Shown here: positions 1 through 64,000 of the stretch, one piece after another
Position numbering within the stretch: position 1 is the first letter of the stretch
Layout of the letters: each line of letters starts with the position of its first letter
Origin: Tubiluchus corallicola
Lineage: Eukaryota > Animalia > Priapulida
Assembly (NCBI GenBank): GCA_030141605.1
Contig: JAQGDQ010000697.1
Location: 1-64,000, forward strand
Reading direction: 5' to 3'
Length of the DNA stretch: 64,000 nt
The notes under the pieces: model-generated
What the model saw: the letters and a program-made list of their open reading frames with translations, nothing else
Database searches by the model: none
Told to the model about the DNA's origin: nothing
Made by a program: the position numbers and the translations under genes

Positions 1-1195
1 GCGAGACAGATAACTGCAAACTCAGAGGCCAGAAACAGCAGTCAAAACTCCGGATTAAACTATGATGTTAACTTGAGTTAAGAGAAATATGTGAGAAAAT
101 TATACATCAGTATTATGTGATAACATCAGATGTCAAAGTAGAGAGACTGAAGTTAAATAAGGCATGTGAAAAACTACTGAAATAGAAAGAACAATGGAAC
201 AAACAATGGAACGTACAATGGAACGTACCATGGAACGTACAATGGAACGAACAATGGAACGTACAGTGGAACAAACAATGGAACGTACAGTGGAACGAAC
301 AATTCCACTTAATAATTCACCTTTTGAAGTAAAAAATCATGTCAAATAAAAAATGGAGATGGCGAGACAGATAACTGCAAACTCAGAGGCCAGAAACAGC
401 AGTCAAAACTCCGGATTAAACTATGATGTTAACTTGAGTTAAGAGAAATATGTGAGAAAATTATACTTCAGTCTTATGTGATAACATCAGATGTCAACGT
501 AGAGAGACTGAAGTTAAATAAGGCACGTGAAAAACTACTGAAACAGAACGAACAATGGAACGTACAATGGAAGGTACAATGGAACAAACAATGAAAGGTA
601 CAATGGAACGTACTATGTAACGAACAATAGAACGTACAATGGAAGGTACAATGGAACGAACAATGGAACGTACAGTGGAACGAACAATGGAACGTACAGT
701 GGAACGAACAATTCCACTTAATAATTCACCTTTTGAAGTAAAAAATCATGTCAAATAAAAAATGGAGATGGCGAGACAGATAACTGCAAACTCAGAGGCC
801 AGAAACAGCAGTCAAAACTCCGGATTAAACTATGATGTTATCATGAGTTAAGAGAAATATGTGAGAAAATTATACATCAGTATTATGTGATAACATCAGA
901 TGTCAAAGTAGAGAGACTGAAGTTAAATAAGGCATGTGAAAAACTACTGAAACAGAACGAACAATGGAACAGGACAATTACCATACAATGAGAATGAACA
1001 ATGGAACAGGACAATTTCCATACGATGAGAAGAGGGAACAATGGAAGAGGACAATTACCGTACGATGAAAACAGGGAACAGTGGAACAGGACAATTACCA
1101 TACGATGAGAAGAGGGAACAATGGAACAGGACAATTACCATACGATGAGAAGAGGGAACAATGGAACTGGACAATTACCATACGATGAGAAGACG
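1..1195. repeat. Nested satellite: 361/409-bp units with internal 12-bp (ACAATGGAACGW) arrays, ending in 40-bp units
   Basis: GCGAGACAGATAACTGC starts at 1, 362 and 771; units of about 40 bp (ACAATGGAACAGGACAATTACCATACGATGAGAAGAGGGA) at 961-1195. Confidence 0.92.
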
Positions 1196-2163
1196 TGTTA
1201 GCTACACAAATTGTAAACTGGTGTCACTGTCTCACACCCGAAAAATAAAAATAAATAAATAAAAAAAATTATGGCTCAGCTTACTCAGCAAACAAGCTAT
1301 TCTATGCAAAATCAACAGCCTGCAAAGTAAAACATATATCTCATTCCGTAGCACTAAGATTGACCAATTGTGGTGATCTACAAGTCGCAGGTGAATTTCA
1401 AATTAGATAAATTAACAACTAATCAGTAGTGGGGATGTTACATCTCTGCGTGATTTAATTACACCCCGCGCAGTGAAATGCAGTGGTCCGAAGGCAAGGT
1501 ATTTCCTGTGTTCTTTGGCTAATTGAGGGTAATTTGGGGATTATAGTGGACCTAGCAATTGTGTTGTATGGGTGGCATGAATTAGGGACCCTGCTCGGGG
1601 TCTGGGAGGATTAGGGACCCCGAATTGGGTAGTGATCACTCCTCCTGCCTATCGAGTTACGAAAAAAAGAAGACAGGTGCAAAAAGATTTCCCATGTTTT
1701 ATTGTTCAAGAACGTGCAATGATGAAGATGTAATAACTGCATTAAGAAGATTCTTGTAAATGGAATAAATTAAAACAAAAATGCCATAGGTGCTGAAATG
1801 TGATGCTGATAAACTCAACAAGTTAAAAAGACAAAGAAAATGATGCATGCGTTGCCGACACTGACCAACGACTAGGCTTTCGATTTATATTAAAATGTTA
1901 GACAAAGAATCCTGTATCAGCTTACATGGGGAAAACTGAATTGAAGTCCAAGCAAAACCTTTTTACTAGCAATAGTATTTTATGCCTAACCAACTACTTC
2001 ATTACCTGTTTGTGCTGTTTTCTTTTTGAGATTCAGTTCAATGTTATAGTATGTTTGTTTTGCATGAAATTTTGCCAGCATAAACCTGCAAGCTGCCCAC
2101 ATAGAACTAACCACATGTTGCACTACCAAGCAACACCACATATACATAAAATGCCTTGGATAC

Positions 2164-2520
2164 CTGTTATATCTATTAGACAGGTCAATTCTTTATCGCC
2201 AATGCTATTTCTAACCACGAATTTCAAAAGGGTTTCTTTATTTTCAAAGTCCTCCTGTGTAAGCTCCGATACATAAAATTCAGCTGAGAAACAGTCCTCT
2301 TGTGAATGACCACCAGCAGAAGAAACTAATTTAGAGGTAACTCTTTCATTATAAGACTCTTCGCCAATATCATCATGATTAATTGTTTTATCATCGTCCC
2401 ACGTCCAGCTAACAGAAGCGAATTTAGGATTGGAGCAAAAAACACCAGATTCCAGGGTTACACTTTCTCCCAAAGCTCCTTCAGTAGAACAGTCACCTTC
2501 TTCTAAAAAGTTTGGCTCAC
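2164..2520 (-). CDS. Gene A duplicated exon 7 (D5 copy)
   Basis: Same translation as 4443-4799 at offset 2279; splice sites intact. Confidence 0.75.
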
Positions 2521-5500
2521 CTGCAGGGATTTGGTATAACAACTTTTAATATTTATGTGGGATGTTTAATGATTACATTATCTAGTTTACATGATTGTCC
2601 GATATCAAGAAATTGTTACAAATATTATACAAAAGGTTTTTAACATAACAAAATTATAAATTAACACAAATTTAACACAAGCAAGGACAGATCTCATAAT
2701 GAATGAGTCTGTAACTTCTCCGTGGTTTATTATAACAAAATAGTGGATTAAGGTGGAGCACTGACAGAGATTTTCTTTCCAATTGCACTTGAAAAGCACA
2801 TTATAGCGTACATAAGCAAAAAAACGGTGTGTTCCAACAAAAATTAACAAACAAAGTCTATCAAAGCCACAAAATTTTTTCCTTTAAACAACCAGCCTGA
2901 AGATTGTTTAAAAAATCTATTGGATTTTAATTTATACTTTCTTTGCTGTTTTTGTTACCAAATGATTGCAACATTTCGTAACAAATTCCCAGCGGTTATA
3001 GATATATGATTGAAAAGTACTGGACTTTTAAGTAAAAACCACAAGTCAAGACAAACAGCAAAATATTCTAAAACCATACAAGTTGATGCCACAAGCTCGC
3101 TTTTAACTGAGCCGTCTGAGCACTAGTTTGCCAGCCACCAGGACACGAAAAATATAAAGCAAAATCACAGGTGATGAATCCACTAACTAAATAACATCTG
3201 TGTGTTGTGTATATGAAAATGTTCCTTAAAAATGCAAAGTTCTGTTAAAGGAAGAGCTTATCGTATGCCAAGCAGTCGTCTTTAAAAAAACAGCATGCAT
3301 TGCAACAGATACAAGACTGCAAAGTAAGTATGATATTCAGAAGCATTGATGAGTGTATACCATTGATGCAGCTGTAAACAGAAAGAGCCAAAATTCTGTT
3401 GCAACTAAATATGTTACATGTTTTTACTATTTTGATGTATTTGATTAAATCTAAGATATATTAAAAATCACCTAACTGATTGTAAATAGAATATCAAGGA
3501 AAGTCCATGTTACTAAACTATCACAAATAATGAACTACGAGTCTGCAGTGATACTTTGTGCAATTATAATACTTCAAGCAGGATCAGCGGAAAATGTACA
3601 TGAGAGTCACATAAAGACACTACAATGGAAAACAGTGACAGCATAGGGTATTTTCCCACCCAAGAAATAAAGAAACTAGAAAAAACTGCACAAATGTTTG
3701 GGATGTAACTTCTCTGTTACACATTTACATTTTAGCTGGTGAAATGCTAGACTCGCAAAACTCCAACGCATCGAAACATTTTATGCTTTTTTTTAACACG
3801 ACTTTCATTCTTGAATAAAATTCTACAATCTCATTTCAGAATAAATTGTGGGCAGAAATCAGCTGCTACAGAGCTGAAAACAAGCAAAGCAAGAGACATT
3901 TGCTGCGATCTTGCAAGCAATGCAATACATTAGCACCACATGTAAACACATGAATAGAGCTTTTGTGTCCTTTACCTAATATATCTATATTGCAATTGAC
4001 ATCAACCTCACTGACGACATTCTCCACAGTGAATGTAATTTTTCCATCATCAAAATCATCTCTATTAAGTTCTAAGATGTGAAGCTGATAAACTCAACAA
4101 GTTAAAAAGACAAAGAAAATGATGCATGCGTTGCCGACACTGACCAACGACTAGGCTTTCGATTTATATTAAAATGTTAGACAAAGAATCCTGTATCAGC
4201 TTACATGGGGAAAACTGAATTGAAGTCCAAGCAAAACCTTTTTACTAGCAATAGTATTTTATGCCTAACCAACTACTTCATTACCTGTTTGTGCTGTTTT
4301 CTTTTTGAGATTCAGTTCAATGTTATAGTATGTTTGTTTTGCATGAAATTTTGCCAGCATAAACCTGCAAGCTGCCCACATAGAACTAACCACATGTTGC
4401 ACTACCAAGCAACACCACATATACATAAAATGCCTTGGATACCTGTTATATCTATTAGACAGGTCAATTCTTTATCGCCAATGCTATTTCTAACCACGAA
4501 TTTCAAAAGGGTTTCTTTATTTTCAAAGTCCTCCTGTGTAAGCTCCGATACATAAAATTCAGCTGAGAAACAGTCCTCTTGTGAATGACCACCAGCAGAA
4601 GAAACTAATTTAGAGGTAACTCTTTCATTATAAGACTCTTCGCCAATATCATCATGATTAATTGTTTTATCATCGTCCCACGTCCAGCTAACAGAAGCGA
4701 ATTTAGGATTGGAGCAAAAAACACCAGATTCCAGGGTTACACTTTCTCCCAAAGCTCCTTCAGTAGAACAGTCACCTTCTTCTAAAAAGTTTGGCTCACC
4801 TGCAGGGATTTGGTATAACAACTTTTAATATTTATGTGGGATGTTTAATGATTACATTATCTAGTTTACATGATTGTCCGATATCAAGAAATTGTTACAA
4901 ATATTATACAAAAGGTTTTTAACATAACAAAATTATAAATTAACACAAATTTAACACAAGCAAGGACAGATCTCATAATGAATGAGTCTGTAACTTCTCC
5001 GTGGTTTATTATAACAAAATAGTGGATTAAGGTGGAGCACTGACAGAGATTTTCTTTCCAATTGCACTTGAAAAGCACATTATAGCGTACATAAGCAAAA
5101 AAACGGTGTGTTCCAACAAAAATTAACAAACAAAGTCTATCAAAGCCACAAAATTTTTTCCTTTAAACAACCAGCCTGAAGATTGTTTAAAAAATCTATT
5201 GGATTTTAATTTATACTTTCTTTGCTGTTTTTGTTACCAAATGATTGCAACATTTCGTAACAAATTCCCAGCGGTTATAGATATATGATTGAAAAGTACT
5301 GGACTTTTAAGTAAAAACCACAAGTCAAGACAAACAGCAAAATATTCTAAAACCATACAAGTTGATGCCACAAGCTCGCTTTTAACTGAGCCGTCTGAGC
5401 ACTAGTTTGCCAGCCACCAGGACACGAAAAATATAAAGCAAAATCACAGGTGATGAATCCACTAACTAAATAACATCTGTGTGTTGTGTATATGAAAATG

Positions 5501-8500
5501 TTCCTTAAAAATGCAAAGTTCTGTTAAAGGAAGAGCTTATCGTATGCCAAGCAGTCGTCTTTAAAAAAACAGCATGCATTGCAACAGATACAAGACTGCA
5601 AAGTAAGTATGATATTCAGAAGCATTGATGAGTGTATACCATTGATGCAGCTGTAAACAGAAAGAGCCAAAATTCTGTTGCAACTAAATATGTTACATGT
5701 TTTTACTATTTTGATGTATTTGATTAAATCTAAGATATATTAAAAATCACCTAACTGATTGTAAATAGAATATCAAGGAAAGTCCATGTTACTAAACTAT
5801 CACAAATAATGAACTACGAGTCTGCAGTGATACTTTGTGCAATTATAATACTTCAAGCAGGATCAGCGGAAAATGTACATGAGAGTCACATAAAGACACT
5901 ACAATGGAAAACAGTGACAGCATAGGGTATTTTCCCACCCAAGAAATAAAGAAACTAGAAAAAACTGCACAAATGTTTGGGATGTAACTTCTCTGTTACA
6001 CATTTACATTTTAGCTGGTGAAATGCTAGACTCGCAAAACTCCAACGCATCGAAACATTTTATGCTTTTTTTTAACACGACTTTCATTCTTGAATAAAAT
6101 TCTACAATCTCATTTCAGAATAAATTGTGGGCAGAAATCAGCTGCTACAGAGCTGAAAACAAGCAAAGCAAGAGACATTTGCTGCGATCTTGCAAGCAAT
6201 GCAATACATTAGCACCACATGTAAACACATGAATAGAGCTTTTGTGTCCTTTACCTAATATATCTATATTGCAATTGACATCAACCTCACTGACGACATT
6301 CTCCACAGTGAATGTAATTTTTCCATCATCAAAATCATCTCTATTAAGTTCTAAGATGTGAAGTTTGGCTTTGAAACAATCTTCGGCTGAATGACCTCCT
6401 TCAGCATCAGTTAGATTGGAAAAGATTCGTTCATTGTAAATTACTTCACCAGCACCATCATGGCTAATAACTTTATCTACATCCCACGTCCAAGAGGCAG
6501 AACTAAACTGTGGCTTGGAACAGAAGACAGCAGACTCCAGCGTCACACTTTTTCCAACCTCTGCTTCAGTCGTACAGTCATGTTCTCCCAGGAACCGTGG
6601 TCCACCTGATTTGCACACAAGTTTTGATCAAGTAAATCATGACACTTTCTACTAAAACATTGATTACTTTAAACAAGAGATCAATAAGAATAGCTGAATG
6701 TTTGCAGCATAAACTCAGTAGTACTGGTAAGTCTGGTTAGTGAATTGAAACAGACAGAGATTTAGACAGTTCCAACTGCCATACTGCCTGCACCTAAACC
6801 CCATCAAGAGAGAATGTATCTGCATTCGAAGAAGGGGCGACACCTCGGTCATTTAGTGTCCAGTCTTAGAGGATCATCTTTCATAATAAGCTAAGTGGCA
6901 GTCAAGTCTCTGATATCTAAATAAAACAGGTTTTGCCGCCGTGTGTTGAAGTGTATAACTAGCTCATCAAAATAAAAAATAATCAGAAAAAAGAACGTTG
7001 GGCATTTCCAAAAAAATTATGTTAAAGTTATCGACAGTAAATGTAAATATTTCTTTTTAAACACCATACAACAGGTTAAACTTTTAATATTAAAAAGAAC
7101 ATCTAATAACGAAAAACAATAGACAAAGACAAACTAAAATAAAACTTACATGGTTATAATAAACTGTTGAAGAACATTTTCCTAGCAGCTTGACTTCATT
7201 AAGTAGCTGTTCAAGTTAAATCTTCGTAGAGCCAAGTATTCATTATTATTTGTTTAATTAATTTATTAAATATATCCACAACGATCATTACAGTATAGCA
7301 CTATTAATAACATACTTATTATTATGTACACAACATGCCAAGCTGCAAATGACCCGTGGGGTACTCAAGAAGTAATTACTTGTTGAGAGCACCCCAAATG
7401 AATGTGGATTGAGTGAAGTAGAAAAGAGCAGTAAAGGAGTAGAAAAGAAAAGTTAAAGGAGAATGAAAAGAAAGAGAAAGATGTGATGGTATCTGTATGA
7501 AGTAACACAACTATAGAAATATGGAAATCGACATAGCCAGCGACGTGATGGATTCTGACAGGGACAGCAGCGTAATTAGTCAAATTTATTTATTCTATAT
7601 AGTTAGAAAAGTATATTTGATGATATGACTTATCAGACACGTTTATTGCAGAATGGAAGCCTAACTTTGAATGAACTAAAGAATAAACAGCAAGACAAAT
7701 AAGCTAGATGATGACACAAAGGCTGAAGAAAAGGAAGAGAAGGCTTACTGTAAAGTTTCCCAGTTTTGTAAAAGGTCTTCTGAATAAGCCTATAAGCGAC
7801 TTGCGGCATTCCATGTAAAGGTGTAACTAATTGACTTTAATTATGATTGGTTTACCTATTACCATGCGAAATGACTAAATGAAATGTGAAATATGTGGTG
7901 CATGTTAAGTAACTAAAATCAGATGTAAAAAGAAGATGGCTGTACAATGTGTCACTTTTCTGTTCAATATCAAATTTTTATTATTAACTGATAATGTTAT
8001 CATTAATAATAAAAATTCTACACATATAACTGCAGGGTTTAGGGTAAAAATGTTTCATTCATGACTGTAACGAATTTCACAGTAAGCAATTTACTGTTAT
8101 TTTATCAAATATAAAGTTTTGGAACAATACCCGTACTTTACATAAGAGAAATTTAATTTAAAAACAATTTTTGTTTAACTAAAAATGCTAACCGTAACTT
8201 AAGTTTGATACAAATTTAAGTAAATTTCCTAATGAATTGGTGCCTCAAAGTTGCATTTTCTCCTGAATGTTTTATTCGGTTTCGTCCTGTGAAACTTTGG
8301 AAAACTGCAGGTTAAACAACTGTGGTAGCAACGACTTAATTGGATACTGAGTCGTTTCTATGACACTGAATTTGTAAACAATGCTACACAGTGAAATGTC
8401 GCAGCAAAATGTAAACGCTCTTCCAAGGACTGAGTTTTACTAGGGACATCTAACAAGTAAAATGAGTAAAAAACAAGTTCTAGACGTTCTTCTCAAATGA

Positions 8501-11500
8501 CACCTTCATACCAGATTTCCTCTTTTATAAATCACCAAGAAAAACTAGAAGTTTCAGAAAATCTTAGTTAGAGCTTTTTTTGCTAATGTTGTGTTATGTG
8601 CAAACTTCACAGAGTATTCAGAGTTTTGAAATTTAAAGCCCTTGTTAATACTGGTTAAGCCCTTGTTAATAATGAAGGCAATTAAAGCTTATCTATTATT
8701 ACACACATTGTTTCTCTGGCATGTTTATAACCAGTAAGAAGACTAAAATCATGGATGGAGATACTAGAGAAATCTCGGAAGCTGAGGAATGAATTGTCGA
8801 GACAGCAATTAACCCATTTAACATACTAAAACACGATTCTTAGTAAAACTCTTGCAGAGGACTGGCTGTACCCTCTCCCCACTTCCCAAGGATGTATTAG
8901 GGGCAAAGATATTGATTATTTTTGCACAGGAGTGACCGAACCTCCTCCATTTCCCAAGTATTTATCCAAGGCTAAGATATTGATTATTTATTGATTAAAA
9001 CGAGCAGGCAAATGACAATAAATCCAAGCAGCTGAGGTACCTTTACTGGACTCAGGAAGGACAATTCAACAGGTAAGTAAACAAGCTAAAGCTCATGTCA
9101 GTAATATCCTTATTACTAAGTTAGACCGCCAAAGCTTCTCACAATAAAATATGGAATTGTTCAAAACTTCTTTAAACCTGTAGATTTGTGTTCAAATGCC
9201 TGGCTAGAATCAGATTAGTGTCTCTTATTCTTACCTTAAGAGTCGGGTATTCTTAATTTCAAAGGACAAGTAAGATATCTCCGACGTATATCTCTGACGT
9301 AGTTTATCTCTTGCATACTGCATTCAAGCTATTAAAGTGTAAATTATGGGAAGATACACTCTGGGATAACATCCATCTTTTCCCACATTTATAGCAATGG
9401 TTGATGCACAAGTAAGAATTAACACTAGGTGTAAATTGCAACACCTTTACGTAAATTAATCACACGAAACATAGATAAAGTCTCGTGATCTGAGATAAGC
9501 AAAAACAAAATCAGTTGAAACTTGTAAAGAATGGAGCACATCACTTCAACAGATACAAACAGCTAAACGCAAATGCCACAAGACACGATGACAAGGGCGA
9601 AACTCAAATAAGAGTAAAATCATTCCAGTCCAATGTCATGTAGTTCAGTAGTAACAATGAAACTAATCTGGTTACTTTTCAATGATAACTATACTTGATA
9701 ACTATAGTTGATAAATAGATCCATAGATCTTGCCAAGCTGCTAACATTAGGAGCAACAAAATATGTGCAAACTGCCTAATGTCATGCTACAGCAGAGACT
9801 ATTGGTAATAAGAGCAGTAAACAAGTATGTAATTTTACATTAATGGTTACAGATACAGTCACTTTGAGTATGAAGAAATTGTAGCCTGTTTTCAACCAAT
9901 TCAGATAAATTATGTACTGACTATCTGACAGGGATATTTTGTTATGTTGTTGATAGTTTGGTATTTATCACTTGTTGCGCGACCGTTTGTATTCTCGTAA
10001 ATAATTTTTGAAATGTTTTTTTACCTGTTACAACTTGTTTGCTTTTTATACCCAAAAATGGAACCCAATTAACACATTAATAAACCAAAGAAGAAAATAT
10101 TTTTGACATGTTCAAGCACCTCAGATACTAACTGTTACTATCATCAAATGGAAGAAATAATAATTATTAATACCGATGATCTGAGATAAATTAAAACAAA
10201 GTTGGATAAAACTGGTTGAGAATGGAACATATCACTCCAATGGACAGGAATTTTCTTTTAGAACTTCCAGTAGAAAATCACCATTAATTTGGGAAAAGTT
10301 AACGTTATTAACTTGGGAAAAGCTGAATGAACATTAAACAATATTCAAGCTTGAAGAAATTTCATGCAAAACAATAAGATGTGCAGTTAAATATGTGAAT
10401 GACAGCATGCAAATGTAAGCTATGCAATGACTTCACAACTTTTCAATGCTTATTATGGATAAATACATATTACCTATTGTTTAATCACTATTTTATATTT
10501 TTTCAACTAATAACAGGATAAATTATTTAGCCAAGAAATGTTATAATCAGAAAAACAGCTGCTGTCTGTATCAAAACAAGTACAGCAGTAATTCCACCAT
10601 ATTAAAACTTCAGCATTGAACTGACAGTTAACTGTGGTTCTTTTCATAGTTACAGCATTCCGACAAATATATTGTAAAGTGCAAACATCTATGTAAACAC
10701 ATATCTTCAGATATTTTTAAAAAAATCATATTCAAGTCGTTAGCCAAAAACAAAAAGAATAAATGTTTTAAGCTCTATTTAGTAGAGTGAGCAAACATAC
10801 CATTAACTGTTATCTCTACCTCCGCAGATCCACTACCAATGCTGTTACTTGCTTCACATTTGTATTTACCTCCATCGTCCAATGTAACTGAACCCCTTTT
10901 GAGAATTCTGGTTGTTTCAGGTAAATCATTTTTATCTTTACTCCATTCATACTCCGTGGGCTCAGGATTCCCATCAGCTTCACATTCTAGTTCTAGTGTG
11001 TCACCAATGACAACAGTTTCTTTTCCTTGAAGAATTTTGATGTTGAAATTTTCCATCATATCTGCATCATTAAAAATGCAAATTTATATTTGTTTAGTTG
11101 AATAACCACATTTATTTCTTGTAGTTAAAATGTAGAATGAAGCATATTGTAAAATAAAAAAATACAGATGATTGGAAAATCTGAATTTGACACAAACACA
11201 TTAGTTAGCATACAAACATATTATGTATGATAATTCAAACGAAATTTATAGCCAACAACAGCATCAAAGTTAAAGGAAATTTACAGATTACTCTTCCTCC
11301 AAAGGTGAGATGGAGGTAAAAAAGTAGTTTGGACACAGATCACACCAACTTCAGTAAGATGCTATTCATTAACTTCAGTTATTGGTCATTATCAGTAGTG
11401 CCGTTGACGGTCACCACAAAATGTAAGAACAAAGTGAGGGCAAATAGGTCTTGAAAATACATCCTCTGATTCGTAATCAGCACAAAGTGTTTTCAATACC

Positions 11501-14500
11501 TTGGAACGTCTCATATTAACAGTATAGAATGTTTCAACACACTTCATAGTAAATTTTCAAATTACAACTTGGAGAACGATACTTTTATCAGAAGACGCCA
11601 TTCAAGGACATTGACATAACAATGATGTAGCCTTTCAGAGACAATTGTTAACAGGTAATTGTAAAACCAAAACAATTCAACATTTCAGATGAATCTCCGA
11701 TTGCTGAAATTTTAAAATGCTAGCAGTTTTTGCAAATATTCTGAACAAATCCTCTGAAATGCTCATAACATTTTCCATACACTGGAATTAATTGAAATGT
11801 TGATACATCTAACTGTGTCATCGAGTAATTAATTGTCATAGACGTCCTGTTTGGAAAAAAGTCTGTATTAATTTTGAAATATTTCTACAGTTAGCATAAA
11901 TGGTAGCATCGGTTTACAGATTTCTCAACAATACAAAGCAGTGCTTTATGCTAAGCAGCATTTAATCGCTTGCAAGTACTTGTAATGACATGTTGTTACT
12001 GTGTTAAATTTCCTCAATGAGTAGAACCATTACAAAAAATAACTAAAATATCAGTCAATATCTCTGTTCTTTCTAATGCACAGATGTGCTCAGTTCACTC
12101 TTGCATTGCCATTTGGAACTTGATTTGTGACTTGTGTATCAGTATATAAAGTAACAAATGCTAATAATTAGCTCAAAAAAGTGATCTTATTATTGTTTTA
12201 GGCTGATTGGTGTTTTGTAACAAAATCAACAACAGTGACTGCAATGGTACAGTTTCAGAATGCAAATTGATACTCCCAAGAATTGCACAGTAATTTGATA
12301 ATAATATGAGTCGTCATCAGTTATTTGCTGGCCACTTTTTCTTACCTTTTCTATACATTTCCATATTATATTAGTAATAACAACAGATTTGAAATCCCCC
12401 AAATTCACCATCTTCTTTTGAAGCAGAAAAGATATGCACCATGCCAGAAAGGTCTTGAGCAGGCATAGATGGCTATGGCATCAATTTTGGCAGCTTTAGT
12501 ACACAAAGAGGAAAGAGGTGGGATTGTCTAGCCCATTGTTTGGTAACCTTTATTTTCCAGAGGTAATCAATTAAGGCTGAATAAACATAGGAAGGTGGAC
12601 AAAGGGTCTTTTAAGAGGAAGCATGGCTCGTAAAAAATGGCATGAGAGGGACTCAAACCTCGAATCAATGGTCTAACAACGTATGCTACGTCATAGAGCC
12701 TTAAATAAGCCTACCTTTTTAAAAGTGATCATTTGACTTTGTACACTAGTTTTTCTCTGTTTCCAAAAGAAAGAGTTCTTCTCAAGACATTATATAAAAA
12801 GATCTTTTACAGATGATGCTTCAGTAATATTTAAAAATGGCAAGTCAGTATAGCAAAAATGCACATTGATGGACTCTTGGAGAATGTGAACATGTTCATT
12901 ACACCCAACGAGCGAAATATTAAAAAAACTAAAAATTAGATTCTTACTGGTCAATTCCATTGAAATCAAGTATGAGTACACGACTAACCAATAATTTTTA
13001 CTTTGTTACACAGGCATCATTGTTTCTTTATTTATAATGTAGAATTTCTTCATTCTTCTTTATTTATTTACCATTTGTAACCATCCTTAATACCGATAAC
13101 AACCTAAATTCAATTTAGCACTACCAGTAACAACTTACATTCCACATTTAGTGTTTTATTGATAAACTTCAATTCCAGCTCAGGCACGGACACTCTACAT
13201 TGTAAAACTGCTCCATTGTCTCCATGTTCACCAGGTTTAAACGCATGATTCAGTGTACTAATGTCATCATCTTGTACTGCTGAATCCGTAATATCTTCTG
13301 AATCTGAAACAGTATTGCAAAATGAATAATTTAAAGCACATTCAACATGTTCCTTCAATAAGCCTTTTAGAAATTGCACTACGTGTTGTATGTTGTATGA
13401 CAAACGTTATTGGTACCTTTAGCCTGGTGCACTGCATGTCAGATTACTGGTACCATCATGTGACTATATGCTATTGGTCAAACTTCCTTGGCAAAGGCAA
13501 AATACCATAAAGAACTATACCCCACTGTAACCCTAACCCTAAATACATATTTTACTAAGAGTGCAAGTTTGTACCTAAATTTGTTTATAACTTATGTAAG
13601 ACTAAATGTATGTAACAGCCTATAATTTACATACCAACAAACCAGCTGATGACAGGTTTAAGATTTCCGCCTTGAGCTCCACATTTAAATTCCTCATTTG
13701 TGTCGTCAGCTTTAACTGTGACTTCTTGCTCATTTGTTACATCTGTACCATTAAGTGTCATGCTCAAAACTGTAAAGTAGTTTTAGTGCTAAAAATTGAT
13801 TCTAGAATGTAGAATAGAACAAAATACGTGATTCAACACATCCATACAAAAGTTTGCTCCTCTTAGAGTCTGTGCTACAGCCACAATTAGCAGTGGGCTA
13901 ATCTGGATGATCAAAGATACTTTTAATCATTTATGTAAAGTGAAATTTCAGTATAACAGCAATAGTAAAGAAGACAAAGTGCCCATTAAGTCAGGAAAAT
14001 TTTCATTTTTCACAAGGTGCATTCGACCTTCATGGTAGAGAAATACAATAGTAAAAATTATGAAAAGTACGGTGTAAAACTACTTCTTGAAAAACAGCCA
14101 AAACCGACCTGTTTGCTATATAAATCCTGAGTTTAACCAACTATTTGTGGTATACTATCAGCAACAAATAACTGTTTTGTGGTAATTTGAAAAAAAAGAA
14201 TTTATGGGCACTTTGTCTTCTATATGATTAATACAATGCCAAGTCTCAAAAGAGCACTATATTATGTACAATATAACAGTATCAAAAGTTATTATATCTG
14301 CCGACAATTACAATTTGCTTAAAATACTTTGCAAGCATTCCAAAGGAAAATTATCTGAAATGCAAAGAGATGAAACTTGCCATCATGTTCTGTAACAACA
14401 AAGCCTATAAGTCATTTTCAATCCACATAAAACAAAATGAGATATTTTTTCAGGTACATTAGGTCCTTCAAACAACACTGATCTATTTCGCTTTGTAACT

Positions 14501-16804
14501 AAAGTTAGTAACTTTTCTCAACATTAAACATCTAGCGTAATTGCTAACAAATTCTAATAGCATGTGAGTAGGTCATAACTGCACAGCACAGTACAAGATC
14601 TTCTAGGTAAAAAGGTAAAAGCTTCTGCTACTAAGTAAAAGGTTCTTCTTAAAGTGATTTGTTAATAAGTTTGAATCAGCTAAATAACACACCAAAAACT
14701 GTTTAGAACGTAAATTTTGCTCATTACCTCACACAGTTTTGAAAAACTACACCAACATTTCAAATATACCATTACACTAATGCTCTTCCTGGTAGGAATA
14801 CTAGACTGATGACCATGTTTTCTCTAGGGTTGCTCTGCATACTCTTAACTTATTCTAGTTTGATTGTTTTGTTAATATGACCATTGCTAGAACGACCAAT
14901 CAAAATATTGATTTCAAATTTGAGAATCATTCTCATCATAACAGATATTCTGAGAAATTGCAAGGTTTAGTGGAGAAACAGACAAGAAATATTAGAAAAA
15001 TGTAATAAACGATAAATTAATAAACGCAAAAAATTGAACAATTGCAGCAAACAGAGTGGAAAAATACAATTAGAAAAATGGTTCAGGTTAATTATTTTGT
15101 TTATCAGCCGAGCATTTTTCTACAAGAAAACTCAGAAAGTAATAAATCTGTACTAAGCAATAAGTAACCCATATACAGTGTGGCAGCATTGTCTTTTCAG
15201 CATTCACTACTAATAGGCATGTGGTCACTAATGCAGTAAATTACATTTGTCTAAAATAATAATTAATTTTCCAGGTTAATAAACCATTAAACTTTACTCA
15301 CATCTTAAATTTTACTACAAAAATTAATAAACAGACAAAAACTAACAAATGAACCTTCTACTTTAAAAATTAAAACTTTTTGGAAAATAGTACTAATGAA
15401 CAATATAAACGAGAATGCAAAAGCTGATTCTATATCATCAGCAACTGCAGATGCATCACAGAAGGTGTTGCATTACAAAACTGTGACAATTTGTACTTTA
15501 ACTTCCTTCTGTAAAACTTACAAACTCTTATTATCTAATACGTAGAAATGAAATCTGAACAATTATCATATTCTGTGGAAGCATTTTATGTTATATTGTA
15601 TAATTACTTATTCACAAAGCTGAGAGAAGATAATTAAAAATGATGACTTACCAATAACAGTTACTTCTCCTTCGCGTGAATCTTCAATTATATCACCATA
15701 ATCTTGTACTTGGCAGTAATAGACACCATCACGTTGATTTACATCTATATTTGTAATCTTTATACCCCAATTTCCAGTGGTGGGAGGAGTACTGTCAATA
15801 TAAGCATAGTTTTCTTCTTGGCCTACATTAATCTGGTTATTATTAACAAACCAAATAACTGTATGACTGGGAAAAACTCCAATTTTTACTACACAATGTA
15901 GCACAACGTCATCTCCAGGAAAAGCAGCAACATCCTCAGGTTCTTGTTCAAAATATGGTGATTCACTCCGCACATCTGCAAAAAATACAAATTTGAAATT
16001 AAGGAATTCAGATTTTGCTGCAATGGCTAATATGTAAGCAGGTATGTCATATAAATTGTGCATATAAGTAACATGTATACAGTGTGACAGCACTACTTTG
16101 TCGGTTCACATTCTCTACTGCAGTAGCAAGCATATGACAACTATTTGCAGTAAATTATGTATGTATAAAATAGTAATTAAACTTAATAATTGCATAATAT
16201 TAGTAGCAATTAAACTTTAAAACTTTTACAAAGTCTAGGTAAAAATATGAAGTAAGCTTTACACACATTATAAGAAAAATAAAAAAAAACAATTATTAAA
16301 GTGAGAGTTCAACAGGCATTGCTCCAATGAAGAGCAGCTGTTACCAAGAGCAGAGTTGTACACAAACTTTCCAACCACATGATTTTGCTTAGGAGGAAAT
16401 AATTGATTAGGTGCTGATTTTAACTGCATCCAGTGTGTTAATTATACTGGAACTGTTTGTAGCGTGTTAACGCAAAATAAGCTTTCCAAAATGGGTATTT
16501 GCCATTTAAATTATCCTCTCAAGTATCTTGTAACTACACATAATACTACAAGAAGGCAAAATATGTGGAACGATGTAGTATTATGGTAATTGCAACAAAT
16601 CAAATGTTTAGGGTTTAAATAATCAATTAGAATTGTGCACTGAAATACAATATTTCTGATAAACTAGGAAATAATGTAACTAGTTTTTCTTTGCATTAGT
16701 ACAGATTAAAAGTATCTCTGACATTAAGAAATTATTTTTTGTTTTTACTTACAGTTAATGAAAAGGAAAATAATCAAAAGTAGCAGTGTATCGTATGATC
16801 TCAT
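2164..16804 (-). CDS. Gene A: IgSF receptor, inverted paralog of gene B; 3' exons not seen in the window
   Basis: Exons 16804-16753, 15975-15652, 13769-13635, 13303-13139, 11061-10801, 6605-6255, 4799-4443 and duplicate 2520-2164. All have AG/GT borders and phase-1 junctions, and each matches a gene B exon (roughly 90-98% aa identity). Confidence 0.85.
4443..4799 (-). CDS. Gene A exon 7, atypical Ig-like domain D5
   Basis: FCSNP...WTW...DCFSAEF; 357 nt; matches 35103-35459. Confidence 0.88.
6255..6605 (-). CDS. Gene A exon 6, atypical Ig-like domain D4
   Basis: FCSKP...WTW...DCFKAKL; 351 nt; matches 33320-33670. Confidence 0.88.
10801..11061 (-). CDS. Gene A exon 5, I-set Ig domain D3
   Basis: LECEADGNPEP.YEW...DGGKYKCEASNSIG; 261 nt; AG/GT borders. 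Confidence 0.9.
13139..13303 (-). CDS. Gene A exon 4, second half of D2
   Basis: DNGAVLQCRV...KTLNVE; 165 nt, one Asp codon shorter than in gene B. Confidence 0.85.
13635..13769 (-). CDS. Gene A exon 3, first half of C2-like Ig domain D2
   Basis: FKCGAQGGNLKPVISWFV; 135 nt; matches 26893-27027. Confidence 0.85.
15652..15975 (-). CDS. Gene A exon 2, V-like Ig domain D1
   Basis: LHC...W...DGVYYC Ig motif; TGCAG acceptor, GTAAGT donor; 324 nt. Confidence 0.9.
16753..16804 (-). CDS. Gene A exon 1, signal peptide MRSYDTLLLLIIFLFIN
   Basis: ATG at 16804, 52 nt, followed by GTAAGT; same peptide as gene B exon 1. Confidence 0.85.
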
Positions 16805-16994
16805 TTTGAAGATTCAAGCAGGTTTTCTAATGTCTCTTTAAGATGACATCAAGTGTACTGGTTGCTGAAATAATAAAAGCACCATGATTACAATATTATA
16901 ATTACATTCTAAGATCCCCATTGCTTCCATGCAAGACCTCACTATGACGTTTAATGATGAGACGGGTCTCAATCAAATCGCAGTGAGGTCTTCT

Positions 16995-17568
16995 AGATCT
17001 CAGCAATAGTAACAGTTGACATAGTTGAGAGGTTTCCATCAGATCACAACAAAGTCTTCTAGACCTAAGTAACAGTTGACATAGTTTAGAGGTCTCCATC
17101 AGATCACAACAAATTCTTATAGACCTTAGTAACAGTTGACATAGTTGAGAGGTTTCCATCAGATCACAACAAAGTCTTCTAGACCTTAGTAACAGTTGAC
17201 ATAGTTTAGAGGTCTCCATCAGATCTCAACAAATTCTTATAGACCTTAGTAACAGTTGACATAGTTGAGAGGTTTCCATCAGATCACAACAAAGTCTTCT
17301 AGACCTAAGTAACAGTTGACATAGTTTAGAGGTCTCCATCAGATCACAACAAATTCTTATAGACCTTAGTAACAGTTGACATAGTTGAGAGGTTTCCATC
17401 AGATCACAACAAAGTCTTCTAGACCTTAGTAACAGTTGACATAGTTTAGAGGTCTCCATCAGATCACAACAAATTCTTATAGACCTTAGTAACAGTTGAC
17501 ATAGTTGAGACGTTTCCATCAGATCACAACAAAGTCTTCTAGACCTTAGTAACAGTTGACATAGTTGA
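16995..17568. repeat. 60-bp minisatellite (about 9.5 copies, 120-bp higher-order dimer) upstream of gene A
   Basis: AACAGTTGACATAGTT recurs every 60 nt from 17011 to 17551; two variants alternate. Confidence 0.95.
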
Positions 17569-19068
17569 CAGTGGTGAGAAGTCAGGGGAACAGTAAATAC
17601 AGATTTTGAAAGTGTCACAGTCGAAAAAAATGCTGAGCAAATTTAATTCAAAAACACAAGAAGTGGTTGAGTGGTAAGAGAAACTCCCTTCCCTTTGCAG
17701 GAAATAGAATCGCCCACCGACCATGTTAGACAACGTGAAAAAACTGTCTGTGAACACAGTGGGTAACACAGGGGGTGTGGTGTGCCACTGCACTTATTTA
17801 CCTGGTCTAATGCAATGAGGCAGATTAAAGCAATATTGTGTGATACTCGCAACAGATTTGACTTATGAAGCCACTAAATTTAGCAAATTTCACACAATTT
17901 CACAAAGACAATTAAGTTTTAATACATTTTTACCCAACTACATTTGAAATATGTTATGAATCATGAGTAAAATTTATGTTATGAATCATGAGTAAAATTT
18001 TGACTGGAAGGTTTACAGCAGTCTTTTTCTGATAACTTACTTGTACGTTAGAACAAAAAGCCACAAAGGTTTTCCTAAATTTTCCCCTTATTAAGTTTAC
18101 TTACAGGCTCATGACATTTTTTAGATATTACATTTTCAGATCAATACGGTAGCAATATTAACAGTGCTAACTAAGCAATTTTTAAATCTGTACTGCAACA
18201 GTACAATGCGTAATGAAAATACGCAGTGACACTGACAATCAGAATACTGCCTGTCCTGCTTATTTAGTCCTGCCTTCCACTGAATTGTAAAATGACACAC
18301 GATCGTCTATGTAAGTAAGTATGACAGAAGTAGCAATAATTTTTCACACTGACTTGACGTTAGCACGATACTTTTAATGATGTTGACAACTTAGGCTCAG
18401 GATAGACTAAACAGCATTTAAAAACTGGTTTCCGTCCTTTGCTGGTATTCTGCTCCGAATACAATTTCCATAACATTTGTACTTACGATAAGAAAATTCG
18501 GCTCGCCAAAAATTCATCGGCAAAATCACACGAAACCTTACAGAACAGCAACTTGCTGTTGGACCTTGCACCACAATTGCGCATATTCAGGTGTTGGGCA
18601 CCGAGTAATCTATTAGCCGAAGTAGGACAATTGACGTACATGGGCTGTCCAAGTAGGACAGTAGAGACAGGTCCGCGAATTGAGTCGTTAAGCGTACTGA
18701 CACCGTCCATTGTCCTTGTTTATGTAATAATAATAATAATATTAATCAAAAACGTCAATATACTTTAAATAGTTTATTATACATCTGATAAAACAAAAGA
18801 ATTTTGTTCTGAACTGGTAGAATGGACAATATTAAATTTGGCTTCGATATTAATGTTGTTGAAGTGAAATAAATCCCCTTTTAAAACGGTTTTAACATTT
18901 GTTTAAGGTATATCGTTTTTTATTTTGCGTTGCTTTACAGACAGGTGGCCCATTTAACTACTTCTTGAAATAATTGTTTTCCTCTAAGTAAATAGGCTAG
19001 CGAGCAACGTGCATAACATAGTTAAAGCATTAAGTTCTTAGTATAATGTTATGATGATTTTAATGAAG

Positions 19069-19276
19069 CTAATTTTGTTTCAGAGAAAAAGTAACATTAT
19101 CATAATGATGGATAGTCCTTGGCAGTTTACAAAATTCCTGTATTTTTTACAATAGTATCATCTGTGTTAATTTAATAACACAGATGATACTATTGTAAAA
19201 AATACAGGAATTTTGTAAACTGCCAAGGACTATCCATCATTATGATAATGTTACTTTTTCTCTGAAACAAAATTAG
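19069..19276. repeat. Perfect inverted repeat, 101-bp arms, 6-nt loop
   Basis: 19069-19169 is the reverse complement of 19176-19276; loop ATTTAA. Confidence 0.93.
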
Positions 19277-19489
19277 TTTTACGTTTTATTATGTCATCAT
19301 CATTCTGGATTCCCGTCAAAAATCGCCAGTGCGCTACTCGGGCTGCCCGTGTACGACACTGCTTATTCGCTAATTTAGCACATGCGTATTACGGGAAGTG
19401 TCCTACTTCGGCTAGTGGATTATTCGGCGCCCTACATAGATAATACGCACGCTCGCAACTCACTTTTACGCGGCCATTTTGCTTTATGT

Positions 19490-19877
19490 TTGATTTCGAT
19501 TCGAACGAGTGTTTATTAGTTCGCAATAGATTCGAACCTAAAGCTATAGATTCGAATAATTTAACACTTCAATCACAGACATCATTTATTATTAAAACGA
19601 TTGAAAATTATGCAATTAGCATAATTTAGCTCTGATTTCCGTGCTTAATTTTAAACAAATTATTACTGGTATTACTGCAGAACAACGTCGAGTAATATGC
19701 GTGATCTTTGCAAGACCAATTTTTACTCGTGGTTTTGCAAACTTGTTTGAAAATCTTGCAATATTGATTCGAATTCGATTTGAATTCGAAATACTGAAGT
19801 TCGATTCAACTCGAATTCAAAAGTCACAAATTTGATTCGATTCCCATTCGCTTTCTTATAGAAAATGCTCACCCCTA
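19490..19877 (-). mobile_element. hAT-type MITE, inverted copy of the 44603-45009 family, lacking one end
   Basis: Ends ATGCTCACCCCTA; TTCGAA-rich subterminal repeats; reverse-complement similarity to 44603-45009. Confidence 0.75.
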
Positions 19878-20583
19878 GTAACAACTTCTCCAATGTCCAC
19901 AGAATAAGAAATTGGCATTATGGTAGCAAACTTTGATCACAATTCTTTTGTAACACATTCATTATTTTTTTATAAACTATCATTCAAATAGCCGAAACAA
20001 ATACTATTTAAGTCATTTCCCTTTCTGTTATTGCTGAAAAATACATTTAACTGTGATTTTGAAGTACTTTTTCATTAGCTAGCTAGCTTATCTACATTAA
20101 TAGAAGTCCACATACTAAAAATGTTATTTACTATTATCACTATCACTGAAAATATTCTTTTAAACAAAGATTATATAATTAATTTTATATGTATGCACTA
20201 TTTGATATGTATGTACTGTATTGGGTTTTGCCAATGCACATTATATGTATTTGAGCAATAAATTGAAATGATTGAATCATGACTACGGCACTTTGAACGC
20301 GACCGTAAGGCTAGGTTTAAGTTGAGCGAAATAGTAAGTCTGTCATATTACGTGAACTTGTAGTTGCAGCCTATAGATGGCACAACCAGCTTACCCCTGG
20401 TTGCAGTTATTTCTAGATGTCTTCTTACTAATAATACTTTTACTTTATTCTTAATTGATCTTCTGTTCTATCTGTATATGGTGCACCACACAACTACGTA
20501 GCACTCTGAAGGTATTGAAGCTAAACTTTCTCTTGCTGTCAGCATAGACGATTTCGGTGTAATTCTATCAAGCCAACCACTGA

Positions 20584-20832
20584 TGCAAAGTCATTAACAG
20601 GAACGCCAAAGCTGCACAGATTTAGACAAAATGAACTATTTTATTGAAAACAGTAAAGAACTTTCATAGCAACAGACTTATCAACTAAAGGTGGTAATGT
20701 TACAGCTGGCTTACAACAGGGAAGCCCAGATTGGGCGGAGGCTAACAGTTAAGTAGTATGCTACGTCACAAGTAGAATATAACCAAAGCGACAGAGGGAG
20801 CCTTGCACAATTGAAACCATAGTGCTCTTACA
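20584..20832 (-). mobile_element. Dispersed repeat of about 250 bp, probable solo LTR
   Basis: Homologous to 37130-37381; TG...CA ends; CCAAT and AATAAA on the - strand; no clear TSD. Confidence 0.5.
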
Positions 20833-22088
20833 AAAGAATCACCTGTGTGTGAAGTGAGACAAAAGAAAAATAATATACCTTAACCAATACGTATTGTAAA
20901 CACCTAAAAAGTGGCTTACTTCACTTCAAAAAGATAAATTTCAAAGACAGATTTAATATTGCTTGTTCGACAACCTCAGAATAAGATTCTTTTATTTATT
21001 TCATCAGATGTATAAATGTATGTATCAGGTGTATTGACGTTTTCAATTATTATTATTATTATTAATGATAAACAAGGACAAGGGTTGTGCCACTATGGTT
21101 AACAACTCAATTTGTGACCTGTCTCTAGTGTCCTATTTGGGCTACTTGGGCTTCCCATGTATGATCATCCTACTTGGGCTTCCTATGTACAGCAATTGCC
21201 CTACTTCGCTGCTGGAAGGATGCTCAGTTACAGTTACAGTTACAGGATGGACAGCTCGAATTTGTTACAGAATTAGTAGATCGAGCAACGCGTGTGGTTA
21301 ATAATTATGCTGAAATAATAAGAGTTGGAACACTCAGTGTTCCAGGCTTAAGAACAAAATTGAAAGAAGCTGTTCTTTTAAAGATTTAGACAAATATGGA
21401 TTGATGTTTTTGGCACCACAAGTAATGCATGTGAAATAAACAGAGAATTATTCTTTAGACAATAAGTATAAAGTGTTTTTACATGGAGATGACACAACTG
21501 CTTATGCTGGAGTATGTTTTGTTTATTCAGTGGATTTTTAAATTCAAGAAATATTGCTCTCAAAACTTATAAAAGCAAGCAAATCACTGACGTAAATTGC
21601 TATGCATCCACGTTAGTAAAAAGTGAAAAGGATCTCAAATTAAGAGCTGTTTTAAGAGAAATTATCAGTACAGTACCCAAAAGTCAAATGTTTGCTAATC
21701 ATTTCTCAAAATTTCAATGCCAAAATTGGATAACTACATAATTCTTTACTAGAGCATATAAGGGAATTTCAAATTCAAATGGATTACAATTATCTGAAAA
21801 TGTTTTGGCCAAAAATCTGGTCGTTACTAACATTGTATTCCAACAAAAATGCGTTCACTTCACTATAATAATAATTTATTATTTGTAGAGCGCAGCACAT
21901 CGGAGATCTCGATGCGCCTTAGAATTTAAGAATACAAACACAGTCATTACAAAATTAATCACTACCTGGCAAATAACACAGAAAAATAAGTTGTCATAGA
22001 ATGGGGAACCGAGGAGAAATCCTATAAGGAATCAAATAGATTTTTATATTATAAGAAAAATGCACATGCTACTAGTAAGAAATCCCTG

Positions 22089-22505
22089 TAGTAGGAAGCA
22101 GCACCTCTAAAGAAGACCGAAGAGAAGAAAATGGATGTGGCGGAGATGAGGATGTTGAGATGGATGGTGGGAGTAACAAGAAGGGATAAAATCAGGAATA
22201 GTAATATTAGAGGAACAGTGAAAGTAGTGGAAGCCTCGAAAAAGATACAAGAGGCAAGATTGAGATGGTATGGGCACCTGAAAAGAAGAGTCGGTGAAGA
22301 TCATGTGGGAAGGGAGGTCATGGAAATGGAAGTGCTGAGAAATAGAAGAAGAGGACGGCCCAAGCTGAGATGGTATGAATGTATTAACGGAGACCTTAGA
22401 CAGAAGAACATAAATGAAGAGATGGCCAACAACAGGAATGCATGGAGAAGACTCATTCACAATGGCGACCCCGCATAGGGAAAAGCTGGGAAGAAGAAGA
22501 AGAAG
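22089..22505 (+). mobile_element. 5'-truncated RTE-clade LINE
   Basis: EMRMLRW...RLRWYGH...RGRPKLRW C-terminus, (GAA)n tail, 18-bp TSD ACTAGTAAGAAATCCCTG at 22071 and 22506. Confidence 0.9.
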
Positions 22506-23099
22506 ACTAGTAAGAAATCCCTGGCCCTATGCTGGTTTAAACATAGATCTTTATTAAGAGTCATTTAACTTCGGCTGCTTACACAAATCTTGTTTATAAT
22601 AAAATCGTTCTGGAAAATAGTTAAACTTAAGACACCGGCTGTGAATTTGATAACCAAAATTAACTCTCCAAAGGCTGTGACAAAATAAAAAATTGCTTTA
22701 TCCAGGTTGTCACTGGATGTAGTTGCAGCCAGTAAAATTAAAAAAATACAGACGCAGACAAAGGTCTGAAATGATAACCTGATACATGTGCAATGATGCT
22801 ACGTATAAAAACTTAAGTATGCTCATAATATGACTACATTGTGCAAGACGATTTCGCCACGATAATTTTGAATTAAATTTGCTCAAAATTTTTTTCGACT
22901 GTGACACTCAAAAACTACATTACTGTTCCCTAGACTTCTCAACTATGTCAAATGTTACTGTTACTAAGGTCTAGTGGACCTGGCTGTGATCTGATGGAGA
23001 CCTCTCAACTATGTCAACTGTTACTGTTACTAAGATATAGAAGACCTCGCAGCTATTTGATGTAGACATTTCAATTATGTCAATTGTTACTAAGATCTA

Positions 23100-23289
23100 G
23101 AAGACCTCACTGCAACCTGATTGAGACCCGGCTAATCTTTAAGGTCACAGTGAGGTCTTGCATGGGTGTGATGGGCGTCTTAGAATGTAATTATATAATA
23201 TTGTAATCATGGTGCTTTTATTATTTCAGCAACCAGTACACTGGATGTCATCTTAAAGAGATATTAGAAAACCTGCTTGAATCTTCAAA
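23100..23289 (+). promoter_or_regulatory. Conserved 5'UTR/proximal promoter block shared by all four paralogs
   Basis: GTCTTAGAAT...TTTTATTATTT.AGCAAC...ATTAGAAA.CCTGCTTGAATCT..AAATGAG recurs at about 16805-16990 (-), 49950-50133 and 61950-62107; regulatory role inferred from position only. Confidence 0.5.
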
Positions 23290-23341
23290 ATGAGGTCATA
23301 CGATACACTGCTACTTTTGATTATTTTCCTTTTCATTAACT
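23290..23341 (+). CDS. Gene B exon 1, signal peptide
   Basis: AAAATGAGG start; MRSYDTLLLLIIFLFIN; GTAAGT donor. Confidence 0.85.
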
Positions 23342-25719
23342 GTAAGTAAAAACAAAAAAAATAATTTCTTAATGTCAGAGATACTTTTAATCTGTAGTAA
23401 TGCAAAGAAAAACTAGTTACATTATTTCCTAGTTTCTCAGAAACATTGTATTTCAGTGCACAATTCTAATTGATTATTTAAACCCTAAACATTTGATTTG
23501 TTGCAATTACCATAATACTACATCGTTCCACATATTTTCCCTCCTCCTTGAAGTATTATGTGTAGTTACAAAATACTTGAGAGGATAATTTAAACGCCAA
23601 ATACCCTTTGGAAAGCTTATTTTGTGTTAGCACACCACAAACAGTTTCAGTAGAAGCAATTAAACTCAAACGACGTCAACACTACACACAAACAACAAAA
23701 GGAGACAAACAACTGCAAATCATTCATTCTACAACGGCACACACATACAAAATTACCACCAACAGAAAAAGGTCATCAGGTGAAATTCAGATTTCTGTTC
23801 CTACTCACCATCTTCAACCTCCATTCAACTCAATGGATGAAATACAAGAACTATGCAGTTAAAATCAGCACCTAATCAATTATACCATTTTCCTCCTAAG
23901 CAAAATTATGTTGTTGGAAAGTTTGTGTAAAACTCTGCTCATGGTAACAGCTGCTCTTCATTGGTGCAATGCCTGTTAAACTCTCATTCTATGTGTGTAA
24001 AGCTTATTCATATTTTTACCTAAACTTTGTAAAAGTTTTAAAGATTATCTGTTTATTAACTATGAAAATGAATTTAGTTGCTACAATTATTATGCAATTA
24101 TTAAGTTCAATTACTATTTTAGACATACGTAATTTACTGCAAATAGTGGTCATATGCTTGCTACTGTAGCAGAGAATGTGAACCGACAAAGTAATGCTGT
24201 CACACTGTATACATGTTACTTATATGTACAATTTATATGACATACCTGCTTACATATATATATATTATGTATGCATAATCATATATCTGTATATGCTCAC
24301 TTGGTTATAATATTCTATTTTTAAGTTCAGTTGATACATTACACATATTAGTCATTGCAGCAAAATCTGAATTCCTTATTTTCAAGTTTGTATTTTTTGC
24401 AGATGTGCGGAGTGAATCACAATATTTTGAACAAGAACCTGAGGATGTTGCTGCTTTTCCTGGAGATGACGTTGTGCTACATTGTGTAGTAAAAATTGGA
24501 GTTTTTCCCAGTCACACAGTTATCTGGTTTGTTAATAATAACCAGATTAATGTACCCCAAGAAGAAAACTATGCTTATATTGACAGTAGTCCTCCCACCA
24601 CTGGAAATTGGAGTATAAAGATTACAAATATAGATGTAAATCAACGTGATGGTGTCTATTACTGCCAAGTACAAGATTATGGTGATATAATTGAAAATTC
24701 ACGCGAAGGAGAAGTAACTGTTATTGGTAAGTCATCATTTTTAATTATCTTCTCTCAGCTTTGTGAATCAATAATTATACAATATAACATAAAATGCTTC
24801 CACAGAATATGATAATTGTTCAGATTTCATTTCTACATATTAGAGGTTAAGAAGTTTGTAAGTTTTACAGAAGGAAGTTAAAGTACAAATTGTCACAGTT
24901 TTGTAACGCAACACCTGCTGTGATACATCTACAGTTGATGATGATATAGAATCAGCTTTTGCATTCTCCTTTACATTGTTCATTAGTACTATTTCCAAAA
25001 AAATTTTAATTTTTAAAGTAAATAGTTCATATGTTAGTTGTAACCTGTGCCATTAAAGCTCAATTAGGTTGATTAAAAAATGCCCTCCTTTTTACATTCC
25101 GAGTAGCAATTCTACCATTGGTCATTGATGCTTAAATTTAACAAAAAACTTTATTAATAACTAATTAATTATTCAGCAATATTAGAAACATATTTTTAAT
25201 TTTTTCGAGGGCGATCCGGGAATTTCCATTATGTTGACCAAAAAAACTCATGGGACAACTTAATTATGGGGTGAGAATCGGCATATTTTATAATATGGGC
25301 TGCTATACATAAGTATTCGGTTTTTCCGTGATAATGATAAAATGTATTTTGTTCTCACTATGATTTTTTAAGGCTGTTTTTTTTTCATTATACTATGCTT
25401 GATGTTTATGAAATGTTAAAGAAAATCACATAAAATGCCCAAGTTTTTTGATTATAGATTTTCTGATGCTACACACAAGACAGGTAAATTTATGCAATAC
25501 ATATGCTGCATGCAAATACTTAACTTTAGTTTAAAGTTTTTTTTAAGATAACTCAATTTACTTTATTAATTTATTCACAATCTTTTGTTATAATTGCACG
25601 TGTTTGTTTTTTTTACGTATTGTAGACTGATAGATGTATTGCATAATGAAAATTTTTATTTTTTTTATTTTATATAGAAATACATGTAATATTTAATAAA
25701 AAATATTTAATTAATTCGT

Positions 25720-25750
<31 letters not shown>

Positions 25751-28700
25751 GTATAATGATATTAATTAAATATTTTTTGTTTAGTTACTTACTGTATCCA
25801 CAGATTGACATAGTTATTATTTATGACTTTTTTACTTTTTTCATTTGAGCATGAAATTAAATTGCATGTTATATTATTTTCCCCAAGTTTTTTGAGTCAT
25901 TAATTAACGTTCACCTGTAGCATGATCTGCATGACATCGTAAACATATTTATTTTACTTTTCTTGTTTTGTTTTTAACTTGAAATGAAACATTAAATGAT
26001 TATATACAGTTAATATGTATTTACAGCACTGCTCATAATACTATGTTAAATATATAATTTAATACTCTGCTTGGGGTGTCTGATTCGATAACTAATGTTT
26101 TTTTCCGCAACCCTGATCTTGTATTTCCTATAGGGCAATCAAAGAGGGGCATGGTACATTAGCTTTGTATTTTATTTCAGAAGGGATGTAGTATCATAGT
26201 CACTAAATACATAAATGCTGATCAGGCTGTGTCGGCATTTCTCTCCAGATAATATAACTTCACAGATACGAGTAAATGACCTGTGTCAAGTTGCCGTCTC
26301 TATCCGAGCAGTGTTAAACGAAGTTCATCGAAAAGCCCCTCGCTTAAACAGCTACAATTTTATTCACCTGTGTCCTATAGTTAACCTTGACTTAGATTCT
26401 GCATTATAGATGCGACAGGGCAGACAAGAGTGGGTCAGACAAAATTCAAAGGGGGGTTTGTTAGTAGGTACTTACATACTAACAAAATATCAATAATTTA
26501 TAATGCAGTTAAGTATTACTGCCAGTAGCTAAATATTATATATATATATCAGTTAATGAAACATACAATGTGAATGTTGCAAAAGCATAATGCGAGAACT
26601 ATTAAATGTAGAGCAAAACATGAAGTCCATGAAGGATAAATCCGACTGGTGAAAAATAAAAATTTTCCAGACTTAATGGGCACTTTGTCTTCTTTACTGT
26701 TACTGTTATACTGAAATTTCACTTTGCCTAAATGCTTAAAAGTATCTTTGATCATCCAGATTAGCCCACTGTTAACTGTGGCTCTAGTACAGAGTCTAAG
26801 AGGAGCACAAATTTGTATGGACATGTTGAATCACGTATTTTGTTCTATTCTACATTCTAGAATCAGTTTTTAGCACTAAAACTACTTTACAGTTTTGAGC
26901 ATGACACTTAATGGTACAGATGTAACAAATGAGCAAGAAGTCACAGTTAAAGCTGACGACACAAGTGAGGAATTTAAATGTGGAGCTCAAGGCGGGAATC
27001 TTAAACCTGTCATCAGCTGGTTTGTTGGTATGTAAATTATAGGCTGTTACCTACATTTAGTCTTACATAAGTTATAAACAAATTTAGGTAAAAATGGCAC
27101 AGATAAAATCGGTACAGGAAAAAATTGCACAGTTAGCAAAATATGTGTTTAGGGTTAAGGTTACAGTGGGATATAATTATTTTTGTTTTTGTGTCTCTGC
27201 AAAGGAGGCTATGCTTCAAAAAATTTGTTTGTCTGTTTGTTTGGTTTTTTTGTCTGTTATGGGAGTAAGCTTATCACACAAAAACCATTTAACAGCTTTC
27301 CAAGAAACTTTTTGAAGAAAGGCGGGTATAGAGTGCCAAGATAGGAATCTTTTCCCTAGTTATTTCTTTTTCAAAATTACACTAAACACCAAAAACGTTT
27401 GTGGGACACTTCATGGAGGTTCCAGATGGAGTGTTTAATATTTTTTTTATTATCTCCACCAGTACACATAACTACGAGTTAGTGCCAAGTTCCACTTCGA
27501 GAAATTTTCACTTGTAAAACTGTGCAACGCTGTCTGTAACCTTTGCTTAGTAATGTGTGTAGGCTTATAAGGTGACTTGGTATGTATGTTGTTGGTCAGT
27601 AGTCAAACACTATGTGGGACATTCGTGCATTACTGATTATAAATACATTTTATAAATGTTTTGTGAGTCCTCTGGTTATCTTTGTAATACCAATACATGT
27701 ACATGTTAGTATGTCTGTTTGTTTATCTTTACATTAAATGTTTTGAATGAAGAGAATCAGCCAAATAAATTTAGGATTGTTTGGCTTTGGCAGAGATCAC
27801 CTGCTTCCTACTGAGTGCATTTAATTTTTATTATACAAATCAGTTGCATCAAAACACGTGTCACTTTCTCTTGTGACATTTTTTCCTGTGACATTTTTTT
27901 CATGAAAAATCAGTCATTTTATATATCAAAGATAAGAAAAAGAAATTCCTATGTAAAATTAGTTTTAAGATGTCATATGTAAATCACAGGAAGATAAAAT
28001 TTAAAACTGGAAAAGTGAATGTAGAAGATTAATTTAAATTTGTTTGTCAAAGTGTTACAAGTATGCCAACAACTGTAATATATAATTTTTACTTCATTGT
28101 TAAATTTGATGTACTATTGTTAAATATAGGCACTGTGTGCTACAAGTCAAAGCTATAGACATTTGGCTGAAATCAACCAAACAATTAATTGAATTAATTA
28201 AATAATTAGATACTGGCAATTGCAGGTTCTTACACTAGGTAACTATTAAAATTAGTCACCTAATTAATTATTAAACAACTATGTTAAACAAAATTCATTT
28301 ATTCATAGAGCCTATCTGAATTCCAGACCTCCTGATGTAGTACATGTGCAGGCTTTCAGATGTTTCCTCTGCAAAACCACTCATACGTTTTCTTTGTTTC
28401 AAATTATATGTAGGGAAATTGTGGCACATGACAGTTGTAAAGAGTGGTTCACAATTTCAAACCAGCCTGAATGAAAAACTAACCACAAAAACCCTTTTCA
28501 GAGTTCCAGTGATTGATGGTGATCGTGAAAAGGTCATATTAAGGTTATTGGCACTTTGCAACATTAGTCACGAGTTTGCATACATAGTCATCGATTTACA
28601 CCGACTACAACTTAGGCAACTTTGGAAAACAGCATCACGTCAGATTTACCTGTTTATTATTCAAACAATTTAATTTGGTGTGCCAGCTTTCCTCCTTCTT

Positions 28701-31700
28701 CTAGTATTGTTTTATTGACACCTGAAAATCTGCTTTGTTGATGTCCTTGTTCCTTGTTCTTAGTTGATGTGAACATTTCAGGATACAATCTGGGTGGCAC
28801 ATTGGTCCTTTCGTTGTTTATTTCTCTGTAATAGTTACAGTTCTTCTCTTGTCACACTGCTGTGTTCATCGTTGGGTTAGATACTTGCTCATCAAAGTGT
28901 TATTTAGCTCTTGTACATCTTTGAGATTTTTCAAACACATGTCAGTGTACTCGTTTAGTTTAGCCTCAACTTGTATCAATTTGCTCACTGTCCAAAATAA
29001 ATTAACTTCTTCTGCTGTGTGTTTTGGGACAGATCTCGTGCCATAAAATGAGTAATTCCACCACTGCAAAACAAGTCTAGATCTTTTAGTATGTGTAATA
29101 CATCATTCAGGTCAGCCTTATGTATTAATCTTATGTTTGACGTATGTTTATTTGGTTTTCCTGCCAAATGGTGACCATGGTGCTTCCAAAGACATTTTTT
29201 AGCTATCTTTTTTTGTGACAAATAAAAGTCAAGAATTATCCTCTTAGTGGATTATTTCCTGCTATCATCTCGGTAACAGTTGTAGTAAGACAGTGACTCA
29301 TTAACTACCAATGTGCTATTATCATCCCAATGTAGTCGGATGCCATAATTACCTGTATTGTCCAACACTAGTAAAGTGCAGGAAATCCAATAGTTTGACT
29401 TTAGTTTGACCAATAGCATATAGTCACATGATGGTACCAGTAATCTGACATGCAGTGCACCAGGCTAACGGTACCAATAACCTTTGACATACAAATGCAA
29501 ATTGCAATTACACGTAGTGCAATTTCAAAAAGGCTTATTGAAGGAACATGTTGAAATTGCTTTAAATTACTGATTTTGTAATACTGTTTCAGATTCGGAA
29601 GATATCACGAATTCAGCAGTACAAGATGATGACGACATTAGTACACTGAATCATGCATTTAAACCTGGTGAAGATGGAGACAATGGGGCAGTTTTACAGT
29701 GTAGAGTGTCCGTGCCTGAGCTGGAATTGAAGTTTATCAATAAAACATTAAATGTGGAATGTAAGTTGTTATTGGTAATGCTAAATTGCATTTAAGTTGT
29801 TATCAGTGTTAATGGTAGTTACATATAGTAAAAATAAATTAAGAAGAATTAAGAAAAGCTACATTGTAAATAAAGAAACAATGATGCCTGTGTAACAAAG
29901 TAAAAATTATTGGTTAGTCGTGTACTCATACTTGATTTCAATGGAATTGATGGGCAAGAACATCATTTTTTAGTTTTTGTAATTTTTCGCTTATTATTGG
30001 GTGTAATGAACATGTTCACATTCTCCAAGAGTCCAGCAATGTGCATTTTTGCTATACTGACTTGCCATTTTTAAATATTACTGAAGCATCATCTGTAAAA
30101 GATCTTTTCGTAGTTTTATATAATGTCTTGAGAAGAACTCTTTCTTTTGGAAACAGAAAAACTAGTTACTAAGCCAAATGGTCACTTTTAAAAAGGTAGG
30201 CTTATTTAAGGCTCTATGACGTAGCATACGTTGTTAGACTATTGATTCGAGGTTTGAGTCCCTCTCATGTCAGCTTTTTACGAGTCATGCCTCCTCTTAA
30301 AAGACTCTTTGTCCACCTTCCTATGTTTATTCAGCCTTAATTGATTACCTCTGGAAAATAAATGTGACCAAACAATGGGCTAGACAATTCCACCTCTTTC
30401 CTCTTTGTGTACTAAAGCTGCCAAAATTGATGCCATGGCCATCTATGCCTGCTCAAGACCTTTCTGGCATGGTGCATATCTTTTCTTCTTCGAAAGAAGA
30501 TGGTGAATTTGTCTTCCTCTTTAACACTGGTGCCTAAATGGGGGATTTCAAACCTGTTGTTATTACTAATATATTATGGAAATGTATAGAAAAGGTAAGA
30601 AAAAGTGGCCAGAAAATAATAGATGACGATTCATATCATTATCAAATTGCTGTGCAATTCTAGGGAGTATCAGTTTGCATTCTGAAACTGTACCATTGCA
30701 GTCACTGTTGTTGATTTTGTTACAAAACATACCAATCAGCCTAAAACAATAATATGATCACTTTTTGAGCTACTTATGAACATTTGTTACTTCATATACT
30801 GATACACAAGTCACAAATCAAGTCCCAAATGGCAATGCAAGAGTGAACTGAGCACATCTGTGCATTAGAAAGAACAGAGATAGTGACTGATATTTTAGTT
30901 ATTTTTTGTAATGGTTCTACTCATTGAGGAAATTTAACATAGTAACAACATGTCATTACAAGTAGTTGCAAGCGATTAAATACTGCTTAGCATAAAGCAC
31001 TGCTTTGTATTGTTGAGAAATCTCTAAGCCGATGCTACCATTTATGCTAACTGTAGAAATATTTCAAAATTAATACAGACTTTTTTCCAAACAGGATGGC
31101 TATGACAATTAATTACTCGATGACACATTTAGATGTATCAACATTTCAATTAATTCCAGTGTATGGAAAATGTTATGAGCATTTCAGAGCATTAGATTAA
31201 AATATTTGCAAAAACTGCTATCATTTTAAAGTTTCAGCAATCGGAGGTTCCTTTGAAACGTTGAATTGTTTTGGTTTTACAATTACCTGTTAACAGTTGT
31301 CTCCAAAAAGGCTACATCATTGTTACAGCATTGTTATATAAATGTCGTTGAATGGCGTCAACTAGTTAAAGTATCGTTCTCCAAGTTGTAATTTGAAAAT
31401 TTACTATGAAGTGTGTTGAAACATTCTATACTGTTAATATGAATAAACTAAGCTAATATGAGAAGCTACAAGGTATTGAAATAGACGAACATATCGAAAT
31501 ATGGTACGAATCAGACGATGTATTTTCAAGACCTATTTGCCCACACTTTGTTCTTACATTTTGTGGTGACCGTCAACGGCACTACTGATAATGACCAATA
31601 GCTGAAGTTAATGAATAGCATTTTACTGAAGCTGGTGTGATCTGTGTCCAAACTACTTTTTTACCTCCACCTTTGGAGGAAGAGTAATTTGTAAATTTCC

Positions 31701-34700
31701 TTTAACTTTGATGCTGTTGTTGGCTATAAATTTCGTTTGAATTATCATACATAATAAGTTTGTATGCTAACTAATGTGTTTGTGTCAAATTCAGATTTTC
31801 CAATCATCTGTATCTTTTATTTTACAATATGCTTCATTCTACATTTTAACTACAAGAAATAAATGTGGTTATTCAACTAAACAAATATAAATTTGCATTT
31901 TTAATGATGCAGATATGATGCAAAATTTCAACATCAAAATTCTTCAAGGAAAAGAAACTGTTGTCATTGGTGACACACTAGAACTAGAATGTGAAGCTGA
32001 TGGGAATCCTGAGCCCACGGAGTATGAATGGAGTAAAGATAAAAATGATTTACCTGAAACAACCAGAATTCTCAAAAGGGGTTCAGTTACATTGGACGAT
32101 GGAGGTAAATACAAATGTGAAGCAAGTAACAGCATTGGTAGTGGAACTGCGGAGGTAGACATAATAGTTAATGGTAAGTTTGCTCACTCTAGTAAATAGA
32201 CCCTAAAACATTTATTCTTTTTGTTTTTGGCTAACAACTTGAAAGATGTTTTTTTTAAATATCTGAAGATGTGTGTTTACATAAATGTTTGCACTTTGCA
32301 ATATATTTGTCGGGATGCTGAAACAAAGAAAAGAATGACAGTTGACTGTCAGTTCAATGCCGAAGTTTTAACATTTTCGTTATTTAGTATTTTGCTGGCT
32401 ATGTCGATTTCTTTGTTTCTATAGTCGCGTTACTTCATACAGATACCATCACATCTCTCTCTTTCTTTCTATTCTCCTTTAACTTTTCTTTTCTACTCCT
32501 TTACTGATCTTTTCTACTTCACTCAATCCACATTCATTTGGGGTGCTCTGAACAATTAATTACTTCTTGAGTACAACATTGGTCATTTGCAGCTTGGCAT
32601 GTTGTGTACATAATAATAAGTATGTTATTAATATACTTTGAAGTGCTATACTGTAATGATCGTTGTGGATATATTTAAAAAATAAATAAAATAAATAATA
32701 ATGAATACTTGGCACTATGAAGCTACTTAATGAAGTCTAGCTGCTTTGAAAATGTTCTTCAACAGTTTATTATAACCATGTAAGTTTTATTTTAGTTTGT
32801 CTTTGTCTGTTGTTTTTCGTTATTAAATGTTGTTTTTATAACAGTGTAACCTGTTGTATGGTATTTAAAAAGAAATATTTACACCGCATTGATCCGTTTA
32901 ATATATTTTTAGAAATGCCCAATGTTTTTTATTGTTATTTTTTGTGATCTGGTTATTTTTAATATACACCTTAACACACGGCGGCAAAACCTGTTTTATA
33001 TAGATAACAGTGACTTGACTGACACTTAGCTTATTATCAAAGATAATCCTCTAAGACTGGACACTAAATGACCGAGGTGTCGCCCCTTCTTCGAATGCAG
33101 ATACATTCTCTCTTGATGGGGTTTAAATGCAGGCAGTATGGCAGTTGGAACTGTCTAAATCTTTATATCAATTCACTAACCTGAGTTACCAGTACTTATC
33201 TTTCAGCTAAGTTTGTGCTGCTACCATTCAGCTATTCTTATTGATCTCTTGTTTAAAGTAATCAATGTTTTAGTAGAAAGTGTCACAATTTACCTGATAA
33301 AAATTTGTGTGCAAATCAGGTGGACCGCGGTTCCTGGGAGAACATGACTGTACAACTGAAGCAGAAGTTGGAAAAAGTGTGACGCTGGAGTCTGCTGTCT
33401 TCTGTTCCAAGCCAAAGTTTAGTTCTGCCTCTTGGATGTGGGATGTAGATAAAGTTATTAGCCATAATGATGCTGGTGAAGAAACTTACAATGAACGAAT
33501 CTTTTCAACTCTAACTGATGCTGAAGGAGGTCAGTCAACTGAAGATTGTTTCAAAGCCAAACTTCGCATCTTAGAACTTAATAGAGATGATTTTGATGAT
33601 GGAAAAATTACATTCACTGTGGAGAATGTCGTCAGTGAGGTTGATGTCAATTGCAGTATAGATATATTAGGTAAAGGACGCAAAAGTTCTATTCGTGTGT
33701 TTACATGTGGTGCTAATGTATTGCATTGCTTGCAAGATTGTAGCAAATGTCTCTTGCTTTGCTTGTTTTCAGCTCTGTAACAACTGATTTCTGCCTACGT
33801 TTTATTCTGGAATGAAAGTCGTGTTAACAAAAAGCGTAAAATGTTTCGATGCTTTGAAGTTTTGCAAGTCTATCATTTCACCAACTAAAATGTAAATGTT
33901 GTAACAGAGAAGTTACATCCCAAACATTTCTGCAGTTTTTTGTAGTTTCTTTATTCCTTGTGTGAGAAAATATCCTCCAGTTGAACTATTTTATCTCATA
34001 GTGTCTTTATCTGACTCTTATGTACATTTTCCACTGATCCTGCTTGAAGTATTATAATTGCCCTTTTTATTACTGCAGACTCCTAGTTCATTATTTGTGA
34101 TAGTTTAGTAACATGGACTTTCCTTATTGTTCTGTTTACAATCGGTTAGGTGATTTTTAATATATCTTAGATTTAATCAAACACATCAATAGTAAAAACA
34201 TGTAATATATTTAGTTGCAACAGAAATTTGGCTCTTTCTGTTTACAGCTGCATCAATGGTATACATTCAACAATGCTTCTGAATATCATACTTATTTTGC
34301 AGTCTTGTATCTGTTACTTTGCGTGCTGTTTTTTTAGAGACGACTGCTTGACATACGATAAGCTCTTCCTTTAACAGAACTTTGCGTTTTTAAGGAAATT
34401 TTCATATACACTACACACAGATGTTGTTTAGTTAGTGGGCTCATCATCTGGGATTTTGCTTTACATTTTTGTGTCTTGGTGGCTGGCAAACTAGTGCTCA
34501 GGCGGCTCAGTTAAAAGCGAGCTTGTGGCATCAACTTGTATGGTTTTAGAATATTTTGCTGTTTGTCTTGACTTGTGGTTTTTACTTAAAAGTCCAGTAC
34601 TTTTCATGTCTATAACCACTGGATGCAATCATTTGGTAACAAAAACAGCAGAGAAAGTCTAAATTCAACTCCAAAAGATTTTTTTTCCTTGAACAATCTT

Positions 34701-37700
34701 CAAGCTGGTTGTTTAAAGAAAAAAAAATTGTGGCTTTGATAGACTTTGTTTGTTAATTTTTGTCGGAACATGTCAGTGTTTATTTGCTTTTTTATGCTAT
34801 AATGTGCTTTTAAAATGCCATTGGAAAAAATCTTTGTCAGTGCTGCACCTTAATCCACTGTTTTGTTATAATAAACGACATATAGAAGTTACAGACTCAT
34901 TCATTATCAGATCTGTCCTTGCTTGTAATATGTGAGAAAGCCAAATTTGTGTTAATTTATAATTTTGTTATGTTAAAAACCTTTTGTATAATATTTCTAA
35001 CAATATCTTGGTATCGGACATGCAAGTAAACTAGATTACGTAATCATTAAACATCCCACAAGAAGCATAAATAATAAAAGCTTTTATACCGAATGCCTGC
35101 AGGTGAGCCAAACTTTTTAGAAGAAGGTGACTGTTCTTCTGAAGGAGCTTTGGGAGAAAGTGTAACACTGGAATCTGGTGTTTTCTGCTCCAATCCTAAA
35201 TTCGCTTCTGTTAGCTGGACGTGGGACGATGATAAAACTATTAATCATGATGATATTGGCGAAGAGTCTTATAATGAAAGAGTTACCTCAAAATTAGTAT
35301 CTACTGCTGGTGGTCATTCACAAGAGGAATGTTTTACAGCTGAATTTTATGTATCGGAGCTTACACAGGAGGACTTTGAAAATAAAGAAACCCTTCTGAA
35401 ATTCGTTGTTAAAAATAGCATTGGCGATAAAGAATTGACCTGTCAAATAGATATATCAGGTATCCAAGGATTCTATGTATATGTGGTGTTGCTTGGTAGT
35501 GCAACATGTGGTTAGTTCTATGTGGGTAGCTTGCAGGTTTATGCTGGCAAAATGTCATGCAAAACAAACATACTATAACACTGACTGCATCACAGAAAGA
35601 AAAAAGCATAAACAGGTGATAAAATACCTTGATTAGGTGTGCTATTAGTGCTAATAAAAAGGTCTTGCTTGAACTTCAGTTCAGTTTTACCCACGTAAGC
35701 TGTTATAAGATCCTCTGTCTAACATTTTTATCATTAATGTAAATCGAAATGATCATAATGGCCTAGCCACTGGTCAGTGTAGGAATGCGTGCATCATTTT
35801 CTTTGTCTTTTTAACTTGTTGAGTTTATCAGCATCACATTTCAGCACCTGTGGCATTTTTATTTTAATCTATTTTATTTACAAGAACTTTCTTAGTTCAG
35901 TTATTATGTCGATGTCATTGCACTTTCCGGTTTGCAAACAATAATCTACAACAGTTGCTGTAGCAAGCATTAGCAATCGCTTTTAATTGCAGTTACTTTC
36001 TAGTTTTGCATGAATTATAGGTTTCTTTTCTACGCACGTGCATGAAATTCACTCTATACTGCATGGCATAATTTTGTTCTGGTAGGGCATGTGGAAATAA
36101 CTGGTGATGGTGCTCCCTGGGTTAATGTAAATGAAGATGACTTCAGTTTCTCTCTCTCATTTGAATCCTTGCCCAAATTTACTCTGGCAAAGTGGACATG
36201 GAATGACAAAGAGCTAGAACATACATCTGAAGGCACCGTATATGAAGACAGATTCACATCTGAGCTAACCAAACAGAGCGAGAATGATACGACTGAAGTT
36301 TTTACTGTTACCTTCAGTATTATAAACTGGAAGGTCTCAGACGTCACAAACTACATACTTTATGTTGAAAACGACTACGAATCCGACCAATTCACTGTTT
36401 CCTTGCGGAGTACGTATCACCATATTTAGATTTGCTAGTTTACTGTGCATTTTGGGCACCTTTGGAATTAATTTGCAGTATTCTTTCATCTCTTTTATTT
36501 TCTTAACTTGTAGGTTAACACTAACAAGTAACAACTGATTCAATTTGATATCTTTATTATAAACTGTTTTTCACTTCCTACTTTCACTGTTTATGCAACT
36601 CCGGATCTGAAAGAGAATTTTCTCTTATCGCAGGTGAGCCTTTCCCACCTGATAGTCCTGTAACTGATTCGCAGGGAAATGTGGATGAAGATATAGAGAT
36701 TTCTTTACTCTTCTGCTCGGTGCCGCCATATACAGCAGCACGTTGGGAATGGGACGACACAATCATTAATTTGACACCTCCAACATTGGATGGATCTCAC
36801 GAAGAACGATTTTATGCTGAAATCAAACCGGATGGTGACACTTGTTTCAAAACGATGTTGAAAATATTGCAAGCACAGGAGTCTGACTCTAGAACATACA
36901 CTTTTGTTGTAAACAATGGAAAAGAAATGAAATTTCTTGTAAACGTTTCTATAACAAGTAGGTTTCTTGTTTCTTAGGTAACAAAGAGCTAGAACATACA
37001 TCTGAAGGCATTGTATATGATGATAGATTCACTGTTTTGAATTTATAATTTACCTTTCTTTTCGTAACCCGTTAGCGTCCACATAACATCAGTATTATAC
37101 AAGCAACACGTGTTCATCTTTCAAACGTATGTAAAGTCACCAACAGAAAACACCAAAACTGCACAGATTTAGGCAAAATAAACTATTTTATTGAAAACAT
37201 TAAAGTTTCATAAAAAGAGACTCATCAGCCAAAGGTGGTAATGTTACAACAGGCTTACAAAAGGGAAGCCCTGATTGGGCAGAGGCTACACAGTTAAATA
37301 GTAATGCCTACATCACATGTAGGATGTAGCCATTGTGACGGAGGGGAGTGTTGGTACAATTGAAGTCATAGTGCTTTTGCACTTAAATGCACCTGTAGAT
37401 TTTTTTGTTGGTGTAGAAAATAATATTGCTATACTAGCTGAAATCACACACAGATTTTGAAAATTGTAAAGAATCTATGTACTACTGCTTTCAAAGAATT
37501 GTTCACAAAAATGTTTGCAATAGTTAGGAAAGTGATGTATCAATTTGGATAATCTGATAAAGCCGGGAGCTTTTGCATAAGTTTCTACAGTGCGAGTCTG
37601 GATGAAGGAATAAATCATTTTCCTTTAATTTTACTTTTAATTTGTTATTTAGGAAAGACAAATTGGGCGATGATATGTGGAATTATAATTGGAACTCTGG

Positions 37701-40700
37701 CTCTCTTCCTCATAATTATCTTCCTCTTTGCTTTCTTTAAAAAGATCTGGTGCTGCAAACGTAAGTAAGCCAGCAAGTATCTTTTCGTACTTAACGTTAT
37801 TCTCATTAAGGTGCGACTCCATGTGTATGTAATGCATGATCCATAATGCTTATACAGCAGTTTGTATTTAAACATGTAGAAGTGTTTCCATGTGTACATA
37901 ATCCGTTATGAGTGGTCCTTCGTTCGAATACGTATCATGCAGCAATACTCAGACGGGAAACTGCTGTTGCTTAGGCGATTATAGCGAGTTTTATAGTTTT
38001 CGGCGACCATCTTGCTTGCGAAGTCTAAGGGCCCTAACCATAACAAGGTTATTGATGGTCTTGCCTCAACAACTTGCGAACTTGCGGCAGATTTGATGCG
38101 TCAACTGTTTCACTATTAAGTGAATTCCAATAGTCCACAACACGAGAAGAGAACAAATGAGCTCTGATATTAGTGCGAGACATTGTACAAATAATTTAGA
38201 TTTATGTCCACGTAAATCATGTAGTGTTCTAGAAACATCGTCCCTATGCAAAATAGAACTACCACTAATGACTTTATAACAGTTAATAAGATCTATAGTA
38301 TCATGGCGTTGTTCAAGTGATGATACAGAGTCAGGTTGAATATCAGAGGCTTGACTAATACATCTCCATTGAATTCTTTCTAAAGCATTTTTAAGAATGA
38401 CATACTGCAGTGACCAAACGACGCACGCATATTCAAATATTAGTCTAACTACAGCTTTATAAAGAGGTACAATAACTTTTGCACTACATGATGAAATACA
38501 GCATTTTGTCATTCCAATACGTCTATTGACCTGAGAAATAAGATGCTCAATATGTGAATTCCGCACTGCATTTACTACATTTGAGGGACATTGACCAGTT
38601 GTTACACCACTGCTCAATTTCAGACATGTCAGCTTGTAAGATCTCTTGATCATTCCTAATTGGATGGCAATGGTTTTATATCATCAACAAACAGTGGTAT
38701 ACGTGTGTCAGGGAAATATCATTGAAAATAAGAAAACAATAAGGTTCCGACAAAGTCCCTTGAGGAATGCTACTGGTTACATTTCTCCAGGAAGTGGTTA
38801 CACCATTTAAAACTACTCTATGCTTTCTGTGTGTTAGAAAATAATGAAAACATTGGAGTAGTTTCCCTCTTATACGTGCAAATGCCATTTTTAACATAAG
38901 ATGACGAAAAGGAATGGAATCGAATGCTTTTCTAAAATCAATATATATAATATCAGTTGATGAGAGACAAGGGTCATCAAAGAACTGGTACCAGTCATTT
39001 AGGCATTCAAGAAGATTTGTTGGTGTGGAGTGTTGCGATAATGAACCGTGTTGATTATTATTGAATTGGCCAGAAGATTTTAGTATATCGTCCCACAAAA
39101 GAGATTCAAGACATTTAGAGACAACAGATGATAGAGAAATAGGGCGTAATTCGTCACATGTCAAGTTGGTACAAGGTTTTTTAGGGTTAGGGGTAACGTT
39201 ACAATCTAACCAGTCTTGAGGGACTATACCACACTCCAAGGATTTGCAAAAAAGAAGAAAAGGAGGTAATGAGAGTTGTAAGGCACATGATTTCAGTAGA
39301 AAACCATGAACATCATTCCCAGTAATTTCAACGTAGAAGATACTGTCGTTATTCCAAGACAAAGGAGTTGATAAGGGACCATCATCGGGTTCATTGGTGA
39401 AGAAAGAAGCAAAAGAATCATTAATAGTCTTAGCAACTGGGATAGGATCTGAAGTGACATGTTGATGATCATTAACAGTTATAGTATGATTAGGAGGTTT
39501 AAGGAAATGTTTACTAGAACTGTAAAACACTACCATTCTTACTTAGTCGCTCCTCACATCGCAAGCGAACAGAATATAAAGCTGATTTCAATTCCTGCGA
39601 GGAGCGAGTATATTCAACATGAACACTGTTAAGATTAGAATAGTTCCATTTTGACCATAATATGCTTCTACGAGTTCTTGCTTTAGTAACAATGGGATCT
39701 TTTAGCCAAGGAGAAGATATAAGTTTGCACTGTTTAGCAGAAGTTCCTTTTAAGGAAATTGGTCAAATGCTTCATTATATGCAGACAAAAAGTAATTCTA
39801 ACAAGTAATAATGTCACAATTGTGAAACCAAGCTGTCCAGTAAGTATTTTCAAAAAAATTTTAGTAACGAAATTAATTTAGTACGATTAAAGTCATGCCA
39901 GGGTCTAGTTACAAGTTGTTGGTAATTGTGCATCAAAACAAATGCTAGTGTCATGATCACTGGTTGAAAATCCATGCCAAGGAGAGCAATTCGTGATGCA
40001 TTCAGGACAATTAGTTAAGACTAATTATAGGCAACTGTTTTTATGTGTTAAGCATCTAACTGCAGTTTTATCACTAAATGATGATATGTGCCATATTGTT
40101 CTCTTCCCTGCTAAATGATGTCCACCCTAAACCTGTGCATTCTTTTCCATCTAATCGTACAATAATAAGCTAATGACTGAGCTGTAAGCTTAAATTTCGA
40201 CAGAGACATTGTTTCCAAAAGTTAATGCTTACAGTTTTCACGAATAGCGAGACAAAAAATGGTGGAAAGAGTGCCGCGAGCTTTGTTAATGCGCATAGCG
40301 TTTACGGACGCATGGAAACAGTTAATACGCATCATGCATTATGCCACTGATCATGCATTACGTACACATGGAGTCATAATTTAAGAACGTAAAGTATAGT
40401 CAAACTTCTTTAATTATATACCACGTACTTTGGAACTGCAAAAAAGTTGGCATTACTGCGAGTTTGACATTGTAATGAGATGCGTTAATACCTATATGCC
40501 TATGCAAATGTATAGACATTTTATGTTGCTAAAATTTGGGTATCAAGCGAGTTTGGTATTGTAAGAGATGGTGTTATAACGAGGTTTGACTGCATGTATT
40601 TCTCTTTAAGTTGAAACTTATTTAATTATTTTTTACCTTTTGCCAGAAACTATTTTAACCTTTTCTATTAGGAAACCTTTTTTAGCAAACATTGTAACAT

Positions 40701-40793
40701 TTTGTTTTAGGAGTAAAAGCAGTGCATCGAATTTCTCTCTGTCTCCCTCCCTCCCTCCCTCTGTGCTCTAGCTCTCTGTCTCTTCTCTCTTCA

Positions 40794-40862
<69 letters not shown>

Positions 40863-42833
40863 CTCTCTCTCCCTCTCCATCTATCCTCTCTCTCTCTCTT
40901 TTGCTCTCTCTATCTATCTCTCTCTCTCTCTCTCTCCCTCTATCCTCTCTCTCTCTCCCTCTCCCTCTTTCTGTCTCTCCCTGTCTCCTCCCACCCCTTT
41001 CCTTTAACTTAGAGCTATAACTTCAAGTTTCTAATTTTTTTTACAGCAAAGACAACTGGTGAGACTGGACAAACACATGAGTAAGTACTTTATTTATTGA
41101 GATTCATAATAACTCTCATTCTTTCGGCAGGTTTTATTAAGCTATTAGGATATAAAATGGTAATTTTTTGGGTTGCTCACTTGCGAATAACCCTAGAAAA
41201 CCCATTCATTTCTCCGTGATGCCGGGCTTGTCATTCATGTAACACAGAACTTTACCATTTACTCATTCTGAAGCAAACAATGTGTGCACAAAAATTTGGT
41301 TTCTATGGTAACTGTACTCAGTAATCTGTTAACAGCACACTTAGCTTTTTACTGTGATTTCCCGAGCAGTAGCTAATGACGATAAAGAATTTTCGTGCAT
41401 TATTACTATCATTTCAAGAACATAAACTAAAGACTATGTAGAACGTTTGCATATTATTGATCATCAGCTTGTATTTTGTGGCAAGGTGTGGGTAGCATGT
41501 GATGGTTGTTTTATATTGTGACATCATAGTAGAACAGTATTCAGAAAAATTGTTGAATAGTTTAAAAAAACCGATCCTACGGCATCCAAAGTATAGCATT
41601 TTATTAAAGCTTGCGCATTTTACAAATACTTGCAAGCAAAGCATACGTGCGTGCATGTGTGCATGTGTGCAGCAAGCAAATCACCCATGCTTCGCACTAG
41701 ATGTATCTAGACCTGTACTTTTCTGTACTTTTACCTCTAACAGTGTGTAGGGAGTTCCTTCAGTGATGCGAGATGCATGTGACTGCAGAAACCGAGCTGT
41801 TCAAAGGCCAATTTTTAAACGACGTTAAAAATCAATCAGTTTAATGCAATGTAATTTACCTGGGTTTCTATTACGTGGGATGTGAAGATCTCGTCTCCTA
41901 CAACCGAAAGTCCCTTATATCTGAGTACCTTATATACTAAGATTTTTACACAGGAAAAACATTACAAAAAATCGGGGCCGGTGTTGGTGGACTTTTATAA
42001 TCGATTACCTTATACCGGAGGTTGACTGCACTCAGACTTCGCTGTATGAATTTAAATAACGTGTTTAAAAAGTGATAAAAGTTATTTTAAACATCAAAGC
42101 AGAATTTTAGCATTTTAGCTGACAAAGCAGCAACACGCTGTGTTTATGTATCTGAATTTATTATGTGCAAATAAAGTTGTTCCTGTTTTATGTGTTTAAT
42201 TCGTATTTTAACATCCGGTTACTGAAACTTTACAATTCAACATTATAACATACGAGCCTAACTGCCTATTATAGAATCATTTTTTATATTCATATGTATT
42301 TTGATTGGAACAAAAGCTGCATCAATTTAAAATGAACAAATGGAGGAATTCATGAAAGGCCTGCATAATGTAGGGGGTTGTGGTAGGACAGGAATCTAAT
42401 TAATTGATGTTGAACTACTTAGAAGTGTTTTAAGCATGCTTCACTGTAAACGAAACCTTGCAGTGAAAATATTGAAGCAGGTCGTAATCCGTTCAGTCAC
42501 AGTATTGCTGAACTACGGTTGCTAAGCACAGACTGTCACAGTATTGCTGAACTACGGTTGCTAAGCACAGACTGTGATCACTCAAAAGCATGTATAACAT
42601 ACTTAAGATCAGTAGACGGGCAAAGTCCATTAAAGTCCGATTGTTTTGAATTCTAACATTTTTTTGTTTTCAGGTTAAGCACTTATGATGATGCTGTCTC
42701 GTCTACTCACACTGTTAGAAATTCTGCTCGTACAGAAAAAGGGAAGCCAGATTATGACAATGCAACAATAATCTACACTGAACCAATGAACAAACCTGCT
42801 GTGCACGTGTATGAAACTATTGAACAGAGATAA
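23290..42833 (+). CDS. Gene B: type I membrane IgSF receptor, 865 aa (signal peptide, 7 Ig-like domains, TM, Tyr-motif tail); Kirre/nephrin-like N-terminal domains, Fasciclin-III-like membrane-proximal domains
   Basis: join 23290-23341, 24403-24726, 26893-27027, 29593-29760, 31913-32173, 33320-33670, 35103-35459, 36086-36409, 36634-36957, 37653-37760, 41047-41080, 42674-42833 = 2598 nt, open from ATG to TAA, all introns GT-AG. Confidence 0.88.
24403..24726 (+). CDS. Gene B exon 2, V-like Ig domain D1
   Basis: C-W-DGVYYC motif; TTTTTTGCAG acceptor, GTAAGT donor. Confidence 0.9.
26893..27027 (+). CDS. Gene B exon 3, first half of D2
   Basis: VLSMTLNGTDVTNEQEVTVKADDTSEEFKCGAQGGNLKPVISWFV; TACAG/GTATGT. 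Confidence 0.85.
27190..27825 (+). mobile_element. Helentron-associated (HINE/DINE-like) non-autonomous element in gene B intron 3
   Basis: Sub-terminal IR TCTCTGCAAAG / CTTTGGCAGAGA, TGTT microsatellite after the 5' IR, degenerate 3' stem-loop, T-rich insertion site. Confidence 0.5.
29593..29760 (+). CDS. Gene B exon 4, second half of D2
   Basis: DSEDITNSAVQDDDDISTLNHAFKPGEDGDNGAVLQCRVSVPELELKFINKTLNVE; TTCAG/GTAAGT. Confidence 0.85.
31913..32173 (+). CDS. Gene B exon 5, I-set Ig domain D3
   Basis: Canonical C...W...D.G.Y.C.A.N..G motif; TGCAG/GTAAGT. Confidence 0.9.
33320..33670 (+). CDS. Gene B exon 6, atypical Ig-like D4
   Basis: 351 nt, phase 1/1, four Cys, FCSKP/WMW/DCF motifs. Confidence 0.88.
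35103..35459 (+). CDS. Gene B exon 7, atypical Ig-like D5
   Basis: 357 nt, phase 1/1, four Cys, clearly homologous to D4. Confidence 0.88.
36086..36409 (+). CDS. Gene B exon 8, cysteine-free Ig-like D6
   Basis: 324 nt, FESLP/WTW/YEDRF/YILYVEN; GGTAG acceptor, GTACGT donor. Confidence 0.8.
36634..36957 (+). CDS. Gene B exon 9, atypical Ig-like D7
   Basis: 324 nt, FCSVP/WEW/RFYAE/TCF/DSRTYTFVVNN; CGCAG/GTAGGT. Confidence 0.85.
37130..37381 (-). mobile_element. Second copy of probable solo LTR
   Basis: Homologous to 20584-20832; TG...CA ends; near-TSD CGTA/CTTA. Confidence 0.5.
37653..37760 (+). CDS. Gene B exon 10, transmembrane helix
   Basis: RKTNWAMICGIIIGTLALFLIIIFLFAFFKKIWCCK; TTTAG/GTAAGT; not in the ORF track on this strand. 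Confidence 0.88.
38066..40050 (-). mobile_element. Decayed CR1/L2-like LINE ORF2 (reverse transcriptase) in gene B intron 10
   Basis: RPISLSSVVSKCLE, YIDFRKAFDSIP, IPQGT, LYKAVVRLIFEYACVVWS motifs; frameshifted; 5' boundary approximate. Confidence 0.88.
40397..40592. mobile_element. Possible Tc1/pogo-type MITE
   Basis: Degenerate TIRs TAGTCAAACTTC / GAGGTTTGACTG with TA on the left. Confidence 0.35.
40733..41000. repeat. (CT)n microsatellite/polypyrimidine tract
   Basis: Pure CT run about 40797-40859 with degenerate flanks; ends about 45 nt before the exon 11 acceptor. Confidence 0.95.
41047..41080 (+). CDS. Gene B exon 11, 34-nt cytoplasmic micro-exon
   Basis: T-run plus ACAG acceptor, GTAAGT donor; PKTTGETGQTH; phase 1 to 2, exactly what joins exon 10 to the exon 12 frame. 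Confidence 0.75.
42495..42575. repeat. 39-bp tandem duplication
   Basis: GTCACAGTATTGCTGAACTACGGTTGCTAAGCACAGACT twice. Confidence 0.85.
42674..42833 (+). CDS. Gene B exon 12, Tyr-containing tail and stop
   Basis: TTTTCAG acceptor; ELSTYDDAVSSTHTVRNSARTEKGKPDYDNATIIYTEPMNKPAVHVYETIEQR*. Confidence 0.8.
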
Positions 42834-42955
42834 TAAAAGAAAATGTTGCCGAATGAGAAATTTCAGTTTTTAATGCGCATGCTTAATTTTATGGTTTCTG
42901 GTTAAAAATGAATACATGTGCAACTTTCAATCACTTAATATTTATTATCGATAAC

Positions 42956-43460
42956 TTCTTCTTCTTCTTCTTCTTCCCAGCTTTTCCCTATTCGGGGTCA
43001 CCGTTGTGAATGAGTCTTCTCCACGCATTCCTGTTGTTGACCATCTCTTCATTTATGTCTTCCCTTCCCACATGATCTTCACCGACTCTTCTTTTCAGGT
43101 GTCCATACCATCGCAATCTTGCGAGGCTTCCACTACTTTTACTGTTCCTCTGATATTATTATTTCTAATTTTATCTCTTCTTTTTATTCCCACCATCCAT
43201 CTCAACATCCTCATCTCCACCACACCCATTTTCTTCTCTTCGGTCTTCTTTAGAGAAGCTGCTTCCAGCCCATAGATCAGAGTGGGTCTGACCACTTCAT
43301 TGTGGACTTTCCCTTTAGGTCTCACCGACTCATTCATAGAAGGTTTTGGCGCAGTTTTTACAGGCGGTTGCCCTTCCTGACCCTAACCCTCCGTATTTAT
43401 CCGGGCTTGGGACCGGCACTGAGTTGGGCTGGCTTGCCCCCTCCCCCCAGTGGCTAGGTT
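42956..43460 (-). mobile_element. Internally deleted (bipartite) RTE element just downstream of the gene B stop
   Basis: (GAA)n tail and EMRMLRW segment homologous to 22089-22505; GC-rich head with GCCGGTCCCAAGCCCGGATAAA; TSD ATTTATTATCGA(T/G)AAC at 42940 and 43461. Confidence 0.85.
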
Positions 43461-44602
43461 ATTTATTATCGAGAACTATTGCTTGCTATTCTAGCATCAG
43501 ATTTACACTATAAACTCTGACATGATCTGCACCAAGACTGATCATTGGTTTCTCGTTCACTTTCAAACTTGGCCGACTCTTGATTGATTCTGACCTCTTA
43601 GCTAGTTCATAAATGATCCACTCTATATAGAACCTAGCCTTCTCATCCACATTTGAGTGACTCTTGATTATTGCCTCATGGCTCGCACTTGCCCACGATC
43701 CAGAATGGAGTTCTGTTTCTTGCTCAATTGATTCTTGACCATGGCCTCCAAACCGATTTACAAATGATCCACTCTATATAGAACATAGCCTTCTCATTCT
43801 CTGTCATGGCGTCCTGGTTTACATTTAATCCGCTTTCCGTCGCTGTATGAAGTGTAAGCCAATCGTAGGTCTACTCGATTACTTTGATGTATAACAAAAA
43901 CAATAAACAACAACAACGACAGATAAAATCCCCTAAGTTAACTTCTAATGTCATGTGCAAAAATATTCATCCCGGTTCCTTTAGACTGACCTGTAACTGC
44001 TGCCCCATTCTTTCCATTCGCCACTTGGTCCATTCTTTCAGTCTAAAAAAACTGCTTACATGAACCAGACTCGGTTTTTCCGAACAGAAAGTTTTTAAAT
44101 TGACAAGTTACGAGTTCTATATAAGCTTACTATGAGTAAAAGCACAAGCTTCTAATGACTTTACAGGTAATTAAATAAGTAAATAATATCGTTGAAATTC
44201 TAGTCATAATTCAGCTTCCATTTTGTTCGCCGTGTACGCACAATTTAATTGCTTAAATTTTATTTGACCAAAGTTTTATTATAAAATTTATTAATTAAAG
44301 TTGTAATTATGTGTATGTAAATTTGTGAGAAATTAGATAAAAACCGGTAGAATAGACTTGATTAGTGCAATATTTTATCCCAGTAAGAGTGACAGAAGAT
44401 GGTGTTAACGTCTTATTGCAATTTAATGAATGGATTATGCGAGCTAGCCCCAAAAGCCTAATTGGTACATGTTCAATTCAAGTCTTTCAGCTCTAGTATG
44501 CTGCAGGTGCTCTTACTAAAATGTCTTACTATTGATTTTACGTTCCTTTACTTTATGTAAGACAAAAATAGGTTTATTCAACCTAATGTAACTTGTTGCT
44601 AG

Positions 44603-45009
44603 TAGGGGTGAGCATTCTCTACCAGAAAGCGAATTCAAATCGAACTGAATTTGTGGCTTTCAAATTCGAATCAAACCGAACTTCAGTGTTTCGAATTCGA
44701 GCCGAATTCGAATTGAGATCGAAAGATTTTCGAACAAGTTTTCGAACCACCAGCAAAAATTAGTCTTACAAAGATCATGCATATCACTAGATTTTGTTCT
44801 GCAATAAAACGACTAGTAATTTCTTTAAAATTATGTGCAGAAATCACAGCTAAATTATGCTAGTTGCATGATGTTTCAATCGTTTTAGTGATAAAGAATA
44901 TGTCTGATTGAAGTGCTGAATTATTTGAATCTATAGTTTTGGATTTGAATCGAGTTCGAACTAAAAAAACTCGTTTGAATCGAATTCGAGCATTCGATGC
45001 TCAGCCCTA
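44603..45009 (+). mobile_element. hAT-superfamily MITE, 407 bp
   Basis: TIRs TAGGGGTGAGCAT / ATGCTCAGCCCTA; perfect 8-bp TSD GTTGCTAG at 44595 and 45010. Confidence 0.9.
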
Positions 45010-48000
45010 GTTGCTAGCAGGCCTAAAATTTCATTTTTTTATAATGTGCAACTTGATTTGAGCAAAACTGTGACAACTTGATATTATTATTATTGTTATT
45101 ATTATGAGTTTATTATGAGTGAAGATGTTAGTAAAGTAATATATCTACAAAAATTCAACTTTATAATAACCACTCATTGCAGTACCCTTGTAATTATATT
45201 ACAGCATACAGTGTTGTAAGAAACTATAATAGGTATCTTAAAACATCATCTTTAAATGATTTCTTAATCTTTAACTTCACATTTTCATTTAGATCTACAG
45301 TACAACCACATTTAAATCCTAAATTTACTTGACTGTTATTTACATAGCATGGCATTGGAATTCTCAATGTGCAAGACTGCAATTTTTCTCACAAAATTTA
45401 ATTTTCGACTATCTATTAAATAATTCGTAGGCATTGTGCCACAAAACTACATTAACAATTTTACGCTTTCATTTGGTCTAACACCTAATGATTGTACATG
45501 AATTCACCTTTGGTCGTCCACACAGATGACCGACAAATTGACCAGCTGTGATGTTATGCATAATTTTCACTAATATGTGGGCAATGCTTCAAGTTTCCTG
45601 ACAATGAGTGCTAGTCTGCTGTAGAAATGTCTTTCTAATCATTTTTTTAAATCTTTATAGTTGTGTTGTTTATGAAATGTAGGATAATTATGGCATATTA
45701 CTTGATATATACTTTAGTTATTAATAAATAGCAACTATCTGAATATATATATTTCACTTTGCTGTGTTTGTTGATTAATTTAATTATTACGAAAGCATAA
45801 ATTCTGTTTGTGCTGTTGACGTAAATAAAGTTATAAATAAAACATTTATCCAAACTGAGGTATAATTATGCAACTTTAGCACATTTCGTTAAAGACATCT
45901 CTTGTTTTGGATATAAGCACGTGGTGCCTCCTTGTGTTTGTTTTTTGCAAATTTAGGCTGCTGATAGAGAGGTGAGCTAGGACAGGAAATTGGCCATTGG
46001 CCTCATTTTGCAGACAGGATAGGAAAGAAGTCATTCTTGTTCAGTACGTCGTGTCATTTTATAACAAAATTTTGTCAGTCGAGTTCTCTTTAGCAAGTTA
46101 GTAAGATGCGGCAAAGATGTAAGTTTGATTTCTTCATATTTCATAATATTATTACACATTTTCATTATAGCCGTTAATTATCTTTTTGACATTTGTTTAG
46201 CAGAAAATGTTTTTATTTGCTTCAAATAAAACGAAGTCAAGTCGCACATAATATGTCAGTTAGTCAGTCAGTCAGCCAAATATGTCATGATGTGATAGTG
46301 ATTTTGGGATGAGATGACGATTGCCCATTTTGGACAATAAAAAATCATAAATTACATCTAAAAGACTGTTGGACATGTATTTAGTGAATGTCGCGCACAT
46401 CTGTACGTGGTAAAACATTTACCTGTACGTTTTGCACCTTTTCATTCACTGTAAAGTGTTATAGGGATATACAGAGCTTGCTGAACTATGTATACGTAAG
46501 TACAAGCAGAACAGTCTTACTAAGACCAACAAAAAGACTTTCTCACCAATGTATGAACTTTGTATATTATCATCATTAAAACATGGACACTCAAATGCTC
46601 AATATCGTAATATTATGTACTATAACACAGTATTTATATGTAATCAAAGAGCTTAATGAACTTAAATCAGAAGACATAAATTACGTCCACACAGCTCGAA
46701 TCCAAGTGCGTAATAATAATTGCAAGCCTGTTCACACATGGGAACTATATTGTACCAGCCCACTATATTGATATTCTTATAATTTACGAAATTTTCCATG
46801 TTCTCAATTCCTATGGCCCTATCCTACACTCAACTTGCAGTAAGCAACTTTGTTACTAACTTCACCGCTGAATCTTCTACACTTGTTCCTTTTAACTAAG
46901 ATTTTAGCAATTCAAATCATGTTCACATCCTGCAACATGATAAATTACAGTAACGCTATAAATTAATCTCTCTAAGCCTCATCAATAACTAGCTCTCTAG
47001 TCATTGCTCTAAATTTAATATCAAAGACTCGATGTCATGCTTTAAAAAAACTTCTCTCACAATTTGAGACAGTTTCAAAATTATATATATCAGAAGTTGA
47101 TGTAGTACAATTCAATAACAGTGACTTAATGCCATGCTTTAAAATTGCTTTCCTCACAGTTTGAGTCAGTTTCAAAGTTACATAATATAAGAAGGTGATG
47201 TAGTACAATTCAATAACAGTGACTTCAATAGAGTACTACTATAAATATATTTTGCTATTACCATGGACAATAATAATTGGGCCGACAATATAAATTTAAA
47301 CATGTTGTTATGCAATAACGATCGTTTGTTATACACGAAATTTTTTGCACCCTGGTCCTTTGCATCCGTGAAGTGCCAACAATATTCTGCATTCACTACC
47401 TCTTCGCTATTCGCTATATTCTATATAGGGCCCTCTCAATTTTGTTTCTTTTCAAACTCTTTAGCCCATACTTTTCCACTTCCATCACTCTGTCTAATAC
47501 ATTGTGTTTCCCAATTCATTCTCAATTTCCTATCGCATGATTTCACACGATTTATTCTTTCCTACTACAATATCTCACCTCTACATTCACCCAGTAAAGA
47601 TGATTATCTTCTGACGTACAAGTTCAGAAAGCACTCAAATTGGCCATTTCATAACTACAAAATTCAACATTTTGGCAAACTGTTCAGATTACTATTTAAA
47701 TTATTTATCTTATAATATTTGCCATCGACATGGTTTCTATTAATATAAGTCTGGGTCTTGTCGATCATTGATATTATGATCAAACATGCCACAATCCAAT
47801 AGATTTGGCATAAAAATGTTGTGCCAGTTCGAAATTATTAACATTAATTTCTGCATTTAAAAAATGATTGAATATTTCACCAATTCTTAAATTTTGCAGT
47901 GGAAAATTTGATTCAGACAAGGTATACAAAAGTACGATTCACTAGAATTTGATGGTTATTAAATTTACTATGATTTATACATGTGCATTTCATTTGGCGC

Positions 48001-48583
48001 CATAGATCACAGATATCACAGCAAATAAAACGTTGATTATGCTTACAATGTTTTTAACAATAGAGCATGGATAGGATAGGCCACATTAATGCAGAAAAAC
48101 TCTATGTATATTTTGTTGTTATCTACACTATAGTATAGAGGCAAAGGGCTGTCTCACAACATAACAGCAAGGTTTGCAATAAGTTAATAACTATAATAGT
48201 TATAGAAAGCCCCTCGTTTTATGTTCCGAGCAGCACTTCTATCATTAATCGTTGGTGATTGAATTTAACAAAGACCTTTGGGACGCGGTCCCCTTCTGGT
48301 GTCCCAGGTAAGCACTTGTTTCAAACAAAACAGACAACCTGCAAATAATAAATGCAGGCAGGCGAATCCAAATGCTTTTATTAAAATTGATAAAGATAGA
48401 AAATAACACCAAACTCTGTAAGAAAATTTAACACAAAAGCGGTTTACTTTTCGTCTGCTAAAAAGTAGTTCCAACTCCTCCGCCTACATGCCAAATAATT
48501 CCACAATAGAAAAAAAAGAAGTAAATTATTGTTCCTTACGTTCCTTGCGAATATTAGTTGATTCGCGACACAAGAAATTAAAG

Positions 48584-48585
<2 letters not shown>

Positions 48586-48622
<37 letters not shown>
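48586..48622. repeat. (TA)n microsatellite
   Basis: Uninterrupted TA run; a shorter one lies near 25720-25745. Confidence 0.9.
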
Positions 48623-48627
<5 letters not shown>

Positions 48628-50133
48628 AAAAAATTATAGCATTAAAAAAGTCTCATCTAAATCTTCCCAGAATCTATGCAATATTTTTCTTTTTTTAGCT
48701 TTAATTTTTCTGTAATTTCTAAAGTGATGGAAATAACCCAGTTTCCCGGTGGGCCAGTCCGATACTATATCACAGAAAAACTATAGAAACTACACAACTT
48801 GAAACTGTAAGCATTGTAACAGGTGCAGTTAGAGGTACTAATCACGAAATTATTTAATTATAATGAATGCAAGTGAGAAACATTATAATCTCGTCAAAAA
48901 TCACAGTAAGGAGAAATCGTCACTGTGTATGTGGTTGGCAAGCTGAAGATGCTAGGCAACATTTCATAGCATGCAATCCCTCAAGGTCACCAACTCTCTG
49001 TAGGTTTGCTAATAAATGGGTTTGACAGGCTTGCAGAAGGTGATAACATTTTGATAAGTAACGTAATTGAATTTATTGAGTGAAGCAGAATGATTAGTGA
49101 TTACTAAAATGGCTAATGCTGTCTAATGCTGTATATAAATTTATATACAAGTTGAACTAACGCTGTTTGTAAATTAGACATATATTTCAATTTGTGTAGT
49201 TTACCAAAGATTTATACTAATATGACAAACTGAGAAAAATATTATTACTGTAATTTCAATAATGTTTTTATGCATATCAACAGTTCAAACAGCTTTAATT
49301 TAGCTTGCCTGCTGTTTCTTAGACCATTGAACTGTAACAAATATGTGGAAAATGTTGTTACAATAAAGTTGAATTTTTTTAATGAAAAGGTTTTAATCCT
49401 CTGGCGCTTGATGCCGCCAACGTACCGCTGATGAGAAAAACGTAACAAATTTCGTACTTGAATTACAGTACGATTTGGCATGCTGAGTTGATAAATTCTA
49501 CGATTTCCCTTATTGCTTTTAATGGAAAGTGCAAAACGTGGAAAATAGCAGACTACAAATCACCACGCTTCGATTTTAAAGTATTTTACTAATAAAAATC
49601 GATTTTAACTATATGCGCCCGCGTATGCAATACTGTACGTTTTTGCACAAGTAAGCCAATCATTTAAAATTATTATTGTTTTAGTTGCACATTTCAAAAT
49701 ATGGATTTGTAACTCTTTTGTAATTTATTGTCCACTTCAGCATGTAACTTTACTTTACAATTTGCGTTATCATCTTATAATTATATGCAGCAAATCTAGG
49801 AAAAATCAAATATTCTTGTACACCTTCAGAGTTTGTTCCGGGTGCTTGGGCAACTGATCAACTCTCTCTCTCTCTCTCTAGAAGACCTCGTTGTTATTTG
49901 ATGTAGACCTCTCGACTATGTCAACTGTTACTGTTACTAAGATCTAGAAGGCCTCACTGCTATTTGATGTAAACCTGGCTATTCTTCGAGTTTGTAGTGA
50001 AGTCTTGCGTGGGTGTGATGGGGTCTTAGAATGTAATTATAATATTATAATCACAAGGTTTTTATTATTTTAGCAACAAATACACTTGATGTCATCTTAA
50101 AGAGGTATTAGAAAACCTGCTTGAATCTACGAA

Positions 50134-50185
50134 ATGAGGTCATACGATACACTGCTGTATTTGAGTCTTTTCATGTTTGTTTCTT
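50134..50185 (+). CDS. Gene C exon 1, signal peptide MRSYDTLLYLSLFMFVS
   Basis: 52 nt, homologous to the other leaders, GTAAGT donor. Confidence 0.82.
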
Positions 50186-53100
50186 GTAAGTAAAACATTT
50201 AAAGAATAAAAAGTACTTTGGGTTTGTAGTAATGCAAGCAGTAATAAAAGTACTTTGAGTTTGTAGTAATGCAAGCACTAATAAAAGTACTTTGGGTTTG
50301 TAGTAATGCAAGCACTAATAAAAGTACTTTGGGTTTGTAGTAATGCAAGCAGTAATAAAAGTACTTTGAGTTTGTAGTAATGCATGCACTAATAAAAGTA
50401 CTTTGAGTTTGTAGTAATGCAAGCACTAATAAAAATACTTTGGGTTTGTAGTAATGCAAGCAGTAATAAAAGTACTTTGAGTATGTAGTAATGCAAGCAG
50501 TAATAAAAGTACTTTGGGTTTGTAGTAATGCAAGCAGTAATAAAAGTACTTTGAGTTTGTAGTAATGCAAGCAGTAATAAAAGTACTTTGAGTTTGTAGT
50601 AATGCAAGCAGTAATAAAAGTACTTTGAGTTTGTAGTAATGCAAGCACTAATAAAAGTACTTTGAGTATGTAGTAATGCAAGCAGTAATAATAGTACTTT
50701 GGGTGCATAGTAATGCAAGCAGTAATAAAAGTACTTTGAGTTTGTAGTAATGCAAGCATTAATAAAAGTACTTTGAGTATGTAGTAATGCAAGCAGTAAT
50801 AAAAGTACTTTGGGTGCATAGTAATGCAAGCAGTAATAAAAGTACTTTGAGTATGTAGTAATGCAAGCAGTAATAAAAGTACTTTGAGTATGTAGTAATG
50901 CAAGCAGTAATAAAAGTACTTTGAGTTTGTAGTCATGCAAGCACTAATAAAAGTACTTTGAGTTTGTAGTAATGCAAGCAGTAATAAAAGTACTTAGAGT
51001 TTGTAGTAATGCAAGCAGAAATAAATGTACTTTGAGTTTGTAGTAATGCAAGCAGTAATAAAAGTACTTTGAGTTTGTAGTAATGCAAGCAGAAATAAAA
51101 GTACTTTGAGTTTGTAGTAATGCAAGCAGTAATAAAAGTACTTTGAGTTTGTAGTAATGCAAGCAGTAATAAAAGTACTTTGAGTTTGTAGTAATGCAAG
51201 CAGAAATAAAAGTACTTTGAGTTTGTAGTAATGCAAGCAGTAATAAAAGTACTTTGGGTTTGTAGTAATGCAAGCAGTAATAAAAGTACTTTGGGTTTTA
51301 GTAATGCAAGCAGTAATAAAAGTACTTTGAGTTTGTAGTAATGCAAGCAGTAATAAAAGTACTTTGGGTTTGTAGTAATGCAAGCAGTAATAAAAGTACT
51401 TTGAGTTTGTAGTAATGCAAGCAGAAATAAAAGTACTTTGAGTTTGTAGTAATGCAAGCACTAATAAAAGTACTTTGAGTATGTAGTAATGCAAGCAGTA
51501 ATAAAAGTACTTTGGGTGCATAGTAATTCAAGCAGTAATAAAAGTACTTTGAGTTTGTAGTAATGCAAGCATTAATAAAAGTACTTTGGGTGCATAGTAA
51601 TGCAAGCAGTAATAAAAGTACTTTGAGTATGTAGTAATGCAAGCACTAATAAAAGTACTTTGAGTATGTAGTAATGCAAGCAGTAATAAAAGTACTTTGG
51701 GTGCATAGTAATGCAAGCAGTAATAAAAGTACTTTGAGTATGTAGTAATGCAAGCAGTAATAAAAGTACTTTGAGTATGTAGTAATGCAAGCACTAATAA
51801 AAGTACTTTGAGTTTGTAGTAATGCAAGCAGAAATAAAAGTACTTTGAGTTTGTAGTAATGCAAGCAGTAATAAAAGTACTTTGGGTTTGTAGTAATGCA
51901 AGCAGTAATAAAAGTACTTTGGGTTTTAGTAATGCAAGCAGTAATAAAAGTACTTTGAGTTTGTAGTAATGCAAGCGGTAATAAAAGTACTTTGAGTTTG
52001 TAGTAATGCAAGCACTAATAAAAGTACTTTAGGTTTGTAGTAATGCCAGCACTAATAAAAGTACTTTGAGTTTGTAGTAATGCAAGCAGTAATAAAAGTA
52101 CTTTCAGTTTGTAGTAATGCAAGCAGTAATAAAAGTACTTTGAGTTTGTAGTAATGAAAGCAGTAATAAAAGTACTTTGAGTTTGTAGTAATGCAAGCAG
52201 TAATAAAAGTACTTTCAGTTTGTAGTAATGCAAGCAGTAATAAAAGTACTTTGAGTTTGTAGTAATGCAAGCAGTAATAAAAGTACTTTGAGTTTGTAGT
52301 AATGAAAGCAGTAATAAAAGTACTTTGAGTTTGTAGTAATGCAAGCAGTAATAAAAGTACTTTGGGTTTGTAGTAATGCAAGCAGTAATAAAAGTACTTT
52401 GGGTTTTAGTAATGCAAGCAGTAATAAAAGTACTTTGAGTTTGTAGTAATGCAAGCAGTAATAAAAGTACTTAGGGTTTGTAGTAATGAAAGCAGTAATA
52501 AAAGTACTTTGAGTTTGTAGTAATGCCAGCACTAATAAAAGTACTTTGGGTTTGTAGTAATGCCAGCACTAATAAAAGTACTTTGAGTTTGTAGTAATGC
52601 AAGCAGTAATAAAAGTACTTTGAGTTTGTAGTAATGAAAGCACTAATAAAAGTACTTTGAGTTTGTAGTAATGCAAGCAGTAATAAAAGTACTTTGAGTT
52701 TGTAGTAATGCAAGCAGTAATAAAACTAAGTTCATTATTATAAATATGCAGTTTACAAAATGAAATGTGTCATGACTGTGTGTTCGTAATTTGCTTTTTA
52801 TTACAGTGGTTACAAGCTGGTCTCACTACCATTTCCAGTAGGCACTTTTGGTGCAACCCTTTCTCTTCGTAATACTTCTAATGTTTTCAGCCATTGCTTT
52901 CAGCTTGGCAACTTTTTGTTTTTTTCTTTTATCTATTTCTCTGGATCGACTCCATATTTCCTTCTTAGCTACATCGCTTGTGACATGCACTCATTTAATT
53001 CAATAAGTTTATTGACATGATCGTTATATGTATATAATGTTTTATGTTATATAGATGCAAACAAGTATATAATTCAATTTTATTATTTTTGATTAGTGAT

Positions 53101-56100
53101 CGTCAGCTATAGTTTTTGGCTATAGGTTATAAAAGGCTGCAGATGGCACTAAACAAGTACTCCTTTAGTAACCTGTCATTTGCCTGCTGCTTCTTGAGTT
53201 AGAACTTAAAGTACTTAGAGATACATAGTAGTATTGGTTCTAAAAGTTACCACCAGGTTAGAATGATTATAACAGGTTGGCCGGATTCTTATTTCTAGAC
53301 AAGCAGATCATATCTTTTTTAGTTCAGGCAAATGTTTTACATGGTCAACAAAAATCTGAAAATTCATTTGTAGGCCTGTTGGTAATGGGACCAAAAACTT
53401 TCTTATTAAGATTTTGCTATAGCAAAACTTTCTGTTTTCATTGAGTTATTTATTTATTTATTTTCCGCCAATTTAACGCTTAGTAACTCCTAAGTCTTGC
53501 AAGCTAGGGTCACCGAACTCGCAGGGTTGATACACAACTGTATAGCAACTGCTGACCAATGGTCAAGGGGGAAGGACAGTGGGTGTTGGTCAATTTTTCC
53601 TTTATGATTCAACTCCGCTAGGGCTTTCGTTTTTTTCCAAATTTTTTTTCACAAGTATTTGGGTATTGTGGGGTAGATGTGCACCTGGGGTTTTAAAAAG
53701 CTGGTAAGATTTGGGGTCCCCCAATTTGTGACCTTTTACACGCTGAGTGCTAGGGACACAAAACTCACAGGGTACACTCTCTGGCAAAAGTTATATACGT
53801 ATACGCGTGACCTGAGTCGCTGGGTCAAAGGTCACGGAGTGGTCGAGTCTTCGTTTATTTCTCTTTAGAATGCATAATTTTTGAGCTAGGGCGACAATAT
53901 TTGGCATGTGGTTAAGTGGAGCCAAGTTGTTGGATATGGCAAAATATGGGTAATTTGGAGGGGTGAAAAATTTTCCACTAGGGGGCAAAAACCGAAAAAT
54001 GGGGGTCGTGAACAGAAATGCATCGAGTGTCTATGAATACTACCATGTAGAACATCAAATAAAAGGTCTTGATGAGGCGAATCGAATGGTGTCAATTACA
54101 GTGGGAATCCTTAACCTGTGACCCAGTTAGGGGCAAAATAGGGGTCGAAGAGACAAATGCTTCCATGGTCTACCAAAAGCAGGTTGTTGTTATCAAATGA
54201 AAGGCCTCAATGAGACAAACTGAATGACTTAAGTTATGCCAAGGTTGTTGACCTTTGACCCGTGGGTGATGGGCTGAAGAGTTAAATGCTGAGGCTTCAT
54301 TGTGAAATGCACTTTCCATGTATTCAAGCAATTCAATAAAAGAAAAGAGCATTTTTTAAAAAAGGCTGTCATCTCTTCATTTTTAAAGCTGAATTTTACA
54401 ACTATTGTTTGCAAAATCTTCAGTTTCTGACCACTTCAGAAACATTGTTAGCTGGTTTATTTCCTTTCTATAACGAAAAGTCCTGTTATATAATTCATGT
54501 TTCCACAGAAATGTTCTTATTAGATTAAATACAGGCATTAGGTGAACCTTGCCTTAGTCACTTACCTTATCTTAGGTGTGACTGTCTCTAACTTAATCAC
54601 GTTTGTCAGCTTGAGACTTGATGTCAACATGAGCTTCAATACATATAAGTTAAAATTTCCAAACCTGTGATTACTTGGTTAAACGCTTGATTTGCAGGTG
54701 TGCAGGATGAAACGCAAGCAACACCATTTGAACAAGAACCCGAGGATGTTGTTGCTCTTCCTGGAGATGATGTTGTGCTAACATGTGTGATAGAGAGCAA
54801 TTATGTCCACAATGGTCACGGTGTTCTCTGGTTTCTTAATGGCAATCTGCAAGACATAGATGGTGAAAACTTCACGTATCTTGACATTGATGCTCCTACC
54901 AGTGGAGACTGGAGTATAAACGTTGTGAATATAAATGTAAATCAACGGGATGGTTCATATCTCTGCCAGTATAGGCCATTTCAAGGCCAGGTGGAAAACG
55001 CACGTGAAGTAGAAGTTACTGTTGTTGGTAAGTATGTAAGACATTCTTAGTTACTTTTAATACTTTTGCTGAGTATTTTATTCAGAGCTTCTGATCTTTT
55101 GTGATCATGGAAAATGGACAGAATTCACATGGGCAACTGAAACAGCTGCGAAAAACAGAATTAGTCTGATTTAGTTTTCATTATTTATTCACTTAATTGT
55201 TGCTTAATTAATTCATTCATACTTGACTTAGTGTGTATAATATAGTAATTTTTGTGTAGAAACGTTATCTCTGACGTGTTACTAGGAAATATTTGAAATT
55301 TTTGTTTATAAACTAATTTAAAGTCGTAATTATAATAGTTCCAGCAACTATCAGTATGCTGCTGAATGATGTGCTACATGTGAAACCCTCGATTACAGTT
55401 GGAGCAGAAGACATCTCTAATCAGCTCAAATGTGAAGCCATAAGCAACTGCAAAGTTCTGCCAACCATAAGTTGGTTTATTGGTAATATCTTTCTAATTA
55501 TTATATACTTTAATGATCTATGTAACTTATTCTGTTTTGATATAAATTAATCATATAATATCATCATCATCATCATCATCACCACCTGACTAAGTTACTG
55601 CTTACATCAACACACACGCCATGCCAGCTTTTATCATATCCTTGTCACCAGCACCACCACTACTACAGTAGCCCTTACTTAAACTATATTAGAATATTTT
55701 TAAATAGATTATCGTTGACATAAAGGTAATATTAAGTGTACATTAGGTGCATTAAATCAAAGACCTATATATATGTCACATATTTTCTTGTTATCATCAG
55801 GTTATAATTTATATTACATGCAGGTTCAGCTCCTGTCAACTCTCGTTCAGAAACTATGCTGGATCTAAACACCAATTTTACTAATGTTGTGAGCACAATG
55901 GATGGTTATTCATTTAAACCTGAAGATAATGGAAAGCAGCTGACCTGTCAAGTTTTTATACATGACATTTTGTCAAAACAGTTTATTAACAGGACACTAA
56001 ATGTACAATGTAAGTTAAATTTTTAGTAATCTATCTTACTGCTAGATGTGAGTAAAATATTCAGACAGAGTGTCCATGTTACAACAACCACATTAATAAC

Positions 56101-58169
56101 ACGTTTTAAACACTGTGTATTGAAGAAGTGTATGTAGCATGCTGCAAATGACCTTGATGGGTCTGGGTCTTTTAGAATGAAAAAGTGAAGTAAAATTGAA
56201 CAATAAATAAAAGTAACATTAAAATCAAAATTATTGTTAATGATGTTACAAATCCACAATTTTTTAGTTTTGATGCCCAGGCTTTTCCTTTTTTCTTTGA
56301 CTCTCTTTCTCTTTACCCTCTTTCCCTGTATCTCTCCTTCTGTCTTGTCTTGCATTCCTGCTATATTAGGAGATTCGTTTTTGATACAGATATTACATCT
56401 GTTACCGTGAAATTGCCTAACGGAGATGATACTAAGATTACAGTTGGCAGTGGCTTTGAGCTGATTTGTGATGCAAATGGGAACCCAGAACCTTCTTATC
56501 AGTGGAGTGGTCCTAATTTGTCAAGTGGAAACACCGGCAAAAAAGTTACGAAGAAAAATGCGGAATTAGTTGATGGAGGGACATACACTTGTACAGCTAG
56601 GAATGCTGTTGGAGAGAGAAAAGGCAGCTTAACTATAAAAATTGTAAAGGAAGGTGGCAAAGAAGAAAACGGTGATAAAAATGGTGGTGGGGGATCTGGA
56701 GATGAAGATAATGGTGAGTGCATTGATTAAGGACCTAAGAGAATTAACCTTGCTAAAACACAGAAATGGTTGTTAGTTATGTAATAGTTTTGTTTCTGTT
56801 ACCGGAGTGTCGTACATTTTCATTTGCGATTGATGATTGAAAGTACTACTACCAATAATTAGACATGTGCTGGCACCTACATTTAAAATTGTTCATTTTT
56901 GTAGCTTAATTTAAGTTCAATGCAGAGAAAAAGAGTGAGATTGAATTATTTTATATTAATTAATTAATTATGCACATCATATAATCAATAAGCACAACAA
57001 ATTGTTTAACATTAAGTCCGTGCTTATACAATGTTGTAATATTAAGCACACTTGTTGTAATTAATGGTCAATGACATCAGCTGCCCTTTTTCCTAGAATC
57101 AATGTTAACAGCTGCGTCAGGGCAATGACTTCATAGTAAGAGCAATGACCAGCTGCACACAGTTCTTAGAAACTGTTACAGGGCAATGCCTCACTGTGCT
57201 CATTTCCCTATTTCCTGGAAACAGTTATGACCAGATGTGTTCATTTCCCTATTTCCTGGATACAGTAAGGACCAGATGTGCTCATTTCCCTATTTCCGGG
57301 AAACGGTTATGACCAGATGTGCTTACTTCCTAGAAATAACCAAAAACCTGCATCCACTTCTTGGAAACAATCACGCCAGGGCAATGACTCACTGTGCTCT
57401 TTCCTCACTTCTAGGAAACAATTGCGTCAGGGCAATGGCTTCCTAGAAAGGGCAATGACCAGTTGCACAAAGTTCTTAGAAACTGTTACAGGACAATGAC
57501 TCACTGTACTCATTTCCGTGTGTCCTGGATACAGTTATGACCAGTCATGCTTACTTCCTAGAAATAGCCTTTAACACCTGCATCCAGTTCTTGGAAACAG
57601 TCGCATCAGGGCAATGACTCACTTCTAGGAAACACCCTAGCAGCTGCATAGTCCGGCCTATACAGGCAATTAGCAACAAAATGCTCTGACCAATAAGACT
57701 CAAGCTGACCACTGACCAGAACTTGGTTGACAGTATTCCTTTCAGATTATTACAATTTTTTAAATTTTTTTTTAAACAAAGGGAGAATGAATGATGTTAC
57801 GCAAAATATTTCTAAGAATTTTTTGATAAATCATAACCATAATAATATGTTGATAATGCAAAGAATTTTAACCTTGCAATTAAAATTAGCTTCGATGTAT
57901 ATTGATTATTAACGTTGTACTGCATTTTAAGTTTATTGATTCTAGCACTATGCATTTGGGAGTTAACAGGAATTAAATAGTTGAAAATTGAATGCCTAAC
58001 ATCATGATGAAAAACCAGCATAAGGGGTGTAGCTCCTACATCTATGACTTTAGTCACAAGCACTAATGTTCTTTATTTTGTTTCAGGGCAAAATGGTTGC
58101 AATTTTCCGAGAAAGTTCTTGTTTGGACACGTTGTTATTCTCACTGTTATTGTTTATTTTGTTAGATGA
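50134..58169 (+). CDS. Gene C: 3-Ig (V, C2, I) protein with Gly/acidic spacer and predicted GPI-anchor signal, 372 aa
   Basis: join 50134-50185, 54698-55027, 55339-55482, 55824-56009, 56390-56713, 58087-58169 = 1119 nt open frame; same exon layout as exons 1-5 of A/B. An alternative in-frame exon 3 acceptor gives a start at 55345. Confidence 0.85.
50205..52726. repeat. 37-bp minisatellite, about 68 copies, in gene C intron 1
   Basis: Consensus AATAAAAGTACTTTGAGTTTGTAGTAATGCAAGCAGT with interspersed variants. Confidence 0.97.
53403..54449 (+). mobile_element. Helentron-associated (HINE/DINE-like) element in gene C intron 1
   Basis: 5' AAGATTTTGC-tata-GCAAAA, 3' GCAAAATCTT followed by hairpin GTTTCTGA-ccact-TCAGAAAC; GC-richer than the flanks. 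Confidence 0.6.
54698..55027 (+). CDS. Gene C exon 2, V-like Ig D1
   Basis: FEQEPEDV..PGDDVVLTC...W...NQRDGSYLC; TTGCAG/GTAAGT; 330 nt. Confidence 0.9.
55339..55482 (+). CDS. Gene C exon 3, first half of D2
   Basis: LKCEAISNCKVLPTISWFI aligns to FKCGAQGGNLKPVISWFV. Confidence 0.78.
55824..56009 (+). CDS. Gene C exon 4, second half of D2
   Basis: FKPEDNGKQLTCQV...FINRTLNVQ; TGCAG/GTAAGT. Confidence 0.85.
56390..56713 (+). CDS. Gene C exon 5, I-set D3 plus Gly/acidic linker
   Basis: LICDANGNPEPSYQW...DGGTYTCTARNAVG...KNGGGGSGDEDN; TACAG/GTGAGT. Confidence 0.88.
58087..58169 (+). CDS. Gene C terminal exon 6a, GPI-signal-like
   Basis: TTTCAG acceptor; GQNGCNFPRKFLFGHVVILTVIVYFVR*. Confidence 0.78.
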
Positions 58170-58944
58170 GTCAGAATTTATGCTTAAACTTAAATGTATG
58201 TGATTTTAAAACTTTTGCATATTGTGTAAATATTTTTATCATTGTATGGAATATAATCATATAATCAATAAGCACAACAAATTGTTTAACATTAAGTCCG
58301 TGCTTATACAATGTTGTAATATTAAGCACACTTGTTGTAATTAATGGTCAATGACATCAGCTGCCCTTTTTCCTAGAATCAATGTTAACAGCTGCGTCAG
58401 GCCAATGACTTCCTAGAAAGAGCACTGTGCTCATTTCCCTGTTTCCTGGAAACAGTTATGACCAGATGTGCTCATTTCCCTACTTCCTGGATACAGTTAT
58501 GACCAGATGTGCTCATTTCCCTACTTCCTGGATACAGTTATGACCAGATATGCTTACTTTCTAGAAATAACCGAAATCACCTGCATCCACTTCTTGGCTT
58601 GGTTGACAGCATTCCTTTCAGATTATTACAATTTTTCAATTTTTTTAAACAAAGAGTGAACGAATTATGTAAAGTATTTCTAAGAATATTTTGATAAATC
58701 ATAACCATTATACTATGTTGATAATGCAAAAAATTAAGCTTCGATGTATATTGATTATTAATGGTGCACTTGTCCCGGGACCTACATTTTAAGTTTATTG
58801 ATTCTCTATGCATTTGGGAGTTAAGAAGAATTAAATAGTTGAAAATTGAATGCCTAACATCATGATGAAAAACCAGCATAAGGGCTGTAGCTCCTACATC
58901 TATGACTTTAGTCACAAGCACTAACGTTCTTTATTTTGTTTCAG

Positions 58945-59027
58945 AGCAAAATGGTAGCAATTTTCCGAGAAAGTTCTTGTTTGGACACGTTGTTATTCTC
59001 ACTGTTATTGTTTATTTTGTTAGATAA
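58945..59027 (+). CDS. Gene C duplicate terminal exon 6b, GPI-signal-like
   Basis: TTTCAG acceptor; EQNGSNFPRKFLFGHVVILTVIVYFVR*; AATAAA at 59361. Confidence 0.7.
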
Positions 59028-59874
59028 GTCAGAATTTATGCTTAAACTAAAATGTATGTGATTTTAAAACTTTGTGTATTGTGTAAATATTTTTATCATT
59101 GTATGGAAATAGTTGCCCTGTGTCTGTACAAAATAGGCCTATCTTACCTTAGTCAGTTTAAGTCTGAGGTTAAATTATAATAAGATATAGTTGTGGTTTC
59201 TTCCATCAATGTCCAGCCAAGCAAAATTTATTAACTTGTTTGTAGCTGTTGTTGTACTCTCTAAATTTTTGTTTACAGTAAATTTGGTTTCTGAACTTAT
59301 GTGCACATTTCAAGGTAAATTAAATTTAATGAATTTTAGTTTTATTACATGTGTCTTTTGAATAAAAATTTTAATGTGATTTTGTTTTTGAATTATGATT
59401 ATGAGAATTGGGTGCAAAGATCATCATTTTAATAATGGCTGTTACAGTATGAACAGTGATGAACTAAAGTAGTGTATTATAGTTGTACAGAAAATTAATA
59501 TCTGAAAGAAAACTTTCTACTGAGTATGCTACCCACACGTAGCTAAAACAATAACGTATATATCTAAGCTTTTCGCCGAGTGACGAATATTACTTTCGTT
59601 ACTTTGACAAAGGTTTACAACACACCATCATGCGCTTCTAAATGAAGTAAGATCATGTCACACAAATTAAATGAGAAATTACTTAAATGGTAGCGGCTTC
59701 GACAGTAAAGCAGCATAACATGTTCATCCTCTTTGTACACGGTTTTTTGTTTATAAAGTGACATTTGAAGCAAGGTGGCAGTAGTGCTGCACAAAGTTGA
59801 TAATCTCTACTATGCGATGGCCTCTTCAGTCGTTTAACTATTAATTAGTTTTTGCAAATTTACTGTGAGTTGTT

Positions 59875-60245
59875 GTCACATTTCACTCGATGATTGCAGA
59901 GACCTACGCGAACAGAGCAAGATCTTCCAAGGTTAGTGCACTGAAATACTGAAGCATCTTTGGTACGATTCTTCCTTCTTTGACTCTTCTCTTCCCATAG
60001 TAGCTGAAGCCTATCTTCGTTGTGCTTCACCCCATCAAACACTGGCATCCACCAAGTTTCCCCCAGAGCAAGATCTTCGAAGGTTAGTGCACTGAAATGC
60101 TGAAGCATCTTTAGTACGATTCTTTCTTCTTTGACGCCTCTCTTCCCATAGTAGCTGAAGCCTATCTTCGTTGTGCTTCACCCCATGAAACAATGGCATC
60201 TGCCAAGTTTCCCTGTCCGAGGTTGCTATTTCCAGGTTTTGGCAA
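59875..60245 (-). mobile_element. RTE/BovB-like LINE 3' fragment with a 151-bp internal tandem duplication
   Basis: DRETW...GVKHNE...RRK...FQCTNLGRSCSVRVGLCNH resembles an RTE C-terminal Zn-finger region; AGAGCAAGATCTT at 59914 and 60065. Confidence 0.55.
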
Positions 60246-60441
60246 TTACGTACAATGAACGACAGCAAAGTTTTATTTAGTATGACTTAAATATCTGATA
60301 TGGTGGTCCCATTGATAGGCTACGTTGTTTTGGTTCAATTACTGTTACCATCTTTATTATTACAATTTGAAATAATAATAATTCAAATAAACAATCTACG
60401 CTTTCTACAATCATACTTGATATTGTAGCTAATGCTCCTGG

Positions 60442-60590
60442 CAGCACTAACAGCAACAACACAAACAGCAACAAGAGCAGCAGCAACAGCAGCACTAACA
60501 GCAATAACAACAGCACTAACAGCAACAACAACAGCAGCGACAACAACAACAGCAACGACAACAACAACAACAGCAGCAGTAGCAGCAACA
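60442..60590. repeat. (CAA/CAG)n trinucleotide repeat between two direct repeats of about 140 bp
   Basis: CAR run; 60273-60415 resembles 60608-60750. Confidence 0.85.
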
Positions 60591-62107
60591 TAGTATGACA
60601 TAGTATGTTTATTTAGTATGACTTAAGCATCTGATATGGCGGTCTCATTGATAGTCTTTCTTGTTTCAGTTTAGTTACTGTTACCATCTTTATTATTTCA
60701 ATTTGAAATAATAATAATTCAAATAAACAATCTACACTTTCTACAATCATTACAGCTTTAATTAGACAAAATCAGACAATTAAAAAAAAAATAGGTAAAA
60801 TATTTTCTGGAAAACTTCACATGCAGTTTAATTCCATGTAAAGCTTGATGCTGTTTGACTTCCATCACTAAGAATGCACAAGAGCTATTCAGTATTAAAC
60901 TGCTTCTGCTCTCTGGATGCTCTATTAATAAAATAAGTTCTTTCTTGTTCTTCGTTTTTTTCTCTATTTATCTTGTTTATTCTGTGTACACTTGTTTATC
61001 TGTTTGTTTTAGTTCTCATCTGTTTAGCTGTTTTTTTATTGATTCATTTGTGTCTGACTTAATCGTAACATTTGTGCACATTTCTGACATGTATCTGGAA
61101 GAGAACCGGAAATCTATGCACATATTCAATTTGGCCATAATAATACGGTTCAATATTCCAACGAAGTGAACAAAAATGTGAACCCAAGTGTCAAAAATAA
61201 TGGAATTGTAATTTCAAAAGTGGAAGAAACATGGAAATACGTCTTTATACAGGGTGTGTAGAAATCAGATCTGATGCTATTGGAAATTTTGAAATTTAGT
61301 GAGTAGGTTATTATGTAGTTATATATTTTGATAATATAAGTCACCTTAGAGATAAGCATATATGTAACTCTTGGTTTAGAATATTGTTATTGTAGAATTA
61401 AGGTTTTGTTGAAACTGGCATGCTGTAAAACATTCTAAAATCTGGAAACTGGATTATAATTATATATTATATATTTTTCTAAATGTAAGTAACCCAAAAG
61501 ATAGGCATATTGTTTTACTCTCGGATTAGAATATTGATATTGTGTGAGTCGTCAGAATTAAAATGAACCTGAAATAACAGAAATGATGTTCCAGTTTCTC
61601 CTGGTGATTTCCCACATTGCCTGGAGCAAAAAAGCGAAAAAATAGCAGATGACAAATCGCCGTGCTTGTAAATTCGGATAATACGTCTTGCTTGACAAAA
61701 GTTTTAAAACTGTAAATACAAGAACACAGATTAGAATGTCGTGATAATTATTATGACAAAAGGTTAGTATACTGTTCACATCTTGATTAATATGCTTTTA
61801 GATCATTCCTGTAATAAAGTCGCATGTTACTCACAGACCTCTCAACCATGTCAGCTGTTACTGTTACTAAAACCTAGAAGACCTCGCTGCTATTTCATGT
61901 AGACCTCTCAACTATGCAAATTGTTACTGTTAGTGTTACTAAAATCTAGGAGGCCTCGTTGCTATTTGATGGCTATTCTTCGAGTTTGCAGTGAAGTATT
62001 GTATGGGCGTGATGGCGGTCTTAGAATTTAATTATAATCACAAGGTTTTTATTATTTTAGCAACCAAAACGTAAAGAGACATTAGAAAGCCTGCTTGAAT
62101 CTGCAAA

Positions 62108-62749
62108 ATGAGGTCATACGATACACTGCTGCATTTGATTGTTTTCCTGTTCATTAACTGTAAGTAAAAACAAAAAATTATTTCTTAACGTCAGAAATAA
62201 AACTTCTAATCTGTAGTAATGCAAAGATTAACTAACGTTATTTCCTAGTTTCTCAGAAAAAAAATTTATATATATATATGTAATTATGTATTTATTTATA
62301 ATTATGTATCTATGTATGTGTACTTGGTTATATGGTTCTATTTTTGAAATCAATTCATTCATTACGCATACTAGCCGTAGCAGCTAAATCTAAATTTCTT
62401 ATTTTTAAGTTTGTACTTTTTGCAGATGCATGGTGTGAATCACAATATTTTGAACAAGAACCTGAGGATGTTCCTACTCTTCCTGGAGATGACGTTGTGG
62501 TACAATGTGTAGTAAAAAGCGGGGTTCCACAAGGATATCAGTTTTCTTGGTTTCTTAATGAACAGTTCTTTGATCCAGACGCGGATGATAATTATGATTA
62601 TATTGGCGGTCATCCTCCTAGCATTGGAAACTGGAGTATAAGAATTAAAAATGTAAATGTAAATCAACGTGATGGTTCCTATCACTGCCGAGTGTCAGTT
62701 ATTGGTGAAGGATATGAAGATTCTAGCAAAGGAAAAGTAATTGTTGTTG
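62108..62749 (+). CDS. Gene D (5' part): leader exon 62108-62159 and V-like Ig D1 exon 62426-62749; presumably continues beyond the window
   Basis: MRSYDTLLHLIVFLFIN + YAWCESQYFEQEPEDV...C...W...DGSYHC; GTAAGT, TGCAG, GTAAGA splice sites. Confidence 0.87.
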
Positions 62750-63499
62750 GTAAGATTTTTAATTATCTTTTTTCAGTTTTTTAAATCTGTAATTATACAT
62801 TTGACATTAAGCGTCTCTACAAAAAATGTAATTACATTTACATATCACATGTTCAGATTTGATTTCTATGTATTAGAATCTGAGAGTTTGTAAGTTTAAC
62901 AGAAGAAAGATAAAGTACAAATTGTCACAGTTTTGTAACACAGCACCTGCTGCTATGCTTCTACAGTTGATGATAATGTAGGAGCGGCTGTTGCTTTCTG
63001 CTCTACAGTGTGTATTAGCCCTATGTGCTAAAAAATTCAATTTTTAAATTAGATGCTTCATATGTTAATTTTTGACTCTTTCTTTTTTAATTCTTGTGAT
63101 AAAAGTTAAGTGTGAGTAAGGTTTAATGGTTTATTAACCTGGAAAATGAAATTTATTACTAGTTTAGACAAACGTAATTCACTGCGTTAGCAACAGCATG
63201 CCTACTAGTAGTAAATGCTGACAAGACAATGCTGTCACACTGTATATGGGTCACTTATGTGTACAAGTTGTAGAAGATGAGATAAAGTATGAAATGTCAT
63301 AGAGAGTAGTGACACAATAGGTGCCCTGATGCATATTATTTTTTATTTACCATCTATCACACATTATATGATTTGATAATAAAGATTAGTCCAAGGCCAA
63401 GAGTAGAAATGACCAGTTTTTACCCATATAGAGTAAGAGACAGTGACAGAGGCAAACAACTCCACAGTAGTATTGAGTCAATGGAAAGCTGCCATTATT

Positions 63500-63810
63500 A
63501 TGGAGCAGGTCCTGAGTGCTCTTCATTGGCGTTCAGTCCTTATCTATTTAGACAACATCATAGTCTATGGCTGAACTTTTGAGAGTACCTCTCCCTCTTC
63601 CAGGAAGCCTTCGTGCACCTATAAAAAGCTGAGCTTAAATTAAATGCTAAAAAATGTCTTCTCACACAGAAAGAAGTTACTTACCTTTATTACATTGTTT
63701 CTTCTGATAGTGTCAAGACTGATCTTACTAAAACTGAAGCAGTTTATAATTGGCCCCAACATCAAAACTTGAAGCAACTTTCGCAGACTGTGTACTTACT
63801 ATAGGTGCTT
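63500..63810 (+). mobile_element. Gypsy/Ty3 LTR-retrotransposon RT relic in gene D intron 2
   Basis: MEQVLSALHWRSVLIYLDNIIVYG*TFE then LKLNAKKCLLTQKEVTYL..IVS...VYNWP; YLDD decayed to YLDN, with stop and frameshift. Confidence 0.8.
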
Positions 63811-63814
63811 TTTT

Positions 63815-63940
63815 ACATTGCATCACATCACATCACTTTACATCGCATCACTTCACTTCACATCGCATTACATCAAATCACATTGCATCACATCACATCA
63901 TATCACTTCACTTCACATCACATCACACCGCATCATATTA
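63815..63940. repeat. (CACAT)n pentanucleotide microsatellite
   Basis: Degenerate CACAT/CACTT/CGCAT units. Confidence 0.9.
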
Positions 63941-64000
63941 TATTACATAATATTATTTAGTACCTGCCTAGTATTTTCACTACTAGTTCTACTTCCTTTC

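Follow-up and report, generated by a model that had tools for sequence, protein, structure and literature searches.

A cluster of four immunoglobulin-superfamily genes

The window analysed here, a 64-kb stretch of Tubiluchus corallicola DNA, contains four neighbouring immunoglobulin-superfamily (IgSF) paralogs, which we call A, B, C and D. Each of the four loci has a 52-nt coding leader (ATG at 16804 on the minus strand in A, and at 23290, 50134 and 62108 on the plus strand in B, C and D) and an Ig exon of 324-330 nt, D1, all of them open, which bears out the preliminary description of four paralogs with a 52-nt leader. Every exon modelled in A-D has GT-AG ends and is free of internal stops after splicing, and all leader, ectodomain and transmembrane junctions are in phase 1, the sole phase 2 junction lying between the two tail exons of B. 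The cluster of four paralogs is real. Repeats are abundant in the region, and no D1 exon beyond those of A-D was found in the window.

Gene B (plus strand) encodes seven Ig domains, followed by a predicted transmembrane helix and a four-tyrosine tail. Its first exon (23230-23341) carries part of the 5'UTR and the leader. Next come D1, a V-like Ig domain (24403-24726), the half-exons D2a (26893-27027, matching C2-set_2 positions 6-35 at E 0.17) and D2b (29593-29760), and D3, an I-set domain (31913-32173, Ig_3 E 1.4e-14). Four atypical I-set domains complete the ectodomain: D4 (33320-33670), D5 (35103-35459, 50% identical to D4), D6 (36086-36409, with no cysteine) and D7 (36634-36957). The transmembrane exon (37653-37760) is predicted from hydropathy, and the two tail exons, one of 34 nt (41047-41080) and one with the four tyrosines and the stop (42674-42833), are predicted from splice sites only. 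A motif scan of this predicted tail, the only one in view, revealed single YxN, YxxP and YxxI motifs and no ITIM, ITSM or ITAM, an absence that counts against the CEACAM-like reading considered below; no activating partner for B was found in the window.

Gene A (minus strand) begins with an exon of 60 nt of 5'UTR plus the leader (16753-16864), followed by D1 (V-like Ig; 15652-15975), the two halves of a C2-like domain, D2a (13635-13769) and D2b (13139-13303), an I-set D3 with 82/86 amino acids identical to D3 of B (10801-11061), an atypical I-set D4 without the B-F cysteine pair (6255-6605), D5 (4443-4799) and a second D5 copy (2164-2520) inside a tandem duplication of ~2.28 kb. No anchor exon was found downstream of this second copy within the window; two hydrophobic candidates there were rejected as frames of a 12-bp minisatellite.

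Gene C (plus strand) consists of a 5'UTR and leader exon (50074-50185), a V-like D1 of 330 nt (54698-55027), D2a (55345-55482), D2b (55824-56009, C2-set_2 positions 51-81, E 0.16) and an I-set D3 with a Gly/acidic stalk (56390-56713). It thus has three Ig domains and a GPI-like end, encoded by a terminal exon with small residues, a short spacer and a hydrophobic C-terminus (58087-58169), to which an exon-limited match exists in the diverged DNA run X5, and by a duplicate of that exon which is also open (58945-59027). In gene D (plus strand) the window holds only the 5'UTR and leader exon (62061-62159) and the V-like D1 (62426-62749), later exons lying outside it.

The leader and D1 continue as V-C2-I in A, B and C, so the phase-1 V-C2-I arrangement first described for three genes holds. 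The exon models place mixed anchors on this common core: B (transmembrane) and C (GPI-like) differ in anchor type as previously noted, a contrast that extends to the two of four genes in which an anchor exon is visible.

The shared upstream block resembles the end of an intron

The preliminary description included a promoter block common to the four genes. A common block does exist: the 250 nt upstream are 77-89% identical among the paralogs, with scores of 189-349 vs at most 32.5 among 60 random controls that exclude family loci. In all four genes the block ends in a conserved AG|CAAC acceptor, 60 nt (47 nt in D) before the ATG. In gene A the acceptor AG ends at 16865, and the match to a probable RNA contig (contig 29) begins at 16864, the first base past it. 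Given the conserved acceptor and this contig start, the block is more likely the end of a 5'UTR intron than a promoter.

Ig domains of generic type, with few detectable relatives

D1 matches the Pfam profiles Ig_3, V-set and I-set in 4/4 genes, D3 matches I-set, Ig_2 and Ig_3 in 2/2 tested, and most copies of both clear the Pfam Ig cut-offs; together with the model of D4, these assignments place the products of A-D in the IgSF. The cysteine pair, the C-strand Trp and a DGxYxC motif are invariant in the four D1 domains. The V-set score of D1 is 19-25 bits, below the cut-off of 26, with Ig_3 or I-set scoring equal or higher in 3/4. The D1 model, with a pLDDT of 68 and a best Z of 7.0 shared by V and I domains, is too poor for a domain type to be assigned. 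Among five D2 half-exons scanned, two gave weak matches to complementary halves of C2-set_2 (E 0.16-0.17). D4-D7 are without canonical B-F cysteines. The D4 model of B (pLDDT 90.9) has generic I-set domains as its top fold matches, the best being NCAM2 (Z 13.2, rmsd 1.8, 96 aligned), and DIP-theta and Kirrel3 Ig5 (Z 12.2 vs the top 13.2) are also included.

The membrane-proximal domain may carry a W-x-W resemblance to Fasciclin III. The earlier proposal of a protein built from Kirre/nephrin-like and Fasciclin-III-like parts is nevertheless reduced to resemblance: generic I-set domains rank first, and no Fasciclin III chain is among the matches listed in PDB sequence and fold searches. The D2 halves and D4-D7 returned nothing specific from PDB sequences.

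Word searches of 5.8 billion proteins with D1 of B (32 candidates) and a D4-D7 profile (7994 candidates), covering longer proteins, yielded no close homolog, which is a weak negative. A full HMMER search of 1.84 billion representatives with D4 gave two matches, P0001 and P0002. The first is repetitive and matches in ten short stretches; it was rejected as spurious. P0002, an unnamed protein, has 274 amino acids, two similar domains and a hydrophobic segment, and aligns to D7 at 30% over 102 amino acids (hhalign probability 96.6); on this sequence similarity we accept it as a distant relative. As a word-search query P0002 returned no homolog among 2043 candidates (again a weak negative), and its likeness to basigin-like two-Ig clusters in an atlas search was taken as common layout only. 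In an atlas search with D5 the top match, scoring 0.90 at low recognition, was an unnamed cluster. No 1:1 conserved ortholog was found in the protein searches, and the open-access literature searched contained no description of such a family, itself a weak negative.

Genes A and B are an inverted duplicate

A and B are inverted copies of each other, placed head to head and 81-95% identical by block. This inversion and the doubled terminal exon of C support the ongoing duplication claimed at the outset; the second D5 copy of A, also part of that claim, may be real or an assembly error. The D5 duplication is 100% identical over ~2.28 kb, all 5 differences falling within its first 20 bp, and its junction (4084) has a short microhomology. 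An exact contig from the DNA run X2 at 1788-2125 has a depth of 106.6 vs 105.1 for an unduplicated stretch, i.e. no higher. Similarity of A to B stops ~160 nt short of where D6 lies in B, and the 3' breakpoint of A at 1710 is bridged by contigs in both X1 and X2. Gene A would be a near-twin of B, either cut short ahead of its anchor or running on past the window.

These features could also be read as an assembly artefact in part, with A and B as two haplotypes of one gene and the D5 copy as a mis-join. In non-coding DNA, A and B differ about as much as does an A-like contig in X1 and X2 (35-36 differences/425 nt), and the perfect identity and unraised depth of the D5 duplicate fit a mis-join. 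We nonetheless consider an artefact very improbable: A and B lie ~5.2 kb apart with intervening DNA that is mostly not palindromic, and the bridged breakpoint and junction microhomology are at odds with it. Since the D1 domains of C and D are 47-54% identical to those of A/B and to each other, the family would stand even if A and B collapsed into one gene.

Read data indicate further family members and a spliced relative

The matches listed in X5 cover the leader, D1, D2a and the GPI-like exons, the last being flanked by loose ends at either edge. Over the 3' region of C, single contigs reach depths of 790-1480 vs 105-170 for exact or one-difference pieces, which suggests many C-like copies, contig depth not being true copy number. 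In X2, 11 contigs have another letter at position 15957 in D1, where allele and paralog are not separable.

Another run, X6, was guessed to be RNA and may stem from a diverged population like X5. One of its contigs (contig 26) represents a diverged member with the leader, D1, D2a, D2b and D3 at intronless spacing and a D1 spanning ~348 nt vs 324/330 in the window genes, and contig 25 from the probable RNA run has a second D1 type. All 11 RNA pieces are less than 90% alike to the window sequence, so the transcript evidence concerns a family relative and not A-D themselves. X6 is without cover on D4/D5 or the D2-to-GPI exons of C, and no RNA run was listed for 31800-37800; neither has a bearing on expression.

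Further family members beyond A-D are therefore indicated by the reads. Together with the fast D1 loops described below, they support the original proposal of a lineage-specific, expanding and diversifying Ig family. A 1:1 ortholog or a lack of more paralogs, among the outcomes named in advance as refuting it, did not emerge where examined, and against a further one, lack of expression, stands the family member spliced in the probable RNA run.

D1 loops have diverged faster than surrounding DNA

The D1 domains of A and B are identical at 102/107 amino acids (95%), so that the cluster has three D1 types, 47-54% identical between types, rather than four; among the three, the loops have indeed diverged, as first described. 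With loops BC, C'C'' and FG assigned from an Ig template and the model, 44/99 loop nucleotides differ between A and D, vs 152/901 in non-coding DNA and 38/225 in the rest of the exon. Between B and D the figures are 47/99 vs 132/816 and 37/225, and the comparisons, sharing the D lineage, are not independent. Loop pN is 0.44-0.47 vs an intron p of 0.18-0.20 (Fisher p 1e-5 and 3e-7). The predicted D1 binding loops have thus changed faster than surrounding non-coding DNA. Over the whole of D1, dN/dS (1.45 and 1.21) does not significantly exceed 1 (p 0.21 and 0.53). Synonymous sites within the loops have also diverged (pS 0.45-0.50); positive selection and a swapping of loop blocks with older paralogs therefore account for the pattern equally well.

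Framework pN for A/B vs D (0.18-0.19) equals the intron divergence. This would fit duplicates that are mostly redundant and under relaxed constraint, in a region both unstable and rich in repeats, with no special function and with loop differences that arose by drift and gene conversion; the many repeats and the early stop in the similarity of A to B also fit. Across the ectodomain exons of A and B, on the other hand, pN/pS is 0.36 (p 0.0003), indicating purifying selection overall and therefore exons that are not decaying. The modelled exons are all open with intact splice sites, and the exon-limited X5 matches and the spliced family RNA from the probable RNA run likewise speak against decay, leaving relaxed duplication improbable as an account of the family.

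Comparison with known diversified Ig families

Two invertebrate systems differ in layout. Amphioxus VCBPs are also clustered V-domain genes that vary in copy number, contain inverted repeats and have complex haplotypes, as excerpts of PMC2632668 describe; their two V domains plus a chitin-binding domain are unmatched here, B and C having one V-like domain and no chitin-binding exon. Chelicerate sDscam genes likewise have variable N-terminal Ig domains in a cluster, built, according to the accessible text of PMC4835542, from tandem 5' cassettes with alternative promoters and Dscam-derived domains. The shared constant region of the sDscam or protocadherin type has no counterpart, as each of A, B and C carries a separate set of exons from D2 onward, and strands differ.

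Wirins (Dpr/DIP/IgLON/Lachesin) and the Nectin/Necl/Kirrel/Nephrin group share with the cluster a signal peptide, three N-terminal Ig domains and a GPI or transmembrane end (PMC6525511, in excerpt), and this stock is likely ancestral to the V-C2-I core. In the same excerpts (PMC6525511) nectin/Necl and three-Ig wiring receptors are laid out like this core too, an observation that counts against the CEACAM-like reading. The family could accordingly be a lineage-expanded neural or developmental surface code of the Dpr/DIP, nectin or Kirre type, in which paralogs would label cell types via D1-D1 contacts. C, with three Ig domains and a GPI-like end, has the Wirin layout (2-3 Ig plus a hydrophobic or GPI C-terminus), such families have expanded independently in several phyla (PMC6525511, in part), and the NCAM2, DIP-theta and Kirrel3 Ig5 fold matches of D4 agree. 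B, with seven Ig domains, four of them extra atypical I-set domains, and a tail, does not fit. Kirrel has five and Nephrin about ten extracellular domains with a conserved tail in this source (PMC6525511), numbers matched neither by the seven of B nor by the three of C. Among the D1 matches listed, no DIP, Dpr, IgLON or Lachesin D1 appears at E <=0.01, Kirre D1 reaches only E 0.09, and none of the Nectin/Necl/Kirrel/Nephrin group is significant. Two further points tell against a wiring code: the loops have changed above the non-coding rate, and copies have turned over very recently. Stable wiring families are not known for either. On balance we rate a wiring role unlikely.

Equally unlikely, in our view, is a code for self/non-self or gamete recognition like that of Hydractinia Alr, in which each D1 variant would bind its identical counterpart on a different cell, and compatibility selection would keep diversity. 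Alr genes are, in the text available from bioRxiv 10.1101/2022.03.04.482883, an invertebrate IgSF cluster with a V-set domain 1, non-canonical Ig domains, duplications, exon and domain shuffling, tyrosine tails and variant-specific homophilic binding, and D4-D7 are similarly without canonical B-F cysteines. The variable loops of D1, by their predicted placement, would lie on or adjoin the GFCC'C'' face used in Ig-Ig binding (PMC6525511, in part). The same Alr text (bioRxiv 10.1101/2022.03.04.482883) describes a domain 1 without cysteines, one exon per domain, 1-3 Ig domains with an Fn3-like spacer and many ITAM/ITIM tails. Here, by contrast, both cysteines are present in D1, a pair of exons encodes D2, there are seven Ig domains in B, the membrane-proximal D4 model folds as I-set, and C has a GPI-like end; there is neither ITAM/ITIM nor an Fn3-like spacer, and no sign of coloniality. 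Near-identical D alleles in X2 (1 difference/206 nt; 0/242) also count against this reading, with the proviso that X2 may be the source animal.

A candidate CEACAM-like recognition family

CEACAM members include GPI forms, and CEACAM N domains are not known to have the B-F cysteine pair. Vertebrate CEACAM/PSG genes resemble A-D in their mixed ends and in being clustered paralogs with near-twin ectodomains and a diversified N-terminal V-like domain (PMC5112662; see also PMC7893922 and PMC2110893), and excerpts of PMC5112662 describe paired-receptor logic and N-domain diversification. The T. corallicola genes differ in that D1 keeps its B-F cysteines, D2 is a split CD80-like C2 domain and the tail of B has none of the three signalling motifs. 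No CEACAM chain is among the best 60 of 131 D1 matches or the 8 profile matches, and the sequence link is confined to a generic D3 match among 96 Ig chains, making the likeness one of analogy, not orthology.

The fast loops, further copies and spliced relative suggest that A-D likely belong to a lineage-specific recognition-receptor family, probably one facing microbes or parasites. We favour, at somewhat short of an even chance, a CEACAM-like recognition family that evolves by birth and death, likely under pressure from pathogens. Such a young, expanding family of cell-surface Ig proteins would work in the manner of vertebrate CEACAMs. Its V-like domain at the N-terminus would bind a foreign ligand, probably from a microbe or parasite, and conflict with that ligand would likely drive D1 loop change, with turnover supplied by tandem and inverted duplication and by exchange between paralogs. 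B may be a signalling form, with a long stalk, a transmembrane helix and four tyrosines that would dock SH2 adaptors, and C-type genes may be GPI-anchored, non-signalling, multi-copy adhesion or decoy forms. In its strongest form, which we hold as doubtful, the family would be an independently evolved invertebrate counterpart of CEACAM in a phylum without a described diversified Ig family: at least 10 V-C2-I receptors with hypervariable D1 loops, few of them signalling through tyrosines and many serving as GPI decoys or adhesins, with copy number varying between animals and a role in immune or self recognition.

The overall design is already known, and what is found here is a candidate family. 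Diversified Ig receptors outside vertebrates form a short list, comprising VCBPs, FREPs and Dscam in the available text of PMC13428168, together with Alr. Another family, combining mixed anchors with accelerated V loops, would extend it. If the CEACAM-like reading is true, a CEACAM-type design would have arisen again from V-C2-I adhesion parts, and A-D provide concrete genes for testing the drivers of invertebrate Ig diversification.

Gene structures of the IgSF cluster

The window is eukaryotic DNA (27-39% GC, 0 N). Exons of the four neighbouring immunoglobulin-superfamily paralogs, A to D, were called from six-frame translation and splice sites and then joined by script; all modelled exons have GT-AG ends and none contains an internal stop. 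Gene A (minus strand, 667 aa) comprises a leader, the first domain D1, D2 split over exons D2a and D2b, D3, D4, D5 and a second D5. No anchor exon was found in the 2.1 kb of window remaining after the second D5, and homology to B stops about 160 nt short of the position of B's D6. Gene B (865 aa) consists of a leader, D1-D7, a transmembrane (TM) exon and two tail exons. Gene C (370 aa) runs from a leader through D1-D3, the last part a Gly/acidic stalk, to one or the other of two terminal exons, both open and both resembling a GPI signal, and gene D, 1.25 kb from the window end, shows a leader and D1 only. Exon junctions are in phase 1, as the preliminary description had stated, with the sole exception of one in B's tail. 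Using all exons as tBLASTn queries, just two further family fragments were recovered in the window, plus one chance-level match: a piece of D4 within a duplication described below, and a 54-nt (18-codon) partial copy of B's D6 exon directly after the D7 donor (36980-37033).

Self-BLAST of the window identified four mutually related blocks surrounding the start codons. It also showed a large inverted duplication (~1.7-17.2 kb vs 22.9-35.9 kb), a tandem duplication of 2.3 kb and, at 57-59 kb, a block present twice. The inverted A/B copy agrees with the inverted gene copy of the preliminary description; the D5 duplication in A is less secure. Its copies are identical over ~2.28 kb with short microhomology at the junction, and an exact contig from DNA run X2 inside it shows no doubling of depth, which leaves two readings: a very recent, private duplication or an error of assembly.

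Upstream block and repeats

The upstream block previously described as a common promoter is present in all four genes, each with a pyrimidine-rich AG|CAAC 60 or 47 nt upstream of the ATG. One contig of probable RNA (contig 29) begins its match at 16864, the first base past the acceptor AG, and its initial 87 nt have no match on the window. Given the conserved motif and this contig start, a 5'UTR intron end or a trans-splice acceptor is a likelier reading of the block than a promoter. The acceptor AG lies at 16865, 23229, 50073 and 62060, and its partner would be a cis exon or a trans-spliced leader. Just upstream, all four genes carry a 60-66-bp minisatellite unit (17007-17568, 22932-23091, 49877-49976 and 61835-61971) that reaches 9.4 copies in gene A. 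About 2 kb upstream of A and B, an inverted pair in gene-sense orientation (18649-18947 and 20840-21140, 74% identical) is either a common upstream element or a transposon end.

Other repeats include a near-perfect (97%) 214-bp palindrome in the A/B spacer by self-BLAST (19066-19279) and a 37-bp satellite (50209-52725; 68 copies, 94% matches) that begins 24 nt past gene C's leader donor and fills most of its leader-D1 intron. The intron after B's TM exon holds a decayed non-LTR retrotransposon (38069-39542, minus strand; RVT_1 E 2e-11). Two mutually related fragments (22094-22506 and 42960-43266), without a Pfam match, resemble the end of an RTE-type retrotransposon, and a short stretch at 63580-63780, read by eye, we take to resemble a decayed LTR-retrotransposon polymerase. 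Two dispersed pairs of 270-400 bp and ~81% identity (19486-19885/44595-44993 and 20583-20846/37129-37396) are probably non-autonomous transposons.

Domain architecture

D1 and D3 match Pfam Ig families, and 2/5 D2 half-exons weakly match opposite halves of a CD80-like C2 profile. The earlier reading of D1 as V-like holds as a label: D1 matches an Ig family and retains the Cys-Trp-Cys pin, but its score is under the V-set cut-off and the structure prediction for it is of middling quality (pLDDT 68; best Z 7.0, tied), which makes "V-like" a fair term. The D4 model is a confident I-set fold (pLDDT 90.9), with NCAM2, titin, DIP-theta and Kirrel3 Ig5 as neighbours (Z 12.2-13.2). D4-D7 have F-x-S-x-P and W-x-W motifs in common and lack the B-F cysteine pair; other cysteines number four in D4, four in D5, two in D7 and none in D6. 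B's predicted tail contains four tyrosines, and consensus matching detected no ITIM, ITSM or ITAM in it. The ITIM and ITAM consensus came from the Alr paper (bioRxiv 10.1101/2022.03.04.482883).

Sequence evolution

The preliminary description had four paralogs differing in their D1 loops. A and B are instead near-twins (102/107 aa in D1; 95-98.5% nt identity across exons), leaving three D1 types (47-54% identical). Over six ectodomain exons A and B differ by 31 nonsynonymous and 23 synonymous changes (pN/pS 0.36, p 0.0003). That the genes are relaxed duplicates appears improbable, and that the A/B pair is an assembly artefact more improbable still.

Comparison of D with A or B gives 77-78% identity over the whole D1 exon and 80-83% in flanking introns, the exon thus being no better conserved. 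Differences are concentrated in three D1 loops, where 44-47 of 99 nt differ, compared with 16-17% in non-coding DNA and the remainder of the exon; loop pN exceeds intron divergence (p 1e-5 or less). However, whole-D1-exon dN/dS (1.45 and 1.21) is in neither case significantly >1, and synonymous sites within the loops are likewise diverged, so block exchange with older paralogs could account for the pattern just as well as positive selection. The genes also appear to be mosaics. In the stretch 5' of the ATG the best-matching pair is C and D (196/221), whereas around D1, D can be aligned with A/B and C cannot.

Read evidence for further family members

Contigs of five of the six matching sequencing runs (all but X3) were compared with the window. 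A 1013-nt contig of X6, a run guessed to be RNA, matches the leader (contig positions 9-89), D1 (92-183 and 293-343), D2a (462-572), D2b (580-697) and D3 (809-845), a spacing equal to spliced exon lengths provided that its D1 is ~348 nt; it appeared in two mappings and was counted once on the basis of equal length and depth. A second D1 start is represented by a 165-nt X6 contig. None of the 11 X6 records (6 + 5, three of the 5 on an AAC repeat) reaches 90% likeness to the window, so they represent other members or diverged alleles, and any expression they attest would be that of these relatives rather than of the four window genes.

In X2, 11 contigs carry an alternative letter at the D1 start. 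Single contigs near C's D2b, C's terminal exons and the C-D interval reach depths of ~700-1480, and exact or one-difference pieces 105-170. These depths point to several C-like copies, up to ten or more, although contig depth is not a copy number and some of the sites may be dispersed repeats. In DNA run X5, 6/8 listed pieces lie on exons, with loose ends flanking both GPI-like exons, a pattern that supports constraint on these predicted terminal exons. Although X5 and X6 bear the same species label as run X1, neither has a contig at 99% or more on the compared stretches (0/128 in X5), a hint that they may stem from a diverged population or a cryptic species.

Relatives and possible function

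No close homolog was found by word search of 5.8 billion proteins or by HMMER with D4 against 1.84 billion representatives. The sole credible match, a 274-aa transmembrane protein (P0002), carries two D4-D7-type domains, so domains of this kind also exist outside this animal. To the extent covered by the sources consulted, the family probably arose from the V-C2-I stock, whose members include nectins, Necls, Kirrels and Wirins (PMC6525511); CEACAMs would be closest by analogy in mode of working (PMC5112662), and Hydractinia Alr (bioRxiv 10.1101/2022.03.04.482883) and VCBPs (PMC2632668) have traits in common with it. For each of CEACAM, Alr, Kirre/Nephrin, sDscam (PMC4835542) and VCBP, as far as these sources describe them, the family fails a defining test, and we therefore assign it to none of these systems. 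Portions of PMC11999971, PMC13712769 and PMC13428168 provided general background.

In the layout we propose, a single V-like D1 at the tip would act as the binding domain, on a stalk whose length varies among members, with one signalling form and one GPI-type form. As predicted from sequence, this arrangement corresponds to a birth-and-death recognition family. An allorecognition or gamete-recognition role seems unlikely, and a wiring or adhesion code equally so. The A-D family is real and intact and apparently previously undescribed, and pathogen-driven recognition is our tentative proposal for its function.

Follow-up and report, generated by a model that had tools for sequence, protein, structure and literature searches.

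In gene D of the cluster described here, the loops and one sheet face of the first immunoglobulin-like domain (D1) have diverged faster than the DNA that flanks them, which probably reflects selection for new binding specificities together with the exchange of sequence patches between gene copies. The window, that is, the whole stretch of 64,000 nucleotides of Tubiluchus corallicola DNA that was analysed, has a GC content of about 34% and contains four paralogous immunoglobulin-type cell-surface genes, A to D. All four open with a 52-nt signal-peptide exon that is followed by a D1 exon of 324-330 nt. In gene D, the predicted signal-peptide exon lies at 62108-62159 on the forward strand (52 nt, phase 1). 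Exon 2 occupies 62426-62749 of the same strand (324 nt, AG/GT flanks, phase 1/1, open frame), exactly where the original prediction had placed it, and is the entire D1 exon, intact. It encodes the canonical residues C27, W41, D82, Y85 and C87, and these residues and G83 are invariant across the D1s of all four genes. The end of the window cuts gene D after exon 2, and the remainder of the gene lies outside.

Gene B (23290-42833, forward strand) is complete within the window, with 12 predicted exons, an 865-aa open frame and GT-AG boundaries at 11 of 11 introns. Its predicted order is signal peptide, D1 (exon at 24403-24726, forward strand), a C2-type D2 encoded by two exons, D3, four more Ig-like domains (seven in total), a transmembrane exon (predicted at 37653-37760) and a tail with four tyrosines. 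The D4-D7 region (33320-36957) consists of unusual Ig-like repeats, and D6 has no cysteine. No Pfam match above the cut-off was obtained for D4-D7, nor any Fn3 match on the frames scanned; the best match was to an unnamed protein, P0095, in its last domain (hhalign probability 93%), with titin matching weakly. It is conceivable that these domains resemble domain 3 of Fasciclin III. Gene A (2164-16804, reverse strand) is an inverted recent copy of gene B that runs from exon 1 to D5, with its 3' end outside the window; its D1 exon (15652-15975, reverse strand) is 97.5% identical to that of gene B, and the introns of the pair are 92-95% identical. Gene A also contains a 2.3-kb tandem duplication (1787-4084 and 4066-6363, 99.8% identical), which takes in the 3' portion of the D4 exon, an intron and the entire D5 exon (2164-2520, 4443-4799) and is either very recent or an assembly error. 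Gene C (50134-59027, forward strand) comprises a signal peptide, D1 (exon at 54698-55027, forward strand), D2 in two exons, D3 and either of two copies of a terminal exon, predicted at 58087-58169 or 58945-59027, with a hydrophobic end that, judged by eye, resembles a GPI signal. The two candidate last exons, which lie within a duplicated block, are near-identical: they are distinguished by their first residue and by a Cys/Ser difference at one position.

Several repeats and mobile elements accompany these genes. Units of 60-66 bp are repeated directly upstream of exon 1 in each gene (17007-17568, 22932-23091, 61835-61971 and 49877-49976), with 9.4 copies in A, 2.4 in B and fewer in C and D; these units may modulate promoter activity or favour exchange. 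Intron 1 of gene C holds 68 copies of a 37-bp unit (50209-52725), which resembles the start of intron 1 of A, B and D and so looks like a local expansion. An insertion in intron 1 of gene B (23581-23862) is absent from A and has a frame that, by eye, resembles the start of a LINE endonuclease. Decayed reverse-transcriptase-like retroelement fragments were recognised by eye in the list of open reading frames at 38066-39542 (reverse strand), 22095-22478 (forward strand) and 43095-43382 (reverse strand). A 214-bp near-perfect palindrome lies between genes A and B (19066-19279), and a MITE-like element of 400 bp is present twice in opposite orientation (19486-19885 and 44595-44993).

Divergence of D1 relative to flanking non-coding DNA

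The original prediction held that the D1s of genes B and D share 56 of 108 amino acids. We obtained the same count, with the same residue at 55 of 107 full codons and tyrosine at the split first codon of both, and all of the loop peptides quoted in the prediction match the translations. At the DNA level, the two exons are identical at 240 of 324 positions (74%) without gaps and at 77% with gaps. The differences are concentrated in blocks. Ungapped identity is 42% in codons 30-40 (BC loop and start of strand C, 62515-62547), 45% in codons 44-54 (C' strand and C'D loop, 62557-62589) and 56% in codons 88-96, which lie within the patch formed by strand F, the FG loop and the start of G (codons 84-98, 62677-62721). 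The framework is 94% identical in codons 4-29 and 86% identical in codons 67-87. All three of the variable loops that had been predicted are thus present, and the prediction had missed one further variable patch, the fourth, in the DE loop (codons 60-66, 62605-62625, 67% identical). No such loop excess is seen between A and B, which differ in the loops by two replacements and two silent changes.

We compared these values with the non-coding DNA around the exon. Intron 1 of gene D (62160-62425) is 91-93% identical to A and B at its start, above the 80-85% that had been predicted for the introns, and 81-85% identical at its end. Intron 2, for which the predicted range holds, is homologous over 62750-63258; its identity to A is 82.6% over 483 columns, and its identity to B is 81.6% over 304 columns. 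Homology to B ends after about 310 nt, at 63070. The 5' flank common to all four genes (61835-62107), which includes the 60-66-bp units, is 77-82% identical between gene D and A or B. Over 977 aligned non-coding columns the mean divergence is 0.168. In the worst 33-nt window, divergence reaches 0.36 in non-coding DNA vs 0.58 in the gap-aligned exon, and none of 5000 pseudo-exons drawn by block bootstrap of the non-coding columns reached 0.58. Thus, the prediction that the loops diverge faster than the adjacent introns is borne out, with loops 42-56% identical vs about 83% for the flanking non-coding DNA.

These comparisons bear on the idea that the loops merely tolerate change, that compensating indels and misalignment inflate their divergence, or that gene D is a decaying copy. 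The core omega between B and D is high (0.7-0.97), as relaxed constraint would predict, the BC loop contains a compensated frameshift in the gapped alignment, and the rest of gene D falls beyond the window. However, neutral drift cannot exceed intron divergence, and the gap-aligned exon does so; since the loops exceed every non-coding window, they cannot be put down to relaxed constraint. The four D1 exons all retain an open reading frame, their splice sites and the core residues, which argues against decay. Codons 30-54 are the ambiguously aligned part of the exon, and when they were dropped the tests for selection described below remained significant (p=0.013 and 2e-5 in two gene sets). The non-coding windows and this removal largely refute such an explanation, which we regard as very improbable.

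Probable selection and sequence exchange among the D1 exons

Codon models were fitted to D1 with our own script implementation (F3x4, naive empirical Bayes), and it should be noted that these tests draw on only four D1 sequences, two of which (A and B) are nearly identical. As had been predicted from the divergence of the loops, the standard site tests favoured diversifying selection. The M1a-M2a comparison gave an LRT of 26.1 (p=2e-6) for genes A, B, C and D and of 16.2 (p=3e-4) for A, B and D, with a selected class of omega 12 on 30% of codons and of omega 10.5 on 26% of codons, respectively. The M1a-M2a, M7-M8 and M8a-M8 comparisons were all significant, at p values from 2e-6 to 3e-7 for the four genes and from 3e-4 to 5e-5 for the three, and none of 63 null simulations reached an LRT of 16.2, the maximum being 4.6. 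Multi-nucleotide changes and variation in silent rate are both known to inflate such tests, according to a published account (PMC10336034). When the fast class was given a free rate, omega above 1 was not significant (p=0.27 for A, B and D; p=0.55 for all four), and a two-class model with omega of at most 1 and a class evolving 7.6-12.7-fold faster fitted as well as positive selection. Free multi-nucleotide rates gave p=0.67 for the three genes and p=0.019 for the four. The null fitted in this way requires 17% double and 4% triple events, and changes in the flanking non-coding DNA are not clustered (30 adjacent mismatch pairs vs 27.5 expected), so this null is unrealistic. With double events set at 1-6%, p was 0.002-0.043 for A, B and D and at most 1.2e-4 for all four; at 12%, the test failed for the three genes (p=0.26) and held for the four (p=0.001). 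By the Nei-Gojobori method, pN did not significantly exceed pS in any region of five pairs, and the values for the B-D loops were 0.54 and 0.47. Thus, at the level of the whole domain, little or none of the significance survives when the silent rate may vary or multi-nucleotide rates are left free, and the evidence for omega above 1 mostly disappears.

Fitting each patch separately (genes A, B and D, with regions picked post hoc, after inspection of the data) points to two processes. In the BC patch, dS is about 8 and omega 0.09, and the rate differs from that of the core at p=6e-7. The silent sites vs A and B are saturated here, so that a replaced or out-of-register tract is likely, rather than a run of selected point changes; the gapped alignment suggests a replaced tract or a compensated frameshift. 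In the C'/C'D, DE and FG patches, dS is 0.08-0.25, compared with 0.13-0.15 in the core and 0.19 in the introns (p=0.6-0.9 for the difference), and omega is 49, 2.4 and 10.7, respectively. FG, with an omega of about 11, is the best-supported selected patch: with a free silent rate, its dS is 0.11 and p=0.03, a value that fails correction for four regions. DE and FG together give omega 4.8, dS 0.18 and p=0.04 under a free silent rate, under which C'/C'D alone (dS 0.08, p=0.15) and DE alone (p=0.43) are not significant. Fixing dS at the intron value of 0.19 costs almost no likelihood and yields p=4e-5 for FG, 1e-7 for C'/C'D and 0.017 for DE, while the four patches pooled under a free rate give omega 1.25 and p=0.71. 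Selection on the loops, as predicted, is therefore moderately supported as the driver of replacements in C'/C'D, DE and FG, where replacements are in excess at an intron-level silent divergence, and is not upheld for the BC loop, the predicted 'CDR1'. If this reading holds, one domain has undergone point-wise selection beside tract replacement, and a single dN/dS test on D1 exons, which blends the two, calls for caution.

Exchange between the copies is evident from their sequences. The D1 frameworks of C and B are 75% identical (dS 0.41, 0.17-0.90), vs 38% identity and dS 5.2 (2.8-15) for D2 and D3; among codons that encode the same residue, silent differences occur at 4 of 29 in the D1 framework vs 36 of 65 in D2 and D3 (p=2e-4). 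The 5' flank of gene C is 85-89% identical to those of B and D; identity to D drops to 57-64%, with many gaps, where intron 1 of gene C ends and where its intron 2 begins. With a young D1 framework and 5' flank on an old D2-D3, the front end, from promoter through signal exon to D1, is younger than the gene bodies. Up to about position 62079, in the common 5' flank, gene D sides with C (24 vs 8 sites), and from there on it sides with B (3 vs 12 sites; permutation p=0.007). The original prediction had named intron similarity explained by local conversion tracts as something that would refute it, and this holds in part, as the 5' flank and D1 framework are mosaic.

The same mosaic, with its young framework on old gene bodies, is what would be expected if conversion had homogenised the introns and framework while the loops display their true age, so that selection at most blocks conversion there and a surplus of adaptive replacements need not be assumed. 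In line with this, silent differences between B and D occur at none of 32 same-residue framework codons vs 6 of 21 in the variable regions, the BC loop has its saturated dS, and the two-class model without positive selection fits equally well. A report on red/green opsins (PMC3924837) describes tandem paralogs that undergo conversion except in regions under selection, and the opsin, MHC and plant R-gene patchworks share with D1 a coding patch that is more diverged than the introns. The C'/C'D, DE and FG patches differ from opsin-type divergence peaks in that they also show a replacement excess at intron-level silent divergence. Nor does intron 2 divergence fall clearly with distance from the exon (0.21, 0.11, 0.25, 0.22, 0.11 and 0.14), and a close relative of gene D among the sequencing reads differs from it almost solely by replacements, among the changes listed. 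We consider it unlikely that old loops in young surroundings account for the whole pattern.

That relative came from a comparison of gene D with read contigs from five sequencing runs. At framework position 62473, 11 contigs in X1 and 13 in X3 differ from gene D, so that the family either has more than four genes or is highly allelic; these contigs cannot tell alleles from paralogs, and their summed depth does not equal copy number. X4 yielded a 379-nt contig that aligns gap-free to 62362-62693, where it shows 50 differences; no other contig of this run covers 62521-62650. Counted by hand, silent changes number no more than 2 among the 25 listed for codons 31-66, vs 6.3 expected at the intron kappa of 2.9 (p=0.03), and no more than 4 among the 33 listed for codons 1-75 (p=0.052). 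The list leaves out 62 rows, apparently ones close to contig ends, so both counts may be incomplete. X4 carries the flanks of gene D at about 99%, yet its sole loop-spanning contig is a form that is 15% different and also present in X1 and X3. This form could be an allele of gene D. No X4 contig has gene D's own loops, an absence that proves nothing given low depth and contig collapse. Further loop forms were read by eye, namely VIVHGEGGG (X4) and EFSPFGEKS (X5) after the second cysteine, and GIFPSYKVDW (X4) and the longer DNLVIGRYT (X6) in the BC loop. In X6, which is presumed to be RNA, a 1013-nt contig spans the junction of exons 1 and 2 with intron 1 removed; with 21 differences in 170 aligned letters, it is a spliced family member, a paralog rather than gene D. 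None of the RNA data listed contained gene D itself.

Predicted fold and variable surface of D1

D1 has the features of the immunoglobulin superfamily: the cysteines of the B-F disulfide, the tryptophan of strand C and the D-x-G-x-Y-x-C motif. In Pfam, it scored 32.1 bits against Ig_3 (cut-off 30) and 23.6 bits against V-set, below that family's cut-off of 26. We modelled D1 with AlphaFold from 22 sequences (pLDDT 89.9), replacing a model from four sequences (pLDDT 68), and DSSP assigned strands A, A', B, C, C', D, E, F and G to it, with no C''. The top fold matches from Foldseek and VIA-align are the D1s of Rst, Duf/Kirre, SYG-1, Neph1 and Kirrel3 (Z 14.0-14.3, rmsd 1.8-2.2 for Rst, Duf/Kirre, SYG-1 and Kirrel3), tied within 1 Z unit with I-set domains of contactin, LAR, UNC5 and Robo, and the ESM Atlas returned generic V-set/I-set clusters. 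Thus, the predicted fold of D1 resembles that of Kirrel/SYG-1 D1.

Fifteen codons of A, B and D belong to the fast class with a posterior above 0.8, and 14 of these fall in codons 30-55 or 83-98, which make up 42 of 107 codons. By element, as assigned from the DSSP strand list on which the choice of face rests, these 14 lie in the BC loop, C, C', C'D, F, FG and early G; the other lies in the DE loop, and strands A, B, D and E have none. The three loops had been described as CDR-like, a likeness that the model does not sustain: D1 is not antibody-like, lacks C'' and carries fast sites on the sheet as well as in the loops. An antibody- or TCR-type V domain was rejected on the absence of C'', the V-set score and the inclusion of sheet residues in the variable surface, and split V/J segments were rejected since, in all four genes, a single exon with normal splice sites holds strands A-G. 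A ligand-binding face had also been proposed. The variable sites do map to the GFCC' face that is used by Kirrels, nectins and Dpr/DIPs, and by analogy with these relatives it may bind a ligand here as well; one study (10.1101/462036) reports binding through the GFCC'C'' face in Kirrels, nephrins, nectins and Wirins. A predicted D1 homodimer scored 0.03, which counts neither for nor against homodimerisation.

Relatives and possible roles of the family

A profile built from the four D1s was searched against 1.84 billion representatives and gave 171 matches at E≤0.001, from the best 150 of which 30 were looked up by name. Word-based searches with D1, D5 or a profile of D4-D7 returned no homolog at E≤0.001, which is weak evidence. 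Among the matches listed, the closest to D1-D3 of gene B are the unnamed Logan proteins P0023 (45%) and P0033 (31%), together with four proteins of Priapulus caudatus, XP_014663546.1 and XP_014675978.1 (both CADM3-like), XP_014668769.1 (syg-2-like) and XP_014667037.1 (hemicentin-2-like). The Priapulus proteins, whose names are automatic, have the same V-C2-I order of D1-D2-D3 as the window genes; at 26-30% identity over about 290 aa, they are distant paralogs, not orthologs. P0033 has three Ig domains followed by what appears by eye to be a C1q-like domain and no transmembrane segment, and is a possible soluble member. In a midpoint-rooted tree of 54 rows, the window genes and the Priapulus and Logan proteins form one clade of 16 rows (support 100/98), and an Owenia Kirrel and a barnacle nephrin-like protein fall in a separate supported clade.

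The Kirrel/SYG-1/Rst/Duf (IRM) proteins resemble the window genes in D1 fold, in the D1-C2-I start and in the GFCC' face. Kirrels have five Ig domains, according to 10.1101/462036, vs seven in gene B and three in gene C, and the family in the window is young, multi-copy and fast-changing. Orthology to Kirrel/SYG-1 was rejected on the domain count and on the position of the window genes apart from the Owenia Kirrel. The layout of nectin/Necl or Wirin proteins (Dpr/DIP/IgLON/Lachesin), with three Ig domains and a transmembrane tail or GPI anchor, fits gene C, with its GPI-like end, and does not fit gene B. Hydractinia Alr1 and Alr2 are, like the genes here, clustered IgSF genes with one exon per D1, and PMC8282982 describes for them exon shuffling via conversion as well as diversifying selection that acts on the C/C' side of the first domain. 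Unlike the D1s here, Alr D1 lacks the core Cys/Trp pin, and the membrane-proximal fold of Alr is Fn3-like. Membership in the Alr family was rejected, with core Cys, Trp and Cys present in all four D1s and no Fn3 Pfam match in the D4-D7 frames scanned. Alr is also marked by extreme allelic polymorphism of D1 at one locus; the D1 forms in the read contigs here may be alleles or paralogs.

Vertebrate paired receptors (Siglec-5/14, SIRP, CEACAM) are homogenised in the ligand-binding domain, and the family here likewise joins a similar N-terminal domain and 5' region to different membrane ends. The consensus for an ITIM or ITAM is (I/V/L/S)xYxx(L/V) or paired YxxL/I. Reading the four tyrosines of the gene B tail against it revealed no canonical motif; only the last forms YxxI, with the residue at -2 missing. 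In place of an ITIM/ITAM pair, the prediction is of a transmembrane form with a tyrosine-bearing tail and a GPI-like form.

The genes would encode rod-like cell-surface receptors, with D1 presumably binding a partner through its GFCC' face and top loops. The promoter, signal exon and D1 framework may be kept uniform by conversion or unequal crossing-over, which would occasionally import a whole loop, while selection would retain and add differences on the binding surface. Gene B, with its predicted transmembrane tail, may signal, and gene C, if GPI-anchored as predicted, may serve as a co-receptor or decoy. As the driver, we judge non-self recognition (of microbes, parasites or other individuals) most likely and place about half of our confidence in it, since recent duplication, patchwork and the variety of loops from sample to sample favour it.

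The main alternative is a cell-identity or wiring code like that of Dpr/DIP, Beat/Side or Kirrel proteins, in which paralogs pair with themselves or with partners and diverge for specificity, with no part played by non-self. The nearness of fold and domain order to Kirrel, nectin and Wirin proteins speaks for it, as does gene C, whose three Ig domains and GPI-like end match the layout given for DIPs and IgLONs in 10.1101/462036. On the other hand, the tree separates the window genes from the Kirrel and nephrin rows, and the very recent A/B duplication (introns at 95%), the exchange of patches, the further loops in other samples and the high omega would fit a continuing arms race better than a stable code. 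Such a code is, in our estimation, not especially likely.

Diversifying binding faces on tandem IgSF receptors are already well known in vertebrates and Hydractinia. Our search of the literature on priapulid Ig families and diversified invertebrate IgSF clusters, with most subscription journals outside its coverage, found no such priapulid family, and the accessible part of a review of wiring receptors (PMC10084454) does not mention priapulids. A more far-reaching and doubtful proposition is that of a priapulid self/non-self complex of a dozen or more genes with divergent alleles, in which an exchangeable promoter-signal-D1 cassette is set on signalling transmembrane, GPI and perhaps soluble C1q bodies. 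The X4 loop form noted above, which could be an allele of gene D, hints at such a complex. If true, such a complex would give each worm its own recognition repertoire and would represent an Alr- or MHC-like system on a Kirrel-type scaffold in an early-branching ecdysozoan. If the main reading holds, priapulids, an ecdysozoan lineage that has been little studied, would have in this family a concrete candidate for recognition in immunity or of self and non-self.
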